Shown here: positions 1 through 64,000 of the stretch, piece after piece
Layout: each line of letters begins with the position of its first letter
Numbering within the stretch: the first letter of the stretch is position 1
Source: a virus
Taxonomy: Duplodnaviria > Heunggongvirae > Uroviricota > Caudoviricetes
IMG/VR virus record: IMGVR_UViG_3300028584_001240
Direction: 5' to 3' (one strand)
Length of the DNA stretch: 64,000 bases
Made by a program: the position numbers and the translations under genes
Notes under the pieces: model-generated
Seen by the model: the letters and a program-made list of their open reading frames with translations, nothing else
Told to the model about the DNA's origin: nothing
The model's database searches: none

Positions 1-484
1 CATTTTTTCTCAAAATAATTTCGTTAATAATCTCATGATCACTGGTTTGCATATTCATCAAAACAGCACATTGTTGAATAACAGTATCAATTCTTGCAAT
101 AACATCTTCCTTTGAAACCTTACCCTTGTAAGAGCTGGTGGCAACCCCTGAATATTTTTGAATCGCTTCTGCGAAACGACCAACATAACCAGTCAAAGTA
201 ATGAATCCCATATGAATTTTTTCGATTTGATATGAACGCTTTTCACTAAAAGCATTAGCAATGATTGTATTTAAGATGTCAAAATCATCTGATAGATCAA
301 GATGAATAGACACGGCAACCAGTAAGGTGTCAATGGTTTCTTCAAGCATTTCTGAGCGGTCGTTAAGCACAATGGCTTCACCCAGTTCGCCCTGCTCTTC
401 TGTCAGTTTAGTATTTCGTTGAAACAACGTCTTTTTATCAAAAATCATTGAGTTTTTAACTAGCTTTTGTTGTAGATCAATCAT
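1..484 (-). CDS. MazG-like all-alpha NTP pyrophosphohydrolase (3' end beyond window edge)
   Basis: Open frame from ATG 484 to position 1; absent from the ORF track because there is no stop in the window. My translation is MIDLQQKLV..LTEEQGELGEAIVL..EMLEETIDTLLVAV. It shows the EExxE..ExxD helical acidic pattern of MazG-type enzymes. GAGG lies 7 nt upstream. Confidence 0.55.
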   Translation of the reverse strand, partial: MIDLQQKLVKNSMIFDKKTLFQRNTKLTEEQGELGEAIVLNDRSEMLEETIDTLLVAVSIHLDLSDDFDILNTIIANAFSEKRSYQIEKIHMGFITLTGYVGRFAEAIQKYSGVATSSYKGKVSKEDVIARIDTVIQQCAVLMNMQTSDHEIINEIILRKN

Positions 485-575
485 TATAATTCCTCTAAGT
501 TTGTCAATAATACTATATAAAAGCAGTATAGCAGACACCTATTTTTTTTTCAATTGTTTCCTTTGTCTAATTATC

Positions 576-866
576 TTAATGTAGACAAACAACACCTTCA
601 ATATGGCAATCACAGGTGCAAATTTCAATTTCTTTGCCATCAACAACCATTTTGTATTCAAAATAAAAGACAAGTGGTGGCATTTTCTTTAAAAATTGAA
701 AACGTCCTCTTTTCTGAGGTTGGTAAGATTTCTGCACACTAATAATAGGAACATCGTCATTGGCTTTATAACGCTTTTTATACGATTGTTGAAGTTTACC
801 TTCATCCAGTGTTCTATCCGGCTTTAAATACTGGTCGTAACAAAGCCTACAACATGCTGCTACCAT
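576..866 (-). CDS. Small Cys/His-rich protein, tandem paralogue 1 of 4 (unknown function)
   Basis: 96 aa. N-terminal MVAACCRLCY, C-terminal ..ICTCDCHIEGVVCLH. GGAG lies upstream of the ATG. Shares the CC..CxCxCH..xH-COOH pattern with the next three genes. Confidence 0.75.
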   Translation of the reverse strand: MVAACCRLCYDQYLKPDRTLDEGKLQQSYKKRYKANDDVPIISVQKSYQPQKRGRFQFLKKMPPLVFYFEYKMVVDGKEIEICTCDCHIEGVVCLH

Positions 867-878
867 AATATTCTCCTA

Positions 879-1121
879 TTAATGCATACAATTAATGCCT
901 TCGACATGACAAGGACATGTGCAAAGGGATTGTTCTTTTTTACCATTGATAATATAAGTTCTTTCCAGTAACGGGAGATTGTCCCGAGTAAATGGATTCG
1001 TTTCTTGTCTAACTTCAATAACAGAACCTTTACCAAAAGCAGACTCAACAAATTGCTGACTAATCTCGCCATCGGCTTTAATATATTTTTTATAACAGTG
1101 GTCACAGCATGGCATTACCAT
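879..1121 (-). CDS. Small Cys/His-rich protein, tandem paralogue 2 of 4
   Basis: 80 aa. MVMPCCDHCY.. and ..LCTCPCHVEGINCMH. GGAG lies 9 nt upstream. Confidence 0.8.
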   Translation of the reverse strand: MVMPCCDHCYKKYIKADGEISQQFVESAFGKGSVIEVRQETNPFTRDNLPLLERTYIINGKKEQSLCTCPCHVEGINCMH

Positions 1122-1143
1122 AATTTATTACTCCTAATTCTAT

Positions 1144-1395
1144 TTAATGCATAACACATAAGTTTGGGTCGTTCAGATGACAATCACAATCACATAACTT
1201 CGTTTCTTTACCATCATGAAGAACATACAAAACTTCCTGATCGGGAAGTTGTCGTCTGATTGAGCTAAATGGATGGGGTTCTTTTCGATATACAGTGGTT
1301 GCTTCCGAGCCAAAGTTCTTGGTTAGAAAAGACTTATTAACACTTTTATCCATTTCAATGTATCTGACTTCACTATATTGACAACATGCAAACAT
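1144..1395 (-). CDS. Small Cys/His-rich protein, tandem paralogue 3 of 4
   Basis: The track ORF runs to 1449, but the internal ATG at 1395 (MFACCQYSE..) aligns with the paralogue N-termini and has GGAG at 1403-1406. Ends ..LCDCDCHLNDPNLCVMH. Confidence 0.75.
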   Translation of the reverse strand: MFACCQYSEVRYIEMDKSVNKSFLTKNFGSEATTVYRKEPHPFSSIRRQLPDQEVLYVLHDGKETKLCDCDCHLNDPNLCVMH

Positions 1396-1409
1396 GATAA
1401 TTCTCCAAT

Positions 1410-1664
1410 TTAATGCAAAACGTACAGTCCCATACCTTGAACATGGCATTCACAGGTACACAGTTTAATTTCTTCTTGCCCTTTAATCACATAGGTCACT
1501 TTAACATCTTTTAGTTTTCTTTCTGGTGTATTGTAGGGATTAGCTTCAATCCTGTGTTCAAAAGTGGCATTATCACCAAAATTTTCAACAAGAAACTCTT
1601 TTTTAATGCCACGATCTCCCATGATGTATGGGACATGTGCGTGTTTACAGCAAGCTTCACTCAT
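1410..1664 (-). CDS. Small Cys/His-rich protein, tandem paralogue 4 of 4
   Basis: 84 aa. MSEACCKHAH.. and ..LCTCECHVQGMGLYVLH. AAGGTG SD. Starts 3 nt after the stop of the upstream oxygenase gene. Confidence 0.8.
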   Translation of the reverse strand: MSEACCKHAHVPYIMGDRGIKKEFLVENFGDNATFEHRIEANPYNTPERKLKDVKVTYVIKGQEEIKLCTCECHVQGMGLYVLH

Positions 1665-1666
1665 AA

Positions 1667-2044
1667 TTATTTCACCTTATCTTTTAATAAAAATCCAAAA
1701 CTTAATACATACCTTGAACCACCTACAACTTTTGTCACTGAGTGTTTTGAGATGTCGGGTCTAAAAAACTTAATTCTAGGCCAATTAATGATACTGTTAT
1801 CAGCCACGAATTCACCACCAGAACGCGATTTTTTCAAAATAATATTTAAACGGTAATGTCTAAACCCTTCATCCACTTTGTCAACATGCTCAGGGATTTG
1901 AGATCCTTCTGGAAATTTAAGTAAATAGAGATCAAAAGGAATCGGCCACATAGATTCAAGCAAAGAAATCTTACTGTAACCAGAAGACTGCCGACCTTGT
2001 TTCCATGTAAACCTATCCGATAACTTCATTTTTAAAATCGCCAT
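1667..2044 (-). CDS. 2OG-Fe(II) oxygenase superfamily-like protein
   Basis: 125 aa. HxD (IPEHVDK), a distal His (SKHSV) and an RxS-type motif (GSRYVLSFG) are in the order and spacing typical of the double-stranded beta-helix 2OG oxygenases. Confidence 0.6.
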   Translation of the reverse strand: MAILKMKLSDRFTWKQGRQSSGYSKISLLESMWPIPFDLYLLKFPEGSQIPEHVDKVDEGFRHYRLNIILKKSRSGGEFVADNSIINWPRIKFFRPDISKHSVTKVVGGSRYVLSFGFLLKDKVK

Positions 2045-2121
2045 AGTAAGAATCCATTTAAAAGTTAGGTCATATTATACATCAAAACAATACTCACTGT
2101 CAATTTAACAATTAATTAAAT

Positions 2122-2148
2122 AAAAAACCCGCACTAGGCGGGCTTTTT
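2122..2148. terminator. Rho-independent terminator after tyrS (bidirectional shape)
   Basis: aaaaaaCCCGCactagGCGGGcttttt. Stem 2128-2132/2138-2142, flanked by an A-run and a T-run. The tyrS stop codon lies in the loop. Confidence 0.85.
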
Positions 2149-3393
2149 AATGAGTCGAAACTCTCGTTTACCACGTTGAAAGACAGCGAATTTACCAAAC
2201 TTGAAATCCGTAATTTCAAGAGCGTTCATATCATCCTCGCTGACTACCAACTTGTTACCGTTTACTTGAACCGCACCACTATGGATAAACTCTCGGCCTT
2301 GTCGTTTAGACTTAGCCAAACCAGTAGCGACCATCAAGTCAAGCACATTCAATGTTTCAGGAACAACAGCGACCATACCGTTCTTTTCAAGGTTGACAAA
2401 ATCATCTTCTTGCAAGCTATCAAAGTTGTTATCAAACAAAGCTTTGATGTTACGCAATACCGAATCAAGTGCTGCTTGACCATGAACAATAGCAGTTAAT
2501 TCCTCTGCCAAAAGCTGTTGAGCCATCGGTTTAGTGCGTTCTTTATCAGCTTCAAGGATAGCGTCAATTTCTTCAATAGACTTAAAGGACAGCATTTTGA
2601 AGAACTTCGGAATATCCGCATCGGCTACTTTCAACCAAAACTGGAAGAAATCAAAAGGGCTGGTCATTTCTGAAGATAACCAAACCGCACCGCTTTCACT
2701 TTTACCAAACTTCGTGCCATCCGCTTTGGTCAGCAAGGGAATGGTCAACCCAGTGGCTACGACATCATTACCTTCTTTACGATGGATAAGGTCAATACCA
2801 GCAGTGATGTTACCCCACTGATCGCTACCACCCAATTGAAGACGGCAATTTTTCTCTTTCATCAAGTGATGGAAGTCCATTGACTGCAGGAGCTGGTATG
2901 AGAACTCAGTAAAAGAAATACCTTGATCATCACGATCCAAGCGGCTACGTACCGAATCTTTACTCATCATAGCATTCACAGAGAAATGCTTACCCACATC
3001 ACGAAGGAAATCAATAACTGAAAGGTTAACAGTCCAATCATGGTTATCAACAAGTTCTACATCACCCAGAATATGTTTGATTTGACCAGCAATACCTGCT
3101 TTGAAACGATTAACGGTTTCCGCGTCATTCAAAGTACGTTCTTGTGCTTTAAAGCTAGGGTCACCAATCATGCCGGTAGCACCACCAATCAATGGGAACA
3201 CAGTATGGCCCGCTTTCTTAAAGCGAAGCATAGTAATCAATGGCAAAAGACTACCCACATGCAAAGACTCTGCTGTTGGGTCAAACCCGCAGTATAGGGA
3301 CAAGCCATTATCCATAAGGTCTGAAATTTTGCTTTCGTCTGTCATCTGAGAAACGAGGCCACGTTGTTTGAGTTCTTGAATAAATGCGTTCAT
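2134..3393 (-). CDS. tyrS: Tyrosyl-tRNA synthetase
   Basis: Class I aaRS. HIGH-type motif (ESLHVGSL), KMSKS-type KFGKSESG, GGATGMIGDPS, and a C-terminal S4-like domain. Start moved from the track's GTG at 3408 to ATG 3393, which has GGAG 9 nt upstream. Confidence 0.95.
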   Translation of the reverse strand: MNAFIQELKQRGLVSQMTDESKISDLMDNGLSLYCGFDPTAESLHVGSLLPLITMLRFKKAGHTVFPLIGGATGMIGDPSFKAQERTLNDAETVNRFKAGIAGQIKHILGDVELVDNHDWTVNLSVIDFLRDVGKHFSVNAMMSKDSVRSRLDRDDQGISFTEFSYQLLQSMDFHHLMKEKNCRLQLGGSDQWGNITAGIDLIHRKEGNDVVATGLTIPLLTKADGTKFGKSESGAVWLSSEMTSPFDFFQFWLKVADADIPKFFKMLSFKSIEEIDAILEADKERTKPMAQQLLAEELTAIVHGQAALDSVLRNIKALFDNNFDSLQEDDFVNLEKNGMVAVVPETLNVLDLMVATGLAKSKRQGREFIHSGAVQVNGNKLVVSEDDMNALEITDFKFGKFAVFQRGKREFRLIKKPA

Positions 3394-3581
3394 AATATTT
3401 TTCTCCACGAAAATTTAATTGTGTTTGTGTATAGCTGATTTTTTAGTTAAATAGATAATGCCTCTAAAAGAAGCATAGAGCGGAGAAGTTCAATATCGAA
3501 CGGTGAAAGACTTTTGAAAGTGAAATGTTTTTGAAGCGTTCATGATGTAGTTCCTTTGATTGCGTTTCGTTTAATATGGCT

Positions 3582-3610
3582 ATTCTATCAAAAAAACAAA
3601 AAGAAAGCAA
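3582..3610 (-). promoter_or_regulatory. Putative sigma70-type promoter of tyrS (long ~190-nt leader)
   Basis: On the minus strand: TTGCTT, 17 nt, then TAGAAT with TG at the extended -10 position (tTGaTAGAAT). Confidence 0.45.
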
Positions 3611-3621
3611 GAAAATATTGC

Positions 3622-4215
3622 TTAATTATGTGATGGTTTCCATTGTTTCACTGGTTTTACTATGTCGGATTTAAAAATATCGTTACTACCTATTGTATAA
3701 TTGCTCATAATATCAAGCTTGAACAAATGACTATTATTTTTCAAAGTCTCGGAAGCAATTACATTGTAGACGGTCTTTTGATTTACAAATTCATTCTGGC
3801 TGATTTTATTCTTTTCGATGTTCTTTAATGTATCATTAGAAAGATAACTGCCAATTTCTTTCATGGATGAATGGAACTCATCAACGGTCTTGTTTTTACG
3901 ATGAGATAACATAGATTCTATCTGGTTGTCTGAAATCGCCAGATTGCTTGTATCAAGGGTTGGAAGGTCATTTTTCCACTCTGTTTCTATTTGTTTAATC
4001 TTTGGATAGAGATCAATAAAATCACGTCTTAAAACGACCACCTGTAAATCATTGTAATAGTTTTGAAAATAATTTTTAATATGATCACTTTTCGAATGTT
4101 GCATCAATTCATTGATAGTAAAAACTTGTTTCAATACGGCCAAATCATCCAAACCTTTCTGGTTAAGTGCGTTTAATTCTTTATCTTCTATGACATCAAG
4201 CATAACAACTACCAT
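3622..4215 (-). CDS. Hypothetical protein
   Basis: Long ORF with no motif I recognise. Start is uncertain (ATG 4215 or 4203). The track's 4251 start lies upstream of a likely extended -10 (TGtTAAACT) and inside the terminator tail. Confidence 0.55.
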   Translation of the reverse strand: MVVVMLDVIEDKELNALNQKGLDDLAVLKQVFTINELMQHSKSDHIKNYFQNYYNDLQVVVLRRDFIDLYPKIKQIETEWKNDLPTLDTSNLAISDNQIESMLSHRKNKTVDEFHSSMKEIGSYLSNDTLKNIEKNKISQNEFVNQKTVYNVIASETLKNNSHLFKLDIMSNYTIGSNDIFKSDIVKPVKQWKPSHN

Positions 4216-4250
4216 TTGTTTATTAATACAGTTTAACACAAAAATACACA

Positions 4251-4276
4251 AAAAAAAAGAGACATCGAAGTCTCTT
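4251..4276 (-). terminator. Rho-independent terminator after the Nudix gene
   Basis: Minus strand: aaGAGACttcgatGTCTCtttttttttt. Confidence 0.8.
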
Positions 4277-4298
4277 AACTTTTTAAACAGTCTTAGAA

Positions 4299-4694
4299 TT
4301 ATTGAGTAAGTGCTAATTCTACTATTTTGTAAAGGTTATCTACGCCACATTTTTCCAACATATCGATATCCACATTAAAAATATCAACCACTTCTTTTTC
4401 TACAGTTTTTGCCTGATAAATTAAGTCATCAAACATACTGAATACAAAGACTTTAAACACATCGCTTTCAATTGCACCCAAACCTGACCAGTGGTTGGCC
4501 GTTGTATCAACACCGGTTTCTTCTTTAAATTCACGAATCATGGCTTGAAGTGGTGTCTCATCCATTTCAATTTTTCCACCGGGGCCATTTAACAAACCAC
4601 GTTGCCATTCTGGGGTTAATTTGCGTATGAGCAATATTTTACGTTTGTCAGCACTGAAAGCTACGGCGAGAACATATTCTTTTTTATCTGTCAT
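4299..4694 (-). CDS. Nudix hydrolase
   Basis: Nudix box GX5EX7REUXEEXGU is readable as GGKIEMDETPLQAMIREFKEETGV. Confidence 0.88.
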   Translation of the reverse strand: MTDKKEYVLAVAFSADKRKILLIRKLTPEWQRGLLNGPGGKIEMDETPLQAMIREFKEETGVDTTANHWSGLGAIESDVFKVFVFSMFDDLIYQAKTVEKEVVDIFNVDIDMLEKCGVDNLYKIVELALTQ

Positions 4695-4808
4695 AATAAT
4701 ACCCTTTTAGTTAAGTAATCTTTAAGAATACATCAAAAAATAAAAATTGAAAGAGTCGTTAAAAACATTTAAATTTAAATATATTATGATATAATAAGAA
4801 TAACAACT

Positions 4809-5885
4809 ATGTATTTTAATATGTATTTAAAAAGAGAATATATTGACGAAGCTGTCAAAAAAGATTTTTCAGAAAACCATCATGCAGAGTTCGCATGGGC
4901 GTATTACCAGAAAACTAAAGATGTTGAAAGTGTAGAACTCGCTATGGTGACCTTTGAACGTGATGAAAAAACACATAAGAGAGCTATTATCAAACAAAAG
5001 TATCTTTCAGATATTAACCAAAACAAATTGGGCGACAAATTTATTGACATTGGTGGAAATAAACCAAGATTAAGCAGCTCTTATTTAATCAATCCTAATT
5101 ATGACTACAAAGAAAATGAAATTACCAATATAGAATTAAAAACACTCAGCGAAGTTGAATTTAAAGAAATGTTTGGAACACTCAATACCATTAAATTAGA
5201 AGAAGCCAATGGATTGATGCAGAATTTTTGTAATCTAAAAGATCAAGGTGTTATCTATTCAAAAGAAGGTGAAGAATTCAGTTACAAAATTATTGAAAAC
5301 AGTGATATGACATTGGGTTCTTTATTGTTATTAGATGAATTGAGAGTATATAAGGACAATGTTCAAATAGGTTTTTTAAAGACTAAATACACTAATGATT
5401 CGATCATCAAAGAATTATTAGGACAAGATTATCAAGTACAAATCAATGACAATATGAGTGCTGATGAAAAGAAGGCATATTTAAAAGAAAAAGAAGTTGT
5501 ATTTACTGAAACTAATTATGACATCATCTTTAACATAAAAAAGAATGAATTAAAAGACCAGCTTAAGAAAATTCAAAGAGAATTGAAAATGTTTAATGAT
5601 GTTGCCACGATAGATTATTCAAAAATTAGTGATGAATTTAAGGGCAAAGGATTAGGCACACAAATATATTTAAAGATGGCTGAACATTACGATAATAAAA
5701 ATATTGTATTCAGAAGCTCTTCATTACAGTCTCCAAGTGCAAAAGGGTTATGGGAAAAGATGAAAAAAGAATATCCATCACAAATAGAAGAAATAAATAT
5801 AGCCGATCAAAACTATTACAAATTAAAAGGCAGCGGTCAGAAAGATAAAGTAACCCATAAAAGAAGAAACAAAAAGACTCTATGA
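4809..5885 (+). CDS. Hypothetical protein with possible C-terminal GNAT-like motif
   Basis: 358 aa. The C-terminal FKGKGLGTQIYLKMAEH resembles acetyltransferase motif A (Q/RxxGxG/A). The rest is unassigned. An extended -10 TGaTATAAT lies at 4787-4795. Confidence 0.6.
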   Translation: MYFNMYLKREYIDEAVKKDFSENHHAEFAWAYYQKTKDVESVELAMVTFERDEKTHKRAIIKQKYLSDINQNKLGDKFIDIGGNKPRLSSSYLINPNYDYKENEITNIELKTLSEVEFKEMFGTLNTIKLEEANGLMQNFCNLKDQGVIYSKEGEEFSYKIIENSDMTLGSLLLLDELRVYKDNVQIGFLKTKYTNDSIIKELLGQDYQVQINDNMSADEKKAYLKEKEVVFTETNYDIIFNIKKNELKDQLKKIQRELKMFNDVATIDYSKISDEFKGKGLGTQIYLKMAEHYDNKNIVFRSSSLQSPSAKGLWEKMKKEYPSQIEEINIADQNYYKLKGSGQKDKVTHKRRNKKTL

Positions 5886-5899
5886 AGAGTCTTTTTTTT
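5871..5899. terminator. Bidirectional terminator between convergent genes
   Basis: aaaaAGACTCtatgaaGAGTCTttttttt. Both stop codons lie in or next to the hairpin. Confidence 0.8.
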
Positions 5900-7802
5900 A
5901 ACGATTAAATAATTTTGTTGCAATGTTTTTTAATAAGCTTTGTTTTTTAGAATCAGTATTAGCATCAATTTTTTCCTTTAACTCTTCTTTTAACGCCGGA
6001 TAACTTTTTAAATCATGTTTAATAATCTCTAATTGTAATATTTTAAACTCATCGTCATCATAAAGTTGATTATCATTTTTTAAGTGAGCGGCACTGTGAG
6101 AGCCGTCTTTATATAAGGTAATGCCAATAAGAGAATGATTATCAGCAGGCTCTTTGTTGAGATCATAAATGAAATATTGCTGACAGTCTTCTTTATAACT
6201 TTTAAAATGAACCTCATCTCGAACGATACACCAAGAAGTGCTACCAACCGCTGAGCTTTGTTGAAAGTTCTCTATTTTTAAAATAATCAGATTGTTATCA
6301 TTTTTAATCACTTCTGCATTAACAGACTTTGCTTTGTTAATAATGGCTTCTGTGTTAAATCCACTATTAATAGAATAAAGTTGTTTCAATGCTTTATTAA
6401 AGTCTTTACTGTTTTTGAAGGATGCTAGTTTTTTACCCAAGCTATCTTGTAATTCACTAGGTGGTATGTTTAAATCGTAGAGAAGTTCTAACGTCTTAAA
6501 AGCTTCTTCATCATAGAGATGTTGATACTTTTTACTGGATATACTGAGTCCGTATTGCTCTATTTTATGCTTACGAACAAAGGCATTCATTGAATCGTCT
6601 AACATTTCAAATAATGACTCATCTATTTCTTCAAGTAGATTATAGTCTTTTGATTTTAATATGGCTTCGTGTTCAAGATAGGTATCAGCAGCAATAAAAG
6701 CACGCTCACAATCATTGAAGTCTTCTTTTAACTTATTTACAAACATTTTAGCAATAGTAGGACTTTTTTTCAATCTATTAAACAATTCTTTTTGTATCAG
6801 CTTTTCAATTAGTGTATCTTTCAATTCTTTTGAATGAAGATCAACCCATTCACCTGTATTTTTTTTGATAGCTATACTGTTGTCATCAAAAATATTAATT
6901 TGACTGATATGTGAAGTTTTGTCATCAATTTTAATATCAACACGAATACGATTAACCGAATTCAAATCAGTATCAGCACGTTCCAATAACAGCAATTCAA
7001 CATTACTAGCGTTTTTAATAAAATTAACAAACTTATGGGCATAAGAATAAGTGAAATCAGCATTGTTTTTCATCAATTTATCAACAATGTCTTGTCGTAT
7101 TTTTTTGTATTCATTAATATGTTCGAAAATGTTGCTCTGCTTTATTAGATTATTCAAAAGGTTTTCTTGATTATAAAATTTTTCAAAAAATGAAAGGTTT
7201 CTCTTTAAATTGAAACAACTTTCTATGTAGGTTGATTTTTCTAAATCAGTTGGATTTCTTGATTTGAATATGTTTAAATCATAATCAACTTCTCTTAAAC
7301 TAATATCTATTTTCTCGATTTGACTTAAAATAGGTGTAATAACATCATCTGCTTTAATAGCGGCGAGTAGATCTTTAACTTTAAGATTTTGAGATGAAAG
7401 ATCGACACCTTCTAATTTAGCAATAGCTTCCCAACCTTTAAAATTAATCAATAAGTCATCATGGATAGACGAATGTGTTATTCTATGCAATGTTCTCATA
7501 ATTTCTCGAACAGAATATCTATATAAACTAGAACTAACCTGTTCAATATCATTAAAATCAGTATCAGTATGTAATTTTTTAAAGCCAATCATTTGTTGAG
7601 AGACTATATAATCACTAACACTCTGTTGATTATACAACCTATCAAGTGTAAAAAAATAATTATCAAATCGAGCATTATACTTATGCTCATTTTTACTATT
7701 GTATGTGCTATGAAATTGATTTCTTAATGTAAAATCTTCATAACTATCAAACTGATTGTCGTGGGCCGAACAAACACTTGTTATATCATCTCTTATTAAC
7801 AT
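5898..7802 (-). CDS. Large hypothetical protein, paralogue of 24585..26729 (shared C-terminal ~190-aa domain)
   Basis: C-terminal KHKIEQYGLSISSKKYQHLYD..LIILKIENFQQSSAVGSTSWCIVRD..QQYFIYDLN..SLIGITL aligns by eye with the other gene. Start set to ATG 7802. The track's TTG at 7892 overlaps the upstream gene and a promoter-like site. Confidence 0.75.
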   Translation of the reverse strand: MLIRDDITSVCSAHDNQFDSYEDFTLRNQFHSTYNSKNEHKYNARFDNYFFTLDRLYNQQSVSDYIVSQQMIGFKKLHTDTDFNDIEQVSSSLYRYSVREIMRTLHRITHSSIHDDLLINFKGWEAIAKLEGVDLSSQNLKVKDLLAAIKADDVITPILSQIEKIDISLREVDYDLNIFKSRNPTDLEKSTYIESCFNLKRNLSFFEKFYNQENLLNNLIKQSNIFEHINEYKKIRQDIVDKLMKNNADFTYSYAHKFVNFIKNASNVELLLLERADTDLNSVNRIRVDIKIDDKTSHISQINIFDDNSIAIKKNTGEWVDLHSKELKDTLIEKLIQKELFNRLKKSPTIAKMFVNKLKEDFNDCERAFIAADTYLEHEAILKSKDYNLLEEIDESLFEMLDDSMNAFVRKHKIEQYGLSISSKKYQHLYDEEAFKTLELLYDLNIPPSELQDSLGKKLASFKNSKDFNKALKQLYSINSGFNTEAIINKAKSVNAEVIKNDNNLIILKIENFQQSSAVGSTSWCIVRDEVHFKSYKEDCQQYFIYDLNKEPADNHSLIGITLYKDGSHSAAHLKNDNQLYDDDEFKILQLEIIKHDLKSYPALKEELKEKIDANTDSKKQSLLKNIATKLFNR

Positions 7803-7824
7803 AAATACATCGTGGTTTTTTATT

Positions 7825-7853
7825 ATTATAACATATAATATAAAAAGTCTTAA
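7825..7853 (-). promoter_or_regulatory. Putative promoter for 5898..7802
   Basis: Minus strand: TTAAGA, 17 nt, then TATAAT with TGt (aTGtTATAAT). Confidence 0.4.
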
Positions 7854-7875
7854 TCTATTTTTTACACTGAGTCGA

Positions 7876-8574
7876 TTACATATTTTCTCCAATATTATAC
7901 ATTTTCAACAACAGAAGTTCTCTTTTGGTTAATTTATTAAACTTTTTATCAAACAAAGACAAAGTGTGAGAGCTTAAATACTTTTCCAGCTCAGTTTTAA
8001 AACTCCTACTCAGGATAGAGCTGACATAGCGTTCACCTGTTAACGTTTTGGCATACAGCATCTGGTTATGCTGAAAGCAAACCGTTTCATCTTTTTTCGA
8101 AATAACAAAAGTGCTTTGATACTTGACAAAATGAGAACCAAACCGCAAAGCATTCAAATCTGAAAATTTGAACGATGAAGAATTCAAAACCTCAAAACCT
8201 TTAAAATAATAAGAAGCTCTGTCGAGATATATAAGGTTTTTCAACATCAAGCCTTCAGCACTTGGCGTGATGCCAGATAGCGTAATCTTATTAAGTGTTC
8301 GTCTGTTAATAAATCCAATTGGGATAAAAACGCCTAATTGTCCTCTGTTGTCATTGTAGTAACCAATAAAATATCTACGATCATTAAGTCCAATCAAATA
8401 AATATGACAATTATCTTCATCAAAATAGTATTTTAATTGAGGAAAAGCATATTTATTAACATGATTACCAATATCAAATCCACGAGTAAGATGCAGAAAA
8501 TCGGTGTCAGGTAATTCCGACATATCAGTTAAAAGAAGATCGTGAATCAGCGTTACATCAGGTTGTGTCATCAT
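7876..8574 (-). CDS. Tail-motif paralogue family member (motif plus 5-aa extension)
   Basis: 232 aa. Ends ..LTKRELLLLKMYNIGENM; compare ..NKRELDLIRMSYI and ..TKRERDIIEMMYI. GGAGG SD. Confidence 0.75.
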   Translation of the reverse strand: MMTQPDVTLIHDLLLTDMSELPDTDFLHLTRGFDIGNHVNKYAFPQLKYYFDEDNCHIYLIGLNDRRYFIGYYNDNRGQLGVFIPIGFINRRTLNKITLSGITPSAEGLMLKNLIYLDRASYYFKGFEVLNSSSFKFSDLNALRFGSHFVKYQSTFVISKKDETVCFQHNQMLYAKTLTGERYVSSILSRSFKTELEKYLSSHTLSLFDKKFNKLTKRELLLLKMYNIGENM

Positions 8575-8585
8575 GAACCTCCAGA

Positions 8586-8613
8586 TAAAAAAATATCTCC
8601 GAAGAGATATTTT
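8586..8613 (-). terminator. Rho-independent terminator after the S49 peptidase gene
   Basis: Plus strand reads aaaaaaaATATCTCcgaaGAGATAT; on the minus strand the hairpin is followed by a T-run. Confidence 0.8.
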
Positions 8614-8627
8614 AATTTGAAAACGTA

Positions 8628-9524
8628 TTAACGAATGCTTTCATTCGGGTGAGACATTGAAAAGAGTTTATCAATAGCCTTACCAATGGATGTTTCAAGA
8701 ACAGCGTCTAGACCGAACAAGCCAGCCAAACCACCACTTTTAGCCTTAACATCAGTATTCACCTGATACAGTTGGGCACCGTCTTTAAAAGCCTTCAAAA
8801 TAGCCGAGCGACTATCACCAATTTCATCAACAAGATGTTCCTTCAACACATCTTGTGCCATGTAAAAGTCACCTTCCATCAGCTTTTCAGGATTAATCAT
8901 AGGGCGATATTGCAATACATGGTTTTTGAACGCAGTGTGAATTTCAACCAGTTTTTGTTTGAAAATAGTTTCTTCGGCTTCACTTGGAAGTTTAGTAGGA
9001 ACCACAGAACGCTTATTGGTGCCTGCTGTGTAAACTCGAACATCAACACCGATTTTAGTCAGCACTTCTTCAAAGATAGGCACTTGCGAAACAACACCGA
9101 TAGAGCCAACAAAAGCAAACGGTTGAGCCACAATGCGATCACAGACCGAAGCCATCATATAACCACCACTGGCCGCGACTTCATCAACAAAACCAGTAAC
9201 CTTCAGACCGTGAGCACGAAGACGGTTGATTTGCTGAGCAGCATTCGCATAGGCGGTTACACTGCCACCGGGGCTTTTAATAATCATGTAGACAGCATCA
9301 CCACTTTTGGAGTTAAGGATAGTCATGTCCACATCACGTTCCAGTTTTTCAAACGCATTGCCTTTATCTTCGGCGTTAAAACGAAGAACAAAGATCTTAT
9401 TCAAATAAACGACATCTTTCGTTTTTGCTTTCAATTCACGTCGAACTTCACGACTCTCAATCTTTTTAATGAGTTCACGGTTCATATCTTTGATTTCTGT
9501 TTTAAAACGAATTTCTTTAGACAT
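8628..9524 (-). CDS. S49-family serine peptidase (SohB/SppA-like, ClpP/crotonase fold)
   Basis: IKSPGGSVTAY..VDEVAASGGYMMASVCDRIVAQPFAFVGSIGVV is the typical S49 core. AGGAG SD. Confidence 0.8.
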   Translation of the reverse strand: MSKEIRFKTEIKDMNRELIKKIESREVRRELKAKTKDVVYLNKIFVLRFNAEDKGNAFEKLERDVDMTILNSKSGDAVYMIIKSPGGSVTAYANAAQQINRLRAHGLKVTGFVDEVAASGGYMMASVCDRIVAQPFAFVGSIGVVSQVPIFEEVLTKIGVDVRVYTAGTNKRSVVPTKLPSEAEETIFKQKLVEIHTAFKNHVLQYRPMINPEKLMEGDFYMAQDVLKEHLVDEIGDSRSAILKAFKDGAQLYQVNTDVKAKSGGLAGLFGLDAVLETSIGKAIDKLFSMSHPNESIR

Positions 9525-9601
9525 TTATTGCTCCTAGGCGTTATTAATGTGGGAATTATAATACATTTTTGAAACGTTGTAAAGGAATGATTTGTATCGA
9601 A

Positions 9602-9808
9602 TTATTTATGATAACGGGAAATTCTCGCAATCTCACCATCCATCCATTGAACAGCACTCAATTCTGGAAGAAGTTTATTCTCTGGTTCAAAGATAAAACG
9701 ACGAACACCACGAAGCAAACCATAACCATAGCTCAATTCAGAAACGATTTTGTAAAGGTTGCCACTGATTGAATACATCTTGCCGCAAATGAGAGGTTTA
9801 TGTTTCAT
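9602..9808 (-). CDS. Hypothetical small protein
   Basis: 68-aa ORF with AAGGA upstream. No recognisable motif. Confidence 0.5.
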   Translation of the reverse strand: MKHKPLICGKMYSISGNLYKIVSELSYGYGLLRGVRRFIFEPENKLLPELSAVQWMDGEIARISRYHK

Positions 9809-9897
9809 GGAGTTAATTCCTTGCTGGTCATTTAAGTAGGTCGCTATTGTATCAAAAATTTAATCACTAAGCAACTGAAATAGTATTAAAATAATCC

Positions 9898-9926
9898 TTT
9901 ACGGAAGTGTCATATTTTGTTATAAT
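9898..9926 (+). promoter_or_regulatory. Putative sigma70-type promoter
   Basis: TTTACG, 17 nt, then TATAAT. The spacer GTCATATTTTGT-TATAAT is nearly identical to the one at 24536-24555. Confidence 0.5.
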
Positions 9927-9963
9927 TTCCTTTAAATTTATTGATAATTATTGACAAGGTGGA

Positions 9964-10569
9964 ATGAAAAAAATGTTAAACAAAGAAGCACTACTCCATA
10001 AAATAAAAGAAAAAAGTACAAAGTTTCTAGAAATAAAAAATCCGGGTGAATTAAATTGTACACCAGAAGGAAACGTTATTGATTTTAATAATATATCATA
10101 CATTAGATTACATAAAGGTCTTTTTATCATCAATAAACACACCGCCAAAAGCTTTTTTAACATTGCTTTTGAAGGTGAAGAAGACGAATATTTAGAAAAA
10201 ATTATCGAAATTTTTAATATATACGCTCATTTTGATTACTTTTTGTATACACCTAAAGACGATGGTTTTAATGTTTACAGCAAAGGTTTTGAAGCGAACT
10301 ATATAGAAAGGAAAATTAAAAAAGAACCTGAAATTGAACAAAAAGAAGGCGTATTTTATTCCAACCTTTGTAAAGAAATATCGCTTGGGCCAATGATGGA
10401 ATGTACATTAGGTATGAAAAATACAGCTTATAGTTATAAAGAGTTATATGAAAACGTCATCTATCCACAATTTCAAGAAATGCTGAAAGAAAGCATTGGA
10501 TTAGAAATTACGCACATGAGCCAGTTTGATGACCGGGCTTTTGAACTATTAAAGATGGCAAGAATTTAA
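9964..10569 (+). CDS. Tail-motif paralogue family member
   Basis: 201 aa. Ends ..DRAFELLKMARI. AAGGTGG SD. Confidence 0.75.
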   Translation: MKKMLNKEALLHKIKEKSTKFLEIKNPGELNCTPEGNVIDFNNISYIRLHKGLFIINKHTAKSFFNIAFEGEEDEYLEKIIEIFNIYAHFDYFLYTPKDDGFNVYSKGFEANYIERKIKKEPEIEQKEGVFYSNLCKEISLGPMMECTLGMKNTAYSYKELYENVIYPQFQEMLKESIGLEITHMSQFDDRAFELLKMARI

Positions 10570-10594
10570 CCACATTGCTGAACAGGAGGTAACC

Positions 10595-10930
10595 ATGTTA
10601 AATGCATTAAGGTATGTGTGGTCATTGTATGATTACTATACAAAGTTTAAACAATCCAGCGATTTCTTCATGCATGATGAATTATTGACGATTACACGTC
10701 TGCGAAATATGAACGGATTGATTGTTGACAGTCGCGGTGAACTTGGATGTTCCTCAATATCCATCAGTTCAAAATATGTAACATTGGACACACCACAAGC
10801 AACACTAGATTTATTTTTCAATAAGTCATGGCTCGAAGTGAAAGCTAAATATCCACGTAGACATTGGTATTATCAAATGGAAAAAAGAATGATTAATTAC
10901 CAACGTTCAAAAAATAAAAATGTAAAATAA
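10595..10930 (+). CDS. Hypothetical protein
   Basis: 111 aa with a strong SD (cAGGAGGtaaccATG). No recognisable motif. Confidence 0.7.
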   Translation: MLNALRYVWSLYDYYTKFKQSSDFFMHDELLTITRLRNMNGLIVDSRGELGCSSISISSKYVTLDTPQATLDLFFNKSWLEVKAKYPRRHWYYQMEKRMINYQRSKNKNVK

Positions 10931-10932
10931 AT

Positions 10933-10970
10933 AAAAAAGGCACCTAAGATAATTAGAATGCCTTTTTTTT
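10933..10970. terminator. Probable bidirectional terminator between convergent units
   Basis: aaaaaaGGCAcCTAAgataaTTAGaaTGCCtttttttt. An interrupted hairpin flanked by A- and T-runs. Confidence 0.5.
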
Positions 10971-10981
10971 GTAAACAATTT

Positions 10982-11779
10982 TTAAATAGCAGTCATCAAT
11001 AACAAATCTATTTTATCGGCAATATTTTCTTGTGGTATATCTAAAAATTCTTGATAAAATCCATTATGAAGATTACTCACATACATCATCAATATTTCAT
11101 CTGTAAAAACATCAATATCATGATCAGTAAAAAGGGTGCTGGCTTCTATAATATCTTCCAAGGTCACTAAGCCAGCTAAACTTTCTGGAAGTTTATATAC
11201 CTTTTTATCTGATAGGCTAAAATATAATGAAAAGGGTTGAGTATGATTAAAAAAACGGACTGTTGGAAATAAAGCTATCTTTCCATCGCGGGTTATTGAA
11301 AAGTTTCTAATGAATTCATATTGTCCAACATTTCTATAAGACCGACTAACACATGATGTTATACCATATTTATGGCTATCTTTTTCCAACATGTATGTTT
11401 TTGCAAAAGTATAAAATTCATGAGGCTTTATATCACTACTCAATTTCAATAATCTTGAGAAATTGGTGTTTTTTTGAAAAGAATTAAGAGCTTCATTGAT
11501 AAAATTAAAATCTTTTCTTGATGTTTTATGAATTTGAAACATTTGATTGAACTTGTCTAGATAAGAAAGATCTTTGAGACAAATTGAATGGAAAAGAGGT
11601 TGTCCCGGTGAAATACCGAAACTGAAAAATGGTTTATTTATATTAATGGGGTTCTTATGTTTTTTAAACAAAATATGAACTTGAGTGTCCATCATAGGAT
11701 ATTGTTCATATTCAAAAAATGTTGTTTTTGTTGTTTTGGTATTAAATGCCCCAGAAACAGCATTCCGAAAATTTTCCAT
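10982..11779 (-). CDS. Tail-motif paralogue family member
   Basis: Ends ..ADKIDLLLMTAI. Start moved from TTG 11791 to ATG 11779 (GGAG 7 nt upstream). Confidence 0.8.
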   Translation of the reverse strand: MENFRNAVSGAFNTKTTKTTFFEYEQYPMMDTQVHILFKKHKNPININKPFFSFGISPGQPLFHSICLKDLSYLDKFNQMFQIHKTSRKDFNFINEALNSFQKNTNFSRLLKLSSDIKPHEFYTFAKTYMLEKDSHKYGITSCVSRSYRNVGQYEFIRNFSITRDGKIALFPTVRFFNHTQPFSLYFSLSDKKVYKLPESLAGLVTLEDIIEASTLFTDHDIDVFTDEILMMYVSNLHNGFYQEFLDIPQENIADKIDLLLMTAI

Positions 11780-11812
11780 AATAAGCTCCAAAAATAATGA
11801 ATCATAATAACA

Positions 11813-12604
11813 TTATATACTATTCATTTCAACCAAGTTCATCATTTCAGCGTAATTAGAACAACTGTCAAAAATACTCTCAACCAGTTTCCTGTCGTTA
11901 AGGAGACTGTCAATATAGTAAAAGAAAATATCGTATGTCCAATTACTATCAATTGAAGTCTTTAAATCATTAATCTCAACACCATTATCGAACAATTGTT
12001 CAAAGGTCAATAAACACCTATCAGCATTGTTTCCACTAAACGTTGAAATATTCGCTGCTTTATTCAGTTCAGGCGATAGCAAAATTGAATAGGTCTTTTG
12101 TTTTAAAGAGATATCCAACACTAAGATTGGGCGAAATTTTCCAGAATTATCTAATACCATTCGCTTGTCATAAGAATAATAGAAGTTATGTCTTTTCGGT
12201 GAGTGATAAAGGTCTATATCTGATAATGTGCATGAATTATAAAACATATGCTCAACTCGCTGGTTAACAGTGACGACTCGATGAATGGATTTTAAATCAA
12301 AATCACCCTTGGTTTTAATCATATGAACAAGGGCATCATTCAAACAAAAAGATGAAAATGCTTTTTTGAGTAGCTTGTTTTCTTCTCGGGTATACATAAT
12401 ATCTGGAATACATGATAAATAGACATCTTCATTATAAAAAACTGAACGCGAAAGAACCTTCCCATGAAAATTTAACAAGGCGACTGGCTCATTGTTCTGA
12501 TGTGTTAATGAAAGTGTTGAACTGTTTAAAAATGTGGCCGAAACAAAATGACCATCAAAGGTTTTAGAAACAGCGTCAAGAAGCGTCTGGTTAATGTTTG
12601 ACAT
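11813..12604 (-). CDS. Tail-motif paralogue family member
   Basis: 263 aa. Ends ..AEMMNLVEMNSI. Starts 2 nt after the upstream stop. Confidence 0.8.
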   Translation of the reverse strand: MSNINQTLLDAVSKTFDGHFVSATFLNSSTLSLTHQNNEPVALLNFHGKVLSRSVFYNEDVYLSCIPDIMYTREENKLLKKAFSSFCLNDALVHMIKTKGDFDLKSIHRVVTVNQRVEHMFYNSCTLSDIDLYHSPKRHNFYYSYDKRMVLDNSGKFRPILVLDISLKQKTYSILLSPELNKAANISTFSGNNADRCLLTFEQLFDNGVEINDLKTSIDSNWTYDIFFYYIDSLLNDRKLVESIFDSCSNYAEMMNLVEMNSI

Positions 12605-12606
12605 TG

Positions 12607-13521
12607 TTAATACGTCAACATCTCAGTTACTTTCAATCGACCAATCAACTCGGATCTTGGTAAGGTCATCATTAATTTTTTCTCCTTCAATTTTAAGTTT
12701 TCAGCTCTACCAATAATATTGACCACACACTTTATGAATTTAGCATTAAATTTCTCAAATAGCTCATCAATAGAAGCTTCCATATTATCAGAAAACATAG
12801 GAACTGCATACTTAAATTTTAAAGTTGATAAGACAGGTAGGTTAAACAAAAACCCCGGCACGAATGCTCCTTTATCATCTCTCATCAATACAATTTCTAC
12901 TTTGGCCGGAGAAAATGAAAAGCTCGTTTGTTTTCTTGAGTTCTCAGTCTTTGAAAGATAACCATAATAAGATTTGCACAAACGTTGCTCTTTTGTATCT
13001 TTGTAAGTTTTAGTCTTCACAAAAAAATCTTTCAACTGTTGTGGAATAGCACTTTTTTCAAACTTTTCAAAGAATTCAAATTCATTAGTTTCTTTAATAT
13101 AACGATCAATAACCGTTTCCATAATGTAGGATGGAAAATCACGACTAGCCATCAACTGTTCAAATAAGGTGAGAACAACTTTACTTTTATCAATCTTATC
13201 ATTAAAAATTGAATAAACAGCTTGACCATCATACACATTGTTATAAACTCGTAAGTATTTATTATCAAAGGGCTTTGGCCCAGTCTCAAGGATAATTCTG
13301 AATCCATAAGTTTGATAGGGGTCATTAATTTCAATAGGATAAGTTTTAGGCCCATACTTATCAACCAGTATAGCTCTAATTTGTTTTATAAGTGGATCAT
13401 ATTCTTTCATAGCGGCCTCTTGTTTTTCTTTATTATCTTTTGTTGCTTGATTAAAAGTAGTCACTTTGACAGCACCACTGTTGATACTGCTAAGTAAGGC
13501 TGTTAGATCAATATTTTTCAT
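12607..13521 (-). CDS. Tail-motif paralogue family member
   Basis: 304 aa. Ends ..LIGRLKVTEMLTY. Confidence 0.8.
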   Translation of the reverse strand: MKNIDLTALLSSINSGAVKVTTFNQATKDNKEKQEAAMKEYDPLIKQIRAILVDKYGPKTYPIEINDPYQTYGFRIILETGPKPFDNKYLRVYNNVYDGQAVYSIFNDKIDKSKVVLTLFEQLMASRDFPSYIMETVIDRYIKETNEFEFFEKFEKSAIPQQLKDFFVKTKTYKDTKEQRLCKSYYGYLSKTENSRKQTSFSFSPAKVEIVLMRDDKGAFVPGFLFNLPVLSTLKFKYAVPMFSDNMEASIDELFEKFNAKFIKCVVNIIGRAENLKLKEKKLMMTLPRSELIGRLKVTEMLTY

Positions 13522-13536
13522 TATTAATATCCTATC

Positions 13537-14316
13537 TCAAATATGATGCATTGCAATGATGGAAAGGTGATCTTCAAAAGATTCCTTGTTAAGAGCTTTA
13601 AAGCCTGCTTCATCAATATCAAATAATTTTTTGAAAAGAGTTTGAACAATAGGATCGATTTCATTTTTGACTTTTGTCAAAAAGCCAGCAAGATTGTTCT
13701 GCATGGTGTGAGCACTAGACAAATGAATATCATGATCAATAGAACCAAACTTAATTTTAATATAAGGATACGAAGTAAATTGACCATCACGATATTGAAA
13801 CATCAGTTTAGTGGTCATCATGATCATTGAATTTTGAACTTTGTATAACTTAGCATTCAAAAAATGGTTTGAATAGCTTCTCATCGCATAAAAATAAGAA
13901 TGTGAGCTGTACGATCTAATGAAACCAAACTGTGATTTAAAGAGGTTCTTATCATGAAAATCTGAAGACTTTAATAAACTGTATTTGGTCGTAAAGTCTA
14001 AAAACCCCTTATTAAAATCTTTGATGAATGAATCAGCATCTTTATGCATAAGCATTTGAGATAGCTCATCAAGAAATGTTTCATTGATATCCGTTGAGAT
14101 GTGAATCGTCTTTTTATCTTGTCGATTAACATAGACATAAATAAATTTGTGCTCATTATTGACGCACACAGTAAATTTAATGACATCAGACTGACCCATA
14201 TCAACTTTATGTTTAATATTGGTTCCAATCACATCAAGATTAAATCTTTCTTTCAATAGATGACTAAAATCCTTCTTAATGACCAAAAGGTGATTGACTT
14301 CTTTTTTACTTGTCAT
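13537..14316 (-). CDS. Tail-motif paralogue family member
   Basis: 259 aa. Ends ..FEDHLSIIAMHHI. ATGA overlap with the upstream gene. Confidence 0.8.
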   Translation of the reverse strand: MTSKKEVNHLLVIKKDFSHLLKERFNLDVIGTNIKHKVDMGQSDVIKFTVCVNNEHKFIYVYVNRQDKKTIHISTDINETFLDELSQMLMHKDADSFIKDFNKGFLDFTTKYSLLKSSDFHDKNLFKSQFGFIRSYSSHSYFYAMRSYSNHFLNAKLYKVQNSMIMMTTKLMFQYRDGQFTSYPYIKIKFGSIDHDIHLSSAHTMQNNLAGFLTKVKNEIDPIVQTLFKKLFDIDEAGFKALNKESFEDHLSIIAMHHI

Positions 14317-15125
14317 ACTTTTAACATCTCCAATACTTTAAAGTCATTAATCGAACCGTTAGCTTCACTGCTAATGCCAGCAACATTAAATTGATTGACA
14401 TAGAAAGTGTATAATTCAGGTGTTAGTTTATTCATGAAATCATTAATATAATCATTAAGTCCAACTAAGGTTGGGTTTTTATTAATAGCTACATTTCTAA
14501 CAATATCAACTGATGAAATAATGCTTATTGTTGTTGTGCTCAAATCCGGGTGCTCAGTATTTAATCTATAATGGTTAGTATCTAACAAATTAACAAACTG
14601 ACCAGAGTGTTCATCAATAAAGAATCGAGTTTTTCCAAATCCACGTAAATTGATACACAGATCAATAATGGGTTTAATTTTAAAATCTTCGGTCACCACA
14701 TAACCTAATTCGGTAAACAACATATTCCATGCATTCGTGTAATAGAACATAGGAGAGAGCGTTATTCTTTTTCCTACTATTTTCGACCTATTGAAAGTAT
14801 CAGCCTCAAAGAAAATAGGGTCTTTAAAAATAATTTTTGAAATCTCATGGTTAAACAAACTATCTGAAATCATTTGACACGTCTTAAAACTATCAAATTG
14901 TGTAAAAATAGAGTTGGCTGTCTCACGGAAATCAGGATCGGTTAATTTGTAGTAAGAAAATTTATGAGTTTCACTGTCATATCCAAAGTTAAGCACTTTA
15001 CTCATTGTCACATTGTTAAAAAGATAAAATGTCTGTTTGTCTTCATGAAAATCAAGAGAATAATCATCACCCAGTATTAAGCTGAATGCTTGTTTAATGC
15101 TATCAATGGTAGTGAATTCATTCAT
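14313..15125 (-). CDS. Tail-motif paralogue family member
   Basis: 270 aa. Ends ..INDFKVLEMLKV. 1-nt overlap with the upstream gene. Confidence 0.8.
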   Translation of the reverse strand: MNEFTTIDSIKQAFSLILGDDYSLDFHEDKQTFYLFNNVTMSKVLNFGYDSETHKFSYYKLTDPDFRETANSIFTQFDSFKTCQMISDSLFNHEISKIIFKDPIFFEADTFNRSKIVGKRITLSPMFYYTNAWNMLFTELGYVVTEDFKIKPIIDLCINLRGFGKTRFFIDEHSGQFVNLLDTNHYRLNTEHPDLSTTTISIISSVDIVRNVAINKNPTLVGLNDYINDFMNKLTPELYTFYVNQFNVAGISSEANGSINDFKVLEMLKV

Positions 15126-15886
15126 TAGATATTTTCCATAGTCATTAGTGTTAGATAACTTTTAATATCATCCTCAGAAAAACAGGTTATATCATCAAGA
15201 CAAAATTTTTCTGAAATAGTTGATGAAGCGTTTTTTAAAACAACAGCGTAAATGTTGCTGCACATTTTATTAACTCTATTCAAAAAGTCTTCGTCATCCT
15301 TTAAATCAAGAGAAATGGAATGAGCCGTAATAACAAATTGGATCATCTTACTAGATTTTAAAACGGAACCATCCAAATAGTAATAAGGTTTACTTTTAAG
15401 ACGTGCGTTCATGAAAGAAAATTCATTAAAATGGCTTTCAAATGAAATTTTACCTTGCAACATTTCTTTATGAATACAATATTTACTTTTTCTTTTTTTA
15501 TCATGGTAAATTTCACCCATAGGCTGAGCATTAAATTTAATATGCACTGAACCTACCTGAAATTCACTAAGAATGGCGTTGATAGAGTCTTTAATAAGAT
15601 GTAGTTGTTCATTTTCTTGTTTAGACATGAAAAACCAATAGAAGTCTCGAATCAGTCCGGGGTTGGCACTGGATTTAATAATAATTTCTTGAGTGTTGTG
15701 TAAATAATCTGCAGAAATAGAGTGCAATTTATTTTTTTCTGTTTTGTAGTAACAGGTAATAATAGATCCTGCTTGATCCGCATTGTCTTCAATAGAAAAA
15801 GAATCTAATTCACGAACTAAAACATCAACAATAAATTTTACAATATTGTTTTTAATAAACGTAGAATTGTCTAATAAAGTTGACAT
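15125..15886 (-). CDS. Tail-motif paralogue family member
   Basis: 253 aa. Ends ..IKSYLTLMTMENI. Confidence 0.8.
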   Translation of the reverse strand: MSTLLDNSTFIKNNIVKFIVDVLVRELDSFSIEDNADQAGSIITCYYKTEKNKLHSISADYLHNTQEIIIKSSANPGLIRDFYWFFMSKQENEQLHLIKDSINAILSEFQVGSVHIKFNAQPMGEIYHDKKRKSKYCIHKEMLQGKISFESHFNEFSFMNARLKSKPYYYLDGSVLKSSKMIQFVITAHSISLDLKDDEDFLNRVNKMCSNIYAVVLKNASSTISEKFCLDDITCFSEDDIKSYLTLMTMENI

Positions 15887-15937
15887 GAATTAAATCTCCA
15901 AAATATGGCACAATTATACCATATTTTTAGGGTTAAA

Positions 15938-16771
15938 TCAATAAGCAGCCATTTCTGTTACAATGACATAATCAACAAGTTGTTGCATAGAGTATTCGGT
16001 AACTTCACCTAACGATTCATGGTCTTTAAGTCTAAGATTACGTTTAATGATATCATACAATTGGGAGCGAATACAGCGTTCATATTTATAAACTAACAAT
16101 TGAACGTCATCTTCACTAATACCTTTATTAGCATCCACCATAATAGTCAACTTAATATCAGCTAACAATGGGATGTTTAAAACATAAACAGGCAACAATT
16201 CACCTGTATAAGTAGACATATTTAAACTCATGGTACACACTGAATAGGCTGCTTTACTTTTTCTATTGCTAAATCGACGGCGTTGTTCAGCTTTACGACT
16301 ACGAGCTGAATAATAGAACATTGCCAAATGTTTTTTACTCGTTGATTTTCTTCGATGATTATCATCAGAAGTTAATGAATCAATGGATAAATCTTTTGGG
16401 TGATATTCCACAGAGTCAAACTGATTCCATTTTAACCCTGCTTCAAAAAACTTCTGAATAATAGCTTGAAGGTAGTTTTCATCCACAACAGGATCTTTAA
16501 AAAGTGTTGAATAAAGGTTCTTGTAGTCATCAATAGAACCATCCATGCCTACTTTTAAAAAGTTACCATTTTCACACGGTAACACGTAGGCATTAAGGAT
16601 GTTATAAGCACTCGATTTGTAACCTGTCTTTCTATTTTTAAAAATTGAAAAACCATCGTGTCCATAATCAACAGTGTATTGTTCAAAAGGGCGGTCCAAA
16701 CCATCTGACAGCACTGTTTTAGCATGATCTAACAGTGGCTGACAGATTTCTTTTGAATTGAGTTTAGACAC
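15938..16771 (-). CDS. Tail-motif paralogue family member
   Basis: 277 aa. Ends ..LVDYVIVTEMAAY. Its ATG directly abuts the serS stop codon (16772). Confidence 0.8.
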   Translation of the reverse strand: MSKLNSKEICQPLLDHAKTVLSDGLDRPFEQYTVDYGHDGFSIFKNRKTGYKSSAYNILNAYVLPCENGNFLKVGMDGSIDDYKNLYSTLFKDPVVDENYLQAIIQKFFEAGLKWNQFDSVEYHPKDLSIDSLTSDDNHRRKSTSKKHLAMFYYSARSRKAEQRRRFSNRKSKAAYSVCTMSLNMSTYTGELLPVYVLNIPLLADIKLTIMVDANKGISEDDVQLLVYKYERCIRSQLYDIIKRNLRLKDHESLGEVTEYSMQQLVDYVIVTEMAAY

Positions 16772-18052
<1,281 letters not shown>

Positions 18053-18090
18053 TCAAATATTCGATATTCTAACACAGTAATACTATTTAT

Positions 18091-18855
18091 TCAATAGCGT
18101 TCGATAGCCAAAACTGGATAGTAACTCATAATCTCTTCGTTACTTAATGCATTTACTTGAGTATGCGTTAAATTATATAGACGAATAATTGTACCTAAAA
18201 TTTGTGTCTGATGGAGGTCATTAAATTGAGTGGCAAAAGTATGCATCTGCATTTTAACTAAACTATCCTGTTCACTTTTCTTCTGAAACCAAAAATCCAT
18301 ACCAAATGACATGAAGTGAAATTCATCATTAAGATAAAATTGATTATTCTCAAATATAAATTTAGCTATTTTATAAACCTTAAAAGTCTCAAAAGGTGTT
18401 GTAACTTCGGCATGAATAGTTTTATCCATCATGAGCGTTTTCCATGAACCAAATTTCAATATTCTTTTTGCAAAAGGTAAAACATTTATGTTTGAGATGA
18501 TTTTTAGTTGCTCGCTGTATTCACTTGCAGCCTTCATAAATAATGAAAAAGAATCTGTGCTTTGTTCACTGCAGTGTTTAATAAATTTATTATAAAGTGG
18601 CAAATATTTTTTGTTATCAATATCTAAGGTAATGTTATTTACTACATAATCACCTTTTTTAACATTATTATTGATAGTAAATCGAAAAATAGGCTTAGCT
18701 TTACTCGTATTGACATCTAAGCAACAAATTGTCCTACCACCAGTATACTGACCCAACCCAGTGCGGGTATGGAAAATAACAGAGCCTTTCATATTTTTTT
18801 CAAAGAAAGGTCTTAACTCTGAGATCATTGCTTGACATAATTCATTATCGTTCAT
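18091..18855 (-). CDS. Tail-motif paralogue family member (sub-cluster A, 1 of 3)
   Basis: 254 aa. Ends ..IMSYYPVLAIERY (Ile replaces the Met). Shares KFIFENNQFYLNDEF with the next two genes. Confidence 0.8.
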   Translation of the reverse strand: MNDNELCQAMISELRPFFEKNMKGSVIFHTRTGLGQYTGGRTICCLDVNTSKAKPIFRFTINNNVKKGDYVVNNITLDIDNKKYLPLYNKFIKHCSEQSTDSFSLFMKAASEYSEQLKIISNINVLPFAKRILKFGSWKTLMMDKTIHAEVTTPFETFKVYKIAKFIFENNQFYLNDEFHFMSFGMDFWFQKKSEQDSLVKMQMHTFATQFNDLHQTQILGTIIRLYNLTHTQVNALSNEEIMSYYPVLAIERY

Positions 18856-18873
18856 TTTTTGTGTTTCCTATCA

Positions 18874-19632
18874 TTAATAACGTTCCATTGACAATACTGG
18901 GTAATAAGACTGGAACTGTTTATCAGTCCAAAGACCAAACTCAGTAAAAGGCACATCATACAGTTCATTAATTTTTGAAGTAATAATTTCATAGTGATCT
19001 TCATAAAATTTATGAGCAAATTCTTTAACTTCAACCTTCATGACATCTACGTCTTCTGTTTTTTGAGCAAACGTATAGTGTTGACCTAGTGAAGTAAAAC
19101 TAAACTTATCATGTAAATAAAATTTATTATTTTCAAAAATAAATTTAGGTGTCTTATGAATGTTGATAACTTCAAAAGGAGTTGTCATAATGGCATGGAC
19201 AGCAAGATCCACTCTAATATAGTCACCATCTGCAATCAACTTTCTTTCCTCAAATGGCAATACATCAATAGCAGTTATTAATTTTAAATGATCAGTCTGT
19301 TTAAGTGTTTCATTCATAAACAAATTAAATGAATTAGAACTGTATTGGCTACACACAGCTATGAATTTATTCAATATGTTTAAATGTTTTTCATCGTGGA
19401 CTTTTATTTCGATAGATTTAAACTTTTGATCATAGATCCTTCTGTCTTTCATAATAATAAAAGATAATAAAAGTTGTCCGGTAGAGGACTGCATATGTAA
19501 AATATCCAAAGAAATACCATTAGGCTTAGTATTATTTAATGAAGCCTTAAACATAACAGGATAATTAAGATGTCGAGCCGCAAACAAGCTTAAAACTGAT
19601 TTCATACTCTCAACCAGTTGTTCTGTTGTCAT
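18874..19632 (-). CDS. Tail-motif paralogue family member (sub-cluster A, 2 of 3)
   Basis: 252 aa. Ends ..FQSYYPVLSMERY. Contains PKFIFENNKFYLHDKF. Confidence 0.8.
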   Translation of the reverse strand: MTTEQLVESMKSVLSLFAARHLNYPVMFKASLNNTKPNGISLDILHMQSSTGQLLLSFIIMKDRRIYDQKFKSIEIKVHDEKHLNILNKFIAVCSQYSSNSFNLFMNETLKQTDHLKLITAIDVLPFEERKLIADGDYIRVDLAVHAIMTTPFEVINIHKTPKFIFENNKFYLHDKFSFTSLGQHYTFAQKTEDVDVMKVEVKEFAHKFYEDHYEIITSKINELYDVPFTEFGLWTDKQFQSYYPVLSMERY

Positions 19633-20385
19633 TTAACAAACCTCCATCGCTAATACAGGGTAATAAGACATCAATAATTCTGGCGACCAATTAGAAACTT
19701 CATCAACAGGTGTATTATAGAGTTCACTCAATGCAGTAGTTATATAGAGAAAACATTTATTATAGAATAAATCGGCAAACTTTGAAACGTAATCATTAAT
19801 ATATTTTTCATTATTTTCTGTTCTTTTCATGAACTTAAAATTACCAACTTCCGAAGAAAATACAAATTCAGGATTAATATAGAATTTATTTTTTTCAAAG
19901 ATAAATCTAGGTCTTTGTTCTATTTCAATAGTTTCAAAGGCTGTTTCAAGGTTTGCATAAATTTGTGGATCGATAACACCATGCAATTTTGATGAATACT
20001 GAATAGTGCTGGAATCTTGTAGTATATTGACAGCTTTGATAAATTTCAAATGATTGCTTTGTCTAATCATAGCGTCCACAAATAATGAAAATGAATTAAA
20101 CCCATCAACACAATATTCCTTTACAAACAAATTATAGATGCCTAAATATTTTTGGTCACCAATCACTATATTAATTGAATGTCTTTTAGCCTCATTTGTC
20201 GATTCAAGAATAAAACTGAAAATAATGCTTCCTGATGCAGTGAGGACACGAACATCAGGAAAAAGATTATGACTGCCAACATTACCATTAGTCCGTTTCT
20301 GGAAAAAGACAGGTTCGAGCACATTATCTTTAAAAAATGGCTTTATTTTGGCTATAATTGAATCACATAAATCATTTATATTCAT
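19633..20385 (-). CDS. Tail-motif paralogue family member (sub-cluster A, 3 of 3)
   Basis: 250 aa. Ends ..LMSYYPVLAMEVC. Contains PRFIFEKNKFYINPEF. Confidence 0.8.
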   Translation of the reverse strand: MNINDLCDSIIAKIKPFFKDNVLEPVFFQKRTNGNVGSHNLFPDVRVLTASGSIIFSFILESTNEAKRHSINIVIGDQKYLGIYNLFVKEYCVDGFNSFSLFVDAMIRQSNHLKFIKAVNILQDSSTIQYSSKLHGVIDPQIYANLETAFETIEIEQRPRFIFEKNKFYINPEFVFSSEVGNFKFMKRTENNEKYINDYVSKFADLFYNKCFLYITTALSELYNTPVDEVSNWSPELLMSYYPVLAMEVC

Positions 20386-21119
20386 ATTTTGTGCATCTCT
20401 AATAGTTGAACATATCGAACAATATCTTCATCTAATACTTCTTTTGGATCAAGCGTTATTTTTAAATTCTGCCGAATCCTATTAATAATAGATGATCTTG
20501 ATAAATTATAAAGACCTTTCTCTAAATCCTCATAATAAGATGGATGGTTATCCAATAATTGTGGGTGAGAACTGATGATTTTGTCAGAGAAATGAACAGA
20601 GCAATTTAATCGAAGGTCAAGATATAACTCTTTATTGTAAATAGTAAATACGCAATCATGTCGAATAGTTGTTAAGCCTAATACAGACGTGAACTTTGCC
20701 ACATTAGTTCCTGACAATTTATTAAAATCATTAACTCGGTTCACCCGATCAGATGTAAAAAGGTTAAAGATATTGTCTTCTGATTCGAGTTTGGTCATTT
20801 TGAATAATGATAATTGTTCATGTATGTTTTCAAACATTTTAATAATACGAGCATAGTGAGAATCAACTCGTTTAGCTTTCTTAACCATTTCACGTAAGTA
20901 AAGCTCACCTTCACCATCATAATGGTAAACGTTTAAGATAGGCAAGATGCCTTGTCTATCATTGATATAAATAATAAGTAAGTGTTGTTTCTTGTTGCCA
21001 GTATAAATACTCACTGTAAAAACTGGATTCACAGCCGGTACTTCTTCGACAACAACATCTACACTGAAATGTTCTTTAAAGAATTTAGTAAATACTGGAA
21101 TGATTAACTTTTTCAACAT
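20382..21119 (-). CDS. Tail-motif paralogue family member
   Basis: 245 aa. Ends ..IVRYVQLLEMHKI. Confidence 0.8.
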   Translation of the reverse strand: MLKKLIIPVFTKFFKEHFSVDVVVEEVPAVNPVFTVSIYTGNKKQHLLIIYINDRQGILPILNVYHYDGEGELYLREMVKKAKRVDSHYARIIKMFENIHEQLSLFKMTKLESEDNIFNLFTSDRVNRVNDFNKLSGTNVAKFTSVLGLTTIRHDCVFTIYNKELYLDLRLNCSVHFSDKIISSHPQLLDNHPSYYEDLEKGLYNLSRSSIINRIRQNLKITLDPKEVLDEDIVRYVQLLEMHKI

Positions 21120-21142
21120 ATCTGTAACTCCATCATTAAATT

Positions 21143-21952
21143 TTAAATTTTTGACATATCAATAACATCAATATAACTATCAAACAGTTCTTTACTAATA
21201 GTTTTAAGATCAATGTCCATATCCAAAAATTTTTTTCCAATACGATCTTTAAAGCTGTCATAAAAATAAGTGTAAAACATTCCCACTGATAATACCTCAG
21301 TTATACTGCTATTGGGGGAATGGACTAAAATAGGCGTTTCACCATTGTTATAAAATAAGAACGGACTTTGATCAAGAAACAATACCTTTGTCTGGAATGT
21401 AGCTGTAAACTCGCCATCGTCAAAGGATTGAGGAATACCACCTTTCAAATCAATTTTCTTAGTTTTAATAATCTTAGCGACAACTGGATTATAGGTAACA
21501 TTTTGAATGGCTACGTTAAACTTCTTATTAACAACAGAAGTATCCATATGGGAAAGCATAGAACTTGGTTTAAATTCTACATCACCCGTTTTGATAAATA
21601 AACCTACATCCAAACCTGCCTGAACATAGCTGTCATGAATCGCCTTCATGTAATTAAAATTAGTATTAAAGATTTTATCAAGGTAACGAAGCATACGAGC
21701 CGTCTTTTCTTCATCATCTTGTGTATTAAACGAAAAATGAAGTTCATAAGACTTAGAGTGACTGTTATTTTCCTTGGCAGTTTCTTCGATATAAAGAATA
21801 TCACCATTTTTATTAGGGATGCTCAACACGGAGAAAAATTTACGATCAAAAAATTTCGATTCACTGACTGATTTATCTTTATAGACAAAGCCTTCCGCAA
21901 ACAACTTGGCGGAATAATTTGAAGCAAATTGTTCTATAAATAGATTGTCCAT
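21143..21952 (-). CDS. Tail-motif paralogue family member
   Basis: 269 aa. Ends ..LFDSYIDVIDMSKI. Confidence 0.8.
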   Translation of the reverse strand: MDNLFIEQFASNYSAKLFAEGFVYKDKSVSESKFFDRKFFSVLSIPNKNGDILYIEETAKENNSHSKSYELHFSFNTQDDEEKTARMLRYLDKIFNTNFNYMKAIHDSYVQAGLDVGLFIKTGDVEFKPSSMLSHMDTSVVNKKFNVAIQNVTYNPVVAKIIKTKKIDLKGGIPQSFDDGEFTATFQTKVLFLDQSPFLFYNNGETPILVHSPNSSITEVLSVGMFYTYFYDSFKDRIGKKFLDMDIDLKTISKELFDSYIDVIDMSKI

Positions 21953-22005
21953 AGGATCTCCAATGAAAGATGACCCATTATATCATAAAAACATGTAAAA
22001 ATAAA

Positions 22006-22749
22006 TCAAATTTTAATCATTTTATAGACATTGATTGCTTTTTTAATAAATTCTTCCGATTCATGCATTAAAGAAATCTCTGTCTCTTTAAATATTTCAT
22101 TGTTAATTCTGTTCACAATGATTTTAAAGAATAACGATTCAAGTTCATGTTCTGCATAATCAACACCACAATAAGAGTATACATCATCATTATTATTAAA
22201 AATAAAATAATCATTATCAAAAGAATAGTAAGTTTTAGTGCTATAAAATACTTCACCATCGCTTGTAACATTAATGACATAATTATTTAATCGAAAGATT
22301 TTCTGACCACCCACTGTCTTTTTCATACTAGGTAAAACTTGGAAGAGCTTGTTATTAAACCGGGCATTGTATAAATTATCAGAAGCTGATTTCGTAAAAT
22401 CATCAATAGCGTCAACCACTTCACAGATCCCAAGATGTTCACAAATTTCTTTTTGAATAGCGTCTAGAATTTCATGTTTATGCGAGTTGAATGGAAAAAA
22501 AGATAGCTCTCTGTTTAAAATAACGGTTTTATTTTTTTCATTAATTTTCAATTGATCACAGCGATGAATGTCAACCAACAAACGTAAAGGCCGTTCATTA
22601 AAGAATGTAAATGTTAAAACATAATCGTCAGAAATCATTTTTAGCACAGAAATACTGGGAGAATGAGTAACCTTATGTACAGAATAGCCACCCAAACAAA
22701 AATCAGTGTGGTAACGCTCTAAAAATTTATTAATAATTACTTCTAACAT
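22006..22749 (-). CDS. Tail-motif paralogue family member
   Basis: 247 aa. Ends ..FIKKAINVYKMIKI. Confidence 0.8.
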   Translation of the reverse strand: MLEVIINKFLERYHTDFCLGGYSVHKVTHSPSISVLKMISDDYVLTFTFFNERPLRLLVDIHRCDQLKINEKNKTVILNRELSFFPFNSHKHEILDAIQKEICEHLGICEVVDAIDDFTKSASDNLYNARFNNKLFQVLPSMKKTVGGQKIFRLNNYVINVTSDGEVFYSTKTYYSFDNDYFIFNNNDDVYSYCGVDYAEHELESLFFKIIVNRINNEIFKETEISLMHESEEFIKKAINVYKMIKI

Positions 22750-22758
22750 GTAATATCC

Positions 22759-23526
22759 TTAAATAGTCAGCATTTCTAATAATTGTATTTGTTCTTGATA
22801 TTTGTTATCAAAGTCAATGTCAAAATCAATATTTTTAAAACTTCTGTTGATATTTTTACGAATGGCACGTCTTCTTTTAACTGAAATATAATTTAAAAGC
22901 TGTTCTTTGTTCATATAGTGTTCATCAACTGAATAATGTTCATCAACATTATTAAATTTGATAGCAATAACGTCCCTATCAGAAAAGATGATGTCAATAT
23001 TATAGTTAACAATGATGTTCATATCAGTATCAAAACCTAAATGTTTACCAATAACGGTATTCATTTTAACTCGTCTATTTATTTTTTTATAAAAATCTTT
23101 ATATCCAATTTCGTAAATCAATTTATTAGTATTAAAGAAATCATGACAAGAATCCGAAATGGCATTGAACCGTTTAAATGATTGAATGGAGTCTAGTTGT
23201 TCATCATCAGTTTTAATAAAATCAAATATCTCAAAAACTCTTTTATATTCAATAGTAATAAAAGGTGCAGCCTTCAAAAAATCACGATAAATAGGCTGCT
23301 CTGGTGTTTTTAATGTAGCTAATTGAATTTTTATAGTGCTAGTGTGTGGGATAATTTCAAAAATATAGCAAGTCTCATCATTAAGATGAAAAGAGACATT
23401 AGACGAACCACTCGTATTGTAGCCATATTTCATTTCACTATCTGGCTTATTTTGGGAAATAATAGAGCCATACTTTTCAATAAACAAAGCAGTCAATCGA
23501 ACGAGTTCAGCATGTGTATTGCTCAT
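22759..23526 (-). CDS. Tail-motif paralogue family member
   Basis: Ends ..YQEQIQLLEMLTI. Start moved from TTG 23538 to ATG 23526 (GAGGTG upstream), 1 nt after the upstream stop. Confidence 0.8.
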   Translation of the reverse strand: MSNTHAELVRLTALFIEKYGSIISQNKPDSEMKYGYNTSGSSNVSFHLNDETCYIFEIIPHTSTIKIQLATLKTPEQPIYRDFLKAAPFITIEYKRVFEIFDFIKTDDEQLDSIQSFKRFNAISDSCHDFFNTNKLIYEIGYKDFYKKINRRVKMNTVIGKHLGFDTDMNIIVNYNIDIIFSDRDVIAIKFNNVDEHYSVDEHYMNKEQLLNYISVKRRRAIRKNINRSFKNIDFDIDFDNKYQEQIQLLEMLTI

Positions 23527-23527
23527 A

Positions 23528-24142
23528 TTACACCTCAATCATATCACAAAGAGACACATGAGAACGAATCGTTTCATCAGGCAATTCAAAAAAGAACTTC
23601 TTAGTCATCCCAACATTAGTTTTTTTGTTAACAATATAATGAAGAGAACCCATTGTTTCGACATAAAACAAATTAAGAAGTTCTTCCATAGTAACTTTTT
23701 TATGACTTTCGTTAACCTCACTAGGATGGCGGTAAGTGAGCCAAATATCACCCGTATCCAAATCAAACCAGAGATCTTTTTTATTCATTAGGTGGACCGG
23801 CCAGCAAAGGCGAAGAAAGTTACCAGAATAGATGTTTTTTATCCCCTCTTCTCGGGCTTCAAATTCTGTGTCGAAGCGATAATAGATAATCGAAGTTTTA
23901 GCGACTTTACCACTACTGGACTTACGACGATACGCTGTGCTGTATGTAATTCGTTCAAAATTATTGGATTGAGATTTCATGTAAGTGAATGTTGCTTCAA
24001 AACCATTCTCCATAACACGTCTCATAAAGCTTTCCACTGAAAAGCCAACATCCTGAAAAGCTCCAAGGTCAACACTCTTTTGAAATGCAGACTGAATAAA
24101 GGTCTTTACAGTAGTGAAATCAAATGAATTTAAATCTCTCAT
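23528..24142 (-). CDS. Tail-motif paralogue family member
   Basis: 204 aa. Ends ..IRSHVSLCDMIEV. GGAG upstream. First gene after the promoter at 24172-24200. Confidence 0.8.
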   Translation of the reverse strand: MRDLNSFDFTTVKTFIQSAFQKSVDLGAFQDVGFSVESFMRRVMENGFEATFTYMKSQSNNFERITYSTAYRRKSSSGKVAKTSIIYYRFDTEFEAREEGIKNIYSGNFLRLCWPVHLMNKKDLWFDLDTGDIWLTYRHPSEVNESHKKVTMEELLNLFYVETMGSLHYIVNKKTNVGMTKKFFFELPDETIRSHVSLCDMIEV

Positions 24143-24171
24143 GGTGATATAGCTCCAAAAAATGATGTCCC

Positions 24172-24200
24172 ATCATAACATATTGGGTCATTTTGAGCAA
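24172..24200 (-). promoter_or_regulatory. Putative promoter of the 13-kb minus-strand paralogue array
   Basis: Minus strand: TTGCTC, 17 nt, then TATGAT with TGt (extended -10). Confidence 0.5.
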
Positions 24201-24204
24201 GAAA

Positions 24205-24232
24205 TAAAAAAGGCAACCGTTTTTGGCTGCCT
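24205..24232 (-). terminator. Rho-independent terminator after the small ORF 24254..24409
   Basis: Minus strand: GGCAGCCaaaaacGGTTGCCtttttt. Confidence 0.75.
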
Positions 24233-24253
24233 ATGGTATTTAAGTGGTTAAAA

Positions 24254-24409
24254 TCAATAACCGAGTGCTTTTTCTCGTAGCTGTTCGAAACGATCCCATG
24301 CTTGTTCTTTCGATACCCGTGGTGCAAATTTGGCTTCATGCTGTTTCCATGCCAGCTCAATTTCACGTTCTTTGCGTTCAGTTTTGGTGTTCACTACAAT
24401 TTTAGCCAT
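24254..24409 (-). CDS. Small basic hypothetical protein (51 aa; below the ORF-track cutoff)
   Basis: My translation is MAKIVVNTKTERKEREIELAWKQHEAKFAPRVSKEQAWDRFEQLREKALGY. GAGGA SD and a terminator immediately downstream. Preferred over the overlapping track ORF 24139..24366. Confidence 0.6.
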   Translation of the reverse strand: MAKIVVNTKTERKEREIELAWKQHEAKFAPRVSKEQAWDRFEQLREKALGY

Positions 24410-24525
24410 ATCTAAATCCTCATTTAATTAAGCTTATGTGTTTGAGCTTTAAATATAGCAATATTTATCTTTATTGTCAATAGCCGAAAATAAACGAATT
24501 AAAGGCTTTAAAATAAGTAAATAAA

Positions 24526-24555
24526 TTGACAGATATCGTCATATTTTGCTATAAT
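24526..24555 (+). promoter_or_regulatory. Near-consensus sigma70 promoter
   Basis: TTGACA, 18 nt, then TATAAT with TGc (extended -10). Confidence 0.7.
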
Positions 24556-24584
24556 AGCCCAAATTTTAAAGAGGTGTTTATTGT

Positions 24585-26729
24585 ATGCATATCAATCCTA
24601 AGTTTTACAAAGTGCTTGAAGAACTGTGTTTGAAACAACAAGGTTATCACTATCATGGTTATAATTCAAGTTTCGATAGAGACTATGGGGCATTTGTTTA
24701 TTTAGACGATCTAGCGGACACTTGTAGATATGAAGCATTTAAAAAATATAATTTATCTGATATTCGTAATGATAATGATTTTAAACTGTGTTTAGGTTTA
24801 GAATTCCTAGATATGGATTTATCCATGCTCAGTATGACCAATAGAAAACTTGAAATGTGTAATTACATGGATTTTGACAGTGAGTCTCGACAATTCATGC
24901 CATCCATGATGAAAAGAAACAAAGATTTCTCAAAAGAAGAAATTATAAAAACATTTGAATACAAACTGATGAATTTTGAAAGTTCTATACAAATGAGCTA
25001 TCATGCGATCAGAGAAACATTTATGGTTCGAAATTTTTTAAATTGCACACCACTGGTAGATGAATGGTTGTCGTTTGCAAAGAAACATAATGTATCCATT
25101 GACAGTGAAATGGCACCTGTCCTTGAGTTTTTAGAAAAAGATAAGGATAGCTTTAAAATCTATCAGCAATTGATGTCTGATTTTAGTGATATTAGAAATA
25201 ATTCGATAGGGTTTATCAAGAAATCTCACAGTATCATGAGAGAGATTTATTACAACAAACCACACCACGGATTTGAAGGCTTTATTAATCCACACTATGG
25301 AATGAATTCAAACGACAATCGAATGACTGGTGAGCAATATGTTGTAGATAAGGAAATTATCAATGAGGTAGACACGCTTCAAGAAAAAATTGATTTTTTG
25401 AAAAATAACATCAAAAAGGCTATTAGTTCTGTTAAAAACGATGAATATGATGAAGTCGAAATTAGAAACAATAATAAAGTATTAGTCACTGCAATCTATT
25501 CAGCCTATAAGAAACTGAAAGATAAAATTGCTCTACCTGTAACAAAAGCAAAGTTTTTCAGTGAAGATGTAACGCTTTTGACACCTAATAAAATATGTGA
25601 CGAACATGCTATTGAGACTTTTTTAGAAAAAAGAACGAAAGATGTTATGTTGATTGCTGAGAATATTTCTCATCAAAATATCCATTATAAAAAAGTAATC
25701 GTTTTTGAAGATAAAAGTTTAGCTGTTTTGGTGGATGGTCAAGAACGATTTGAAGTTTTTGTTGATATTAATGAAACCAAACACCTTGTAAAAGCAGCAA
25801 TGGTTGGTTACTTGAAACACATGCTTAGAAAAAACCCAACAATTGCCAAGGTTATCAGCAATGCATTTGAAAGTAATATTAACAAAATAAATGAGAGTAC
25901 TGAGCGGTATCATGATAGACCATTCCAGCTCAATAAAATTATGGTATCTATTGATACTTATTTCAAAAATGAAAACATTTTAAAATCCTTGAAATTTGAT
26001 TTCATTGAAACTTGCAAAAAATTATCTTCATTTGAAAAAATTGATGACAAGATGCATAAATTAATTCGTGAACATAAAATTAAAAAATACGCTGAAAGCA
26101 TTGTGAGTAGCAAGTATAAACATTTGTATAATGCTCAAAGTTATAAGTTATTTAAGGAACTCTATGATTTAGGGATCGATTTGAAGATTGTTCAAGAAAT
26201 GATTGGTAAAAAGTTGGCGGCTGTTGAAACTGAAAAAATGTTTAATGAACATATTAAAAGTTTAATCAATAGTTTTAATGATTTTGATATGGAATCCATT
26301 AAAATTAAAGCTTCATCTAACAAAGTAAACGTTATTTCAGATACTGATAATATTCTTATTCTTGAAATCTCTAACTTTGAGCAATCTAAGAAATTAGGAA
26401 GCGGTTCTTGGTGCATTAGTCGAAACAAGACGTATTTTGACCAATATGTTGAAAGAGATGGAAAGCAATATTTCATTTATGATTTCAATCAAACATCAAA
26501 AAGTGTTAAATCACTGGTGGGCATCACTTTAACAAGTACAAAAACGGTAAAAGCGGCTCATAGTAAAAGTGATGGACATTTTAGCGACAAGAAGATGATT
26601 GATTATCTCATTGAGAAGGTGACGAAACTAGAAGAACAAGTCAAACCAAAAGTGACTGCAGTTAGAAAGACTAGAAAGAAAAAAGAAATTGATGGTGTCG
26701 ATATTACTCATTTAACCATTGGCTTCTAA
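24585..26729 (+). CDS. Large hypothetical protein, paralogue of 5898..7802
   Basis: 714 aa with AGAGGTG SD. C-terminal EHKIKKYAESIVSSKYKHLYN..ILILEISNFEQSKKLGSGSWCISRN..KQYFIYDFN..SLVGITL matches the other gene. A KNPTIAKV / KSPTIAKM segment is also shared. Confidence 0.8.
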   Translation: MHINPKFYKVLEELCLKQQGYHYHGYNSSFDRDYGAFVYLDDLADTCRYEAFKKYNLSDIRNDNDFKLCLGLEFLDMDLSMLSMTNRKLEMCNYMDFDSESRQFMPSMMKRNKDFSKEEIIKTFEYKLMNFESSIQMSYHAIRETFMVRNFLNCTPLVDEWLSFAKKHNVSIDSEMAPVLEFLEKDKDSFKIYQQLMSDFSDIRNNSIGFIKKSHSIMREIYYNKPHHGFEGFINPHYGMNSNDNRMTGEQYVVDKEIINEVDTLQEKIDFLKNNIKKAISSVKNDEYDEVEIRNNNKVLVTAIYSAYKKLKDKIALPVTKAKFFSEDVTLLTPNKICDEHAIETFLEKRTKDVMLIAENISHQNIHYKKVIVFEDKSLAVLVDGQERFEVFVDINETKHLVKAAMVGYLKHMLRKNPTIAKVISNAFESNINKINESTERYHDRPFQLNKIMVSIDTYFKNENILKSLKFDFIETCKKLSSFEKIDDKMHKLIREHKIKKYAESIVSSKYKHLYNAQSYKLFKELYDLGIDLKIVQEMIGKKLAAVETEKMFNEHIKSLINSFNDFDMESIKIKASSNKVNVISDTDNILILEISNFEQSKKLGSGSWCISRNKTYFDQYVERDGKQYFIYDFNQTSKSVKSLVGITLTSTKTVKAAHSKSDGHFSDKKMIDYLIEKVTKLEEQVKPKVTAVRKTRKKKEIDGVDITHLTIGF

Positions 26730-26740
26730 CTAGAGTATGT

Positions 26741-26768
26741 AAAAAAGACACTTCGGTGTCTTTTTTAT
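26741..26768 (+). terminator. Rho-independent terminator
   Basis: aaaaaaGACACttcgGTGTCtttttt. Confidence 0.85.
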
Positions 26769-26778
26769 TATCTGATGA

Positions 26779-26806
26779 TTGCAAAAGGAAATCGTCATAT
26801 TATAAT
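26779..26806 (+). promoter_or_regulatory. Putative sigma70 promoter of membrane-protein gene 1
   Basis: TTGCAA, 16 nt, then TATAAT. The spacer contains the ATCGTCATAT box shared with 24534-24543. Confidence 0.55.
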
Positions 26807-26876
26807 ACTTAAAGTAGCAAAATAAATTAGATGTATTATTTAAACCACAACCTAAAACAATTATAATAAGGAAATT

Positions 26877-27317
26877 ATGAACACGCAGGATCAATCAATA
26901 TTAACTACAATTTATAGAATATTTATAGGACTCACAATCTGTGGGCCAATCATGGCATTATTCATTTCACTGCCCTTTGGACTACCAGTGGTGTTAACAA
27001 TCGCTCTAATAGCCAACTTAATAATGTCTATGAAATATTACAACGAACTGGTTCGCTCATCTTTTGATAGAGAGATTAGAAAATTACTTCATTTTTTTAC
27101 GACATCAATTACTATTTTGTTTCTAACATCCATACCTGCTTTAATAACTTCATACACTGTTGTAAATGACATGACTGCGACGATGGATATGATTGCTGTG
27201 GTTATTAAATTTATAGGATCTATCGTTGCATGGGGATATTACTTAGTTGTTTTGATAAAGGAATATCATCAATTTGAAAAAATGAAAAATAAAAAAAATA
27301 ATATATTTATAGCTTGA
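26877..27317 (+). CDS. 4-TM membrane protein, tandem paralogue 1 of 3
   Basis: 146 aa. Four hydrophobic segments. Conserved (T/N)IY near the N-terminus, a KYY..(I/H)(R/K)K(L/I)L loop, and W(G/S/A)YY in the last helix. AAGGA SD. Confidence 0.8.
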   Translation: MNTQDQSILTTIYRIFIGLTICGPIMALFISLPFGLPVVLTIALIANLIMSMKYYNELVRSSFDREIRKLLHFFTTSITILFLTSIPALITSYTVVNDMTATMDMIAVVIKFIGSIVAWGYYLVVLIKEYHQFEKMKNKKNNIFIA

Positions 27318-27334
27318 AAACAACAATAATATTT

Positions 27335-27359
27335 AAAAGGCACTTAGGTGTCTTTTTTT
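27335..27359 (+). terminator. Rho-independent terminator
   Basis: aaAAGGCACttagGTGTCTTttttt (one G-U pair). Confidence 0.75.
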
Positions 27360-27370
27360 AGTTCATTCGA

Positions 27371-27398
27371 TTGTAAAAGAACAACTACATATTATAAT
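27371..27398 (+). promoter_or_regulatory. Putative sigma70 promoter of membrane-protein gene 2
   Basis: TTGTAA, 16 nt, then TATAAT. Confidence 0.5.
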
Positions 27399-27428
27399 AA
27401 TATAAACAACAATCAAAGATGTGTCCTC

Positions 27429-27875
27429 ATGGATGACAACAACCGATATTCAACATTGAATAATATTTATAAAGCGTTAATTTTTATGACGTTTGCAGTG
27501 CCTACACTTTGTTTTTACATTGCGTTTCAATCGTATATACTTGCCATTCTTTTACTACTTTTATTCATTATTGTTCCACATGCCTTAATTTGGACAAAAT
27601 ATTATAAGCTTACTGACCATGACACTTTTCAATTGCATATTAAAAAAATATTGATGGCTTTTTGGATATCCGGTGGGATACTTTTAGTTTCTTTGTTGCC
27701 AATGTTAGTTTTTGTTGGAGCCGATGGTGGTCAACCCACTGGCGGCGAATATCTAATGATGTTCTTAGCAGCAATTGGATGTTTCATAGGGCCAGCGTTT
27801 TCTTGGTCTTATTATGGCTACAAATTGATGAAAAATTATAGTTTACTTGATAAACAAATAAGAGGTGAGATATGA
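27429..27875 (+). CDS. 4-TM membrane protein, tandem paralogue 2 of 3
   Basis: The track's GTG 27348 lies inside the upstream terminator and before the promoter. ATG 27429 (MDDNNRYSTLNNIYKALIF..) aligns with the paralogue N-termini. Confidence 0.75.
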   Translation: MDDNNRYSTLNNIYKALIFMTFAVPTLCFYIAFQSYILAILLLLLFIIVPHALIWTKYYKLTDHDTFQLHIKKILMAFWISGGILLVSLLPMLVFVGADGGQPTGGEYLMMFLAAIGCFIGPAFSWSYYGYKLMKNYSLLDKQIRGEI

Positions 27876-28300
27876 ATAGTTTTAACGAATACGAGTGTTT
27901 AAAGAACATTTATTCAAGAATGATCATGCTCACAGCTATATCACCAATAGCTGTCTTATTTTTTGGCCCATTTTTGTTTTTATATATATTGATACCTAAT
28001 CTTTATATTTATGTTAAATATTATAAAAGACATGGCAATACAAAATTTGAAGGGCATATCAGAAAAATACTTAAAACATGTTTAATTTCGTTAAGTGTTC
28101 TATTTATATTTTTGTTACCACTTATATCAATGGCCTTCATAGACTTTACAAAAATATATCAAGGAACAGCTTATATGATTTTAATGGTAGCAATGATTTG
28201 TGTTGGTGTTGGTCTTTTGATTTCGTGGGCTTATTATTTTCATAACTTAATGAAGCTATCAAAAACTATAGATGAAAATGACTTTAACAAACTTATTTAA
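27872..28300 (+). CDS. 4-TM membrane protein, tandem paralogue 3 of 3
   Basis: 142 aa. ATGA overlap with paralogue 2. GAGGTG SD. Contains NIYSRMIM.., KYYKRHG.. and WAYYFHNLMK. Confidence 0.8.
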   Translation: MNSFNEYECLKNIYSRMIMLTAISPIAVLFFGPFLFLYILIPNLYIYVKYYKRHGNTKFEGHIRKILKTCLISLSVLFIFLLPLISMAFIDFTKIYQGTAYMILMVAMICVGVGLLISWAYYFHNLMKLSKTIDENDFNKLI

Positions 28301-28302
28301 AT

Positions 28303-28328
28303 AAAAAGGCACCTACGTGCCTTTTTTA
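28303..28328. terminator. Bidirectional terminator
   Basis: aaaaaGGCACctacGTGCCtttttt, between convergent genes. Confidence 0.85.
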
Positions 28329-28332
28329 ATGC

Positions 28333-28746
28333 TTATTTTCCGTGCCATACATAACAGGGCTTAACCGCACAAATCGTGTAGCTATTGCTACCGACATGGC
28401 CCCAGTCTTCAACATACACACGCCAGCCAAGATCATTTGAACCATCATGTTGACAATCACCTTCCCACGGCTCTTTGAGTTCAATATGTTTTGCATCACG
28501 ACTGGCAAGCCACTGCTTAGCAAACGTATATGCTTCTGCAGCATAAATAGGTTCAGGAAACGCAATCGCTTCTGGTGTATTGTACCATAGAAAGACCAGC
28601 CCTTTGGTCGGCATGACAATATATCCTTTGGCTGATGCACCTTGTTCATTGTAATTACTTTGAATGTGAAACGCTAGTTTGATAGCTAGCTCAAGGTGTT
28701 CATCATCTTCGCCATTAACGTTAAAAATACGGTTATCGAAACTCAT
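28333..28746 (-). CDS. Hypothetical protein
   Basis: 137-aa ORF (..GWRVYVEDWGHVGSNSYTICAVKPCYVWHGK). Not recognised. The overlapping track ORF 28326..28649 is rejected. Confidence 0.65.
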   Translation of the reverse strand: MSFDNRIFNVNGEDDEHLELAIKLAFHIQSNYNEQGASAKGYIVMPTKGLVFLWYNTPEAIAFPEPIYAAEAYTFAKQWLASRDAKHIELKEPWEGDCQHDGSNDLGWRVYVEDWGHVGSNSYTICAVKPCYVWHGK

Positions 28747-28799
28747 AGGGCAGACCTCTTAAAATAGATGGCTAAGTATATAGTAATTAGACGATTAGG

Positions 28800-29573
28800 T
28801 CAAATCAAAGACATCTCAGCTAAAGAAATATATTGTGGAAGATTCTTTTTATCTTGTAAAAACGTATCATTATCCATTTTCAGTAATTTAATTAAGACAA
28901 CACGAATACGTCTGAACGCATATCGTTTCAAGTGTCTAAACAATTGTGCTTCATTGACAACTTTATAATTTTTTCTATTACGACCGACTGAACTTAATGA
29001 TGTTAGGGTGCTCACTCGAAGTTGTTTGATATCATCCACTGGTTTAGAGATTTCAACTCGTACAACATAGCCATAGTTAACTAAAAAATCAATGTTAATT
29101 AATAGTTTTGGGGTTTCAGTAAAATCAAAAGACACACTGAAAAATATTTTGCTCCGCATAGCGACATCAGCCGCCCGGTATAAAGGTTTTTTTACATCGT
29201 GAAAATTTAAAGGTGTGATATCAACAGGAAGACTCATCTCATCAATATTAGGAAACGTTTTCAAACTTTTTTCATACGAATCATATGAGATCAATTTGTG
29301 TTCATCAAAACATTGAGCAACAGATGTCATCATGCCTACGATGGTAACAAATGACAGTTCGAAATAATTGCAAATATGTTCCATAATTTCTCTATTACAT
29401 CGTATATTTAAACTAGAACGATTAGCATTACAAATAAAACCAGTAGATTTAAAACTATTATACCTTGGAAATATATCGACTAATTGATTATCATGCTCAA
29501 ATGGAATGACAGATGACAAATGTTGTTGAAACTTTCGGATTTCATCCGCTTCCAGTGAAGTAATTTTTTGCAT
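28800..29573 (-). CDS. Tail-motif paralogue family member
   Basis: 257 aa. Ends ..NLPQYISLAEMSLI. Confidence 0.8.
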   Translation of the reverse strand: MQKITSLEADEIRKFQQHLSSVIPFEHDNQLVDIFPRYNSFKSTGFICNANRSSLNIRCNREIMEHICNYFELSFVTIVGMMTSVAQCFDEHKLISYDSYEKSLKTFPNIDEMSLPVDITPLNFHDVKKPLYRAADVAMRSKIFFSVSFDFTETPKLLINIDFLVNYGYVVRVEISKPVDDIKQLRVSTLTSLSSVGRNRKNYKVVNEAQLFRHLKRYAFRRIRVVLIKLLKMDNDTFLQDKKNLPQYISLAEMSLI

Positions 29574-30274
29574 TAAATAGTATCCATAGCAATCAGTGTC
29601 ATATATCGTCCAATGTCGTCAAATTCGGCTGATTTAATATCTTGTCGGCTGAACAATTTAATCTTCTTTGTCGTCAACAAACAAAGAACACGTTGTCGAA
29701 TAGCTTTTTTAATGATGTCATCAATTGATTGCATGTTATAATCAGGTGTAACACTCAGTAAGAAACGTTCTTTACGAGCCGTAGGTAAATAAATATCCAG
29801 AATCGGTTCAAAATGGTCACCTTTAACAATGAATCGCATTACTAATCGTACACTTGGATAAATATTATACCCTTTTCTAATGGTGTAAAAGGTTTCTTTA
29901 TTGGCAATGACATTCCTATCTTTCAGAGGAACCATCATTTCATAATTAAAACTATCGGCATGAAAGTTTTCAATATCAAAGGTAGGTTGATGACTGACAG
30001 TGGTTGTCAATTGAGTGTTTTCCATGCGTGACATATACAGATCAACAATTTCTCTCACAATCTTGAAATCCATTGAAAATAATCCATAAATCTCTTTAAG
30101 CATATTAAGATTTAAGGCAGTAACATTCACTTCAAAAACATCGGCTTTAATTTGACTTAGAGTCATGTATTGAGTGTAATTATTTTCCTCAATAAAATAT
30201 TTAAAGATACCTTCTTGATGGGCTTTTTTGTATTCATTGATTTCATTGATAACAATCTGTTTAAAGTTTTTCAT
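29573..30274 (-). CDS. Tail-motif paralogue family member
   Basis: 233 aa. Ends ..DIGRYMTLIAMDTI. 1-nt overlap with the downstream gene. Confidence 0.8.
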   Translation of the reverse strand: MKNFKQIVINEINEYKKAHQEGIFKYFIEENNYTQYMTLSQIKADVFEVNVTALNLNMLKEIYGLFSMDFKIVREIVDLYMSRMENTQLTTTVSHQPTFDIENFHADSFNYEMMVPLKDRNVIANKETFYTIRKGYNIYPSVRLVMRFIVKGDHFEPILDIYLPTARKERFLLSVTPDYNMQSIDDIIKKAIRQRVLCLLTTKKIKLFSRQDIKSAEFDDIGRYMTLIAMDTI

Positions 30275-30275
30275 T

Positions 30276-31013
30276 TTAAATTTTTTCCATGCTAAGAACG
30301 GTTAAGTATTGTTTAAGCGTTTCTTCATCAAATTCAACAGCGTCAAAACATTCTTCTGGGTAAGCGTCAATCAAGAAGGCTTTAAACTCACTCAGCACAC
30401 CTTCTTTGACTACTTTTTGGGCGACTTCATATAATTCATCGTTACCAAGAATAACAGAGAAATAGCCCTCTTCTGAGAGTGGGAATGTGATTTTAGCCCT
30501 TGGTTGAATGACACCATCTTGAAAATGCAAAAACAACTGAATATAAATACGGGCGTCTTTTAGATTTAATCCACCACTGAATTCCTTAGAGTAGTAATTA
30601 CCCTCTGCAGCGACTCCTGCAAAGGAATCATACTTACTGGTAAACTCTTCACGAAAGACAGCTTTTATATAAGAATCGTCATAACGGTCATGCATTTTGA
30701 AATCACGCATGTAGCTGACGTATGCTTCGCAAATAGAATCTACTTTGTCAAAATCAAAACCAAACGATTTATAAATTTGACGTTCAATCAATGAAAACTT
30801 GGTTTTCAAAACATAGATATCTGAATAGTCTTTAAATAGATTTTTTTCAACATTGATAGGTGTGAAATAATCAAGTTCCGACCATTTTACTGAATACTTT
30901 GTTAACTTTAATGATGTCTCATGAGCACCATTAAATAAAAGTTTATTCGTATCAAATGAATAGGCATTCAAGGTATTAACAAAATCTTTAAGCCCTTCGT
31001 TCATTGTACTCAT
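30276..31013 (-). CDS. Tail-motif paralogue family member
   Basis: 245 aa. Ends ..TLKQYLTVLSMEKI. Confidence 0.8.
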   Translation of the reverse strand: MSTMNEGLKDFVNTLNAYSFDTNKLLFNGAHETSLKLTKYSVKWSELDYFTPINVEKNLFKDYSDIYVLKTKFSLIERQIYKSFGFDFDKVDSICEAYVSYMRDFKMHDRYDDSYIKAVFREEFTSKYDSFAGVAAEGNYYSKEFSGGLNLKDARIYIQLFLHFQDGVIQPRAKITFPLSEEGYFSVILGNDELYEVAQKVVKEGVLSEFKAFLIDAYPEECFDAVEFDEETLKQYLTVLSMEKI

Positions 31014-31429
31014 GAGTTAAAACCTACACTGGATTCTGCTGTTTTAATGGAAACCCAATCCACCAAGGAAAGGACACTGAAATCACACATTTCATTAGTA
31101 ACAATAAAGGAACCCAGTGGGATTTTGAAATCTCCATGAACAAAGACTGAATGGTTTGTTTCAAAGTTAATTTGTTCGTCAAATGAATGCGTGAATGCCG
31201 CCAACGCTTCATCATAGCCAGCCATACCTTCTTCAAGTTTCTGGCAAGCACTCAAATCTTGTTGAACTTGCTCATAAAGATCTCGCCAACGGGTAATGAA
31301 AATAAACAAAGCATTTCTCAACAAATTATCAAATTCAATAACAGAATGATTAGATTCAATAACAATCACTGAAGCTTCGCTATTTTTACCATGATGGGTA
31401 AATGTTCTTGAAATAACAATCTGATTCAT
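31010..31429 (-). CDS. Hypothetical protein
   Basis: 139 aa. ATGA overlap with the downstream family gene. No tail motif and nothing recognisable. Confidence 0.65.
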   Translation of the reverse strand: MNQIVISRTFTHHGKNSEASVIVIESNHSVIEFDNLLRNALFIFITRWRDLYEQVQQDLSACQKLEEGMAGYDEALAAFTHSFDEQINFETNHSVFVHGDFKIPLGSFIVTNEMCDFSVLSLVDWVSIKTAESSVGFNS

Positions 31430-31490
31430 AATACGCTCTCTCTATAAAAATAATGCTTAAATTATAACACAACGATGAATTTTAGGCAAT

Positions 31491-31516
31491 AAAAAAGAAC
31501 CCGTAGGTTCTTTTTT
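31491..31516. terminator. Rho-independent terminator after the SPFH gene
   Basis: aaaaaaGAACCcgtaGGTTCtttttt. Confidence 0.85.
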
Positions 31517-31532
31517 AATTAAGCTTAGTCAA

Positions 31533-32441
31533 TTAAACTTTGTGGTGACCCAACTCAGTAGATCTCAAACCGGCTACCAAACTAGTCAACTCTTTAAGTT
31601 CAGCGTTAGTGCCTGCGTCACTGATAATAAGTGAACCTTTACCGTTTGCAACATCACGTAATGTGTCAAATTTGTTCAATTGAAGAATCATAGCTACTGC
31701 CATTTCATTAGAGATATTCAACGAAGAAGAAAGATTTTCAATCGCTTCATTAAAACCACGACTAATAGCAAGACGTTGATCAGCAATACCTTCACCTTGT
31801 AATTTCTTAGACTCTTTTTGTGCCTGAGCTTCTGCAACAATAGTAATTCTTGAAGCTTCTGCACGGTTCTTGGCAGCTTCTTTTTCACGCTCAGATGCAG
31901 TTACTGAGTTGTATGAGTCTTGAACATCACTGGTTGGAATTGGTTCGTCAACGAGAACCGCAACAATTTTGAAACCAAATTCTTCCATCTTTTTAGACAA
32001 CACTTCTTCAATGACATCTTGAATTTCATCACGAACGCTATAAAGTTCCAAGAATGTTTTCTTACCCACTTCTGAACGAACAAGGTTGCTAACATAACTA
32101 ATGATTTGTGTTTCTGGATCATCAAGTTCATAAGCAGCTTTTTCAGCATCAAGTACATGGTACTGAACGTTTATTGGGTATTTAATAAATAAGTTGTCAT
32201 TAGTTTTCAATTCAAGCACAGTGCTCAATTGTAAAATGTTCAAAGGAACAACTTTATCAACAGCTTGAATCGGCCAAGGAAGTTTAAAAGACAAACCAGC
32301 TTCTTTGATTGCAGAAAACTTACCAAATGTAACAATTACTGAAACATGTTTGTTTTTGGTCAAAACAACACATGAGTAAACTAATAGTCCTATTAATCCT
32401 ACTAATAGTAGTATCATAAAAGCATTTCCGAACATATACAT
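31533..32441 (-). CDS. SPFH / band-7 (stomatin-prohibitin-HflK/C-like) membrane protein
   Basis: N-terminal TM helix (FMILLLVGLIGLLVYSCVV) followed by a typical SPFH core (VIVTFGKFSAIKEAGLSFKLPWPIQ..) and a coiled-coil EAAKNRAEASRI.. region. AGGAG SD. Confidence 0.85.
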   Translation of the reverse strand: MYMFGNAFMILLLVGLIGLLVYSCVVLTKNKHVSVIVTFGKFSAIKEAGLSFKLPWPIQAVDKVVPLNILQLSTVLELKTNDNLFIKYPINVQYHVLDAEKAAYELDDPETQIISYVSNLVRSEVGKKTFLELYSVRDEIQDVIEEVLSKKMEEFGFKIVAVLVDEPIPTSDVQDSYNSVTASEREKEAAKNRAEASRITIVAEAQAQKESKKLQGEGIADQRLAISRGFNEAIENLSSSLNISNEMAVAMILQLNKFDTLRDVANGKGSLIISDAGTNAELKELTSLVAGLRSTELGHHKV

Positions 32442-32521
32442 TTCTCCTTTTAAATTAATGCTTTTCTAGTATAAATTAAAGAAGATAAATGTCAAATTTG
32501 AAAATCTCAAAAATGATACAC

Positions 32522-32546
32522 AAAAAAAAATGAGGCCGAAGCCTCA
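32522..32546 (-). terminator. Rho-independent terminator
   Basis: Minus strand: TGAGGCttcgGCCTCAttttttttt. Confidence 0.85.
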
Positions 32547-32566
32547 TTAACAAGTATTATAATCAG

Positions 32567-33097
32567 TTAAAAGTCAACAGGAAGTTCAATGCGTTCACTT
32601 GCGACCAGTTCCCAGAAGCTGGTGTAAATCATGGCGTCCGTCAGTTGTCGAGTAAGTTTTTCGTTATAAATATATTCACAAATTGCACGAATTCTCATTT
32701 CAGCTTCACGGTATCCACGAACGAAAGGTTGCCAATTTAATTCTGAACCTGTATTGAATTGTTGGAAAAGGAGATAAATAAAAGCGAGTTCTTTTTGTTT
32801 CTTAGCGGCTTCGCCAAATTGTTTAATATTTTCTTTATTAACACCTTGTGCAGAGATGCGACGCTGAATGCTTGCAAACTGATAAAGCATATTGTCAATG
32901 GCAAAGGCATAGCTGATTGAATAGTATTTAAAAGCTTCTGCTGTATCAGCAAGGTTATAGTTTTCAACAGATTGTTCAAACATCAAGCGTGAATCGACCA
33001 GTTTTTTACGAGTTGGAGCTTCGATTAAGTCTGTCTCTAAATAGTGAGCATTGCCACTTTTTTGCGATTTAAAAAGCTTACTTAGTGAAGAATTCAT
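32567..33097 (-). CDS. Hypothetical protein
   Basis: 176 aa with GGAG SD. Helical-looking and not recognised. Confidence 0.65.
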   Translation of the reverse strand: MNSSLSKLFKSQKSGNAHYLETDLIEAPTRKKLVDSRLMFEQSVENYNLADTAEAFKYYSISYAFAIDNMLYQFASIQRRISAQGVNKENIKQFGEAAKKQKELAFIYLLFQQFNTGSELNWQPFVRGYREAEMRIRAICEYIYNEKLTRQLTDAMIYTSFWELVASERIELPVDF

Positions 33098-33226
33098 GGT
33101 TAGCTCCTGTCGATTGAGTAGAACTTATTATAGCACAATTTTTATGAAAACAAAATATTTTAATGCTCCACTTATCTTTTTTTTTAAATATGATAAAATG
33201 AATTAAAACAATAACAAGGAAAATTA

Positions 33227-34099
33227 ATGACTTTATTTCGTAAAAAAACTGCTGATGAAATGCAATCAAAAATATTAGATACCATCCAAGAATACAGAGA
33301 ATCATTGCATGAAAAACAAAAAATAGAAGAAAAAGTTGAAAGCAGTAGATTTAAGGCTATTGCTGGCATGTTAACAATGTCTGCGGCTTCACTGGGTGCT
33401 TTTGGTGTAATAACCGTAGCTTCTTCTGGTTTGATTGCAGCTCCACTTGCTGCAGCAATAGTAACAGCAAGTGTACCTATTAGTAGTGTCGCCTTAGCCT
33501 ATGCTGGTGTAAATCATCTTGTTAGAAAATATCATGAAAGTAAACTTTCGAATGGCTTCGGTATAAAATCAATGTTGACTGATGAAGATTTTGTTAAAAA
33601 AGCTGGAAGTAAATTTGATAAAAAAATAAATAATATTTTATCACAAACATCTGACCATAAACGATTGCAATATAGCCAACTTGATGAATTAAAAAAGGCT
33701 ATTATTAATGATAATGGAACTTCATTAGATGATGCGTTGAAAGCAATAAATCTACCAGATACAAAGCATAAAAAAGTATTCAAAGAAAATATATCAGGAC
33801 AACTTGAAGCTAGTTTAGAAAGAATTATGCCAAAGTCATTTTATTCAAGTAGAAAAGAAAGTTTGAAAACAGGATTAGGATTAACCGTTGCAATGGGCGG
33901 TGCAGTAGCTGCTGTTGGCGGAATGTCAGCCGCTTCTTTAATGGTCACTGGATTAGGTGTAATTGGTGGGGTTGGAGCCTTAGCGTGGTCAGGAATAAGA
34001 ATGGCAGCCGAAGCTATCGAAAATCGTCAAATCAAGAAAGAATTTGGTGTGAAAAATGACGAAGAAGCTGGAAAAAGAAAGACAAAATTAGCACTATAA
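33227..34099 (+). CDS. Membrane protein with Gly/Ala-zipper hydrophobic segments
   Basis: 290 aa. AIAGMLTMSAASLGAFGVITVASSGLIAAPLAAAIVTASV.. and the C-terminal GLGLTVAMGGAVAAVGGMSAASLMVTGLGVIGGVGALAW. AAGGA SD. An extended -10 TGaTAAAAT lies upstream. Confidence 0.7.
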   Translation: MTLFRKKTADEMQSKILDTIQEYRESLHEKQKIEEKVESSRFKAIAGMLTMSAASLGAFGVITVASSGLIAAPLAAAIVTASVPISSVALAYAGVNHLVRKYHESKLSNGFGIKSMLTDEDFVKKAGSKFDKKINNILSQTSDHKRLQYSQLDELKKAIINDNGTSLDDALKAINLPDTKHKKVFKENISGQLEASLERIMPKSFYSSRKESLKTGLGLTVAMGGAVAAVGGMSAASLMVTGLGVIGGVGALAWSGIRMAAEAIENRQIKKEFGVKNDEEAGKRKTKLAL

Positions 34100-34125
34100 A
34101 AAAAGGCACTTAGGTGCCTTTTTTC
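34098..34125. terminator. Bidirectional terminator
   Basis: aaaaAAGGCACttagGTGCCTTtttt. Confidence 0.85.
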
Positions 34126-34133
34126 AATCTTGA

Positions 34134-34433
34134 TTAGTTGGTTTTCAATTCAGTCGTTAGTCTGGAAACAAACCATTCTTCAAGTGTTTGAATGCTTGGC
34201 TCGGAGAATTCAAAACCTTTTTGTTTTTCTTTATTTTTAAAGTATCCAAAATACATCAATTCGAATTCTCGACCGATGAATTGGAATACATATTCCTTAC
34301 GCTCAACAGCCGCAAGGCAAGCAGTCATCATATCATAAAGAAATTTTTCTTTGCTTTCATATTCAAATGGAACGATGTCAGTCCCATACCAAGTGAACTC
34401 ATCACCGATAGAATATTCCATAACAAATCGCAT
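34134..34433 (-). CDS. Hypothetical protein (99 aa)
   Basis: The track ORF extends to 34613 through a promoter region. ATG 34433 (MRFVMEYSIG..) has GAGGA upstream, and the extension is low-complexity. Confidence 0.6.
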   Translation of the reverse strand: MRFVMEYSIGDEFTWYGTDIVPFEYESKEKFLYDMMTACLAAVERKEYVFQFIGREFELMYFGYFKNKEKQKGFEFSEPSIQTLEEWFVSRLTTELKTN

Positions 34434-34515
34434 ATTGAAATCCTCAACTGGTTTAATTGAAGCTATTATAACAGAAAACAAAGAAAAAGTAACTATTTTT
34501 TTATGTTCTTTTTTG

Positions 34516-34544
34516 TTGATAAAATTAAGGATAAGTGATAAAAT
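34516..34544 (+). promoter_or_regulatory. Putative sigma70 promoter
   Basis: TTGATA, 17 nt, then TAAAAT with TGa (extended -10). Confidence 0.6.
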
Positions 34545-34600
34545 CAAGAATAACTTTACTGGCTTTTTTTGGCTTGTATTAAAACAGATTAGGAAAATTA

Positions 34601-35494
34601 ATGAAAATAACACCCAAAGAATTAGAAGTCTTGAAAATCTATACTCAACAACTTAAACTGAGTGTTGTTGATGGCGTATTGCAGTTAAACGATGAACCAT
34701 TAGACTTATTTCCCTATCTTTTAAATAAATATCGTGGACTTCATGATATTCATATAGATTTTACGTCTCAAAGCATTAGAAATAATAATAAAGGTACTTT
34801 GTCTGTCTATGATAATAGTTTTACAGTGCTCACAGGTGACATTTTAATTAATGAAAACAATGTAAGATTTTTAGTTGATGGGTTTACATTTGAAAATGAT
34901 GAATTCTGTAAATATGTGTTAGAAATGAAGTCACTCAAACAAAATAGTAAAGATTTCTCAATGACATTAAATTATGAGAACTTTGGTAAATATAGATTAC
35001 GATGTGGAATGAATAATTCAACAATTTTGATGAGAATGTTAGCCGATCCATTGAATGAAACAAAATTTAAATTTCCTTATTTTAATTACGAAGAGTCGAG
35101 AGTAATTAAAGATAATACTGTATTGTATGAAACAATATGTAAAACTGAAATTGAAGAAGTTGACAAATATAGATCTTTATATGTAGCAAAAATACATGAA
35201 CTAATAAAAACATGTCAATTTGAACAGGGGCGATTAATTAATATTAAAACAACAGTTGATCTCAATTCAGCAGATATTTTATTTGACACGAATTTTATTT
35301 TGAATAAAAGTGAACAAAGAAAAATGTTGGAATATGTGTTCAATAACTATGATGAAATCAATGTTCCATTATATTCCTCAATCATAAAAAAGAGTGAAAA
35401 TTTTACAGCGAAAACATTTCAAACAGATGTTGTTTTCAATAGCCGAGAAATCATTAAAAACTTCTTAGACCTAACAGATATGGCAACTATATGA
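34601..35494 (+). CDS. Tail-motif paralogue family member
   Basis: 297 aa. Ends ..IIKNFLDLTDMATI. Confidence 0.8.
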   Translation: MKITPKELEVLKIYTQQLKLSVVDGVLQLNDEPLDLFPYLLNKYRGLHDIHIDFTSQSIRNNNKGTLSVYDNSFTVLTGDILINENNVRFLVDGFTFENDEFCKYVLEMKSLKQNSKDFSMTLNYENFGKYRLRCGMNNSTILMRMLADPLNETKFKFPYFNYEESRVIKDNTVLYETICKTEIEEVDKYRSLYVAKIHELIKTCQFEQGRLINIKTTVDLNSADILFDTNFILNKSEQRKMLEYVFNNYDEINVPLYSSIIKKSENFTAKTFQTDVVFNSREIIKNFLDLTDMATI

Positions 35495-35587
35495 CGCCAT
35501 TATTTTATCCTCTAAAAACAAGATAAATATTTGACTTTAATAAGATTTAGCGTAATCTATAGTTAACTATAATTTATAATATAAGGT

Positions 35588-36343
35588 ATGATCGTGACTA
35601 AGACATTAAAATTAACCACACTGCTAATTGCTATGGCGGGAATACTGCCATCTCTAGCTGCTTACAGAATCGCAATTCCATTAGAAACAACACAAGGTGG
35701 TGCTCTTCCAAACGGAAGCATCGTTATAGGGAATGTTAATCAACCAACTCAACCAACACCACCAAGTACTAACTGTGTTTATAATAGTGAATCTTATGTT
35801 CAAATGCTTAAAATAAGTAATCCTACATTTGAAGCTGGAGATAGAGTTTTTATCTATAATAATAATCTTGTAGGTTATGATAGTCCATCAAATGGACTTA
35901 CACCACCTAACGGATTAACTGCTGGAACTCAACAAGCTGAGTTAATTGAAACTACTGACTTTGAGCTTTGTGGTGATAATCTAGAAAGTTATCCAGCATT
36001 ACCACCAATTGGCGGTGGTGGACCACCACCGGGACCAATAGATCCTCCAGTAGATGATCATACAGGACCGGATTGGACACCTGAATGTATATTGAATACA
36101 ACGACTGATTATGCAGCAATAAACACGCTCAATAATTCTCGTGAATTTCATTCAACGACATTTGGATTAAATCATGTTGCAGTCCAAAATTGGAATTATG
36201 TTCCTGCTGATTATGATCCAAATAATCCATCATCATATATATATTTTGATAAATCAGAACAAACAGGAGATCCACGAGTTTCTGGACCAAATCCTGATTT
36301 TACATATTCTGAAATATGTAGAGTTAGAAAAAGAGACTTATAA
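35588..36343 (+). CDS. Exported Pro/Gly-rich hypothetical protein
   Basis: N-terminal signal-like segment KLTTLLIAMAGILPSLAAY. PPIGGGGPPPGPIDPP tract. The start could instead be GTG 35594, which is better spaced from AAGG. Confidence 0.65.
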   Translation: MIVTKTLKLTTLLIAMAGILPSLAAYRIAIPLETTQGGALPNGSIVIGNVNQPTQPTPPSTNCVYNSESYVQMLKISNPTFEAGDRVFIYNNNLVGYDSPSNGLTPPNGLTAGTQQAELIETTDFELCGDNLESYPALPPIGGGGPPPGPIDPPVDDHTGPDWTPECILNTTTDYAAINTLNNSREFHSTTFGLNHVAVQNWNYVPADYDPNNPSSYIYFDKSEQTGDPRVSGPNPDFTYSEICRVRKRDL

Positions 36344-36346
36344 AAA

Positions 36347-36378
36347 ATAAAGCACTTAGAAATAGGTGCTTTTTTTTG
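36347..36378 (+). terminator. Rho-independent terminator
   Basis: AGCACttagaaatagGTGCTtttttttt. Confidence 0.6.
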
Positions 36379-36463
36379 CTATGTAATAATTGTGTAAAGC
36401 TCATTGTAAATGATTATTATTTTGATATGATATGATCAAGATAACACCACAATGGAGTTTACC

Positions 36464-36874
36464 ATGAAAAAGATAATCACAAGTTTAGTTTTAGCCAGCA
36501 CATTACTATCAGTAGGTGTAGCTCAAGCACGCGGTGGACATCATCACGGCGGTGGAAATGATTTCGGTAGATTTGTGGGTTACACTGCGGCTGCAGCTTT
36601 AACAGTTGGTGCTGTATCCTATGTCATTAATTCTGGAAATAACAATGCTTACAATAGAGGTTATAATGATAGGGCTAGGTATCAAGCAGCAGCCAGAGAA
36701 CAAGCGGCTTACGATTATGAAATGAGCAGACGTTATCAGCCACAACCTGTATACTATTCACAACCTGTCTATTACGCTCCACCAGTAAGACAACAAGTTA
36801 TTTATGTTGATAGACCTGTTTACTACACACCACCTGTGCAAAGAGTGTATTACAATGGATACTACCCATATTAA
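36464..36874 (+). CDS. Exported Tyr/Pro-repeat protein
   Basis: Start moved to ATG 36464 (GGAG 8 nt upstream). Signal peptide MKKIITSLVLASTLLSVGVAQA, then GGHHHGGG, a hydrophobic segment, and a repeated (Q)PVYY motif (PVYYSQPVYYAPPV..RPVYYTPPV..VYYNGYYPY). Confidence 0.7.
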   Translation: MKKIITSLVLASTLLSVGVAQARGGHHHGGGNDFGRFVGYTAAAALTVGAVSYVINSGNNNAYNRGYNDRARYQAAAREQAAYDYEMSRRYQPQPVYYSQPVYYAPPVRQQVIYVDRPVYYTPPVQRVYYNGYYPY

Positions 36875-36879
36875 AGAAT

Positions 36880-36907
36880 AAAAAAAGACCTGAAAAGGTC
36901 TTTTTTG
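36880..36907. terminator. Bidirectional terminator
   Basis: aaaaaAGACCtgaaaaGGTCTttttt. Confidence 0.8.
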
Positions 36908-36915
36908 TTGTGTTG

Positions 36916-37086
36916 TTATTTCTCGTAATGTTCATTCATCCGTTGAAGATCTTCTGGGCTTAAATCCTTACCATCCCAATCAAGAATACCAAGTCTATCA
37001 TCAATACGCCATTGAGATTCAGCGTCTAATTTACCATAGTTAGTTGGACGTTCAAAACTTTTTTCAAACATTTCTCTTTGATTCAT
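36916..37086 (-). CDS. Small hypothetical protein (56 aa; below the ORF-track cutoff)
   Basis: My translation is MNQREMFEKSFERPTNYGKLDAESQWRIDDRLGILDWDGKDLSPEDLQRMNEHYEK. GGAGAGcaaatATG SD. Followed by the terminator at 36880-36907. Confidence 0.6.
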   Translation of the reverse strand: MNQREMFEKSFERPTNYGKLDAESQWRIDDRLGILDWDGKDLSPEDLQRMNEHYEK

Positions 37087-37110
37087 ATTTGCTCTCCAAT
37101 TAAAAATACA

Positions 37111-37220
37111 TTAGGACCATCATGCTTTGCACCATGCACTGAAGGAGTCGAACCTTCTAGTTTAGGGACTCGAACCCCGCTTAACACAACAGACTACTGC
37201 CGTTCGCCATCACGTCCTAA
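37111..37220 (-). ncRNA. tRNA-like structured RNA candidate (two T-arm-like hairpins inside a 7-bp closing helix)
   Basis: Minus strand elements: 5'-TTAGGAC (37220-37214) pairs with GTCCTAA-3' (37117-37111). Inside are ACGGCAG-TAGT-CTGTTGT (7 bp), GGGG-TTCGAGT-CCCT (37178-37164) and GAAGG-TTCGACT-CCTTC (37157-37141). Both loops fit the T-loop consensus UUCRANY. I could not fold a canonical cloverleaf. Confidence 0.4.
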
Positions 37221-37255
37221 ATCTGGTGAATGGATGTAAACCATCTCATTCATGT

Positions 37256-38095
37256 TTATACACTAATCATATCATTAAGCTTTAAAACATCTCGATAATC
37301 AAGATTAAAATCAATACCATATTCATCATTTAATCTTGGCTTCAAGTTTTTACAAGCCAAATCATAGAGATAACGATATACATAATCTTGCAATTCACTT
37401 TCAGCAATCACCAATGTTTCTTCTGGCACTAATTCATCTAATACTGCCAAGTCACTTTTATAATTTTCTTTTGGCTGACTGGTAATAAAAAGCTCTTGTG
37501 AACTTTTGGTATATACCATATTGACAACGACTTTATTTAAATCTTGTGTAAATAAAAGCTTGTCAGTTTCTAAACTTTCATAAAAAGCAAAAATACAGAT
37601 TGAATATTTTAACACAAATTGAAAGAAACTTCTATGTATATCTACAAAATCAGTACCTGAAAAATAAAATTCATTATCATGCTGCATAATACAGATTTCA
37701 CGTTGTTCAAGATTCGGGCCATCAGTGTAACTGAAAAAATAAAGCATTTCTTTTGGGTGTAAAATAAAACTAATATTATGTTTATCTTTAAAAATAGCAA
37801 AAAGCTTATCAACCAAGACATCAGAAACATGAAAAAAGATAGGGTATGCTAAATAACACATTACTCCATCAATTGTAGCCGTTTCATTAACGTAGAGTTT
37901 ACGAGCAATAGTTTTCAAAACGCATTGATTATTTTTATAAAAATAAATATCTTTGAGATCTTTCAACGTACATGACACCCCATTACTGGAAAATGCATGC
38001 ATCGTTTTTGTCATGTCATCATAATAGAAACTGATTTCAACGCCGTAAATACGAGACGTTTTAATAAACCAGTGTTGTTCAACATTCGGATGCAT
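37256..38095 (-). CDS. Tail-motif paralogue family member
   Basis: 279 aa. Ends ..DYRDVLKLNDMISV. Sits between the tRNA genes and the tRNA-like element. Confidence 0.8.
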   Translation of the reverse strand: MHPNVEQHWFIKTSRIYGVEISFYYDDMTKTMHAFSSNGVSCTLKDLKDIYFYKNNQCVLKTIARKLYVNETATIDGVMCYLAYPIFFHVSDVLVDKLFAIFKDKHNISFILHPKEMLYFFSYTDGPNLEQREICIMQHDNEFYFSGTDFVDIHRSFFQFVLKYSICIFAFYESLETDKLLFTQDLNKVVVNMVYTKSSQELFITSQPKENYKSDLAVLDELVPEETLVIAESELQDYVYRYLYDLACKNLKPRLNDEYGIDFNLDYRDVLKLNDMISV

Positions 38096-38149
38096 AACAA
38101 GACCTCAAAAAAATAAACCTTATAGAATTATAAGATTTATGTAATAATG

Positions 38150-38224
38150 TTGAAGAGGAAGGATTTGAACCTCCGACATACCCGCCCAAAATGCAGGCTG
38201 CTCTACCCACTGAGCTACCCTTCA
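38150..38224 (-). tRNA. tRNA with non-canonical anticodon arm; anticodon most simply UUU (Lys); CCA not encoded
   Basis: Manual fold of the minus strand: acceptor TGAAGGG/CTCTTCA (U1-A72, one G-U); D arm GCTC-AGTGGGTA-GAGC; anticodon arm GCCTGC-ATTTTGG-GCGGGT (6 bp, or 5 bp with a 9-nt loop); variable ATGTC; T arm GGAGG-TTCAAAT-CCTTC; discriminator A. Confidence 0.7.
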
Positions 38225-38272
38225 AACTCTTTATAAAACAATAGAGCAACTAGGTTACTCTATTTTTTAAAT

Positions 38273-38349
38273 TGGTCGGAGTGGCAGGATTTGAACCTGC
38301 GGCATCTTGCTCCCAAAGCAAGCGGTCTACCGGGCTGACCTACACTCCG
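38273..38349 (-). tRNA. tRNA-Pro (anticodon UGG), CCA encoded
   Basis: Manual cloverleaf: CGGAGTG-TA-GGTC-AGCCCGGTA-GACC-G-CTTGC-TTTGGGA-GCAAG-ATGCC-GCAGG-TTCAAAT-CCTGC-CACTCCG-A-CCA. All stems are Watson-Crick. C1-G72 and G37 are typical of tRNA-Pro. Confidence 0.9.
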
Positions 38350-38362
38350 TTTCGATAAGTAA

Positions 38363-38391
38363 ATAATACGATATTCATACTGCATTGTCAA
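38363..38391 (-). promoter_or_regulatory. Strong sigma70-type promoter of the tRNA transcription unit
   Basis: Minus strand: TTGACA, 17 nt, then TATTAT, ending 13 nt before the tRNA-Pro 5' end. Confidence 0.65.
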
Positions 38392-38521
38392 CATTTTTTT
38401 TTATGATTGAAATTTTATCAAAAATACAACACTTTAAAATTTTTAAAAATAATATTACTTATTGGTTTTTATTGACTTTTTATAAAAAATGGTAAACTGT
38501 TGAAAACATTTAATTTATTTT

Positions 38522-39259
38522 ATGAAGAATTGGCAAATATTTGAAAAGAATTGTTTGGACTATCTTAACCAGACCAACCTCGATGTAATGATGAAATATA
38601 CATCGAAAGGAAGTTCTGACTCCACAATATCAGATATCCAAGTCATGGAAAATGATGTATTGTCTTATTACATAGAAGCCAAAATGCCAAAATCTCAGTG
38701 TGGTCAATTTGTGCTACTAAAAAATGACAATAACGAGTTCTATTTTAGTGAAAGAAATAAGATTGCGATTAATGAATCTTCAAAAGAAATAATTGAATAT
38801 ATTAACAACAATCAATTAAATGAAATTGAAAAGAAAAACATTCCATTAGTTTTGTCACAAGAATTAATTGTAGATTACATTCTTACGCATTACAAAGAAA
38901 AAGAAGTAAAGTATATCATTACAAAGAAAAAAGATGATTACCAACTAATACCATTGAATAAAAATGACTTATTAAATGCCTTTGAATTTAGTGCAACATT
39001 ACGAATGAAGAAAAGCGGTTCAAGAAGTCTCACAAAATCTTTTGAAGATAAGCTAATTCATCATATAGAGAAAGAGTTCATCAGCAAAGAGAACATAGAC
39101 AATAAAACAATGTATCTGTTAAACAAAGAAGGTGATTTCATCATTCATATAGATGGTTATGACTTATTTTTCAAACAACAAGAAAATAAAATGTATGTGG
39201 TAAGAATATTGTCAAACACAAACAATTATTGTGTAATATTTTCATTGAATTTAAAATAA
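38522..39259 (+). CDS. PD-(D/E)xK-like nuclease-fold protein (putative)
   Basis: 245 aa. N-terminal WQIFEKNCLDYL..GSSDSTISDIQV..YYIEAKMP gives a D..(E)xK arrangement like Mrr/restriction-endonuclease-type catalytic cores. The rest is unassigned. Confidence 0.45.
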   Translation: MKNWQIFEKNCLDYLNQTNLDVMMKYTSKGSSDSTISDIQVMENDVLSYYIEAKMPKSQCGQFVLLKNDNNEFYFSERNKIAINESSKEIIEYINNNQLNEIEKKNIPLVLSQELIVDYILTHYKEKEVKYIITKKKDDYQLIPLNKNDLLNAFEFSATLRMKKSGSRSLTKSFEDKLIHHIEKEFISKENIDNKTMYLLNKEGDFIIHIDGYDLFFKQQENKMYVVRILSNTNNYCVIFSLNLK

Positions 39260-39294
39260 TGATAACATCTATGCCAATTATTATCATGAAAGAC

Positions 39295-39318
39295 AAAAAC
39301 CGCATCTCTGCGGTTTTA
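39295..39318 (+). terminator. Rho-independent terminator
   Basis: AAAACCGCAtctcTGCGGTTTTatatttt. Confidence 0.8.
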
Positions 39319-39336
39319 TATTTTCAACAATTTCTC

Positions 39337-39999
39337 TTAAATAGTGGACATTTCAAACAGTAAACATAATGAATCATAATCCATAGTTTCAGGTGTAACA
39401 CCTACTTTGTATTCATCTGGAATGTCTTCATATCGTGTTCTTAATAAGGCTTTGATGGCTTTGCTTTGATCGGTAATTCCATGCTCAATAAACACATCGC
39501 CACGAGTAAATGAATACTCTCGAAGATCGACAAAAAAGCCAGTCTTCTTGTAATTTTCTATGTCATCTTGTTTGTATTCAGCAAACGTTCCTTTTTCTTT
39601 ATTCAAATTAATACAATGATTGAATCCATTGTTCCAACGAATAATCACACGACTAGGTTTAAGAATATCGTCAATAATATCAGAATCATAATGAACCGAT
39701 ATCGTATAGTGATAATTGTCATAACGCATGATGGGATATTTTAACATAGTAGCAAATGAATTAAATTTATCCATAAAACGCAAACTGTAATTAAAATACG
39801 ATTCGGTTGTGATATTATTTGTTTTTAAAATGTCATTAACTAAATCGGCCCAACCACTATAAGCACAATCTTTAATAATACGTTTATCTTTCCAGTAGAA
39901 ATGAAAAATATGTCTTCTCGACTTTGATGGTGTTTTAAAGTTGATTTGATCATCGTTTTTAATGTAACGAGATCCTACTGCTTTATCAAATTTCTTCAT
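39337..39999 (-). CDS. Tail-motif paralogue family member
   Basis: 220 aa. Ends ..MDYDSLCLLFEMSTI. Confidence 0.8.
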   Translation of the reverse strand: MKKFDKAVGSRYIKNDDQINFKTPSKSRRHIFHFYWKDKRIIKDCAYSGWADLVNDILKTNNITTESYFNYSLRFMDKFNSFATMLKYPIMRYDNYHYTISVHYDSDIIDDILKPSRVIIRWNNGFNHCINLNKEKGTFAEYKQDDIENYKKTGFFVDLREYSFTRGDVFIEHGITDQSKAIKALLRTRYEDIPDEYKVGVTPETMDYDSLCLLFEMSTI

Positions 40000-40037
40000 A
40001 TGTGTACCTATCTATTAAAAGGTAACAAAACACGCTA

Positions 40038-40373
40038 TCAATGCAGTGTTTTCACCTTGGATGCGTTATAGAAACTCAGCTTCTGAGCGAGTTCCCCAAT
40101 GAGTGATGTTCGCGTAACTTCACAGATAGGATTGAAAATAGATTGAAGATGATCAAGACTGAGCTTATTATACTCTGCAATTTTCTGCATTTCCTGAAAA
40201 TCATCGGCGGTCTTAGGCTCCATAAAAAGCAAAATAAGAAAATCACCAACCTCAGATTCATCAGTAACCATAGCTTCTGGATGGCCGAGGGATTCAAGGA
40301 TAATAGCTGTTTCTTTTTCAAAGATATCCACTAAATCGCTATCTGCTTTCTGAACGTCTACTTTGTTAGTCAT
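40038..40373 (-). CDS. Small acidic hypothetical protein, paralogue of 45467..45829
   Basis: Start moved to ATG 40373 (GGAGG upstream). IILESLGHPEAMVTDESEVGDFL and ..SLIGELAQKL align with KILDAVNVPHFKVSDNTEVSSLF and ..KLVDLAKKL of the other gene. Confidence 0.65.
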   Translation of the reverse strand: MTNKVDVQKADSDLVDIFEKETAIILESLGHPEAMVTDESEVGDFLILLFMEPKTADDFQEMQKIAEYNKLSLDHLQSIFNPICEVTRTSLIGELAQKLSFYNASKVKTLH

Positions 40374-40437
40374 CTCGCCTCCAATATTATTGTCTAATAA
40401 TAGCAAAAAAATACCATAATGTCAAACTTAAAGAAAC

Positions 40438-40466
40438 TTGAAAGAACGTCTTAATTGTGTTAAAAT
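40438..40466 (+). promoter_or_regulatory. Putative sigma70 promoter
   Basis: TTGAAA, 17 nt, then TAAAAT with TGt (extended -10). Confidence 0.6.
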
Positions 40467-40492
40467 AATGAAAATTTAATGGGAATTAATAG

Positions 40493-41266
40493 ATGAAAAT
40501 TAGAACGGGTATACTGACCAATGAGTACAAAGAAGAAACCACTTATGAATGGCCGGAAGGTTCGGGTTCGCAGGCGGGTGGTGGTTCACTTGATGGTATT
40601 GGTTCCGTAGTCTTTTTTGAAGTCTTTATTAAAGACATGAGTTATATCCGTGGTGAAGGTGCTACACTGGCAGATGCTGAAAAAGCCGCTTGGGATAAAT
40701 ACCAAGTGTATATGGGCTGTGAGCATGAATTTCAACGGTTCAGCGATACAAGCCAATTGGGTAAATGTAAGCACTGCAGTATGAAAAAAGACAAGCTGTT
40801 TAAAATGCTAACCACTTGCAACACCTGTGGCAAACATGAAGTCATCCATAATATTAGTTATGAATACTATTGTTATGAACACTACATGACTAAACTTGTA
40901 GACAACATTAAGACCTGTGACGATAACAGAGAACTGATTGCACAAGAAAAATGGCTGGGTTGTCATAAAGTGCTTGAAGAAGCTGGTGTTTTTGATGGCC
41001 TGACGGATGTTGAAATTCATACAGTCTTTCATAAAAACTATCATGGCTTCTTTGAATACATGATGGATGTTTGTAAAACTCTACAAAAAGAACACAACCC
41101 AACCAGTAAGTTGCATTATATTGATGTATTGGAAATGATGGAACATGATTCAACTGCTTTGAAAGCAATTTTCAACATTTATCTTTCTGAATGTAAAGGT
41201 GTGAACGTAAATAAAGATATTCAAGAACTTGAAGATTTGCTAATTACTTTCGTAAAAAGTAAATAA
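40493..41266 (+). CDS. Hypothetical protein with Cys/His zinc-ribbon-like cluster
   Basis: 257 aa. The cluster is CEHEF..CKHCS..CNTCGKHE..CYEHY. Confidence 0.65.
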   Translation: MKIRTGILTNEYKEETTYEWPEGSGSQAGGGSLDGIGSVVFFEVFIKDMSYIRGEGATLADAEKAAWDKYQVYMGCEHEFQRFSDTSQLGKCKHCSMKKDKLFKMLTTCNTCGKHEVIHNISYEYYCYEHYMTKLVDNIKTCDDNRELIAQEKWLGCHKVLEEAGVFDGLTDVEIHTVFHKNYHGFFEYMMDVCKTLQKEHNPTSKLHYIDVLEMMEHDSTALKAIFNIYLSECKGVNVNKDIQELEDLLITFVKSK

Positions 41267-41313
41267 AAGAATTAAACTTAACATTTTAAAAAGAATTGAT
41301 GAGGAATTGAAAA

Positions 41314-42333
41314 ATGACACCTATTGACCACGCAGCTATTTATGATTTCGCCAATGAACATCTTAAAAAAACTGATAAAAGCAAATCAGTTGTGAAAGCA
41401 TTAGCAGAAGATATTTTTAATACTTATTTTAAAGAGAACTTTAATAGTCAAACTATTAATCTACAAGGACATCTGAGAGCTGTTGTTGATAATAGGCCAA
41501 TGGCTGACTTTGAAAATCAACGACTATGGAGAGATTTAAAAGAAAGATACCTAAGCGTAATTGACTCTTATTTGTTAGCTCCTTTGGTTAAAGGAATTCA
41601 CAAGAAAGAAGAAATTGTGCCATTTTTCAAAAAAGGTGAAAATAATCCGCACTGGATGGAAGAAATTCACTGTGTTGATTGTGGTTGCAATCTCAAAGTA
41701 AAAAAGAAAGGTGACGCCTATACCAATGACTTGAAAGAAGACGAAGAACAATATTGGGTCTATGTCAAAGAAGCACAATCAGCGTGTAAATTCCCAGAAG
41801 GCGTAGGTCATTATAGCAACGTGATTGATGTACCATCAGGTAAATTAATTTTTTCAAACTATTTATTGAATTTGTTTGATAGAGAACTCGCCATTACATC
41901 CGATGAATACATCAGTGATAAATGTGGCTACCGAAATAGTATTAACAGTGATTATGGCGTAAAATTAAACACAGAGTTTTGGAATAACTTAAAAGTTATT
42001 TATATTCAAGTTGGTAATACATCACCGAACTTGTATCAAAATCCAAAAACTCATGAAATTACCTGCAAGATTGGTAAAGCTAAGAAGGATTCCATAAAAA
42101 AAGGTAAAATTGATACATCAATATGGGCTGTTTTTGGCATGGATTATGATGAATTTATCAAACTATGTAAAGAAAATGGAAAAAATACCGAAAATATTGA
42201 CGATATAGAAGCACTCGAAGCTCAGTACAAACCTGTCTATATTGATGTTCCGGTTGGTAAATATGAAGTTACTTCCTATAATGCGGCTAAATATGATGAT
42301 CAAGATACTTTCTTTACCATTAAAGCAGTATAA
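41314..42333 (+). CDS. Hypothetical protein
   Basis: 339 aa with GAGGA SD. Contains HCVDCGC; not recognised. Confidence 0.7.
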   Translation: MTPIDHAAIYDFANEHLKKTDKSKSVVKALAEDIFNTYFKENFNSQTINLQGHLRAVVDNRPMADFENQRLWRDLKERYLSVIDSYLLAPLVKGIHKKEEIVPFFKKGENNPHWMEEIHCVDCGCNLKVKKKGDAYTNDLKEDEEQYWVYVKEAQSACKFPEGVGHYSNVIDVPSGKLIFSNYLLNLFDRELAITSDEYISDKCGYRNSINSDYGVKLNTEFWNNLKVIYIQVGNTSPNLYQNPKTHEITCKIGKAKKDSIKKGKIDTSIWAVFGMDYDEFIKLCKENGKNTENIDDIEALEAQYKPVYIDVPVGKYEVTSYNAAKYDDQDTFFTIKAV

Positions 42334-42362
42334 CAAACAATTAAACTTAAAAAGAGTGAGAC

Positions 42363-42683
42363 ATGGAAAAATATACAATACGTTCTATTTTAAACGAACC
42401 AACCCAAAGTCCAGAAGGTTGCTTTTGTCTACCAATTGACCATCAATCATGGACATTAGACACCATTGGCTCCTTTACAGACGACAGTAGTAATTATGCA
42501 CCAGATTCAGAAGAATATTTGCCATTAGAAGTAAAAGATGGATCATGGATTGTTACACTGGATACTGCAACCATTGAAGATATTGTATTAAATGTTAAAG
42601 ATCAAAAAGAAAATGCAACAGTAGATGATTTATTGATTGCTTTTATCTATTATTTTGAAAATGATGCTTTTTTAATCCTTTGA
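42363..42683 (+). CDS. Hypothetical acidic protein
   Basis: 106-aa ORF, same strand and closely spaced. Confidence 0.6.
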   Translation: MEKYTIRSILNEPTQSPEGCFCLPIDHQSWTLDTIGSFTDDSSNYAPDSEEYLPLEVKDGSWIVTLDTATIEDIVLNVKDQKENATVDDLLIAFIYYFENDAFLIL

Positions 42684-42708
42684 TTTATTAATAGGTTTAT
42701 GATATAAT
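42680..42708 (+). promoter_or_regulatory. Putative sigma70 promoter
   Basis: TTGATT, 17 nt, then TATAAT with TGa. The TTATGATATAATAAG box is also present at 4784-4798. Confidence 0.6.
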
Positions 42709-42736
42709 AAGTCATTATTTTAAAAGGAGTATCATC

Positions 42737-43831
42737 ATGGGTGGTAATGCATTAGCTCTTGCCGTAGTAAACGGTAACCCTGAGCCGGTTGGCGTGGAAT
42801 CGAAACGTCTCCATAAAAAAGATTTTGATAGCTTGACAGCGAAAGTCGTCAAGGTATTGAATGTTGCCATCGAAAAAGCAAACTCTATGGGTGCTCATAT
42901 TGTTGATGCTCCCCATGAAGTCAAAGCTTATCGTCAAAAAGAAACTTTTGGTGATCTCGATTTGCTGGTAGACGGTGAATTATTTAGCTTCGTTCCTTAT
43001 GAAGAAGTGATGGAAATGCTTCGTGTGGAATTTAATCACACTGGCCCATTGCCTTACAAGCCAAAAGACAAGAAAGATATGGTGATGAGTATCGGTCTGC
43101 CTTCGGATGAAAAAGATGTTTATTTTCAGCTTGACTTGATTGCTTCTGAGCGAGATTATTATAAGTTTCACTCTTCTTATTTGAATTGGAACGATTTGGG
43201 TAACTTGGTAGGTGTTGTTGCCAGCTCTAATGGTTTCTTGAAATATGGTCATGATGGTCTTCGGTATTTGTTCAGGGATGGTGATAACCTCTTCGAAAGC
43301 GTTGTGTTGACGAATGATTGGGATGAAGCGTTGGAGTTCTTTGGTTACTCACAAGAGCGTTATTATGCTGGTTTTGATAACCTCTTGGAAATTTATGAGT
43401 ATGCAGCATCAAGCCGCTATTTCAGCCCAAGCCTGTATGCATTTGAGAACCGTAACCATACACAACGTACCCGTGACCGTAAACGTCCAACGTATAATGG
43501 CTTCTTGAACTGGATTGAAGAACAAGATGCTCTGGGTTACTTTAAGGACAAGAAACCGATGGACAGTGATAAATGGAAAGAACGTGTTTATGAATTCTTC
43601 CCAAGTTTTGCACAAACCGAGAAGGATACTTGGGCTAAACTTGAACGCCGTAAAGTGTTTAAGGAATACTTTAATGGTGGGCGTCTCTTGAAATTTAAGC
43701 CAGAACTACAAAAGCAAGCAATCAGTGACTATTTGAAAGCACTTGAACAAAGTGTTCCAGACATTGAAGAATTTGTAGTCACTTATAAAGACGTTGCAAT
43801 GGAAATGCTTGTAAAAATGAAAGAAGCTTGA
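42737..43831 (+). CDS. Pol-beta-fold nucleotidyltransferase-like protein (putative)
   Basis: 364 aa. KETFGDLDLLV (G..DxD) followed ~55 aa later by YFQLDLIAS (third carboxylate), as in the pol-beta NTase superfamily. Specific family not recognised. AAGGAG SD. Confidence 0.45.
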   Translation: MGGNALALAVVNGNPEPVGVESKRLHKKDFDSLTAKVVKVLNVAIEKANSMGAHIVDAPHEVKAYRQKETFGDLDLLVDGELFSFVPYEEVMEMLRVEFNHTGPLPYKPKDKKDMVMSIGLPSDEKDVYFQLDLIASERDYYKFHSSYLNWNDLGNLVGVVASSNGFLKYGHDGLRYLFRDGDNLFESVVLTNDWDEALEFFGYSQERYYAGFDNLLEIYEYAASSRYFSPSLYAFENRNHTQRTRDRKRPTYNGFLNWIEEQDALGYFKDKKPMDSDKWKERVYEFFPSFAQTEKDTWAKLERRKVFKEYFNGGRLLKFKPELQKQAISDYLKALEQSVPDIEEFVVTYKDVAMEMLVKMKEA

Positions 43832-43837
43832 TTTGAA

Positions 43838-43868
43838 AGCCCCTCGTGAAAATCTGGGGCTTATTTTT
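43838..43868 (+). terminator. Probable rho-independent terminator
   Basis: AGCCCCtcgtgaaaatctGGGGCTtattttt. Confidence 0.55.
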
Positions 43869-43885
43869 AAGGATATTTTTAAAAT

Positions 43886-44614
43886 ATGAATGAGAAATAC
43901 ACAATAGTCCAGAATGATAGTTTAGAATTTGATGAATTGTTCGATGTCAGTCAAATTAATATGAGTTATTATTTTTCAAATTGGGTTAACAATGAGATTA
44001 AAATGACAAAAATTATTAAAAAACTTTATCTGGAAGGTATAAAAGTTGATATGATTAATATGTATGCAAATCCAGACAAGGGAGATCACCGTGAATATTG
44101 TGATGTTGAGAATCGTGATGATAGAATATATTACAATTTTATTAGTCAATTATTAAAACAATCTCATGCTAGAAATGACTTCAATTATTATGAACATTTA
44201 CCATTATCTGATCGAAAAGGTTATATGGATATTTGCTATCTCTTCAATAGGCCAAAAATAGAAATAAGATATCACACTAAAACAATTAGCACTATTTTTA
44301 CATTTACTGAGACTGGTTTGGTTATTGTATACAAAATTAACAATAATGACAGTAATAAAATGATGATAGAAATAAAAATCAATGAGAATAATGAAATATT
44401 ATCAACAATTGTTCACTTTAATGGAAAGATTTATAAAGAACCAGAAAAGATAAAATTAAGTCATAAACAGCTAGATTATCTTATTGCTTTATGTCATTAT
44501 GGCATGATAGAAGAGAAAGATTTTAATGTAGAGCCATATATTGATAAGGTGTTAGCAGAAGATTATAAAGATGTAATTAATTATTTTAAAGTAAAAGAGA
44601 TGACTTACATATGA
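43886..44614 (+). CDS. Tail-motif paralogue family member (sub-cluster E, 1 of 2)
   Basis: 242 aa. Ends ..VINYFKVKEMTYI. Shares SNKMM(I/L).I.IN, (K/Q)QLDYLI and NARNDF/HARSHL blocks with the next gene. Confidence 0.8.
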   Translation: MNEKYTIVQNDSLEFDELFDVSQINMSYYFSNWVNNEIKMTKIIKKLYLEGIKVDMINMYANPDKGDHREYCDVENRDDRIYYNFISQLLKQSHARNDFNYYEHLPLSDRKGYMDICYLFNRPKIEIRYHTKTISTIFTFTETGLVIVYKINNNDSNKMMIEIKINENNEILSTIVHFNGKIYKEPEKIKLSHKQLDYLIALCHYGMIEEKDFNVEPYIDKVLAEDYKDVINYFKVKEMTYI

Positions 44615-45405
44615 CAAATCAATATATCGTAAAAATACTCAGCTCAAAACATGTCTTTGATGAGACATCTAATAAGGGTGTTGAGAATAAATATTTAACT
44701 GTAAAAACAGAAAATGAAGACTTTAAAAAGTTATTGGATATTAGTGCTATAAACAGCAGATATTATTTTTCAGCGTGCTTAAATATTAAAGATAAAGTTA
44801 CTCAACATCTAAAAGAGACGAATAAAAAATTCGCAGACGTTAGACCTTATCACGCTCCTGATAAAGATGATTGCACGGAATATACAGATGTAAAAAATCA
44901 GAACTCTACTGTATACATGGATTTTATTGAGAACCTTGTTAAAAATGCACATGCAAGAAGTCATTTAACATTTGTGGACTATATTAAAGACATTCATAAA
45001 AAAGCTGACGTTATTTTTTCTCACTTTTTTGACAATGCTAAGATAAGTATCACCTATTTTACAAAACCTATCATGCTTTGTATGAATTTTGATAAAAATG
45101 GATTGAATATTGTCTATATGCTAAATAGTTGTGACAGCAATAAAATGATGTTAGACATTACTATTAATCACAACACTGAAATTATCTCAACAGAAGTTTA
45201 CTTTAATTTTAATAATACAAGATCAAATGAAACAGATATGATTACTTTAAACCATCAACAATTAGATTACCTTATTGTATTAAGTCATTATGCTGACGGT
45301 GAAGAGATTGATTTTATGGTTGAAAAATATGTTGATGACATTTTAGCTGAGAACTATCAAGATTTACTCGATTACATTAAAGTTAAAGAAATGATGCACA
45401 TCTAA
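44611..45405 (+). CDS. Tail-motif paralogue family member (sub-cluster E, 2 of 2)
   Basis: 264 aa. Ends ..LLDYIKVKEMMHI. ATGA overlap with the previous gene. Confidence 0.8.
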   Translation: MTNQYIVKILSSKHVFDETSNKGVENKYLTVKTENEDFKKLLDISAINSRYYFSACLNIKDKVTQHLKETNKKFADVRPYHAPDKDDCTEYTDVKNQNSTVYMDFIENLVKNAHARSHLTFVDYIKDIHKKADVIFSHFFDNAKISITYFTKPIMLCMNFDKNGLNIVYMLNSCDSNKMMLDITINHNTEIISTEVYFNFNNTRSNETDMITLNHQQLDYLIVLSHYADGEEIDFMVEKYVDDILAENYQDLLDYIKVKEMMHI

Positions 45406-45419
45406 TTAACTTTAACTTC

Positions 45420-45453
45420 AAAAAAAAGAACTGTCTATGCAGTTCTTTTTTTT
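45420..45453. terminator. Bidirectional terminator
   Basis: aaaaaaAGAACTGtctatgCAGTTCTttttttt. Confidence 0.8.
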
Positions 45454-45466
45454 GTCGTCCAGTTTT

Positions 45467-45829
45467 TTAAGCTGTTGTAAGACTACGCTCATGTAGTTTT
45501 TTGGCTAAATCTACCAATTTATCATCAAGTTCAACAATACAAACACCCTCAAACAGTTTGGTAACAGCCGAAAAAGCGTTCAACGCATCCATTTTTTTAT
45601 CTTGCATTTCTCTTACAGAGTAAGTGCGAGGTTCAAACCTTGCTACACCTGAATATTCATTAGTATAGAATAAACTAGAAACTTCTGTATTGTCAGATAC
45701 TTTAAAATGTGGAACATTAACAGCATCTAAAATTTTATCAACTTCAGCTCTGTAAGCATTAACCAATGCAGTTGGTGGTGGCGTATATTCAGGAAAAAGA
45801 ACATCGGATATAAATTTTGGTAGCTTCAT
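45467..45829 (-). CDS. Small hypothetical protein, paralogue of 40038..40373
   Basis: 120 aa. See the alignment notes at 40038..40373. Confidence 0.65.
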   Translation of the reverse strand: MKLPKFISDVLFPEYTPPPTALVNAYRAEVDKILDAVNVPHFKVSDNTEVSSLFYTNEYSGVARFEPRTYSVREMQDKKMDALNAFSAVTKLFEGVCIVELDDKLVDLAKKLHERSLTTA

Positions 45830-45917
45830 TATAATCTCCTATTAGAAGCACTATAATAACATAAACAAGCAGAAATGACAATAAAAATGATTAATTGAAA
45901 GAAAAATAAAAAAACTG

Positions 45918-45946
45918 TTGACATTTTTTTAATTAAAGATCACAAT
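45918..45946 (+). promoter_or_regulatory. Putative promoter of the thrS leader
   Basis: TTGACA (45918-45923), 17 nt, then CACAAT (45941-45946). Confidence 0.5.
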
Positions 45947-45969
45947 ATAAGTAATTGGAGAAAATTCAG

Positions 45970-46047
45970 ATGAAATTATTTGCAGTAAACACAACGACTA
46001 CAACAACTCAGTTCAATAGCTGGGCTGGTCGATTGTTGCTGTCTTAA
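45970..46047 (+). CDS. Thr-rich leader peptide of thrS (25 codons)
   Basis: GGAG lies 9 nt upstream. ATG AAA TTA TTT GCA GTA AAC ACA ACG ACT ACA ACA ACT CAG .. TAA gives MKLFAVNTTTTTTQFNSWAGRLLLS. Six consecutive Thr codons occupy 45991-46008. Too short for the ORF track. Confidence 0.75.
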   Translation: MKLFAVNTTTTTTQFNSWAGRLLLS

Positions 46048-46093
46048 AATAATCGGAACCACAAAAACCCAGCTAAACGGCTGGGTTTTTTTA
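46017..46093 (+). promoter_or_regulatory. Transcription attenuator: competing antiterminator and terminator helices
   Basis: TAGCTGGG (46017-46024) is the exact reverse complement of CCCAGCTA (46068-46075). The same CCCAGC (46068-46073) pairs with GCTGGG (46080-46085) to form the terminator. CTCAG (46007-46011), directly after the Thr codons, can pair with CTGGG (46020-46024). Confidence 0.7.
46063..46093 (+). terminator. Intrinsic terminator of the thrS attenuator
   Basis: aaaaaCCCAGCtaaacgGCTGGGtttttttt, 55 nt upstream of the thrS ATG. Confidence 0.8.
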
Positions 46094-46148
46094 TGCCTAA
46101 AATAAATGATTAACACAAACACAAACTAAACTATCAAGGGGAAATAAA

Positions 46149-47327
46149 ATGAACGACAAATTAAATGAAGAAAAGAGATACATGAAAGTCGCCAAAGAAA
46201 TGAACTTATTCATGTTGGCTGAAAGTGCAGGTGTTGTTTACTGGAAACCAGAAGGGCTTAAATTGTATGAGAATTTAAAATCTTTTATTCGTAAACACCA
46301 TGAAGACGCTGGTTATCTTGAAGTCAAGAGTCCATCCATTGTGGTGCCTAGCTTATTTGAGCAGTCTGGTCATATGGATAAATACAAAGATAACATGTTC
46401 TTTCTCAATTCATCAGAAGCCAGTAACTACGCTCTCCGTCCTATGAGCTGTCCCAACCATATCCTAATCTATCAATCAGAAAAAAGAAGCTACCGTGAAC
46501 TCCCATTACCAATATTTGAGTTTGGTGAGGTGTTTCGTAATGAAGCGTCTGGTGCATTACAAGTGTTATTCAGACAAAGACAATTCTGTCAGGATGATAG
46601 TCATGTGTTTGTGAATGAAGAAAATCTAATCAGTTCGGTCAATCAATACATACAGATGAGCCAAAAAGCGTATGAAGAACTCGGATTCAAAAAGATTAAA
46701 TACGCCATTGCGTTACGTCCAGAAAAAAGATTTGGTGATGACATCTTATGGGATAAAGCCGAAGAAGCCTTGCGAGAAGCCTGCAGAATGAATAATCTTG
46801 ATTTCGTAGAAAACGAAAATGACGGGGCTTTCTATGGCCCGAAACTAGAACTCCAAGTAGAAGACAAACTCGGCAGATCATGGCAATTAGGTGTGATACA
46901 GCTTGATTATGTTCTTCCAGAACGTTTTGGACTTGAATACATTGATGCCGATAACAAACCTAAGCGTCCTATTATTCTCCACCATGCCGTATTAGGTTCA
47001 CTTGAACGCATGATAGGGATCTTGTTGGAGTCCTTTGGTAAAGACATACCTGACTTCTTACACCCTATGAAATCAGTGGTTATTCCAGTATCCGAAAAAT
47101 CTATGGAGTATGCAAAGGTCGTATTCTCTCATATGGATAAGAAATCATCTAAACTGGATCAAAGTGCTGATTCATTAGGTAAGAAGATTCGATACTGGAA
47201 AGAACGTGGTGTTCCTGAGATCATTGTAGTCGGTGAAGCTGAACAAAGTAAATATGACAATGAAGGTGTGATTAGTTTTGTCGTCAATCTTGGTGCTGTC
47301 AAAGAAGTCAGAGAAATTAAGCCATAA
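46149..47327 (+). CDS. thrS: Threonyl-tRNA synthetase, catalytic plus anticodon-binding domains only (no N-terminal TGS/editing domains)
   Basis: 392 aa. Aligns by eye with E. coli ThrRS from about residue 242 to the end: RPMSCPNH, YRELPLPIFEFGEVFRNEASGAL..FRQRQFCQDDSHVF, GAFYGPKLE, ILHHAVLGSLERMIGILLE. The Zn ligands (Cys, His, His) are conserved. Confidence 0.93.
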   Translation: MNDKLNEEKRYMKVAKEMNLFMLAESAGVVYWKPEGLKLYENLKSFIRKHHEDAGYLEVKSPSIVVPSLFEQSGHMDKYKDNMFFLNSSEASNYALRPMSCPNHILIYQSEKRSYRELPLPIFEFGEVFRNEASGALQVLFRQRQFCQDDSHVFVNEENLISSVNQYIQMSQKAYEELGFKKIKYAIALRPEKRFGDDILWDKAEEALREACRMNNLDFVENENDGAFYGPKLELQVEDKLGRSWQLGVIQLDYVLPERFGLEYIDADNKPKRPIILHHAVLGSLERMIGILLESFGKDIPDFLHPMKSVVIPVSEKSMEYAKVVFSHMDKKSSKLDQSADSLGKKIRYWKERGVPEIIVVGEAEQSKYDNEGVISFVVNLGAVKEVREIKP

Positions 47328-47348
47328 CAATCAACACCACTGAGAATT

Positions 47349-47370
47349 AAAGAGGCTTCGGCCTCTTTTT
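47349..47370. terminator. Bidirectional terminator
   Basis: AAAGAGGCttcgGCCTCTTTtt. Confidence 0.85.
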
Positions 47371-47991
47371 CTATTGATAAAACATAATAACGGCTTTCTT
47401 TTCATCCTCAGACATCTCAGTAACAGTCTTGTCAAGAATGTGTTTAAAATAAGCCTCTCTGAAGGTTTCATTGATAACTCTTATTTGTTCATTGACATTT
47501 TGAAGTTGAGTGTGATTAAATTCAAGTTGAATGTATCCTGTTGGCGTTTGCATCGTCAAGTAAGGTAATGCGAGCGGCTTACTATTGTCAGGTCTAAAAT
47601 AAAATACATTGCTATAATAAAAACTTTTTGTCTCTAATGTATATTTCTCTGGATGTCTTTTATGCTTTTCAATGAGACGAACATTTTCCAAGAAAGTTAA
47701 AAAGAGTTTTCTAGTCTGAATGTGTTCAGAGTAATCAATAACTAAATTATTCTCAGTTATCGCTTTTGAATTAAATTTAACAGTGTTCATGAAAAACATG
47801 TCATATTGATCTATCGTATCTTTATCAAGATGGAAGAAAGCTTCACCCACAATAATAAAGTTATTTTCACTGAGTGCTTTATCAAATGCTATTTTATTAG
47901 AATGTCTATATATTTCACCTTCACAATGTGTGTAAGTGTGTTTTTGATTATCTAATTTATCTCTTAAAAAACGTTTAAAATCCTTAATCAT
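47371..47991 (-). CDS. Tail-motif paralogue family member (sub-cluster B, 4 of 4)
   Basis: 206 aa. Ends ..MSEDEKKAVIMFYQ. Confidence 0.8.
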   Translation of the reverse strand: MIKDFKRFLRDKLDNQKHTYTHCEGEIYRHSNKIAFDKALSENNFIIVGEAFFHLDKDTIDQYDMFFMNTVKFNSKAITENNLVIDYSEHIQTRKLFLTFLENVRLIEKHKRHPEKYTLETKSFYYSNVFYFRPDNSKPLALPYLTMQTPTGYIQLEFNHTQLQNVNEQIRVINETFREAYFKHILDKTVTEMSEDEKKAVIMFYQ

Positions 47992-48000
47992 AAAAAGCCC

Positions 48001-48669
48001 TCAATAGTAATACATCTTAACAATTTGCTTTTCTGATTTAGTAAGCTTCTCTGTCGTGTCCTTTTTGTCAATAAGTTGTGAATAGTACCTAATAAAAAAT
48101 TCATTGTCAATCATTTTAACGGCATTCTCAAAACTATATTCATTGTTTTTTACAATAATATAAAGTTCTGGAAATTCTTTATACTTTTTAAATTTTAAAA
48201 CGATTTTTTGATAGATATTTCCATGTAACGAATGGTAAACATACACTGGATAGATTTCAATATGATCAAGGTTAGCATACACTGGGTTTTTCTTTTTATT
48301 TATTTCATCGCCTTTATTGATAAGACGAAGATGATTTGTAATCACCTTAAAAAATTTTTTAGCATGATAATTATCAACATTCTCAAAATAGACCTTTCTA
48401 GGCGATTCTTTTTTTGATAATAGATTAGGTTTAATGTCGAAAGAGCACTCATGCTCTGAGTCATGTTGGAAATAAGTCAGATTACCAATAGCATAAAATC
48501 TATCATAACCTGATCTTATTTTCGGTGTGCCATCTGGATTTACCGCTTCCTGAACAATAGTGTAACCAGAAGATATTTGATATCTATAATTAATATTACT
48601 GACGGAATGCTTTAAATAGTAATTAAAGGACGCCATATTGTCAGGTAAATCGAATTTTCCTATATCCAT
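48001..48669 (-). CDS. Tail-motif paralogue family member (sub-cluster B, 3 of 4)
   Basis: 222 aa. Ends ..LTKSEKQIVKMYYY. Confidence 0.8.
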   Translation of the reverse strand: MDIGKFDLPDNMASFNYYLKHSVSNINYRYQISSGYTIVQEAVNPDGTPKIRSGYDRFYAIGNLTYFQHDSEHECSFDIKPNLLSKKESPRKVYFENVDNYHAKKFFKVITNHLRLINKGDEINKKKNPVYANLDHIEIYPVYVYHSLHGNIYQKIVLKFKKYKEFPELYIIVKNNEYSFENAVKMIDNEFFIRYYSQLIDKKDTTEKLTKSEKQIVKMYYY

Positions 48670-48673
48670 AATA

Positions 48674-49375
48674 TTAATAGTAAACCATTTTAATCAACTC
48701 TTGTTCTTTTTTGTTAAAGAATTTGCCACGCTCAATTTTTTCACGATCAACAATACCATTATAATAACGTGTTTGAAATGTTTTTTCCATATCATCAATA
48801 GCGGCTAAAAATTTGTTGTCATCATTTAAAATAACAATTTTATGTTCTGGGTAGCCATTGCTTGCTTTAAATTTAAGGAGAGCACATTTACTAACGATTT
48901 GACTAATACGATCATATCTGTAGAAGCACCTAACCATAAGCGATTTTGAATCAAAATTAATAAGTTCACGTTTTTTATGCAAAAGAGTAGCTTCATTTAA
49001 AAGTTTAAGGTGCCGTTTTAATCTCACCCAAAATTCATCAACATGAAACCTATAAACATAATCAAATTTAATAGGTTTACCTGTATCATCTTTTGAAGTG
49101 AGCAGTGTAAAAGAGACTTCGAAATCAGAATCCCAATTACATTCACGACCATTAACAATACTGGCAACCTGATAAAATTTATCATAATACCGAATATGAC
49201 CACTGCCCCAACCAGAAGTTTCATAGACTCTAATTCTATGACCATCAGTCGTTAAGGGATAACGATGAACATAAATGGAATCATCACCATACTCATATTC
49301 GGCATTTGAAAATTTCGAAGAAAAGTATTTTGCAAGTTCAGTCGCTTTATTAATTTCAGTGGAAGGCATAAACAT
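48674..49375 (-). CDS. Tail-motif paralogue family member (sub-cluster B, 2 of 4)
   Basis: Ends ..FNKKEQELIKMVYY. Start moved from TTG 49414 to ATG 49375 (MFMPSTEINK..). HRYPLTTDGHRI matches CRYPLDKEGNRI of the next gene. Confidence 0.75.
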   Translation of the reverse strand: MFMPSTEINKATELAKYFSSKFSNAEYEYGDDSIYVHRYPLTTDGHRIRVYETSGWGSGHIRYYDKFYQVASIVNGRECNWDSDFEVSFTLLTSKDDTGKPIKFDYVYRFHVDEFWVRLKRHLKLLNEATLLHKKRELINFDSKSLMVRCFYRYDRISQIVSKCALLKFKASNGYPEHKIVILNDDNKFLAAIDDMEKTFQTRYYNGIVDREKIERGKFFNKKEQELIKMVYY

Positions 49376-49410
49376 AATAAGAGAACCTTTTTTTAATTTA
49401 AGTAAGTGTA

Positions 49411-50142
49411 TCAATAATAGGTCATTTTTACAAGTTCTTTTAAACGTTCATCCCATTTTGAAATATCCAATAGAGCATAAACATCATCAAAACTCATATT
49501 AGGATAAGCTTCTTTTATTTTGTCTTTGTAATACAGTTTAAAAAACTCAATGTCCATATTTTTTAACGTATTCTGTGTAGTTAACATATTATCCGTTACA
49601 TAGTAGACTGGAAGGATTTCACTAGATGATTTGTTACTTTTCATAAACTGAACAGCTAGAGTTCTTGAAATTTTTTTATTAAGCTGATCATATTTGAAAT
49701 TAAATTTAATTGAAAAGTCGTTGCAGACAATAAATTGATAATCGTCAGAAATATTTTTTTGATTGAGAAGTGTTAAGTGTTGATTAGTATGTTGCATAAA
49801 CAAATCAATCATTGGTGAAGATAAATCACCAAAACGTTCAGAATAAATATCATCGTATTTAGAAGATAATTCAAAAAAAAGTGAACTTGGTGTGTCACCT
49901 TTACCAACATGAGCAATAGTTTCCGACTTAGCGGCTGTGCCACCATACATTCCATAAGTAAAAGGAGCTTCTTTAAGTGCTTCAATAATCCGATTACCCT
50001 CTTTATCTAATGGATAACGACAGATTCCAATTGGATTAGTACCATACTCGTAGTGTTCATTTGTAAAGTTGTTTACAAAATAATCAAGGAATCCATACAA
50101 GGGAAACTGTTTCTTTTTTTCTTCATCAATGACTTCATTCAT
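49411..50142 (-). CDS. Tail-motif paralogue family member (sub-cluster B, 1 of 4)
   Basis: 243 aa. Ends ..WDERLKELVKMTYY. Confidence 0.8.
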   Translation of the reverse strand: MNEVIDEEKKKQFPLYGFLDYFVNNFTNEHYEYGTNPIGICRYPLDKEGNRIIEALKEAPFTYGMYGGTAAKSETIAHVGKGDTPSSLFFELSSKYDDIYSERFGDLSSPMIDLFMQHTNQHLTLLNQKNISDDYQFIVCNDFSIKFNFKYDQLNKKISRTLAVQFMKSNKSSSEILPVYYVTDNMLTTQNTLKNMDIEFFKLYYKDKIKEAYPNMSFDDVYALLDISKWDERLKELVKMTYY

Positions 50143-50164
50143 AGTCGTTCCTTAATTTCGAATG

Positions 50165-50190
50165 CAAAAACGGATGGCCGAAGCCATCCG
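50165..50190 (-). terminator. Rho-independent terminator after the BI-1-like gene
   Basis: Minus strand: CGGATGGCttcgGCCATCCGttttt. Confidence 0.85.
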
Positions 50191-50208
50191 TAAACAGTAA
50201 ACATTTTA

Positions 50209-50859
50209 TCAATCTTTCTTGCCCATAATACTGAGGATTCGCAAGAACAAGTTGATGATGTCCATATACAGTGCAGCGGCTGAGTCTACGGCGTTATCGA
50301 CAGTTTTAGGAAGTGCCGAAGCTTTACCCCAGTCGTAACCGATATAACCACAGAAGATAGCAGCAATAATCCAGTCCATAATGCCCAAGTCCATTTTAAA
50401 CACAAAGGTCAAAATCAATTCAGCAATAATAGATGCCAGCAAACCCCAAAACAGACCTGATGCAATACTCTCAAAGAACTTAGGATAGGCAGTGCCCAAC
50501 ACCATCATAATACACGTTACCACCGTTGTAACCTGCATGGCATTGATAACCAGCTCAGGTGAATACTGTGATGTTACCATATTCACAATCAAACCAAATG
50601 GCACTGCCACAAAGTTAAAACCTATAAAGCTGACAAGAGCGTTATCAGATTTAGTAAACAAATAAATACCAAACAAGCAGCTTGCAAAATAACCAATCAA
50701 GAAAACCCAAATATTAATGGACAACAGACTGGCTACTGGAATGGTTTTAACGATAAAGACGTTCATCAAAAAACCATACAGCAATACAGCACCAATGATA
50801 AAATTATACAATCGTGTAGAAATTGTATTTTCCGAAGCATAAGCCGTAGATGTTTTCAT
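50209..50859 (-). CDS. Bax-inhibitor-1 / YccA-family membrane protein
   Basis: 216 aa, about 7 TM segments. The C-terminal AAALYMDIINLFLRILSIMG is the characteristic BI-1/YccA signature. Confidence 0.8.
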   Translation of the reverse strand: MKTSTAYASENTISTRLYNFIIGAVLLYGFLMNVFIVKTIPVASLLSINIWVFLIGYFASCLFGIYLFTKSDNALVSFIGFNFVAVPFGLIVNMVTSQYSPELVINAMQVTTVVTCIMMVLGTAYPKFFESIASGLFWGLLASIIAELILTFVFKMDLGIMDWIIAAIFCGYIGYDWGKASALPKTVDNAVDSAAALYMDIINLFLRILSIMGKKD

Positions 50860-50928
50860 TTATTTTAAAACTCCAAGTAGTTAATGTTAAGGCCATATTA
50901 TAGCAAAAATCAGACATATTTACAACAA

Positions 50929-51489
50929 TTAAATGCAAATCATGCGAATAACTTCACGTTCTTCTGGTGTCATGCTTGCTAAGGGTTTAATCAATTCTTC
51001 TGGAATAGGTTGACCAAAATAGCTAATGTAATAATCTAACACTTTTCTTTCCATTTCTTCAATATTACTGTCATTTACTTCAAAAAGAGACATGTGATAA
51101 TCACCATATTCAAGCTCGTTAAATTCAAAGAGATGAACCTTTTGAATATGCCCAGATAAATTGATAAAATAATAAGCATACTCATTATAACATTCATCAT
51201 ATTTTTCAGGATTGAAAAACTCATCATAATCTTTAATGATATTATATAGCTTGGACTCAAATGAATATTTTTCTTCAAGATAATTTAAAAAATCACTCCA
51301 ATTGTGATGATCTGGGTTAATGCCAAAAGCATGACCTTCATCCAATGTGATGTGATCAACTAGATTGTGTTCATGGACAAGCTTTGGCCGGGTCAATCTA
51401 AAAGATTTTTTAGTAATCCCTTTCGAGATAAGAAAATCTTTGACCTGTTCATAAATTGTGTCATAGGAAAACTCTTTGGTTTCAATCAT
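50929..51489 (-). CDS. Tail-motif paralogue family member (sub-cluster C, 3 of 3)
   Basis: Ends ..MTPEEREVIRMICI. Start moved from GTG 51498 to ATG 51489 (AAGGTG upstream). YSFESKLYNIIKDYDEFFN matches the next gene. Confidence 0.8.
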   Translation of the reverse strand: MIETKEFSYDTIYEQVKDFLISKGITKKSFRLTRPKLVHEHNLVDHITLDEGHAFGINPDHHNWSDFLNYLEEKYSFESKLYNIIKDYDEFFNPEKYDECYNEYAYYFINLSGHIQKVHLFEFNELEYGDYHMSLFEVNDSNIEEMERKVLDYYISYFGQPIPEELIKPLASMTPEEREVIRMICI

Positions 51490-51555
51490 CAATATCACCT
51501 TTAAAATAGATGAATCATTATAGCATTATAATAACAAAAAATCCACACAATCTAT

Positions 51556-52122
51556 CTAAATATGAATCATTTCAAGTAACGATATTTCTTCTTTTGATAA
51601 TTGACTTAATGGTCTTTTTAATTCTTCTGGTGTGTTGGCATTTCCAAAATACTGAAAATAGTAATCGAAAATTCTAGTTTCTAATGAGCGTAAATTAGTG
51701 TCATCAAATTCAAGAAACTTCATATAATCATTGCCCAACTCAATGTCAGTAAAGTCAAATGAATAAACTTTTCTCAGTCTTTGATCCATATCAAAAGCAT
51801 AATGACCATTAACATAATAACAGTCTTTTCTCGGATGCTTATTAAAAAAGTCATCATAAAAACCCAGTGTTTTTTCAAGGCGGCTCTCAAAAGAATAACG
51901 ATGGTCTAAATATTCAGCCAAAGGTTCACAAAAAGGATGGTTCCATTTGATTTTAAAACAATGCCCCATCGAAATAGTTTGATTATCAAAAATAATTTCA
52001 CGAGTCAGAATCTCTGGAATTGCTGCACAGAAGTCTTCCTTTTTGATAGAATTAATCAAACAAAAAGTTTGAAGAGATTCAAAGACAGTCTCATCAGTAA
52101 ACTTATAGGTTTCAATCGTCAT
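51556..52122 (-). CDS. Tail-motif paralogue family member (sub-cluster C, 2 of 3)
   Basis: 188 aa. Ends ..LSKEEISLLEMIHI. Contains YSFESRLEKTLGFYDDFFN. Confidence 0.8.
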   Translation of the reverse strand: MTIETYKFTDETVFESLQTFCLINSIKKEDFCAAIPEILTREIIFDNQTISMGHCFKIKWNHPFCEPLAEYLDHRYSFESRLEKTLGFYDDFFNKHPRKDCYYVNGHYAFDMDQRLRKVYSFDFTDIELGNDYMKFLEFDDTNLRSLETRIFDYYFQYFGNANTPEELKRPLSQLSKEEISLLEMIHI

Positions 52123-52137
52123 ATAAAACTCCTAGAA

Positions 52138-52758
52138 TCAAAACACATACATCAAAAATACTTTATATTCCTCTGGTGTCATCTTAGTAATAGGTTTTCT
52201 AAGTTCATCAGGTAAATCCGGCATATAACGAATATACGCTCTATTAAAGAATTCCTCAATCATTTCATAGTAAAGCGTATCATCCATGCCTTCATACATA
52301 ATAATTTCAACACCATCATCGTCTTCATTACAACAATCCGTCAATCTAAGCGTTCTAGCCACTTTAAGCAATCCATTTTTATCAAAATAAAAAGCTTCTT
52401 CATAATCATCAAATGGGTCGTCTTGAACATTAAGACTATTAGCAATTTGGTAAATTTTATCCATAATAGGAAAATGGATATCACCATCATTATTCTGTGT
52501 GCAATGTGCGGCTGCTAATTGAGTTAGCTTACGTTCACAGCTTTCAAGTTGCCAAAAAATAGTGAAACAATCCACCGAAATTTTACTGTATTCACAATAG
52601 TTATTATAGGTGGCAACATTCCCCATCACTTCATCAGTGGTATAGACCTTACCGTCTTTAGTAAATGTAATAGTATCTATAAATTTCCTAATATCATCAA
52701 TTGTGTATTCTTTTGAGATTTTAGGGTAGTTAGTATATTGATAAAAGTCGTGTTTCAT
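52138..52758 (-). CDS. Tail-motif paralogue family member (sub-cluster C, 1 of 3)
   Basis: 206 aa. Ends ..MTPEEYKVFLMYVF. Confidence 0.8.
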   Translation of the reverse strand: MKHDFYQYTNYPKISKEYTIDDIRKFIDTITFTKDGKVYTTDEVMGNVATYNNYCEYSKISVDCFTIFWQLESCERKLTQLAAAHCTQNNDGDIHFPIMDKIYQIANSLNVQDDPFDDYEEAFYFDKNGLLKVARTLRLTDCCNEDDDGVEIIMYEGMDDTLYYEMIEEFFNRAYIRYMPDLPDELRKPITKMTPEEYKVFLMYVF

Positions 52759-53618
52759 ATTGTCTCCATCATTAATAAAGCAAGATAACGATCACGCATC
52801 TCAGTATTAGACAAATCAATCTGGTCTTTTTTCAACCCGTAACGTTGCTTAATGATAGGAAGAAGCCTACTGATAAATTGTGCTTCCATGATTTCAGGCA
52901 ATTGGTCTTTATTAATAGGTCGAGACATCGAAATAAGGTCTTCATAAGATCGAGCCGCAAACACTTGTCTAGTAGTATACACTGTATCAGCATAAACATC
53001 CACAATAAAACTGGCCGCATAGTCTTGGTCAAACCAAGTATCTACAATAAATATGGGTTTAAGGTTGTTGTGTTGATCAATATAAAAATGAAGTTGACTT
53101 TTAATCAAAGAAACCTTTATATGGCTGTATCGTTTATTTTTTTTGTAAGCCTGATTAAATTTTAATTGGGCAATGTTACAACGGCAACATACATCATCTT
53201 GGGCATATTTAGATTTAAAAGAAATATAAGCCACAGGATTTGCAGCTACTGTTTCAAAATCATTCTGCACAATAGACAATATGCCAGATGAAGACATATT
53301 TTTAGCAACATCAATATAAGCTTTTAATACATTGTCAACAGTTTCTCTTTTGATGTTAAAGGCTTTGCAGAAAGTGTGTTCAAACTCATTACGATCTTCT
53401 TTTACAAAGTGATCGACTTTAAAGATTGCACGATTTTTATGAATAAAAACATTAAAGTGACTGTCTGTATTAGTGATTTTAAATTCAAACTGTCCAAAAG
53501 TGCCGGGAACACTTCCGCCTTCTGATGGCGTGTTGATAGCTACATGGGAACTGAGAGCTTGATGTATGTGATCAGCAAAAATTTCTTCTGGCCGTAGACT
53601 GTTTGTAATAGATTGCAT
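52755..53618 (-). CDS. Tail-motif paralogue family member
   Basis: 287 aa. Ends ..EMRDRYLALLMMETI. ATGA overlap with the downstream gene. Confidence 0.8.
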   Translation of the reverse strand: MQSITNSLRPEEIFADHIHQALSSHVAINTPSEGGSVPGTFGQFEFKITNTDSHFNVFIHKNRAIFKVDHFVKEDRNEFEHTFCKAFNIKRETVDNVLKAYIDVAKNMSSSGILSIVQNDFETVAANPVAYISFKSKYAQDDVCCRCNIAQLKFNQAYKKNKRYSHIKVSLIKSQLHFYIDQHNNLKPIFIVDTWFDQDYAASFIVDVYADTVYTTRQVFAARSYEDLISMSRPINKDQLPEIMEAQFISRLLPIIKQRYGLKKDQIDLSNTEMRDRYLALLMMETI

Positions 53619-53674
53619 AACATCTCCCCAATAATAAGCTTTATTATAGCAAAAAAATAAAGGAGACGCAAGAT

Positions 53675-53706
53675 GAAAAAAACCAACACGAATGTTGGTT
53701 TTTTAT
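53675..53706. terminator. Rho-independent terminator
   Basis: aaaaaaAACCAACAcgaaTGTTGGTTttttt. Confidence 0.85.
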
Positions 53707-53717
53707 TTTAAAGTTTA

Positions 53718-54950
53718 TTATTTTACAATAACCGTCGCCGTTAATGGAACACTACATCTTTCTTCATTGTTAACAGTCTTACATGCTGATATATAATAAG
53801 GATAAGTTCCAACTGCTGCTGGTGCATTAGTTGGAAAAGCTACAACTGCAGCCGTTGCTGAGTTAGTTGCCTTTCTAACAAGTGTTGATCCTGCTGATTT
53901 AGAGAACACATCAAAGGTTAATGCTGTATTAGGAGCTACTGTATTTTGGTATCTCACATTATTAATCATAGCAATAGTAGCCGTAGGTGATGCTTCAATC
54001 GTTAATGGCTTTGTTATGGATGCACTACCACCTGCTTCATTATAAGCAGCTAACACAATATTGAATGTGCCTTCACATACACCACATACAGTTTTTTGAA
54101 CGCCTGATGTTGCATCAACAAAAGTACTTGGAAAACCAGTATACGAACTAGATGATCTTATTTGATAACTTGTTGCATTAGTTGCATTAAAATTAAGTGC
54201 ATAAGTTTGACCACCATAAATGACACTTGGAAACTCAAATGAATTGATTACTGGTATAGCCACAGACTTCACCGTTACACTTTTTGTAAAGACTTTACCT
54301 TCTTCATTGGTAGCTTCAAGTGTGTAAATGGTATCACCAATTGGGTGAACTCGACCATAAGTTACAGTTTTAAGTGTTTTAGTTAATAATGCTGAATAGC
54401 CAAGATTATTCGTTAACTTTAATGTCGTAGGTGTTGGCATATCCCATGTAAATACCAAAGAAGTGTTAGTATTAGATACTACTGGTTTATCAACGGTGAA
54501 GCTAGTAATCATATTGACATCAGCTACATCTACTGTCAGTGTACGTTGTTCACTATTACCAAATGAGTCAATACCTTCCAATATATAATTAAAATTTCCA
54601 CTATTAGATTGAGTAACATTACGGCTAGTTGTTTTATTATCTATTACTTGTCCATTAAATTTTAATGTCACTGCATTTTTAATAGACCAATCAAATTTTG
54701 AAATATCACCTTTATTAACTGTATTTGAGTCTACAGTAAATGAAATAATTTCAATTTTATCTTTATCGTCAGGAATTGGATTTTCTTCAACAGGTGGAAT
54801 TTCTTCTACTGGCGGAACTTCTACTATAGGTTTACTGACAAACACAATGTTTGATTTATCAGGAGAAATTATGACTGTGTATTGGTTTGCAGCATAAGTG
54901 CTTGAAACTAACATCATGGATAATAATGTTATTTTTAGATTTTTATTCAT
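53718..54950 (-). CDS. Exported protein with repeated Ig-like/beta-sandwich-type modules
   Basis: 410 aa. Signal peptide MNKNLKITLLSMMLVSSTYA-AN, a (P)PVEE(I/N)P repeat, then repeated modules (FTVDSNTVNKGDISKFDWSIKNAVTLKFNG.. and FTVDKPVVSNTNTSLVFTWDMPTPTTLKLTN..). Ser/Thr/Asn/Val-rich. Confidence 0.65.
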   Translation of the reverse strand: MNKNLKITLLSMMLVSSTYAANQYTVIISPDKSNIVFVSKPIVEVPPVEEIPPVEENPIPDDKDKIEIISFTVDSNTVNKGDISKFDWSIKNAVTLKFNGQVIDNKTTSRNVTQSNSGNFNYILEGIDSFGNSEQRTLTVDVADVNMITSFTVDKPVVSNTNTSLVFTWDMPTPTTLKLTNNLGYSALLTKTLKTVTYGRVHPIGDTIYTLEATNEEGKVFTKSVTVKSVAIPVINSFEFPSVIYGGQTYALNFNATNATSYQIRSSSSYTGFPSTFVDATSGVQKTVCGVCEGTFNIVLAAYNEAGGSASITKPLTIEASPTATIAMINNVRYQNTVAPNTALTFDVFSKSAGSTLVRKATNSATAAVVAFPTNAPAAVGTYPYYISACKTVNNEERCSVPLTATVIVK

Positions 54951-55003
54951 ATACTTTATTATGGTTTTGTTATTATTATAATCATTTTCTAACGAAAGTC
55001 AAT

Positions 55004-55026
55004 AAAAAAGCCTCCGAAGAGGCTTT
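55004..55026 (-). terminator. Rho-independent terminator after ligA
   Basis: Minus strand: AGCCTCttcgGAGGCTttttt. Confidence 0.85.
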
Positions 55027-55043
55027 ATATATTGTTAAGTAAA

Positions 55044-56918
55044 TCAGACTGCAATGTATTTTGCAACAAATTCAGCTTCGGTCAAGATTTCAATATCAAC
55101 ACCTTTCGCTTTCAAGGCTTGGGCGTCAGCAAGTTTACTACCAGCACTTTCACCGTAAACAAGAATTTGTGTTGTCTTGCTTGCTTTGCTTTGGATCTTC
55201 GCACCTTTCGATGTGAAGAACGCTTCAATCTCTTTACGTGAGTAGCTAACCATTGTACCAGTTACCACCACGTTCTTACCAGAGAATGGACTATCATTGT
55301 CAACAACTGCTTGTGAAGACAATTCAAGATTGAACAAAGGACGCAAGGTATTAATCAATTCAAGTTTTTCTTGAATACCGGCTGGAATGAGAACGCTATT
55401 CACTGGGCCGTAACCTTTCATCTTAATCAACTTACCTTCTTCGACTTCATGCAGTGCGTCGATATTGAAGACTTTAAGCAACTTTTTAGAGTCGCCTTTA
55501 CCAAGACTCGAAATACCGAAGGCTGCAAGGAAACGCCAGTCTTCAATTTGACTTGATTTACTGGTTTCAAGAGCGGCGACCAAGTTAGGGCTTTCACCTT
55601 TACCAAAACCAGCGGTCAAGAAATCCTGCTCTTTCATTGCGTAAATCTTTTCCAAGGTGTCGAAACCTGCTTCAACCAACTTAGCGACTGTTTTACCACC
55701 AAAACCATCGTTGTTAGCCAATGTTGCAAAGAAGTGCAACAAGGTCTGGCTAATTTGTTCCGAGCAACCTGAATGGTTAGGGCAGAAAAGGAAGTGACTT
55801 TCCCATTCAAGCACAGTGTTACAGCAAGGGCAGTTCGTTGGAACTTCGTATTCAGCTTGGGTAATCACTTTTTCAATTTTAGGGATTACTTCACCACTAC
55901 GAATGATTTCAATGACGGCACCTACACCCATTTTGTTCGTGCGAACGTTGTTCATGTGGTGAGCGGTTACGTTACTAATCGTTGCACCAGACACAAGAAC
56001 AGGAGCCACAGCAAGAACCGGCGTGATAGTGCCAGTGCGACCTACTTGAAGTTTAACATCAAGCACAGTAGTCTGTGCAGTTTCACCACGTTCTTTAAAT
56101 GCACACTGCCATTTATTGTGATGGTTGTTGTAGCCCATGTATTCTTTGATTTCTGGAACAATGGATTCAATCACGAAACCGTCAATCAAGTAAGGAATAG
56201 CAGCACGCAAATCGTTGTTGATTTGTACAAGGTTAGCAAGAATGTCATCAGCCGTGCCAACATAAGCCTGCAACGTGGTGTAAGGCACAAAATGAATCGC
56301 ACCGTCATCCAAAGCCTTCTGAGTTTCAGGGCGTGTATCTTCCTGAGACAATACGCTGCTCATCATGTTACGTGGATGTGGGAACATCGAAGCAAGGTTC
56401 TCTGCGAAATAAGTCTTGTCAATCACCAACTCGCCACGACCTTCTGCATTTTCTTTACGAATAACACCTTTATCGTAGATGTAAGTAATGTCGTTACCAC
56501 GAATGCCATCACCACGAGTAGATAGTTTTTCTGTTTCATGGCAACCCGCAAAACCATCAAGTTTGCAAGTAACTTTATACATGGATTTTACATGAAGATC
56601 CTGAGCTACGTCTTCAACACGTTTAAACCATTTAGCCAAGGCTTCGGAAGTGTAGAATTTTTCGGTTGACAGCATAGGGGAAGAGTGAGTAATAGCGTTT
56701 TCGCCAACTTCTTCCAATTCAATTTCATCAAACCATGTTGATTCAGGGAATTTAGCACGAAAATCTTCAACAACAGCGTCATAATTTTCATCGGCAATTG
56801 GATCAAGACCAAACAATGCAGTCTTTGGCAACGATTTACGGTAGCAATCGTTATAATCTTCAAGCAGCTCAATGAAAGCAGCTTCGGTTGTTGGGTATTT
56901 GATGTCATTGATATTCAT
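55044..56918 (-). CDS. ligA: NAD-dependent DNA ligase
   Basis: 624 aa. Adenylation KxDG (TCKLDGFAG), OB fold, four-Cys zinc finger (CPCCNTVL..CPNHSGC), HhH region and a C-terminal BRCT (GKNVVVTGTM..). GGAG SD. Confidence 0.96.
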   Translation of the reverse strand: MNINDIKYPTTEAAFIELLEDYNDCYRKSLPKTALFGLDPIADENYDAVVEDFRAKFPESTWFDEIELEEVGENAITHSSPMLSTEKFYTSEALAKWFKRVEDVAQDLHVKSMYKVTCKLDGFAGCHETEKLSTRGDGIRGNDITYIYDKGVIRKENAEGRGELVIDKTYFAENLASMFPHPRNMMSSVLSQEDTRPETQKALDDGAIHFVPYTTLQAYVGTADDILANLVQINNDLRAAIPYLIDGFVIESIVPEIKEYMGYNNHHNKWQCAFKERGETAQTTVLDVKLQVGRTGTITPVLAVAPVLVSGATISNVTAHHMNNVRTNKMGVGAVIEIIRSGEVIPKIEKVITQAEYEVPTNCPCCNTVLEWESHFLFCPNHSGCSEQISQTLLHFFATLANNDGFGGKTVAKLVEAGFDTLEKIYAMKEQDFLTAGFGKGESPNLVAALETSKSSQIEDWRFLAAFGISSLGKGDSKKLLKVFNIDALHEVEEGKLIKMKGYGPVNSVLIPAGIQEKLELINTLRPLFNLELSSQAVVDNDSPFSGKNVVVTGTMVSYSRKEIEAFFTSKGAKIQSKASKTTQILVYGESAGSKLADAQALKAKGVDIEILTEAEFVAKYIAV

Positions 56919-57003
56919 GTATTAAGCTCCGTTTGATTTCATATATTATACCATTTTAAATGGTCTAGATCAAGTAAATTAAGGCTTTGAAGGTGATTTT
57001 TTG

Positions 57004-57822
57004 TTAAATTTTCATCATATCGAAAAGTGTATTGATTGATTCGACATCAAAGCTCTCAAAATCAATAGTGGTGCCAGTGAAGGCTTCAAAACGAGCTTTA
57101 TAGTTAATGTTAAACAGCTCACGTTTAATCACATACGTCAACTCCGTTAAGAAGTCATCGAATTTTTCAAATGTCTTGGATGTTTGAAAAAGAACATTTT
57201 CTTTATCTAGGTCATCAAGACTAATGATTTTTACATTGTAATAAAAAACATTATTCAGTTTTCTGAAATTAATAATCAATTCTTGATGATTTTTCTGACC
57301 CATCATTACAGAACTGAACTTGGTTGGTGTATGAAAAGTATGTTGAATGCCTGCAATGTATTCATTAAAAATAATATCATAGGTTAACGACACTGGTATA
57401 GTGCTGTTTGTACGATAATTGCCGTGGTCGTCATAGATTTCAGCGGGCACAGTCATTCGATTAAATCGTTTATCATACCAAAAGCTGGATAGCTTACTGC
57501 TCATCCGTTGTGGGGTCTTAAATCGGCTTTCAAAGCCAGTACCTGATGTGAATAGTCGATAGTCAAACATCACCGTAAACAGATTAGTACAAATTTCAAA
57601 CATCTGTTCTTGACTGAATGGGGCTTCATACTCCATGTTATTAATCAAAGCAGTATATGCCTTATTAAAGCCAACTTGTAAATCAATACCATCTCTCGTC
57701 ACTTTGGGCAAGTTATGAATTACTAAGCCATTATCCACCATTTTTAGGCAGGATTTCATAAAAGGTTTAATCTCGTGATCATCAAAACCAGATTTATAAT
57801 GTTTAGCCATCAGTTCAATCAT
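57004..57822 (-). CDS. Tail-motif paralogue family member
   Basis: 272 aa. Ends ..VESINTLFDMMKI. Confidence 0.8.
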   Translation of the reverse strand: MIELMAKHYKSGFDDHEIKPFMKSCLKMVDNGLVIHNLPKVTRDGIDLQVGFNKAYTALINNMEYEAPFSQEQMFEICTNLFTVMFDYRLFTSGTGFESRFKTPQRMSSKLSSFWYDKRFNRMTVPAEIYDDHGNYRTNSTIPVSLTYDIIFNEYIAGIQHTFHTPTKFSSVMMGQKNHQELIINFRKLNNVFYYNVKIISLDDLDKENVLFQTSKTFEKFDDFLTELTYVIKRELFNINYKARFEAFTGTTIDFESFDVESINTLFDMMKI

Positions 57823-57908
57823 AACCAGCCCTCTAAAATTTTGTATATTGTATCAAAATAAATAAAAAAAGTCATCTTTTATTTAAAAAAAATGACTTCG
57901 TAGACAAT

Positions 57909-57932
57909 AAAAAAGGCTAATCGTTTAGCCTT
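57909..57932 (-). terminator. Rho-independent terminator
   Basis: Minus strand: AAGGCTAAacgaTTAGCCTTttttt. Confidence 0.8.
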
Positions 57933-57938
57933 CTAAAT

Positions 57939-59210
57939 TTAAATGCAATTTCTTGCCAATAGTTTTTCTGCTACTTGTTGAATGTCTTTTTCTTTGGCAT
58001 CACACACTGGCAGTTTCTTATGATTTTTAGAAACAAATGTATAGGATTTTACCACCAAATCCAACCATTCAGGTTCAATTTCACCAGTTTCTGGTAGTTT
58101 GTACATAGGACTTTTATAACTATAAATACTAATGTAGCCATATTCTTTACTACCATGCACCATCTCGGTATCCCGTTTGTAAGTGCTGAGCATGTCTTCA
58201 TCAAAAGCAATATAGTATTTACCAGCAGAGTTCTTTTTCCATTTGCAATCACTTGACCACATGCCATAAGTATACAACAAATTAATATTGTCATAAGTCA
58301 TATATTCCATAACAGAAGCTAAACTGGTAACATCATAAGGTTTAGCTTTCTCAATCGAGAACTCCTGTGCCAAGCTCTCTCCAATAAAAGAAGACGTAAG
58401 AATAACATAAGGGTTTTCATTTTTAATAAAAACACCATTTTCAATGACAACACAAGGTTCAGCGTTATCAATGTAATGTTTTACAATTTCTGGATATTCA
58501 CCAATAACAATTGTGTCGTGAGGAAATTGTTCACCATCGACATTTTCTTCAAGCTCTTCAAAAACACGAATAGTGCCAGTATTCACATCACGTTCATACA
58601 GAATGAATTTAGTCACACACGCTGATGTACTGGTATATGAGACAATTTCTTTTGCACCTATTTGATGTTTATGAAAACAATCACTACGCATTTCAAATTC
58701 ATTTTCATAATCAGTTGAAGCGTCAAAAATAACATCAATATCACTTTTAAAACCAAAATTATAAAGAGCCATGTCTTCTTCAAAATAATGATATTTATCG
58801 TCAAAATGATTAAGATTAAGGGCAACCATCATTTTTTTCAACAATGAAATACTGGACACATGAAATTGATAAGATGACATCATGCTAAATGAACCATCAT
58901 TCTTCATTCGTTCCCATTCTTTTGGACTGGTTAACAGAGCGGTCATGATATGTTCTCGTTGGTAATCCATATTTTCAGCAAATTTTTCTTGTGCAATACG
59001 ATATACACTGAAAAGTTCATCCAGTTTAAAAATATACTGAAAACCATCATAAGGTTTTGATGTAATCAAGGTGGTTTCTGTTTTATTATTATGGTTTTTG
59101 ATCTCAGACAACTTCTTAAAGTCACCATTTTTAAGAGCTGTCAAAAATACATCTTCCAGCTCCATAACAATAGCAGCCGAAAATTTAGGCAAATCAATAT
59201 TTCGCATCAT
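57939..59210 (-). CDS. Hypothetical protein
   Basis: 423 aa. Ends ..VAEKLLARNCI, hydrophobic and Ile-terminal but without the Met. Not counted as a family member. Confidence 0.7.
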   Translation of the reverse strand: MMRNIDLPKFSAAIVMELEDVFLTALKNGDFKKLSEIKNHNNKTETTLITSKPYDGFQYIFKLDELFSVYRIAQEKFAENMDYQREHIMTALLTSPKEWERMKNDGSFSMMSSYQFHVSSISLLKKMMVALNLNHFDDKYHYFEEDMALYNFGFKSDIDVIFDASTDYENEFEMRSDCFHKHQIGAKEIVSYTSTSACVTKFILYERDVNTGTIRVFEELEENVDGEQFPHDTIVIGEYPEIVKHYIDNAEPCVVIENGVFIKNENPYVILTSSFIGESLAQEFSIEKAKPYDVTSLASVMEYMTYDNINLLYTYGMWSSDCKWKKNSAGKYYIAFDEDMLSTYKRDTEMVHGSKEYGYISIYSYKSPMYKLPETGEIEPEWLDLVVKSYTFVSKNHKKLPVCDAKEKDIQQVAEKLLARNCI

Positions 59211-59225
59211 AAAGTAATCCTCTAA

Positions 59226-59819
59226 TTAAGCTTTGGCTTTGTTGATAAGAAAAGCGATCATTTTGGCTTCTGGGTCTTTACACTTTTTAAGGTATTCAGC
59301 ACAAATATCAAGAAGTTCATCATCAGGCATTTTGTTATCAACTGCCACACTAAGTTCGCTAACCCTGACCAGTTCGTACAATTTTTTCTCAAAATACTCA
59401 GCTTTATCGATCTCATCTTCAAGATAATGGTGCGAAATTATTGAAATTAGTCGAGCATATTCAGCGTATTCGTTTAAATCAAGGTTTGAATGGTTAAATA
59501 CTTTCTTGCCATCAAAATCAAGGCCAACGAGTTCAAGCAGGCTATGAGGAATCATTGCTTTAACAACAGATTCAAGTCGTTCAATATGAGACTTTGCTCG
59601 TTCAATTTCGCCATCCGTAAGAGCCATGAAAACTTCATTGAGTTTAAATCTAACTTCTTCATCACGTTTAATATCATCCAAACCCAGACACGATTCAGAA
59701 AAGTATTCCAACATATGAGTTTTCATTTCATATTCACTTTTAGCTTGAGCAATCTCATAGCCAAGGGTCTTTAACACTCGATTGAAATCACTGCTGGCTC
59801 GCTTAAATAGATAAATCAT
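59226..59819 (-). CDS. Hypothetical helical protein
   Basis: 197-aa ORF, same-strand operon context. Confidence 0.65.
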   Translation of the reverse strand: MIYLFKRASSDFNRVLKTLGYEIAQAKSEYEMKTHMLEYFSESCLGLDDIKRDEEVRFKLNEVFMALTDGEIERAKSHIERLESVVKAMIPHSLLELVGLDFDGKKVFNHSNLDLNEYAEYARLISIISHHYLEDEIDKAEYFEKKLYELVRVSELSVAVDNKMPDDELLDICAEYLKKCKDPEAKMIAFLINKAKA

Positions 59820-59846
59820 TAGAAATCTCCGTAAAGTAGATGATTA

Positions 59847-60281
59847 TTATAACACACCTTCACTGTTTTTGCTTCTTTTTAATGTTAAAATAAATCTTTT
59901 TTTATCAATATTTGAAATGCTTTCAATTGCTTTAAAACTCAGCAGAGTTTTAAAGACACTGTATTGCTGATAGTTAATACGATAATCCTTTATATATGCC
60001 AAAGCCATAGGCTCAGTCAAGGTTAAAAAGTATTTAATGTCATCGGCAAAACCATAATCAGTAAACAATTTATTAATCGCTTTAATGGTTAACGTATTAA
60101 GGTATTTAATGGTAAGCACATGGCCTACGTTATCCATGAAAATAAGAGGATTCTGAGGATCAATACATTCATCATTCATAGCATTAATAACAATGGCAAG
60201 ATAATTCTCTGGATAACCATCTTTTTCACATTGTAGTCTGTAACGAATTAAATTTACCCATTCTGCTGATGTATTTTTCAT
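59847..60281 (-). CDS. Hypothetical protein
   Basis: Start moved from GTG 60287 to ATG 60281; GAGGTGG overlaps the GTG. Confidence 0.65.
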   Translation of the reverse strand: MKNTSAEWVNLIRYRLQCEKDGYPENYLAIVINAMNDECIDPQNPLIFMDNVGHVLTIKYLNTLTIKAINKLFTDYGFADDIKYFLTLTEPMALAYIKDYRINYQQYSVFKTLLSFKAIESISNIDKKRFILTLKRSKNSEGVL

Positions 60282-60403
60282 AACCACCTCTACTTATTGC
60301 ATATTTTGTATAAAGATATTAACAAAAAAATATAAAAATCGCAATGTTTTTTTTAGAAATAAATGCTATAATAAGAAATAATCAAACAAGAAAGGTTGCA
60401 AAA

Positions 60404-60856
60404 ATGAGTGTATTAGAAGAAATTAAAGCAAAACTTGAAACCAATGAAGCATTGGACAAAGAAATCGGAAAAGCATTTAGCAATATCTATTCTTGTACAA
60501 GAGTATGGGCGGCATGGAGTTATGATACAATGACAGCAGATGACTTTCCTCCATTTGAAAAAGGTGATGAAGCCTTTGATGAGTTTGTTAAAGAATTAAA
60601 AACTTCTTTATTGACTGAAAATATTGATAATCCTGATAAGTTTTATGATCTTGTTGAAAAACATATTTGCAACTATGAATTGTATTACAATGAAGACGTT
60701 GATCGCTATTTTTATTCACAGGCTTTCAATGATGATTTTCTTGGTGAAACAGATTTAACCGATATTTATCCAGCGGCTAAAAAATATCAAGAAGTTCATG
60801 CACCAAAGCCAGAAACACCAGAAGTAAAAGTTAAACCGATTAAAAACAAGCCTTGA
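60404..60856 (+). CDS. Hypothetical acidic protein
   Basis: Start moved to ATG 60404 (MSVLEEIKAKLE..; AAAGG upstream). The upstream extension contains a TGcTATAAT -10-like box. Confidence 0.6.
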   Translation: MSVLEEIKAKLETNEALDKEIGKAFSNIYSCTRVWAAWSYDTMTADDFPPFEKGDEAFDEFVKELKTSLLTENIDNPDKFYDLVEKHICNYELYYNEDVDRYFYSQAFNDDFLGETDLTDIYPAAKKYQEVHAPKPETPEVKVKPIKNKP

Positions 60857-60868
60857 TAACACTACAAA

Positions 60869-60897
60869 TAAAAACCACATAACGATGTGGTTTTTTT
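60869..60897. terminator. Bidirectional terminator
   Basis: AAAACCACATaacgATGTGGTTTTttt. Confidence 0.85.
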
Positions 60898-60912
60898 GTA
60901 TTCAAATATTAT

Positions 60913-61692
60913 TCAAATATAAGACATTCTGATAAGATCAAGCTCTCTTTTATTAAACATCTTATTGGTTCTTAAAAAATGAGTAAAGCTACTACCATAC
61001 AGTTTAGTCACACTTATCTCACATGTTTTAAGAATATCACTCAGTAAAATAGATTCCAGTTCACCTGATTTAAAGACAAAATAATGCACATCATAAATAT
61101 TAACATCGTGTAAAGTGGTGCCATCTTCTTGAAGTATGCTTTTAATGGGGCGTTCAACCACCATAGGCACTGTGCCATTAATACCTTTCTGCAAAGGTCT
61201 GCAGTCTTCCAAGAAATACCAAATTTGGTCGATTTTAAACGTGGTATCATCAATTTCATATGACATGCTTTTTAAATAAAGATCTTTTAACAATCTTTTA
61301 GGTTTTGCAAATTTAATCATCCGTGGCAATCCTGACGGACTAAATGCTATGTTATATGACAAAGAATATTCGCTTCCTTTTTCAAAGGATGCACTAGTTA
61401 TTACAAAATAGGATTGCTCTTTTTTATCAACAACCGCCGAGGCAAGTTCAAGGACACATCCTTTGTTATTACTATATCTATAAATAATTTCATTAACTTC
61501 AAACCCAATATCATTAAAAAATTGATTGAGTTCATCCGTGTCCAAGTCAAACTTCAAGCAATAATTTGAACTTTCAATAATATTCATAACCAGCGGTTTG
61601 TATTCTTCACAGTTTTCTTTATTGATTAGATAATGATCAACATAATGAAATTCAATTCTAGATAAGTAATCTTCTTCAGTAGCTTCTGGCAT
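60913..61692 (-). CDS. Tail-motif paralogue family member (sub-cluster D)
   Basis: 259 aa. Ends ..FNKRELDLIRMSYI. LQKGINGTVPMVVERPIK and VNIYDVHYFVF are shared with 61714.. and 63338... Confidence 0.8.
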   Translation of the reverse strand: MPEATEEDYLSRIEFHYVDHYLINKENCEEYKPLVMNIIESSNYCLKFDLDTDELNQFFNDIGFEVNEIIYRYSNNKGCVLELASAVVDKKEQSYFVITSASFEKGSEYSLSYNIAFSPSGLPRMIKFAKPKRLLKDLYLKSMSYEIDDTTFKIDQIWYFLEDCRPLQKGINGTVPMVVERPIKSILQEDGTTLHDVNIYDVHYFVFKSGELESILLSDILKTCEISVTKLYGSSFTHFLRTNKMFNKRELDLIRMSYI

Positions 61693-61713
61693 ATTTAACT
61701 CCCTAAATCGTAT

Positions 61714-62484
61714 TTAGATATACATCATCTCAATGATATCCCGCTCTCTTTTAGTAAACATTTTAGACATAGTAAGAAAATCAGTGTAATCAGTGCCATA
61801 CATTCTAGCACAACTAAAATCACACTGTGTTAATATATCAATCAGTCGAACTTCCTTAGATTTACCATGTACAGTATAGTAAACATCATAGATATTTACA
61901 TTGTAAAATGACTGAGTGTTTTCAACAATTCTTTTTAATGGATGTTCAATAATCATTGTTATATAGCCATTAATACCTTTTTGTAGCTTTCTGTTATCGT
62001 TAAAACAATAACCAATTTGGTCGATCTTAAGAGTATCACAGTCTATGATATAATGAATAGATTTAAGGGTAAGTCCTTTCAATATTTTGTTTGCTGATTT
62101 AAATGTTCGAGAAACAGCAACACCTTGTAAATTGTAAGACGTAAAATAACTGTGAACGTAACGATCATTCTTAGTAAACTCAACCCATTGCAAGACATAG
62201 CGGTCTTGTACAACCTCACCCTCAATGACAGCAGTTAAATCAATCTCACATCCTTGGTTGTCATTGAATTTCAACGTATTTTCTTCAGATAAAAATCCAG
62301 ATAATGAGAGAAATTCATTCAATTGTGCTCGTTTTAAATCAAATTTTATGATGTAAGAATAATCTTTCAACATCTCAATGAGATTGTCTTTGTATTCATG
62401 CATATTATTTTCGTTAATAATATGTGTCTCCAAATAACGATATTCAATTTTGGCTTCTAACTTGGTAGGTTTTAGTGTATTCAT
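61714..62484 (-). CDS. Tail-motif paralogue family member (sub-cluster D)
   Basis: Ends ..FTKRERDIIEMMYI. Start moved from GTG 62496 to ATG 62484, so that IEYRY aligns with IEFHY of 60913... Confidence 0.8.
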   Translation of the reverse strand: MNTLKPTKLEAKIEYRYLETHIINENNMHEYKDNLIEMLKDYSYIIKFDLKRAQLNEFLSLSGFLSEENTLKFNDNQGCEIDLTAVIEGEVVQDRYVLQWVEFTKNDRYVHSYFTSYNLQGVAVSRTFKSANKILKGLTLKSIHYIIDCDTLKIDQIGYCFNDNRKLQKGINGYITMIIEHPLKRIVENTQSFYNVNIYDVYYTVHGKSKEVRLIDILTQCDFSCARMYGTDYTDFLTMSKMFTKRERDIIEMMYI

Positions 62485-62600
62485 AACAATCGTCACTCAA
62501 TAATTCTTTGTATATTATACTATTTTACTTAATAAATCAATTGAAATGTTGATTTTCTTTTTTAATTTGTTATCCTATGCCTAAGAAAAGGATACTGACC

Positions 62601-63341
62601 ATGAATATGAAAAAAGTTAAATTAGCAGACGTATTTGAAAAGTATGGCTCTCATTATATGGTGAAATATCATGCCAGTATAGAAAATGGTATTATTTTTG
62701 AAATTGAAAAAAAATTTGGACATTCTAGAGCTAAAAATACATTTTCGACGGAATATAATATTTTTACAACTTTTAATCCACTACTTGACGAAGATTACAA
62801 AAATCTAGTTGAATATCACAGTGAAGAAATCGCTCAACTAAATAAAGGTTCTTTCTTATCAACACTCATTAATAAAGATAAAAAAGAAAAAATTAAATAC
62901 CATCAAAACAGACTAGAAGCCTTAAATGAAGTGTATGCCACCAGCGAAAAAGATAGATATATCACCAATGAGAATGATGTTGTGGTTCTCTATACTTCTG
63001 AGATTAATGTAGGTGATCATTTGCATATTGTTGATTTAAGAAATAAAGAAGAAATTAACCTTGAAACAGTTTATGTAGATGAATTGGTTCCTTTTTTTGA
63101 TGATGATAAAAACATACGATTAAAAATAAACATAAGGGCTTTTAATGTTGATAAAGTTGAATTAGACAATATCAACTTCGTTGATAACTATTGTTCTCCA
63201 ATAACTGATTATCATGTATTTAATGATCGTGAAAAAGCTTATGATTTTTCAATAGAAGAACTCATGAAAAACGAATACAATGAAAACATAAAAATGAGAT
63301 TAAAGCTTGCCAAAAAGATAGACAATTTATTTGGATATTAG
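62601..63341 (+). CDS. Hypothetical protein
   Basis: The track start is 62577. ATG 62601 (MNMKKVKLADV..) has AAGGA 7 nt upstream. No tail motif. Confidence 0.6.
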   Translation: MNMKKVKLADVFEKYGSHYMVKYHASIENGIIFEIEKKFGHSRAKNTFSTEYNIFTTFNPLLDEDYKNLVEYHSEEIAQLNKGSFLSTLINKDKKEKIKYHQNRLEALNEVYATSEKDRYITNENDVVVLYTSEINVGDHLHIVDLRNKEEINLETVYVDELVPFFDDDKNIRLKINIRAFNVDKVELDNINFVDNYCSPITDYHVFNDREKAYDFSIEELMKNEYNENIKMRLKLAKKIDNLFGY

Positions 63342-64000
63342 ATATAAGTCATTTCGATGACTTTCAGTTCATCCTCATCAAAAACATTCTCAATATTCAT
63401 GAAGTGTTCCATATTATTGCCAATCAACCTATCAAAGCTAAAACCACATGTCTGAATAATATCAGATAAGGTGAAAGATCGAATACGATCTGTATCAGAA
63501 GTAATAATATAGACAATATCAAATATGGAGACATTGTTGAATAACTGATCATCAATAGTAATACTTAATAATGGTTCTTCTTCAATGCGATGAATATTAT
63601 AGTCAAGCTTATGTGCAAATGTTTTAAGCGAGTTTGAAGTATGTAATTCAATATGATTTAAATCGAAAAGATCGCATGAATGATGAATGCTTATGATATC
63701 ATACGTTTCTTTATCGAGTTTTATGACATAGTTAAAATCTACTGAGTATGTGCCCTTAGAATACTGTTCATATTGACTCTTGTAACTGATGTCAATTCTA
63801 TACATATGCTCAAATTCAAAAGAAATTCTTTTAACATTATCAGGGTAGTTAAGTGTTGATAAATAATAACCCTGTTTATGTTTAGGGGATGTACGGATAG
63901 ATAGAGTTAAGTGATAACCTGAACTATTCTTATAAATAGATCTTTCTTGTCGTTTAAAACCTAGCTTATTAAGAAATGAATCAATCTCGCCAACTGGCAA
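63338..64000 (-). CDS. Tail-motif paralogue family member (sub-cluster D), 5' end beyond window
   Basis: Ends ..FDEDELKVIEMTYI. Aligns with 60913.. from about residue 45, so the true start lies outside the window. The 'M' at 64000 in the track is a TTG. Confidence 0.8.
   Translation of the reverse strand: MPVGEIDSFLNKLGFKRQERSIYKNSSGYHLTLSIRTSPKHKQGYYLSTLNYPDNVKRISFEFEHMYRIDISYKSQYEQYSKGTYSVDFNYVIKLDKETYDIISIHHSCDLFDLNHIELHTSNSLKTFAHKLDYNIHRIEEEPLLSITIDDQLFNNVSIFDIVYIITSDTDRIRSFTLSDIIQTCGFSFDRLIGNNMEHFMNIENVFDEDELKVIEMTYI

What the first reader, a model, noticed from the sequence alone, without database searches (positions are those of the whole stretch)
576..2044. Four tandem ~80-aa Cys/His-rich paralogues transcribed behind a 2OG-Fe(II) oxygenase-like gene
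Four consecutive genes, each with its own GGAG/AAGGTG SD and only 13-22 nt apart, encode proteins that share four features:
- an N-terminal x-A/P-C-C motif;
- a central F..FG..NP(F/Y) block;
- a C-terminal L-C-(T/D)-C-x-C-H motif;
- a His as the very last residue (..VVCLH, ..INCMH, ..LCVMH, ..LYVLH).

That gives at least 6-8 potential metal ligands in 80 residues. I do not recognise the family. The genes immediately follow a 2OG-Fe(II) oxygenase-like gene (3-nt gap) and precede a MazG-like gene.

Two readings are possible. They could be a small metal (Zn/Fe/Cu)-binding protein family amplified for dosage or diversification. Or they could be multiple precursor-like substrates modified by the oxygenase, a RiPP-like arrangement of several similar peptides next to a tailoring enzyme. 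The second reading is speculative.
Basis: partly seen in the sequence, partly recalled or inferred. Interest (0 to 1): 0.55.

Follow-up and report, generated by a model that had tools for sequence, protein, structure and literature searches.

The report
Split metal-knot mini-proteins of large phages
Four neighbouring genes encode diverged copies of an undescribed small phage protein whose two chain ends appear to join into one site of five cysteines and two histidines, probably for metal; the oxygenase gene next door is a neighbour only in this lineage, and the function is unknown.

Summary
Five genes (a 125-aa oxygenase-like gene, then genes of 84, 83, 80 and 96 aa) lie on the minus strand at 576-2044. 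They follow a TyrRS terminator and a 12/12 sigma-70 consensus promoter.

The four small proteins are real paralogues under purifying selection (dN/dS 0.08-0.26). They share seven invariant residues: CC near the N-terminus, CxCxCH, and a final His.

No Pfam, NCBIfam or PADLOC family, solved structure or paper matches them; PHROG hits are only marginal (E >= 9e-4, unannotated families). An exhaustive profile search found 167 cluster representatives, all short proteins; every genomic context examined was phage-like.

The family has two circularly permuted forms. In 47 sequences the motif is contiguous: CxCxCH-x7-H-x3-CC. In 121 sequences, including these four, the chain is broken exactly after the His. 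In 112 of those 121, the predicted mature N-terminus lies three residues before CC, the same spacing as the contiguous linker. So the two termini very likely meet to form one Cys5His2 site. That it binds metal is inferred.

The oxygenase accompanies the small genes only in this window's own clade, so the RiPP reading is not supported.

About a fifth of lineages place the gene within 1.5 kb of tRNA genes. Function remains unknown; I favour an early-expressed, metal-stapled binding module that has diversified by tandem duplication.

The parts
2121..2149 (-). Intrinsic terminator closing the upstream TyrRS gene (2134-3408). It marks the start of a separate transcription unit.
   Evidence: 12-bp stem with 5 GC pairs, followed by a T-run.
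2074..2103 (-). Sigma-70 consensus promoter: TTGACA, 18 nt, TATAAT (12 of 12 matches), about 30 nt upstream of the oxygenase-like gene.
   Evidence: It is the only 12/12 site in 1-4400. No terminator-like site lies between it and position 576, apart from one weak hairpin inside P2.
1667..2044 (-). 125-aa minimal 2OG/Fe(II)-oxygenase-like protein, the first gene of the operon.
   Evidence: PF13640 E=1.4e-3, below cut-off. phrog_13746 E=1.7e-38. H53, D55, H101, R111 and S115 are invariant in 28 homologues. It has 369 homologues, including free-standing bacterial ones.
1410..1664 (-). Paralogue P1 (84 aa). MSEACC ... LCTCECH-x9-H. Split (type A) form with a 2-residue insert before the terminal His.
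   Evidence: Orthologues are 74-98% identical. dN/dS 0.09-0.16. AF2 pLDDT 81.5.
1144..1395 (-). Paralogue P2 (83 aa). MFACC ... LCDCDCH-x9-H. The initiator Met is predicted to be retained.
   Evidence: dN/dS 0.12 against L009.
879..1121 (-). Paralogue P3 (80 aa). MVMPCC ... LCTCPCH-x7-H. Canonical spacing.
   Evidence: dN/dS 0.08-0.10. The exact sequence occurs in four other samples with the same gene order.
576..866 (-). Paralogue P4 (96 aa). MVAACC ... ICTCDCH-x7-H. The most divergent copy, with a longer and basic middle. It is missing from one related lineage (L009).
   Evidence: dN/dS 0.26. pI 8.7, against 6.0-6.5 for P1-P3.
525..553 (-). Promoter-like site (10 of 12 matches, with TG extension) ahead of the next gene, the MazG/PRA-PH-like gene (ATG at 484, running off the window). 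It is the probable end of the five-gene unit.

Best explanation
The four genes are diverged tandem paralogues of an undescribed family of small proteins found in large phages.

Shown:
- They are real, selected genes. They are co-transcribed with a small oxygenase-like gene from a consensus sigma-70 promoter, so host RNA polymerase can read them, probably early in infection.
- The family core is one 19-residue motif, C-x-C-x-C-H-x7-H-x3-C-C, followed by xxxYxxY(I/L)xxDG.
- The motif occurs in two circularly permuted forms. In the window's form the chain begins three residues before CC and ends exactly at the second His.

Inferred (strong): the N- and C-termini pack against each other and rebuild the same seven-residue Cys5His2 site. 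The break behaves like a nick in a loop. The variable middle of 33-105 residues is an alpha-plus-beta unit in P1 (not modelled for P2-P4) and is looped out.

Inferred (moderate): the site binds metal. Seven ligands suggest two zinc ions sharing one bridging thiolate, acting as a structural staple.

Inferred (weak): the proteins act as stoichiometric binders of a host or phage macromolecule, and the four copies carry diversified specificity surfaces. In about a fifth of lineages the gene sits among tRNA genes or tRNA-repair genes, and here it sits beside TyrRS. The target may therefore lie in tRNA or translation biology.

The oxygenase is a lineage-specific operon neighbour, not a family-wide partner.
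For: Real paralogues: invariant C5, C6, C69, C71, C73, H74 and terminal H. BLASTP E 1e-10 to 1e-21. dN/dS 0.08-0.26, with dN 3-10 times that of TyrRS. The operon order is conserved in relatives.

Transcription unit: terminator followed by a 12/12 promoter.

Permutation: 121 split and 47 contiguous sequences. The H-x3-CC linker is exactly 3 residues in 47 of 47.

N-terminal rule:
- The prefix before CC is 4 residues when residue 2 is small, so the initiator Met is expected to be removed by methionine aminopeptidase (65:1).
- The prefix is 3 residues when residue 2 is large (47:5). Fisher p=5e-26.
- The predicted mature N-terminus is therefore 3 residues before CC in 112 of 121.
- The rule survives grouping at 45% identity (36 and 26 groups against 8 exceptions). 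Seven groups contain both forms, so the switch has happened repeatedly.
- No split member carries a C-terminal extension.

Folded proteins: AF2 pLDDT 81.5 for P1 and 88.2 for a contiguous member, with the core at 90-97.

Context:
- tRNA genes lie within 1.5 kb in 11 of 53 lineage representatives, against 0 of 16 chance-hit control loci.
- tRNA density is about 0.2 per kb within 5 kb of the family gene.
- A Thg1 gene lies 0.5 kb away in one group of loci.
- An RNA ligase gene and a tRNA array flank the gene in Aeromonas phage GomatiRiver_11.

Tandem copies also occur in other large-phage contigs: L039 (three copies), L059, L019 and L120.
Against: No metal has been measured. The metal's identity and stoichiometry are guesses.

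I could not inspect model coordinates, so the contact between the termini rests on the permutation argument. In the P1 model the termini have low confidence (pLDDT 64 at the N-terminal block, 44 for the last four residues).

The family is neutral to mildly acidic (median pI about 6), which does not favour general nucleic-acid binding.

The tRNA association holds for only about 20% of lineages. It could simply reflect the accessory-gene islands in which phage tRNAs sit, and my control loci come from smaller contigs.

No conserved protein partner exists, so context gives no direct functional handle.

Early expression is inferred from a promoter consensus only.
Confidence: 0.45

Rival explanations
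1. RiPP-like system: the four small proteins are precursor peptides that the adjacent 2OG/Fe(II) oxygenase hydroxylates or cross-links.
For: The genes sit in one operon with a 2-nt gap between the oxygenase and P1. Several similar small genes beside one enzyme resembles multi-precursor RiPP clusters. The catalytic H-x-D...H...R residues of the oxygenase are intact.
Against: The adjacency exists only in the window's own clade. No oxygenase was found in any locus of the other lineages searched for it (L001-L003, L007-L008, L013-L059), and no protein neighbour recurs in more than 3 of 87 lineages. In Viktualia the two genes are 115 kb apart. The oxygenase family is widespread without these genes, including in bacteria. 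The small proteins are predicted to fold (pLDDT 81-88). Selection acts on both ends, with no leader/core pattern. No protease, transporter or recognition-element gene is nearby.
Confidence: 0.04
2. Metal handling: the proteins store, buffer or deliver a metal (Zn, Fe, Cu or Ni) during infection, for example to the neighbouring Fe(II) enzyme, and copy number raises capacity.
For: Seven invariant thiolate and imidazole residues. CxC and CC pairs are typical of thiophilic clusters. Met is frequent beside the ligands (..V-M-H, x-M-x-CC). In this clade the genes are co-transcribed with an Fe(II) enzyme.
Against: There are only seven conserved ligands in about 80 residues. Conserved aromatic residues and confident secondary structure are unlike metallothioneins. 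The paralogues are only 25-42% identical and each has its own conserved orthologues, which points to diversification rather than dosage. Most genomes carry a single copy.
Confidence: 0.13
3. Head-to-tail assembly: the C-terminal five-ligand half-site of one molecule pairs with the N-terminal CC of another. This would build homo- or hetero-oligomers, possibly among P1-P4.
For: The motif is split exactly at the chain ends. Tandem arrays recur (window, L039, L059). In the monomer model of P1 the termini are the least confident parts.
Against: Most phages carry one copy, so hetero-assembly cannot be general. The contiguous forms show that the site can form within one chain. No multimer modelling could be run.
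Confidence: 0.1
4. A nucleic-acid-targeting (tRNA or DNA) module: the domain recognises tRNA or DNA. The free-standing copies would modulate tRNA repair, tRNA processing or homing nucleases.
For: tRNA genes are enriched nearby. TyrRS is adjacent here. Thg1 and RNA ligase genes are neighbours elsewhere. The contiguous core is fused to an HNH-like region that matches the N-terminal third of PHROG 24030, annotated 'RNA ligase' (E=2e-32), and to a resolvase-like nuclease (phrog_190, E=1e-6).
Against: Median pI is about 6 and the net charge is negative. Fusions are rare. The tRNA neighbourhood holds in only about 20% of lineages and has a trivial alternative explanation: tRNA genes tend to sit in accessory-gene islands.
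Confidence: 0.12
5. A redox protein: the residues hold an Fe-S cluster or a rubredoxin-like iron, and the proteins act as electron carriers, for example for the oxygenase.
For: A Cys-rich site of this size could bind iron. Adjacent CC pairs bind Fe in desulforedoxin (own knowledge).
Against: There is no CxxC or CxxxCxxC spacing. 2OG oxygenases need no protein reductant (established enzymology). The family occurs without the oxygenase.
Confidence: 0.06

Closest known systems
Small structural zinc domains with multinuclear Cys/His clusters (Zn2Cys6 of Gal4, CXC/pre-SET Zn3Cys9, cross-brace RING/PHD); from own knowledge
   Same: Very dense ligand spacing, including C-x-C and adjacent ligands. Seven ligands fit two metals with one shared thiolate. 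A small domain that probably owes its fold to metal.
   Different: The ligand pattern C-x-C-x-C-H-x7-H-x3-C-C matches none of them. No sequence hit and no fold hit. Here the site is assembled from the two chain termini.
Zinc ribbon and rubredoxin-like knuckle folds
   Same: Short, Cys-rich and common in phage small proteins. Circular permutation is documented among zinc-ribbon-like folds (own knowledge).
Metallothioneins and copper-thiolate proteins
   Same: CxC and CC motifs. Possible binding of thiophilic metals.
   Different: Cys is 6-9% of residues rather than 20-30%. Conserved Tyr and Phe, with predicted helices and strands.
Multi-precursor RiPP gene clusters with a tailoring oxygenase
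   Same: Several similar short genes directly downstream of an oxidising enzyme, in one operon.
   Different: The enzyme and the small genes do not co-occur outside one clade. The small proteins look folded, with conserved residues at both ends. No processing or export genes are present.
Prolyl-4-hydroxylase-like 2OG/Fe(II) oxygenases (PF13640), for the upstream gene only
   Same: H-x-D...H triad with a distal Arg and Ser invariant. Weak PF13640 and PADLOC '2OG' matches.
   Different: Only 125 aa. Below Pfam's gathering score. No PDB sequence relative. Substrate unknown.

Membership tests
Zinc ribbon | Two CxxC (or CxxH) knuckles on beta-hairpins that bind one Zn | tested here: not met
Metallothionein | Cys at least about 20% of residues, few aromatic residues, no regular secondary structure without metal | tested here: not met
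   5-7 Cys in 80-96 residues. Tyr13 is nearly invariant. Helices and strands are predicted at pLDDT of about 90.
RiPP precursor plus tailoring enzyme cluster | The precursor genes and the modifying enzyme co-occur across genomes | tested here: not met
   tblastn of the oxygenase against the loci fetched up to that point (L001-L059) hit only the seven loci of the window's clade then in hand; three more of that clade were fetched later. No shared protein neighbour in more than 3 of 87 lineages.
RiPP precursor plus tailoring enzyme cluster | A leader/core architecture with a cleavage site, plus an associated protease or exporter | tested here: not met
   Conservation lies at both termini, with no GG-type site. 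Neighbouring genes are TyrRS, NUDIX and MazG-like.
RiPP precursor plus tailoring enzyme cluster | A post-translational modification is actually present | not testable with these tools
   Needs mass spectrometry of the co-expressed proteins.
2OG/Fe(II) oxygenase superfamily (upstream gene 1667-2044) | H-x-D/E...H iron triad plus a basic residue that binds 2-oxoglutarate | tested here: met
   H53, D55, H101, R111 and S115 are invariant in 28 homologues.
2OG/Fe(II) oxygenase superfamily (upstream gene 1667-2044) | Score above the curated Pfam threshold (PF13640) | tested here: not met
   19.9 bits against a gathering score of 27. One close homologue carries a precomputed PF13640 hit, and NCBI names some homologues '2OG-Fe(II) oxygenase'.
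2OG/Fe(II) oxygenase superfamily (upstream gene 1667-2044) | Double-stranded beta-helix fold | not tested
CDGSH / mitoNEET [2Fe-2S] domain | C-x-C-x2-(S/T)-x3-P-x-C-D-G-(S/A/T)-H | tested here: not met
   The motif is absent. The family consensus is CxCxCHxxGxxxxH. No Pfam hit.
Any metal-binding protein (generic) | Bound metal at defined stoichiometry | not testable with these tools
   Needs ICP-MS or native mass spectrometry. Only the conservation of seven ligand-type residues is shown.

The most novel reading that the evidence does not exclude
This would be a new metal-knot fold whose single Cys5His2 site can be built either from a contiguous 19-residue loop or from the two free ends of the chain. 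Selection would hold the mature N-terminus and the C-terminal His in exact register, compensating for initiator-Met removal. It would serve large phages as a tRNA- or translation-linked host-takeover or repair factor. In tandem arrays like this one, half-sites might even pair between paralogues.
Probability: 0.15. Interest if true: 0.75.

Novelty: new variant of a known kind. Interest (0 to 1): 0.58.

Why it matters
If confirmed, this adds an unclassified metal-binding mini-domain to the catalogue. It represents at least 167 sequence clusters, is absent from Pfam and the PDB, and occurs in jumbo Pseudomonas phages, T4-like Aeromonas and Acinetobacter phages and many uncultured large phages.

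It would also be an unusually clean natural example of circular permutation. The break point is conserved to the residue, and the length of the N-terminus co-varies with the rule for methionine removal. That is a purely sequence-based prediction which mass spectrometry and a single structure can test.

For phage biology, it flags a fast-evolving gene family, probably expressed early, that repeatedly sits among tRNA genes, tRNA synthetases and tRNA-repair genes. Cultured phages (PA1C, Psa21, 201phi2-1, RSP15) are available for knock-outs.

It also shows that the gene order 'enzyme followed by several small Cys-rich genes' is not, on its own, evidence for a RiPP cluster.

Tried and rejected
Family and structure searches:
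- Pfam, NCBIfam and PADLOC scans of the four proteins and of contiguous-form members found nothing below E=0.01; PHROGs gave only marginal hits (E 9e-4 to 0.08) to unannotated families.
- PDB sequence searches with a 45-column core profile (E<=10) and with the oxygenase found nothing.
Model coordinates are not exposed, so I could not measure the distance between the termini.

Locus searches:
- The search for related loci with alignment A2 found pattern matches, but none passed the tblastn confirmation. I used degenerate DNA patterns instead.
- Many pattern hits in genomes and metagenomes were low-complexity Cys/His/Tyr repeats and were filtered out. In bacterial and archaeal genome contigs only three MAG contigs (L060, L062, L071) held true members.

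Literature: searches for CxCxCH, C5H2 with zinc and phage, cysteine-rich jumbo-phage small proteins, and small ORFs in tRNA clusters found nothing relevant.

Context analyses:
- Neighbour clustering found no conserved partner.
- A core-similarity test could not resolve whether the split and contiguous forms are each monophyletic. Nearest neighbours are only partly sorted by type.

Ideas considered and dropped:
- Intein-like or self-processing ends: no HN/C junction.
- Backbone cyclisation: no cyclase gene and no evidence.
- A general nucleic-acid-binding role: weakened by the acidic pI.

I also tried to identify the window's own contig through exact protein look-ups. This returned only short relatives.
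Full report
**1. What is in the sequence**

On the minus strand the TyrRS gene (2134-3408) ends in a strong intrinsic terminator (2149-2121). This is followed by a perfect sigma-70 consensus promoter: TTGACA, 18 nt, TATAAT, at 2103-2074. Five closely packed genes follow:

| Gene | Coordinates | Length |
|---|---|---|
| oxygenase-like | 2044-1667 | 125 aa |
| P1 | 1664-1410 | 84 aa |
| P2 | 1395-1144 | 83 aa |
| P3 | 1121-879 | 80 aa |
| P4 | 866-576 | 96 aa |

The gaps between them are 2, 14, 22 and 12 nt. Each gene has AAGGTG, GGAG or AGGAG 6-8 nt before its ATG. A second promoter-like site (553-525) precedes a weakly MazG/PRA-PH-like gene, which is cut by the window edge. The five genes therefore look like one transcription unit that host RNA polymerase can read. 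Early expression is an inference from this.

**2. The four proteins are true paralogues and real genes**

- They align with 25-42% identity. The invariant residues are C5, C6, C69, C71, C73, H74 and the C-terminal His.
- The same seven stay invariant when 22 orthologues from metagenomes are added.
- Pairwise BLASTP E-values reach 1e-21.
- C.C.CH occurs only four times in the six-frame translation of the 64-kb window, all of them here.
- Each paralogue has its own orthologues in related contigs, which keep the order NUDIX, x, TyrRS, x, oxygenase, 84, 83, 80, (96).
- Against these orthologues dN/dS is 0.08-0.26. dN is 3-10 times that of TyrRS, so the genes are selected but evolve fast.

**3. No known family**

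- Pfam, NCBIfam and PADLOC give nothing for the four proteins; PHROGs give only marginal hits (E 0.005-0.08) to families of unknown function.
- 0 of 147 family members match any Pfam model at E<=1e-3.
- A core profile finds no PDB sequence even at E<=10.
- BFVD returns only unnamed proteins, probably family members.
- Four literature searches found nothing.

**4. The family and its two topologies**

An exhaustive profile search of 1.84 billion representatives found 167 proteins at E<=1e-3, all between 47 and 205 aa. Reading them shows two arrangements of one motif.

In 47 sequences the motif is contiguous: (L/I)-C-x-C-x-C-H-x2-G-x4-H-x3-C-C-x3-Y-x2-Y-(I/L)-x2-D-G. An example is ICSCECHIEGMTVMHFMPCCQHCDEKYLDKDG.

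In 121 sequences, including the window's four, the chain starts M-x-x-CC or M-x-x-x-CC and ends exactly at the second His. The rest of the protein (33-105 residues) lies between the two halves. This is a circular permutation, and its break point is exact:

- The contiguous linker H-x3-CC is three residues in 47 of 47.
- In the split form the prefix before CC is four residues when residue 2 is small (A, G, S, T, C, P or V), which allows removal of the initiator Met (65:1).
- The prefix is three residues when residue 2 is large (47:5). Fisher p=5e-26.
- The predicted mature N-terminus is therefore three residues before CC in 112 of 121.
- The rule survives collapsing to 62 groups at 45% identity. 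Seven groups contain both forms, so the compensation has arisen repeatedly. P2 (MFACC) against P1, P3 and P4 (MSEACC, MVMPCC, MVAACC) shows it inside this window.
- No split member has anything after the His.

I infer that the alpha-amino end and the C-terminal His sit side by side. The two ends would then rebuild the same Cys5His2 site that the contiguous form makes from one loop.

I could not check this on coordinates, because the tools do not expose them. In the P1 model the termini are the least confident parts.

Core similarity did not resolve whether the permutation happened once or several times.

**5. Where the family lives**

Split members occur as single genes in nucleus-forming jumbo Pseudomonas phages:
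- PA1C (QBX32529.1), with matching tblastn hits in PS119XW, phiHQ and BRkr
- Psa21 (PSA21_412)
- Viktualia (CDS0292)
- an unannotated ORF of 201phi2-1

Contiguous members occur in Ralstonia phage RSP15 (ORF109), T4-like Aeromonas phages and, in a minimal 55-aa form, T4-like Acinetobacter phages.

Degenerate DNA patterns recovered more loci from IMG/VR and from metagenomes. These include other tandem sets: three copies in L039 (a 259-kb contig) and two each in L059, L019 and L120. Among 185,579 species genomes only three MAG contigs held true members. Every context examined is phage-like, so the family appears to belong to phages.

**6. The oxygenase is not a family-wide partner**

The oxygenase-like protein keeps H53-x-D55, H101, R111 and S115 in 28 homologues. 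It is plausibly an active minimal 2OG/Fe(II) enzyme.

tblastn of the oxygenase against the loci fetched up to that point (L001-L059) hit only the seven of the window's own clade; three more loci of that clade, with the same gene order, were fetched later. Clustering of all neighbours within 5 kb found no protein family shared by more than 3 of 87 lineages.

In Viktualia the two genes lie 115 kb apart, and PA1C and Psa21 are not among the 30 phage records with an oxygenase match. The oxygenase has 369 homologues, including free-standing bacterial ones.

A clade-specific modification cannot be excluded without mass spectrometry.

**7. Context clues to function**

The only recurrent neighbours are RNA genes.
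- tRNA genes lie within 1.5 kb in 14 of 35 loci of the first set.
- They lie within 1.5 kb in 6 of 34 independent metagenomic loci of at least 4 kb.
- After collapsing to lineages, the figure is 11 of 53 representatives, against 0 of 16 chance-hit control loci.
- tRNA density is about 0.2 per kb out to 5 kb.

Other tRNA-related neighbours:
- a Thg1-family tRNA-His guanylyltransferase 0.5 kb away in one group of loci (PF04446, E=2e-28)
- an RNA ligase gene and the tRNA array flanking the gene in Aeromonas phage GomatiRiver_11
- TyrRS in this window

Rare fusions join the contiguous core to other domains:
- an HNH-like region that matches the N-terminal third of a PHROG annotated 'RNA ligase' (E=2e-32)
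- a resolvase-like nuclease (E=1e-6)
- a short tail resembling the start of the T4 Gp23 capsid protein (E of about 0.003-0.008)

Caveats apply. The association covers only a fifth of lineages. Phage tRNA genes sit in accessory-gene islands, and my controls come from smaller contigs. The family is also neutral to acidic (median pI about 6), which argues against a generic nucleic-acid binder.

**8. Most likely mechanism**

Shown: a new family of small proteins from large phages; a seven-residue invariant Cys/His set; exact circular permutation; tandem diversification here; co-transcription from a consensus promoter.

Inferred:
- The termini close a single metal site, which I guess to be two zinc ions with one bridging thiolate.
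- That site staples a small scaffold whose variable insert is the functional surface.
- The proteins bind a host or phage macromolecule, possibly within tRNA or translation biology.

Overall confidence is 0.45. It is much higher for the structural part than for the function.

**9. Comparison and novelty**

The family works like other small structural-metal domains, but it fails the defining features of zinc ribbons, metallothioneins, CDGSH domains and RiPP clusters (see the membership table). I rate it a new variant of a known kind. It is a small Cys/His mini-domain with a new ligand pattern, no detectable fold relative and an unusual ends-joined architecture.

**10. Genome setting, seen in passing**

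- The window has 32.5% G+C.
- It encodes three aminoacyl-tRNA synthetases, an NAD-dependent ligase and two tRNAs, and has at least five other local tandem paralogue groups.
- A polymerase-beta-like protein links it distantly to jumbo and 636-735-kb uncultured phages.
- Syntenic copies of this operon lie on contigs of 0.77 and 1.92 Mb, and a close oxygenase homologue on one of 1.84 Mb. I did not investigate this.

Noticed in passing
L009 (JGI 3300034157 Ga0370506_000001, 1,917,244 bp), L193 (ENA ERZ27272093 k141_708015, 773,483 bp), protein P0179 (1,843,594-bp contig): Regions syntenic with window 1-9000 (NUDIX, TyrRS, oxygenase, the small paralogues) lie on metagenome contigs of 0.77 and 1.92 Mb, and a close oxygenase homologue (P0179) on one of 1.84 Mb. 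That is far larger than any described phage genome. The gene content looks phage-like, with few Pfam hits. This could be a very large phage, a cell-associated element or a misassembly.
   Followed up: partly
window 2134-3408, 16772-18043, 46149-47327, 55044-56918, 38149-38349: The window encodes TyrRS, SerRS and a third class-II aminoacyl-tRNA synthetase, an NAD-dependent DNA ligase with a BRCT domain, and tRNA-Lys(UUU) and tRNA-Pro(UGG). This is a translation-gene load typical of huge phages.
   Followed up: partly
window 18091-20385, 48001-50142, 43886-45405, 50929-52122, 60913-62496: At least five further groups of two or three adjacent paralogous genes of about 200-270 aa. Local tandem duplication seems to be a general habit of this genome, not special to the Cys/His genes.
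   Followed up: partly
L021, L112, L136, L170, L072, L146 (contiguous-form members): Some contiguous-form proteins carry a C-terminal tail ending in ...(A/N)EDIVSVQPMT..., which weakly matches the first conserved stretch of T4-type major capsid protein Gp23 (PF07068 positions 9-32, E=0.008; phrog_12830, E=0.003).
   Followed up: partly
L096 651-1229 (-), L097 1103-1651 (+), L145 1438-1830 (+): The contiguous Cys5His2 core is fused N-terminally to two kinds of nuclease-like domain. One is an HNH-like region matching the first third of PHROG 24030 'RNA ligase' (E=2e-32). The other is a Holliday-junction-resolvase-like nuclease (phrog_190, E=1e-6).
   Followed up: partly
L024 9549-10400; also L032, L080: A Thg1-family tRNA-His guanylyltransferase gene (PF04446, E=2e-28) lies about 0.5 kb from the family gene in one group of viral contigs.
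   Followed up: partly
Pseudomonas phage 201phi2-1, EU197055.1 301753-302007 (L016 3495-3758): An unannotated ORF between gp449 and gp448 encodes a full family member (MCQPCC...LCTCMCHTHGIDVIH). It lies 1.4 kb from the only tRNA gene (tRNA-Leu) in the 7.3-kb stretch fetched.
   Followed up: yes
L059 (IMGVR_UViG_3300011202_000010, 341,648 bp), about 78 nt from the family genes at 1159-1717: ARAGORN calls a tRNA labelled tRNA-Pyl (by ARAGORN's convention a CUA, amber-reading anticodon; the anticodon itself was not printed) within a seven-tRNA cluster next to two tandem family genes. This may hint at stop-codon reassignment or suppression in that phage.
   Followed up: no
window 1667-2044: The 125-aa oxygenase-like protein is 52-65% identical to free-standing homologues in bacteria (for example Roseateles and Frateuria, which NCBI names 2OG-Fe(II) oxygenase) and in many jumbo phages. 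Such strong conservation suggests a universal substrate, which is unknown.
   Followed up: partly
window 8628-9524: An S49/ClpP-like protein matches PHROG 53, head maturation protease (E=5e-32). Among the roughly two dozen window ORFs scanned against PHROGs or Pfam it is the only strong virion-related hit.
   Followed up: no

Follow-up and report, generated by a model that had tools for sequence, protein, structure and literature searches.

The stretch of DNA analysed here, hereafter the window, comprises 64,000 nucleotides of the IMG/VR record IMGVR_UViG_3300028584_001240 and carries genes for three aminoacyl-tRNA synthetases (aaRS), which are TyrRS, SerRS and ThrRS (Table 1). When the 80 non-overlapping ORFs of 60 amino acids or more in the window were all scanned with Pfam, no additional synthetase domain was found and no kinase or phosphatase was detected. 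Likewise, ARAGORN and Rfam found no tRNA genes in the window other than those for Lys(UUU) and Pro(UGG). Only about 10 of the 80 ORFs have Pfam matches, and membrane quality-control genes of cellular type (SppA/S49, Band_7 and Bax1-I) are present. As a separate observation, a C-terminal L..M..I tag occurs on about 45% of the ORFs.

Table 1. Features of the window, with positions counted from its first nucleotide
Feature	Position	Strand	Evidence or remark
Terminator-like hairpin overlapping the TyrRS stop codon	2121..2149	-	
TyrRS, bacterial type, 424 aa	2134..3408	-	TIGR00234, Pfam, PDB alignment
Second terminator-like hairpin, upstream of the TyrRS start	3458-3476		
Gene downstream of SerRS	15938-16771		Zero gap to SerRS
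SerRS, bacterial type, 423 aa	16772..18043	-	TIGR00414, Pfam, PDB alignment
Predicted exported protein	36452-36874		14% Tyr
tRNA-Lys(UUU)	38149..38224	-	ARAGORN; Rfam tRNA, 49.9 bits; between SerRS and ThrRS
tRNA-Pro(UGG)	38273..38349	-	ARAGORN; Rfam tRNA, 69.1 bits
Sigma70-like promoter candidate upstream of ThrRS, TTGACA-17-CACAAT	45918..45946	+	Consensus match only
ThrRS, short form, 392 aa	46149..47327	+	TIGR00418, structure alignment
Intrinsic-terminator-like hairpin and T run, 22 nt past the ThrRS stop codon	47349..47368	+	
Predicted exported protein	53718-54950		22% Ser plus Thr
NAD-dependent DNA ligase (LigA type)	55044..56918	-	Pfam

The positions and specificities given for the three synthetases in the initial annotation are upheld by TIGR and Pfam profiles and by structure alignments. 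TyrRS scores 386 bits against TIGR00234 (cutoff 114), carries the Pfam domains tRNA-synt_1b (3.5e-76), SYY_C-terminal and S4 (a C-terminal S4-like domain), and is matched over its full length by bacterial TyrRS structures in the PDB. Its KMSKS motif reads KFGKS, and its HIGH motif is the atypical HVGS, which is kept in 7 copies of TyrRS from this lineage. SerRS scores 482 bits against TIGR00414 (cutoff 302), has the Pfam domains Seryl_tRNA_N and tRNA-synt_2b, and aligns over residues 31-415 with solved bacterial SerRS structures. Judging from their conserved motifs, all three are probably working translation genes, a claim that we make as part of the overall explanation given below.

The three genes occupy different strands and separate transcription units, as previously proposed. 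ThrRS has its own sigma70-like promoter candidate and intrinsic terminator, TyrRS is bracketed by terminator-like hairpins, and SerRS lies within an array of lineage-specific genes of about 250 amino acids that all run in its direction. Each synthetase would be transcribed alone or with neighbouring ORFans. The sequences GGAG, GAGG and AGGA are sharply peaked at positions -13 to -9 ahead of 64 ATG starts, and neighbouring genes are joined by ATGA start/stop overlaps. These Shine-Dalgarno sites and coupled genes, along with the terminators and the bacterial-type aaRS, indicate translation by bacterial ribosomes. Mimivirus, Klosneuvirus and Tupanvirus have AT-rich genomes of more than 1 Mb, in which tandem arrays of paralogues and numerous ORFans occur together with aaRS, tRNAs and an NAD-dependent ligase, and the replicon described here resembles these giant eukaryotic viruses in all of these respects. 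However, a nucleocytoplasmic virus was rejected as the source of the window because of the same four bacterial features.

The ThrRS differs from the usual bacterial form of about 640 amino acids in that it spans only positions 171-535 of the 565 in the TIGR00418 profile (392.4 bits; cutoff 383.65). It aligns to residues ~242-601 of Escherichia coli ThrRS and to delta-N crystal constructs. It has a class II catalytic core and an anticodon-binding domain, and by profile and structure alignment the TGS (N1) and editing (N2) domains are absent. Zinc ligands are kept in the motifs RPMSCPNH, QDDSHVF and LHHAVLGS. The misacylation behaviour of N-terminally truncated E. coli ThrRS has been described, and by analogy with that enzyme the window ThrRS, which has no cis-editing domain, should charge tRNA-Thr but should not be able to clear Ser-tRNA-Thr on its own. 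The truncated E. coli enzyme (residues 242-642; PDB 1evk, 1evl) and yeast mitochondrial ThrRS MST1 (PDB 3ugq) match it in domain content, in that they too have a catalytic core with a Zn site and an anticodon-binding domain and lack the TGS and editing domains. The former is a laboratory construct and the latter is organellar, whereas the short ThrRS of the window is a natural gene. This form is present in 16 of 17 IMG/VR contigs checked (99-578 kb), and the huge viral contigs that carry it range in GC content from 27 to 59%. The recurrence of an editing-less ThrRS in huge phage contigs is in our opinion of more interest than the amino acid theme discussed below.

In related contigs the synthetases form a conserved island, wherein TyrRS is followed by SerRS 11-14 kb on and by ThrRS 22-29 kb on. 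ThrRS is accompanied by an NAD-dependent DNA ligase, in conserved synteny, in all of the relatives examined (L002, L084 and L089), and a 437-kb relative in IMG/VR is syntenic with the window. Within the regions examined, this relative and a sister genome of 1,859,102 bp carry the same three synthetases only. Other relatives carry more: GluRS lies 19 kb beyond TyrRS in a 1.54-Mb relative and 6 kb from ThrRS in a 1.04-Mb relative, a 604-kb relative has ThrRS, SerRS and GluRS on the same contig, and in another relative ArgRS is 2 kb from ThrRS. No GluRS of the lineage type was detected along the whole of the 437-kb contig, one of the closest relatives, or, among the clusters checked, on the 1,851,360-bp contig described below. 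A T4 Rnl1-type RNA ligase adjoins TyrRS in the 1.54-Mb relative, genes for R2K ATP-grasp and TnpB are also found among relatives, and tRNA-Ser genes are present in 3 of 12 related loci. The island would thus have the loose order GluRS (in some relatives), TyrRS, SerRS, tRNA genes, ThrRS and NAD ligase. The initial annotation considered that the three genes do not look like one acquired block. This is correct as regards their separate transcription units, but not as regards their conserved synteny. Likewise, the proposed exclusivity of the Tyr/Ser/Thr set is lost at the level of the lineage, since further synthetases are encoded by relatives (GluRS in three and ArgRS in a fourth).

Each aaRS clade of this lineage spans about 57-100% identity and is then separated by a gap from cellular sequences. 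The nearest cellular SerRS proteins (52-55% identity) are from Oceanospirillales, Halomonas and Pseudomonadales, the GluRS of the relatives is closest to Pseudomonas (56%), and ThrRS is 44% or less identical to sequences from Beta- and Gammaproteobacteria. Thus, the nearest named cellular relatives of SerRS and GluRS are Gammaproteobacteria. Each synthetase probably represents one old acquisition followed by vertical inheritance within the lineage. Among cultured jumbo phages the three enzymes are found in different phages, with TyrRS in Rak2-like phages, SerRS in Brevundimonas phages and ThrRS in Sinorhizobium phage Phosso. The Rak2-like phages (Cronobacter phage GAP32, Pectobacterium phage CBB and Serratia phage BF), whose genomes exceed 350 kb, have a full-length bacterial-type TyrRS that is about 47% identical to the window TyrRS, which contrasts with theirs in having HVGS in place of HIGH, and there is no SerRS or ThrRS match in their records. 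As a rule, the three genes are not carried as a set.

Four window proteins (SerRS, ThrRS, a 714-aa protein and a nucleotidyltransferase) have 100% identical counterparts on a single JGI contig of 1,851,360 bp, on which SerRS is P0367 and ThrRS is P0001. This indicates that the window is only about 3.5% of its genome. The sister genome of 1,859,102 bp is represented by contigs of more than 1 Mb in 4 data blocks. The largest reported phage genome is 841 kb (bioRxiv 10.1101/2025.01.14.633092), and therefore the source contig is more than twice as large. A replicon of 1.85 Mb is another observation that we rate above the amino acid theme in interest. Capsid, terminase and portal genes were seen neither in the window nor at any of the related loci, and a PHROG 'portal' match was rejected as spurious because it falls on a NUDIX ORF. 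The label of phage in the initial annotation was an assumption, given a window that carries no phage structural hallmark, and with structural genes not seen, phage membership is unproven. Huge phages encode up to 15 aaRS per genome (PMC7162821). Their aaRS sets (Al-Shayeb et al. 2020, PMC7162821) are similar in that a very large genome, rich in ORFans, is dotted with several bacterial-type aaRS and tRNAs, the enzymes are related to but distinct from those of the host phylum, and the repertoire varies among relatives. They differ in that the largest of those genomes was 735 kb, compared with 1.85 Mb for the source contig, and in that no structural genes have been seen here yet. Most probably, the replicon is either a huge phage or an extrachromosomal element of phage-like character, with a Gammaproteobacteria-like host. 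It uses bacterial-type promoters, Shine-Dalgarno sites and intrinsic terminators, and apart from the island it is made up mostly of lineage-specific ORFans.

An unlikely, although not negligible, alternative is that the 1.85-Mb contig represents a bacterial chromosome, from an uncultured, AT-rich and fast-evolving organism such as an intracellular relative of Gammaproteobacteria. The three genes would then be ordinary members of a full housekeeping set of about 20 aaRS that happen to fall in the window, and their shared chemistry would again be a coincidence. Contigs of 1.0-1.86 Mb do recur in independent samples, the expression signals and the membrane quality-control genes are of bacterial or cellular type, the nearest cellular aaRS relatives are consistently Proteobacteria, and phage structural genes were not seen. 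Furthermore, with about 21 aaRS in 1.85 Mb, roughly one of the 29 windows should by expectation contain 3 or more. However, about 85% of ORFs over roughly 300 kb of the lineage have no Pfam match, with comparable ORFan-rich content throughout, whereas about 73% of the typical genes of the collection have matches. No nr or UniRef entry was found for any member of the lineage ThrRS, SerRS or GluRS clades, so that the lineage, although sighted many times, is missing from the deposited and annotated bacterial MAGs. GluRS is found in all bacteria, but its distribution in this lineage is patchy, and it went undetected on 437 kb of a close relative. The short ThrRS is typical of huge viral contigs, one relative is filed as viral in IMG/VR, and the T4-type RNA ligase, R2K ATP-grasp and TnpB of the relatives also argue against a chromosome.

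The three amino acids all bear hydroxyl groups, and the trio could have been selected as a set for this reason, perhaps through demand, a link to phosphorylation or a counter to host attack. We regard this as highly improbable. Finding three aaRS in 64 kb is indeed unusual, as was originally noted, being above random scatter (P ~0.005-0.04, assuming 10-21 aaRS per 1.85 Mb) and syntenic in the closest relatives, and the lack of the lineage GluRS in the 437-kb relative and the tRNA-Ser genes of some loci are compatible with a special trio. Yet 56 of 1140 triples share a chemical or class theme, or about 5% of triples drawn at random, and thus the hydroxyl theme is not beyond chance. The suggestion of high Ser/Thr/Tyr demand fares poorly as well. 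Tyr, at 5.25% of the window proteome, is about twice its level in a mid-GC proteome, Ser is slightly raised (7.0%), and one predicted exported protein is rich in Tyr and another in Ser and Thr, but Thr is not elevated (5.3%). Relative to the mid-GC baseline, inflation is greatest for Lys, Asn, Tyr, Phe and Ile, and therefore demand would predict LysRS, AsnRS, PheRS and IleRS, all of which are absent from the window; only TyrRS fits. The tRNAs of the window are for Lys and Pro rather than Ser, Thr or Tyr, no kinase or phosphatase was detected there, and other phages have these enzymes singly. Because the island of the relatives also includes GluRS and ArgRS, the shared hydroxyl group is most likely due to chance, which was the first option offered in the initial annotation. 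A slightly less probable idea still is that the editing-less ThrRS and the SerRS alter the fidelity of Ser/Thr decoding, for example by tolerated or deliberate Ser-for-Thr mistranslation, with TyrRS being unrelated. The entire N-terminal editing region is missing while the Zn site is kept, the short form is found repeatedly among huge viral contigs of diverse GC content, and the window, the 437-kb UViG and the 604-kb contig each have both SerRS and ThrRS. Nevertheless, this loss could equally reflect gene streamlining that leans on host trans-editing factors or host ThrRS, mistranslation is without any evidence, and SerRS was not demonstrated on many huge contigs with the short ThrRS.

We favour, with a probability of about 0.6, a conserved translation island on a huge phage-like replicon, built from old single acquisitions and with a coincidental theme. 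The island itself is real and of a kind already known in huge phages, and the hydroxyl trio would be an accident of which island members are caught in a 64-kb window and in this sub-lineage. Replacement of host tRNA charging, which had also been suggested, remains sound as a generic rationale for phage aaRS, although it neither needs nor explains the hydroxyl theme. By analogy with the synthetases of huge phages, these enzymes may serve to sustain tRNA charging during infection when host synthetases or tRNAs are limiting or attacked.

Searches with Pfam and NCBIfam over the 80 non-overlapping ORFs of at least 60 amino acids found in a six-frame survey of the window (coding density 92%, GC content 29-37%) bear out the initial annotation in that there are exactly three aminoacyl-tRNA synthetases, TyrRS, SerRS and ThrRS. 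No further synthetase domain was detected in any of these ORFs. The only RNA genes are those for tRNA-Lys(UUU) and tRNA-Pro(UGG), which are also the sole Rfam matches; Rfam showed no T-box or other leader RNA upstream of the synthetase genes. Each enzyme scores above the curated cutoff of its family, and for ThrRS the runner-up NCBIfam family is the far weaker ProRS (about 70 bits).

The TyrRS can be aligned over its full length with structures solved for bacterial TyrRS, carries a C-terminal S4-like tRNA-binding domain (SYY_C-terminal, 7.9e-15; S4, 3.7e-05) and has KFGKS as its KMSKS-type loop. Its class I HIGH motif (residues ~48-52) reads HVGS, with Ser in place of the second His. This variant is shared by all seven TyrRS copies of the lineage, which are 65-94% identical, and its retention argues for selection on the motif rather than decay. 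The SerRS combines an N-terminal coiled-coil arm (Seryl_tRNA_N, 30.4 bits) with a class II core (tRNA-synt_2b, 8.1e-42); residues 31-415 match solved bacterial SerRS, and motif 2 (FRSEAGS) and motif 3 (GSALAVGR) align to 2dq3. In the ThrRS, both the class II core and the HGTP anticodon domain are present, and all PDB matches are to ThrRS.

Coordinates of the synthetase genes, their flanking signals and other features in the window and in related contigs
Feature	Position	Strand	Remarks
TyrRS	2134-3408	-	TIGR00234, 386.2 bits (curated cutoff 113.8)
Terminator-like hairpins flanking TyrRS	3458-3476 and 2121-2149		
SerRS	16772-18043	-	TIGR00414, 481.9 bits (cutoff 301.65)
ThrRS	46149-47327	+	TIGR00418, 392.4 bits (cutoff 383.65, just above)
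Sigma70-like promoter match, ThrRS	45918-45946		consensus match
Hairpin with T run, ThrRS	47349-47368		
tRNA-Lys and tRNA-Pro	within 38149-38349		
ORFs with shared C-terminal tail	9964-24142, 28800-31013, 34601-35494, 37256-38095, 39337-39999, 43886-45405, 47371-53618, 57004-57822, 60913-64000		
664-aa paralogue	5898-7892	-	
714-aa paralogue	24585-26729	+	
Membrane-protein quality-control genes	8628-9524, 31533-32441, 50209-50859		
Small paralogues with Cys/His-rich tail	576-866, 1144-1449, 1410-1664		84-101 aa
Tandem paralogous membrane proteins	26877-28300	+	three, 142-175 aa
Pol-beta-type nucleotidyltransferase	42737-43831	+	364 aa, PHROG 24943
Homologues of 664-/714-aa proteins, 1.04-Mb relative	L084 11224-18243		tandem
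tRNA cluster, 437-kb relative	L089 4857-5123		tRNA-Ser(UGA), tRNA-Lys, tRNA-Pro
TnpB/IS605 OrfB-type gene, sister genome	L209 12531-13952		473 aa
T4 Rnl1-type RNA ligase, 1.54-Mb relative	L204 6573-7718		RNA_lig_T4_1

The ThrRS is of a short type. Its N-terminus corresponds to residue ~242 of E. coli ThrRS, in agreement with the delta-N constructs that were crystallised (1evk and related entries), and it lacks the TGS and editing (second additional) domains of canonical bacterial ThrRS. There is no open frame upstream that could supply them; the gene has its own Shine-Dalgarno (SD) site and ATG, with a 320-nt intergenic region on its 5' side. The segments RPMSCPNH, QDDSHVF and LHHAVLGS align with those holding the Cys and two His zinc ligands of the active site in solved ThrRS. 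Short ThrRS proteins of 386-435 amino acids are found in 16 of the 17 large IMG/VR contigs checked (99-578 kb, GC content 27-59%; L091, L108, L131, L139, L142, L148, L153, L159-L164, L168 and others), and the bacterial form of ~645 amino acids in only one. Our literature search found no paper describing the short form as the rule in large viral contigs. The window ThrRS is predicted to be unable to edit Ser-tRNA-Thr in cis and would then have to use host factors or tolerate errors.

The initial annotation had also placed the three genes in different transcription units, and the local signals agree. The ThrRS gene has one divergent and one convergent neighbour, as well as its own promoter match and terminator-like hairpin. 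Hairpins likewise bracket the TyrRS gene, and the SerRS gene adjoins the next gene with zero gap within a 13-kb co-directional array. Situated 2.3 kb upstream of the ThrRS gene is a gene for a nucleotidyltransferase with a GDLDLL motif, retained at 57-76% identity in relatives; this enzyme could be a tRNA CCA-adding or repair enzyme.

A single JGI contig of 1,851,360 bp encodes proteins with 100% identity to the SerRS (P0367), ThrRS (P0001), 714-aa protein (P0378) and nucleotidyltransferase (P0382), and the window makes up ~3.5% of it. Megablast of the window against GenBank phages gave no match, nor did exact searches with 41-42-mers of the window in IMG/VR, the GTDB species representatives and the JGI metagenome contigs. 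There is a sister genome of 1,859,102 bp (Ga0308158_10000001; TyrRS 94%, SerRS 89%), represented by contigs larger than 1 Mb in four data blocks, and other relatives are on contigs of 1.54, 1.36, 1.33, 1.04, 0.87, 0.60 and 0.52 Mb. A 437-kb IMG/VR relative is colinear with the window (ThrRS 85%, SerRS 74%). None of the ~100 ThrRS, 46 SerRS and 10 GluRS clusters of this lineage has an nr or UniRef entry, although the lineage was seen in many runs.

In both the sister genome and the 437-kb relative, TyrRS is followed 11-14 kb on by SerRS, 22-29 kb further on by ThrRS, and then by LigA. Three synthetases per 64 kb also exceed what random scatter would give (P about 0.005-0.04). This island is real and inherited, and does not represent three recent pick-ups. 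Each enzyme forms a lineage-specific clade before similarity drops: SerRS from 59-98% within the lineage to 52-55% (Oceanospirillales, Halomonas, Pseudomonadales), GluRS from 60-100% to 56% (Pseudomonas, Entomomonas), TyrRS from 65-94% to at most 49%, and ThrRS from 57-100% to at most ~44% (Burkholderiales and others, among the GTDB matches listed). This pattern fits old acquisitions from Proteobacteria and subsequent vertical descent. The synthetase genes are intact, have bacterial signals for separate expression and are conserved across a lineage of very large replicons.

Other parts of this region vary among relatives. The sister genome carries a TnpB gene with a Cas12f1-like TNB domain, inserted between homologues of window positions 1667-2044 and 1410-1664, which is absent from the window and indicates recent transposon activity in the lineage. 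A tRNA-Ser(UGA) adjoins the Lys and Pro tRNAs in the 437-kb relative, where the window has these two alone at the same place; tRNA-Ser is also located near synthetase genes in two further related loci (L084, L212).

The three enzymes all charge hydroxyl-bearing amino acids, and the initial annotation had considered whether they form a meaningful set, perhaps answering a high demand for Ser, Thr and Tyr. Amino acid usage in the 80 ORFs does not favour such a demand. Relative to E. coli, Lys (8.6%), Asn (6.4%), Phe (6.3%), Ile (7.8%) and Tyr (5.25%) are all inflated, Ser is slightly raised (7.0%) and Thr is unraised (5.3%), so demand would call for other synthetases and fits TyrRS at most. Nor is the lineage restricted to the trio. 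In the 1.54-Mb relative, GluRS (~804 kb) is joined by TyrRS (~823 kb) and ThrRS (~860 kb); GluRS and ThrRS are 6 kb apart in the 1.04-Mb relative; a 604,313-bp contig has ThrRS, SerRS and GluRS; and ArgRS is 2 kb from ThrRS in another relative. In the closest sub-clade, the regions covered show just this trio, with lineage-type GluRS not found on the 437-kb relative or, among the clusters checked, on the source contig. The window tRNAs, which serve Lys and Pro, are likewise at odds with a hydroxyl theme.

The enzymes also occur separately in GenBank phages: Rak2-like jumbo phages encode TyrRS, Brevundimonas phages encode SerRS, and ThrRS is found in Sinorhizobium phage Phosso and in an uncultured phage of 636 kb; phage records that have all three look like host contamination. 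Moreover, if a theme is defined by a list of our own that groups amino acids by chemistry and by synthetase class, 56 of 1140 possible triples would show one. Taken together, these observations mean that the shared hydroxyl group is best read as coincidence.

Much of the remaining gene content is peculiar to this lineage. Between 35 and 37 of the 80 ORFs (190-300 amino acids, mostly in tandem arrays) share a C-terminal helix ending in [LIV]x[LIVM]x[ED]M-x-x-[IYV]-COOH, as in LLEMLTI, VKEMTYI and IIEMMYI. These proteins are otherwise barely alignable, with blastp and phmmer connecting only small subgroups, and the tail recurs in related loci (L002, L088, L089, L209, L228). Perhaps it is a packaging, export or assembly tag, or it could mark an extremely divergent superfamily. 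The 664- and 714-aa paralogues, which have no Pfam or PHROG match, share a conserved C-terminal half with the motifs PTIAK..., KKYxHLY... and G-S-x-SWCI. Scattered among the ORFans are cellular-type genes for an SppA-like S49 peptidase, an SPFH/Band_7 protein and a Bax-inhibitor-1/YccA-type protein, all three kept in relatives. The small paralogues end in C-x-C-x-C-H ... L-H-COOH and have copies in three related loci (L204, L209, L210). The tandem membrane proteins, each with about four predicted hydrophobic helices, have no family assignment.

What kind of replicon carries the trio is less straightforward. SD motifs upstream of ATG starts peak sharply at -13 to -9; this peak, the ATGA overlaps between adjacent genes and the intrinsic terminators exclude a nucleocytoplasmic large DNA virus or other giant eukaryotic virus, which would be expected to use eukaryotic-type expression, with monocistronic genes that lack SD sites. 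Recoding of TGA or TAG was considered as the reason for the many ORFs of ~250 amino acids, and is rejected since code 11 leaves conserved genes unbroken, the ATGA overlaps are of the usual kind and each of the three stop codons is used. Three PHROG matches were also discarded: that to a portal is spurious and falls on a NUDIX ORF, that to a head maturation protease reflects a peptidase of the generic S49 type, and that to a DNA polymerase is the Pol-beta-type nucleotidyltransferase.

Two possibilities remain to be weighed, a phage-like element and a bacterial chromosome. Neither the window nor the ~300 kb of related loci showed a major capsid protein, large terminase or portal, and at 1.85 Mb the genome would exceed twice the 841 kb of the largest phage genome reported, with nothing relevant found in the literature on phages of ~1.85 Mb; both observations count against a phage. 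However, only ~10 of the 80 ORFs have a Pfam match and ~85% are ORFans, as is likewise the case across the ~300 kb of related loci, and this content differs from that of a normal bacterial chromosome. The lack of nr and UniRef entries, the short ThrRS and the phage-type genes of relatives further count against a bacterium. A bacterial chromosome would be expected to carry an rRNA operon, ribosomal protein genes and a complete set of ~20 synthetases; in the window, ~3.5% of the contig, no rRNA or ribosomal protein genes occur. The relatives encode a T4 Rnl1-type RNA ligase, an R2K ATP-grasp protein, a PcfJ-like protein, an AHH nuclease and TnpB. As in huge phages, the lineage is ORFan-rich, has synthetases, tRNAs and an Rnl1-like ligase, and includes a syntenic 437-kb relative that IMG/VR, an independent pipeline, recognises as viral. 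The ligase, of a phage-typical tRNA repair type, is encoded 2.3 kb from TyrRS in the 1.54-Mb relative, with no counterpart seen in the window.

We favour a phage-like element over a bacterial chromosome, which we consider unlikely. A phage-like element whose synthetases share a hydroxyl theme by coincidence is the best explanation, with a probability of roughly 0.6. A more specific proposal must be regarded as tentative, namely that this ~1.85-Mb replicon is a phage or a phage-like extrachromosomal element, that its conserved translation island includes a natural editing-less ThrRS, that nearly half of the element's genes bear an L..M..I tag, and that the sub-clade could even have no synthetases beyond those for Tyr, Ser and Thr. 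Under the preferred explanation, the trio would keep tRNA-Tyr, tRNA-Ser and tRNA-Thr charged while the element replicates. Such a sustained charging role has been proposed for huge-phage synthetases (PMC7162821), and the trio belongs to a kind already known, that of synthetases in a huge phage-like genome.

Phage-encoded synthetases are familiar, and the hydroxyl grouping does not hold up against relatives or amino acid usage; as such, the trio has little significance. Of greater interest is a replicon that combines viral-looking content with a cellular, megabase size. If it is a phage, it would set a new upper bound on how large phage genomes can be. In addition, the ThrRS is a natural counterpart of the editing-deficient enzyme, its short form is widespread in huge viral contigs, and this bears on the translational fidelity of such elements.

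Follow-up and report, generated by a model that had tools for sequence, protein, structure and literature searches.

Why are the recognisable enzyme genes of a virus-like element richer in G+C than the orphan genes surrounding them? In the window analysed here (the whole stretch of DNA, 64 kb in length), the original prediction singled out eight genes with clear cellular homologues and left three readings side by side: stronger constraint on the enzymes, their more recent acquisition, or a fast, mutation-biased evolution of the arrays. All eight were located and verified within the window; two further Pfam genes, encoding a NUDIX hydrolase and a DUF7716 protein, lie beyond that list.

2134..3408, minus strand: tyrS (Pfam tRNA-synt_1b 3.5e-76; GC 0.424, GC12 0.435, GC4 0.312), whose true start is probably the ATG five codons in, as homologues have 419 aa
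4299..4694, minus strand: NUDIX hydrolase (Pfam NUDIX 5e-13; GC 0.369), absent from the predicted eight
8628..9524, minus strand: S49 (SppA-type) peptidase (Pfam Peptidase_S49 1.3e-31; GC 0.413)
16772..18043, minus strand: serS (Pfam tRNA-synt_2b 8e-42 and Seryl_tRNA_N; GC 0.381), between two tail-family arrays
31533..32441, minus strand: SPFH/Band-7 gene (Pfam Band_7 1.6e-27; GC 0.359, with a very low GC4 of 0.109)
42363-42683: DUF7716 gene (Pfam)
42737..43831, plus strand: pol-beta-family nucleotidyltransferase, predicted as NTase-like (phrog_24943 3e-33, tblastn; Pfam search without match; GC 0.403), with a homologue labelled "DNA polymerase beta family protein" in Acinetobacter phage ME3
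46149..47327, plus strand: short thrS of 392 aa (Pfam; GC 0.387), with catalytic core and anticodon-binding domain only
50209..50859, minus strand: BI-1 (Bax-inhibitor/YbhL family; Pfam Bax1-I 1e-21; GC 0.389)
55044..56918, minus strand: ligA, NAD-dependent DNA ligase (Pfam OB, adenylation and BRCT domains; GC 0.423)

Most of the orphans belong to a single family, here called the tail family, defined by the C-terminal ending [LVI]-x-x-M-x-x-[IYV]-COOH and organised in tandem arrays.

9964..10569, plus strand: single gene ending in LLKMARI (GC 0.290)
10982..16771, minus strand: array of seven genes with the C-terminal motif, starting at 10982, 11813, 12607, 13537, 14313, 15125 and 15938 (GC 0.29-0.34)
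18091..24142, minus strand: array of eight genes, starting at 18091, 18874, 19633, 20382, 21143, 22006, 22759 and 23528 (GC 0.28-0.36)
28800..31013, minus strand: array of three genes (GC 0.316-0.341)
34601..35494, plus strand: single gene (GC 0.270)
37256..38095, minus strand: single gene (GC 0.295)
39337..39999, minus strand: single gene (GC 0.309)
43886..45405, plus strand: pair (GC 0.253 and 0.279, the lowest of the window's genes)
48001..50142, minus strand: array of three genes with KMxYY endings
50929..53618, minus strand: array of four genes (GC 0.31-0.34)
57004..57822, minus strand: single gene (GC 0.342)
60913..64000, minus strand: genes at 60913-61692, 61714-62496 and 63338-64000, the last one truncated by the window end
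62577-63341, plus strand: unrelated orphan amid the preceding genes

The contrast itself is confirmed, and a phenomenon of this kind is already known. Considering genes of at least 100 aa, in this one 64-kb window with its 8-9 annotated genes, mean GC is 0.397 for the eight named genes (range 0.359-0.424), 0.308 for the 35 tail-family genes (0.253-0.364) and 0.332 for the 33 other orphans (0.263-0.431). The eight stand apart from the rest (Mann-Whitney p=3.5e-7; mean difference 0.078, permutation p=1e-5), GC3 behaves likewise (0.356 against 0.263 in the tail family, p=8e-5), and the GC peaks at 1-kb resolution fall on them. The word "dichotomy" fared less well: the class difference is real, but per-gene GC forms a continuum, one and two mixture components fitting equally well (BIC -263.6 vs -263.9). 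The enzyme range is reached by nine genes outside both the predicted list and the tail family (eight orphans and the NUDIX gene), and by just one tail gene.

The pooled gap of 0.088 between Pfam and tail genes is made up of amino-acid composition (64%) and synonymous choice (36%). The first component sets Gly/Ala/Arg/Pro-rich enzymes against Phe/Tyr/Met/Ile/Asn/Lys-rich orphans: FYMINK stands at 0.401 for the tail genes against 0.307 for the Pfam genes, and GARP at 0.124 against 0.192. The predicted bias of the orphans towards Asn, Lys, Ile, Phe and Tyr is thus recovered, with tail/Pfam ratios of 1.39, 1.13, 1.22, 1.42 and 1.88. In turn, the second component, about one third of the difference, comes from the choice of particular codons, which a reading in terms of general G+C had overlooked.

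The GC3 gap vanishes at four-fold sites, where GC (GC4) is 0.271 in the enzyme class and 0.259 in the tail family (p=0.45), and C/(C+T) is 0.234, 0.235 and 0.235 in the three classes (odds ratio 0.99, p=0.96). Intergenic GC, 0.263, matches these values, and so does GC at the second positions of the tail family (0.267). This equality bears directly on the idea that the enzymes came recently from cellular donors of higher GC and that their own composition has not yet ameliorated. The model behind it, amelioration of horizontally transferred genes, is said to go back to Lawrence and Ochman in 1997, and its expected signature comprises deviant third-position or four-fold GC, a patchy distribution and close donors. 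The enzymes resemble such cases in being, ultimately, genes of cellular origin in a virus-like element; unlike them, they lack the signature, save for the patchy distribution of BI-1.

Indeed, a 437-kb relative (an IMG/VR entry) has seven of the nine annotated genes (NUDIX, S49, serS, SPFH, pol-beta, thrS and ligA) in collinear order, with saturated dS: NUDIX at 49% identity and the other six at 69-83% (serS 74%, SPFH 74%, pol-beta 76%, thrS 83%, ligA 69%). S49 orthologues are 98, 82, 69, 62 and 58% identical, the 82% being that of L107, a collinear relative in which serS reaches 89%. The syntenic homologues of tyrS, at 98, 80 and 67% identity, form a single clade of this lineage, monophyletic in 20/20 bootstraps; the closest cellular genes are beta/gamma-proteobacterial, with at most 50% identity among the bacterial tyrS sampled. 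Moreover, tyrS lies exactly where its own silent-site GC would place a bacterial gene, since the neutrality line of 80 bacterial tyrS (GC12 = 0.372 + 0.192*GC4, r=0.89, slope 0.19) predicts a GC12 of 0.432, and 0.435 is observed.

What speaks for import comes mostly from BI-1, the one gene of the enzyme class for which the data point to a possible later gain. At the collinear position in the 437-kb relative, an orthologue was sought and not found, homologues outside the lineage (Shewanella, Vibrio and relatives are named) are 57-65% identical among the matches listed, and its GC3 of 0.431 is the top value among genes of at least 100 aa; the proteobacterial affinity of the nearest cellular tyrS genes points the same way. 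Nevertheless, a divergence of 35-43% from those listed homologues is too large for its silent sites to retain memory of a donor. Recent import is refuted as a general explanation, and we accord it very little probability.

The converse proposal would make the arrays the foreign part, imported from a more AT-rich source or recently born from non-coding AT-rich DNA. The coincidence of tail-family GC2 with intergenic GC would fit, as would the restriction of the family to this clade (homologues of orphans and tail-family genes were searched outside it, and none appeared) and the uneven numbers, 35 members in the 64-kb window and 16 in 49 kb of a relative. However, the silent sites of the family are compositionally identical to those of the enzymes. 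The family is also old, its members being mutually only 12-17% identical and occurring as far out as relatives with a tyrS of 67% identity, and the genes are preceded by ribosome-binding sites and are clearly under purifying selection, the omega of about 0.2 indicating long-standing coding constraint. A foreign origin of the arrays is accordingly very improbable.

Less probable still, to the point of being almost negligible, is an artefact of spurious AT-rich ORFs, gene length or strand. Some ORFs of the first list below 100 aa are doubtful (24139-24366 and 37078-37239, for instance), and GC is lower in the four plus-strand tail genes than in the 31 of the minus strand (0.273 vs 0.312). But the comparisons were limited to genes of at least 100 aa, the window is 94% coding with GGAG-type ribosome-binding sites, orthologue omega is well below 1, and ORFs of about 250 codons would be very unlikely by chance in such DNA because stop codons are AT-rich. 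Besides, length and GC correlate negatively among the remaining genes (rho -0.30), so that the longer enzymes are not GC-rich through length.

Evolutionary rates separate the genes along the same axis. Between positional orthologues in L107, serS has a dN of 0.064 (omega 0.08) and S49 of 0.113 (omega 0.13), while 15 tail genes, at 38-77% identity, show dN of 0.16-0.56, 2.5-9 times that of serS, and omega of 0.09-0.43, these omega values being rough because dS is saturated in most comparisons. The array at 10982..16771 spans almost this whole range (38-75% identity, omega 0.09-0.43); for that at 48001..50142, a reciprocal best hit was sought in the 437-kb relative and none was obtained. To the latter, Pfam genes have a mean identity of 0.70, and tail genes of 0.33. 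Both the stronger constraint on the enzymes and the fast, mutation-biased evolution of the arrays put forward by the original prediction are therefore supported, as two sides of one explanation.

Conservation predicts GC even among genes that carry no annotation:

28333..28746, minus strand: orphan (GC 0.431, the window maximum; 56% identity in the 437-kb relative)
36452-36874: orphan (GC 0.410; 61% identity)
40038-40406: orphan (GC 0.385; 74% identity)

A Pfam search of the first of these and of similar orphans gave no match, and such genes show that GC follows conservation rather than annotation. The ten genes at least 50% identical in the 437-kb relative (five Pfam, five unannotated) have a mean GC of 0.388, against 0.322 and 0.312 for the remainder; GC separates conserved genes at this threshold with an AUC of 0.90, and GC4 with just 0.59. 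Within the tail family, GC12 rises with identity (rho=0.72, p=0.0025) and FYMINK falls with it (rho=-0.76, p=0.001). It should be considered that part of the overall correlation between GC and conservation is built in, as being recognisable is itself defined by conservation. Across the clade the composition pattern holds steady, GC12 of the window genes following that of their orthologues in the 437-kb relative (rho 0.83), which has its own split of 0.402 vs 0.314. Inside the enzymes, GC1/GC2 is alike at residues changed relative to the orthologue and at conserved ones (0.549/0.321 vs 0.524/0.324), and so is GARP/FYMINK; as the variable residues are unshifted, the effect operates at the level of the gene and not as a simple site-level constraint.

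Concerning codon choice, the first principal component of RSCU (25% of variance) splits the classes (p=3e-5) between a pole with CGT, TTG, GGT, AAC and TAC and another with AGA, TTA, GGA, ATA, ACA and CCA. Enzymes use CGT, GGT, TTG and C-ending two-fold codons, and orphans AGA, GGA, TTA and ATA; ligA is the most extreme (60% C-ending two-fold codons, TTG 25/25). A third group of genes (35588-36343, 53718-54950 and 33227-34099) has a very low GC3 of 0.14-0.19; an Ig/PKD-repeat-like protein is found in it. The window also encodes two tRNAs that read A-ending codons:

38149..38349, minus strand: tRNA-Lys(UUU) and tRNA-Pro(UGG) (ARAGORN, Rfam)

Altogether, these features could suggest that the contrast arises mainly from codon-usage selection tied to the expression programme, with the backbone (early genes, for example) tuned to host tRNAs and the arrays and structural genes to those of the element. 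The poles correspond to the classic division into "host-preferred" (CGT, GGT, NNC) and "phage-tRNA" codons (AGA, ATA, TTA, GGA, CCA, ACA), three relatives (L001, L005 and the 437-kb one) repeat the CGT/AGA and TTG/TTA splits, and enzyme four-fold sites favour T over A (0.70 vs 0.62, p=7e-5); the third group and the two tRNAs would also be in line with it. Nevertheless, synonymous choice accounts for just 36% of the gap, amino-acid content being the larger share, and aminoacyl-tRNA synthetases and a ligase would not obviously count among highly expressed genes. Furthermore, the C-ending two-fold preference, strong in the window and in L001, is almost gone in the 437-kb relative (0.23 vs 0.21): it is lineage-specific. 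Within enzymes, such codons are enriched at conserved residues relative to variable ones (Mantel-Haenszel odds ratio 1.53, p=0.03). As the main cause, this selection is possible but rather doubtful.

Several known systems offer a frame for these observations. Mutational bias reportedly shifts GC1/GC2 and GARP/FYMINK, and conserved proteins less so, as attributed to Sueoka in 1988 and to Singer and Hickey in 2000. The same measures have been used recently (PMC11980380, PMC5054120). The window conforms in that tyrS falls on the bacterial line and the fastest genes are shifted most, but here the contrast lies inside one replicon and not between genomes, the extreme class has a GC2 equal to its silent-site GC, and the variable residues of enzymes are unshifted. 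Bacterial and phage ORFans and accessory genes are said, after Daubin and Ochman in 2004, to be short, AT-rich and fast-evolving. The orphans and tail genes share the AT-richness, the fast evolution and the lack of homologues outside the clade; unlike ORFans in general, most come from one very large and very divergent tandem-array family, and their silent sites are not compositionally distinct.

In T4-type phages, the tRNAs serve AGA, AUA, UUA, GGA, CCA and ACA, the same codons as the A-ending pole of the window, with its tRNA-Pro and tRNA-Lys; here, though, the host-like codons are found in enzymes and not in structural genes. Phage codon usage and tRNA genes have also been surveyed recently (PMC13015707). 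Huge phages, reportedly of up to 735 kb according to Al-Shayeb and colleagues in 2020, likewise have tRNAs, a wealth of ORFans and genes for aminoacyl-tRNA synthetases. For thrS and pol-beta, the closest deposited sequences include uncultured phages of 636 and 735 kb (LR756504 and LR756501), but at identities of just 27-41%; thrS is 33-43% identical to phage thrS genes across most of its length, and ligA less than 30% to every deposited phage ligase. The DNA examined showed no gene for a capsid, portal or terminase. Close relatives of the window lie on contigs of 1.84-1.92 Mb, far in excess of the ceiling of 735 kb that a review of June 2026 (PMC13282480) sets for huge phages.

We consider it highly likely that uniform AT-biased mutation combined with unequal selection, and not recent gene import, explains the GC contrast. 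A single mutational pressure would act over the whole replicon with an equilibrium near 26% GC, the level common to intergenic DNA, the four-fold sites of every class and the second positions of the tail family, and genes would vary only by how far selection keeps them off that equilibrium. A small, collinear and vertically inherited backbone (the aminoacyl-tRNA synthetase genes, ligA, S49, SPFH, the pol-beta nucleotidyltransferase and a few unannotated genes), under strong purifying selection, would retain the amino-acid content of normal globular enzymes (GC12 of about 0.42) and a codon set under selection (CGT, GGT, TTG and two-fold codons ending in C), shunning AGA, ATA, TTA and GGA; this set may have been selected for accuracy, or for being translated by tRNAs that the host has in abundance. 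In turn, the tail-family arrays and most other orphans, evolving several-fold faster, would have moved towards proteins rich in Phe, Tyr, Met, Ile, Asn and Lys and towards the A-ending codons favoured by mutation. The Asn/Lys/Ile/Phe/Tyr-richness of tail genes could be partly functional, but the composition of the orphans would reflect drift rather than function.

The window (64 kb, 32.5% GC, 94% coding) contains 86 non-overlapping ORFs of at least 50 amino acids, only nine of which passed the Pfam cut-offs: tyrS, NUDIX, S49, serS, SPFH, DUF7716, a short thrS, BI-1 and ligA. The gene at 42737-43831, called NTase-like in the original prediction, encodes a pol-beta-family protein according to PHROGs and annotated phage homologues. 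It is one of eight genes with cellular homologues, together with tyrS, S49, serS, SPFH, thrS, BI-1 and ligA, that had been proposed to be richer in GC than the tail family and the other orphans. Per-gene values bear this out (Mann-Whitney p=3.5e-7; permutation test of the eight genes against all others, p=1e-5), and the same is seen when the class is defined by Pfam (n=9; GC 0.385 vs 0.308 in the tail family; p=1.9e-5, AUC 0.97).

Mean GC of the gene classes in the window (genes of at least 100 amino acids)
Eight genes with cellular homologues: 0.397
Tail family (35 ORFs sharing a C-terminal ending): 0.308
Other orphans (remaining unannotated genes): 0.332

GC at third codon positions (GC3) follows: against 0.263 in the tail family, it is 0.356 in the eight genes and 0.328 in the nine Pfam genes. 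The proposed bias of the tail family towards Asn, Lys, Ile, Phe and Tyr is equally apparent: amino acids favoured by AT (FYMINK) reach 0.401 vs 0.307 in the Pfam genes and those favoured by GC (GARP) 0.124 vs 0.192, with Tyr, Phe, Asn, Ile and Lys all enriched and Ala and Gly halved. The term dichotomy, however, holds only as far as the gap is concerned and not for two discrete classes, as one- and two-component GC mixtures fit equally well. Nine genes outside both the eight and the tail family, namely eight orphans and NUDIX, reach the GC of the enzymes. Neither gene length nor strand accounts for the gap.

Amino-acid composition makes up 64% of the pooled GC gap of 0.088, and synonymous choice the other 36%; the gap is concentrated at the first two codon positions (GC1 0.500 vs 0.392 and GC2 0.325 vs 0.267 for Pfam and tail genes, respectively). 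At four-fold sites no class difference was found, either in GC (GC4; 0.271 Pfam, 0.259 tail, 0.255 other; p=0.45) or in the level of C/(C+T) (0.234, 0.235 and 0.235 in the three classes; odds ratio 0.99). Intergenic GC is 0.263, so that the second codon positions of the tail family match silent sites and non-coding DNA in their AT-richness.

Most probably, a single AT-biased mutational background, with an equilibrium near 26% GC, acts on all genes. Selection on protein sequence and codon choice probably keeps a small collinear backbone off this equilibrium, and the clade-specific arrays, evolving several-fold faster, have largely reached it. Among the explanations originally offered, namely stronger constraint on the enzymes, their recent acquisition, or fast mutation-biased evolution of the arrays, the reading of constraint versus fast mutation-biased drift is supported by evolutionary rates. 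In the collinear relative L107, 15 tail genes have positional orthologues with only 38-77% identity (dN 0.16-0.56), as expected for fast-evolving arrays, and the enzymes are under stronger constraint (serS 89% identical, dN 0.064, omega 0.08; S49 82%, dN 0.113, omega 0.13). Against a more distant, 437-kb relative (IMGVR_UViG_3300031133_000383), the identity of tail genes goes down to 26-42%. They are nevertheless genes and not debris, because all are under purifying selection (omega 0.09-0.43 in L107).

Moreover, GC tracks conservation rather than annotation. GC at positions 1 and 2 (GC12) correlates with identity to L107 over all genes (rho 0.81), over non-Pfam genes (0.75) and within the tail family itself (0.72, p=0.0025), where identity is also inversely related to FYMINK (rho -0.76, p=0.001) and uncorrelated with GC4. 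Ten genes, five of them without a Pfam hit, keep 50% identity or more in the 437-kb relative, and their mean GC is 0.388, the rest having 0.322 and 0.312; conserved genes are separated from the others with an AUC of 0.90 by GC and 0.59 by GC4. At the divergence of the 437-kb relative the non-Pfam correlation of GC12 with conservation is weak (rho 0.19), a fading probably due to saturation. The GC12 split itself is repeated in that genome (0.402 vs 0.314; rho 0.83 between orthologues), which argues for a stable equilibrium and not a transient state.

Within eight backbone genes, residues differing from the orthologue are no more AT-shifted than conserved ones, GC1, GC2, GARP and FYMINK being the same. 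The explanation must therefore be stated at the level of the gene: constraint bears on the composition of the protein as a whole, not site by site. Rates could not be taken from the closest relative, L001, since dS between adjacent genes of window 1-13521 ranges from 0.07 to 2.3 (0.07 for S49, 0.17 for 7876-8574, above 1 in tail genes, 4809-5885 and 5898-7892). This unevenness indicates recent mosaic recombination, which has left old segments next to young ones, so that identities at that level are not usable as rates. Three small Cys-rich paralogues of 84-101 amino acids (576-866, 1144-1449 and 1410-1664), with endings of the type C-x-C-H...[LVM]H, have diverged strongly, with 26-63% identity even to the closest relative.

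Recent import of the enzymes from GC-richer cellular donors would also make them richer in GC than their surroundings. This alternative is rejected, except possibly for BI-1: silent-site GC is flat, the genes are collinear in the 437-kb relative, and tyrS belongs to a single clade. The 437-kb relative is collinear with window 3622-62577 at 199.8-241.8 kb, inverted, its backbone occupying 42 kb vs 60 kb here, and dS between the two is saturated.

Backbone genes in the same order in the 437-kb relative (identity to the window)
NUDIX: 49%
S49: 69%
serS: 74%
SPFH: 74%
pol-beta: 76%
thrS: 83%
ligA: 69%

For tyrS, metagenomic homologues extend from 98% down to about 61% identity, and those at 98%, 80% and 67% (L001, L005 and L007) lie in contexts syntenic with the window (S49, NUDIX, tyrS, nucleoside deoxyribosyltransferase). 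The best cellular tyrS among the 600 pattern-matched loci listed from GTDB species representatives is 50% identical, and all 20 neighbour-joining bootstraps set the lineage apart from 80 bacterial sequences as a single clade. On the regression of GC12 on GC4 in 80 bacterial tyrS genes, that of the window falls on the line (predicted 0.432, observed 0.435, residual sd 0.026); it is thus as AT-shifted as tyrS genes get at its silent-site GC. This cross-genome line covers tyrS, and the comparison with cellular sequences covers tyrS and BI-1.

BI-1 is the only patchy gene of those checked, with no orthologue in the collinear slot of the 437-kb relative, and has the highest GC3 among window genes of at least 100 amino acids. 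It is 57-65% identical to the homologues listed outside the lineage, the named ones being from Shewanella, Vibrio and others, and at this identity is too distant for its silent sites to retain the memory of a donor. BI-1's patchiness apart, none of the marks of a non-ameliorated horizontal transfer (deviant silent sites, patchy presence, close cellular donors of tyrS or BI-1) was found, and the window differs in this from such transfers.

The thrS gene (46149-47327) encodes 392 amino acids, with a class II core and an anticodon-binding domain and without the N-terminal TGS or editing region; residues 7-365 are matched at 33-43% identity by deposited Vibrio, Acinetobacter, Sinorhizobium and uncultured phage records. 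Exactly two copies of the 12-mer ACACAAACACAA are present in the window:
3419-3430, minus strand, at tyrS, ending 11 nt ahead of the opening GTG of the ORF, or 26 nt ahead of the ATG that is its probable start
46113-46124, plus strand, at thrS, ending 25 nt upstream of the start
Its count is not above chance (3 found where 1.2 are expected, and as many in 9 of 100 shuffles), and it was discarded as an enriched motif, but the position common to two aminoacyl-tRNA synthetase genes may be notable.

The synonymous share of the gap is narrow and confined to specific codons; purine-ending two-fold codons do not differ between Pfam and tail genes.

Codon choice in Pfam-defined and tail-family genes
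C-ending two-fold pyrimidine codons: Pfam 0.412, tail 0.221, p=5e-22
TTG among TTR (Leu): Pfam 0.755, tail 0.376, p=9e-16
CGT among Arg codons: Pfam 0.64, tail 0.29
AGA among Arg codons: Pfam 0.13, tail 0.36
T over A at four-fold sites: Pfam 0.70, tail 0.62, p=7e-5

With 25% of the variance, the first principal component of relative synonymous codon usage sets the classes apart (p=3e-5). Its enzyme end comprises ligA, tyrS, S49, pol-beta and serS with the codons CGT, TTG, GGT, AAC and TAC, and its other end the AT-rich orphans with AGA, TTA, GGA, ATA, ACA and CCA. A subset of genes thus shares a coherent set of preferred codons independent of GC. The main splits recur in the relatives; the preference for C-ending codons, strong here and in L001, is lower in L005, and the 437-kb relative and L007 show almost none. 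C-ending two-fold codons may be somewhat commoner at conserved residues, the effect being weak in eight pooled genes (Mantel-Haenszel odds ratio 1.53, uncorrected p=0.03). Avoidance of ATA in the enzymes is kept even in the most AT-rich member of the lineage (0.95 vs 0.54).

A preference for CGT, GGT, NNC and TTG with avoidance of AGA, ATA, TTA and GGA is usually put down to selection for codons that abundant bacterial tRNAs read efficiently or accurately, and we infer that selection of this kind, for abundant host tRNAs, would have shaped the codon set of the backbone. Two tRNA genes (Lys-UUU and Pro-UGG) are found in the window itself, and an Rfam scan of it revealed no family beyond them. 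A third group of genes combines a GC3 of 0.14-0.19 with high GC2 (33227-34099, 35588-36343 and 53718-54950). Very low GC3 and GC4 (0.11-0.19), with GC2 up to 0.46, are also seen in 45467-45829, 60344-60856 and SPFH (31533-32441), and these low-GC3 genes lie at the codon pole opposite to the enzymes. They may encode abundant structural or surface proteins; 53718-54950 is built from repeats, present in up to 15 copies in large metagenomic proteins and giving weak Ig/PKD signals, and an IMG/VR scan with it found no relative.

A bolder and rather improbable reading is that the codon split would reflect two translation regimes in a megabase-scale phage-like replicon, a small backbone tuned to host tRNAs vs a large, expanding clade-specific set read by element-encoded tRNAs for A-ending codons, with GC as a readout of the regime. 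If so, the poles would be CGT/GGT/TTG/NNC in the collinear backbone enzymes and AGA/GGA/TTA/ATA in the arrays and low-GC3 genes.

The tail family comprises 35 ORFs of 188-304 amino acids within 9964-64000, mostly in head-to-tail arrays. Its members have little in common (12-17% pairwise identity) apart from a C-terminal ending of the approximate form [YE]-hydrophobic-x-[LVI]-hydrophobic-[EKD]-M-x-x-[IYV]-COOH, with Met at position -4 in 34 of the 35, and the family is accordingly set by this motif and not by alignable sequence. Blastp and phmmer with iterated HMMs recovered triplets and pairs of paralogues and nothing larger. By an estimate from residue frequencies the minimal motif is expected by chance in about 0.7 ORFs; it is found throughout the clade (the window and the related loci L001, L005, L007, L008, L023 and L107) and is essentially absent from ten other serS-bearing loci on viral contigs, where a single weak, chance-like match was seen. 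Pfam, PHROG and PADLOC scans of the tail genes and large orphans gave nothing usable, and an AlphaFold2 model of one member, from a 25-paralogue alignment, was too poor for a fold search (pLDDT 47, pTM 0.22). The motif looks like a putative shared tag for docking, targeting or degradation. There are 35 motif genes in the 64 kb of the window vs 16 in 49 kb of the 437-kb relative, the extra DNA of the window consisting mostly of added tail-family genes and BI-1; expansion or contraction of the arrays is the main structural difference between the two.

As regards the replicon, GGAG-type ribosome-binding sites lie upstream of genes, near-consensus sigma-70 promoters with an extended -10 element precede many of them, and terminator-like hairpins are enriched (19 vs 8.2 in shuffles, sd 3.0), so that the expression signals are bacterial; the window total of sigma-70-like sites is not above chance (107 vs 97.5 in shuffles). 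Megablast of 25 kb of the window against deposited phages gave no match, and an exact look-up of its ligA found none on record. The protein encoded at 10982-11779 is identical to one (P0124) recorded on a JGI contig of 1,851,360 bp. The contigs that carry close relatives measure 1,843,594, 1,858,324, 1,859,102 and 1,917,244 bp, and those with more distant ones 1.54 and 1.04 Mb; on the 1,859,102-bp contig (L110; JGI 3300031134 Ga0308158_10000001), the related locus is at 1.413-1.434 Mb. Known phage genomes reach 735 kb (June 2026 review, PMC13282480), and a literature search brought up no phage genome larger than 1 Mb. With about 88% ORFans, the DNA examined has promoters and ribosome-binding sites of bacterial type and encodes a phage-type RNA ligase and the short ThrRS; no capsid, portal, terminase or ribosomal genes were seen in it. 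The element may be a phage-like replicon of megabase scale, a cell that has gone unrecognised or a concatemer created during assembly.

Local GC in the related elements runs from 23.9% (L007, on a 1.04-Mb contig) through 29.5% (L005), 30-31% (L008 and L023) and 32.5% (the window) to 33.6% (L001), and the mutational equilibrium of the lineage has itself shifted over this range.

The compositional pattern is in itself nothing new. It is a familiar case of amino-acid usage driven by nucleotide bias; ORFans elsewhere are AT-rich and fast-evolving like the orphans of the window, and large tRNA-bearing phages show a codon-usage axis of the same kind. As the textbook outcome of AT-biased mutation under unequal constraint, the finding carries little weight and dates no gene transfer. 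Nevertheless, gene GC or GC12 predicts unannotated members of the backbone in this lineage (AUC 0.90), such as 28333-28746, 36452-36874 and 40038-40406. The aminoacyl-tRNA synthetase, ligase and peptidase genes appear as long-resident, collinear components and not as recent pick-ups from a host, and the tail-family arrays as the compartment that evolves fast and expands. Perhaps weightier than the composition is its context, a replicon of bacterial type made up mostly of ORFans, with close relatives on megabase contigs; the surrounding biology deserving attention includes the 35-member family with its C-terminal motif and the relatives on contigs of 1.84-1.92 Mb.
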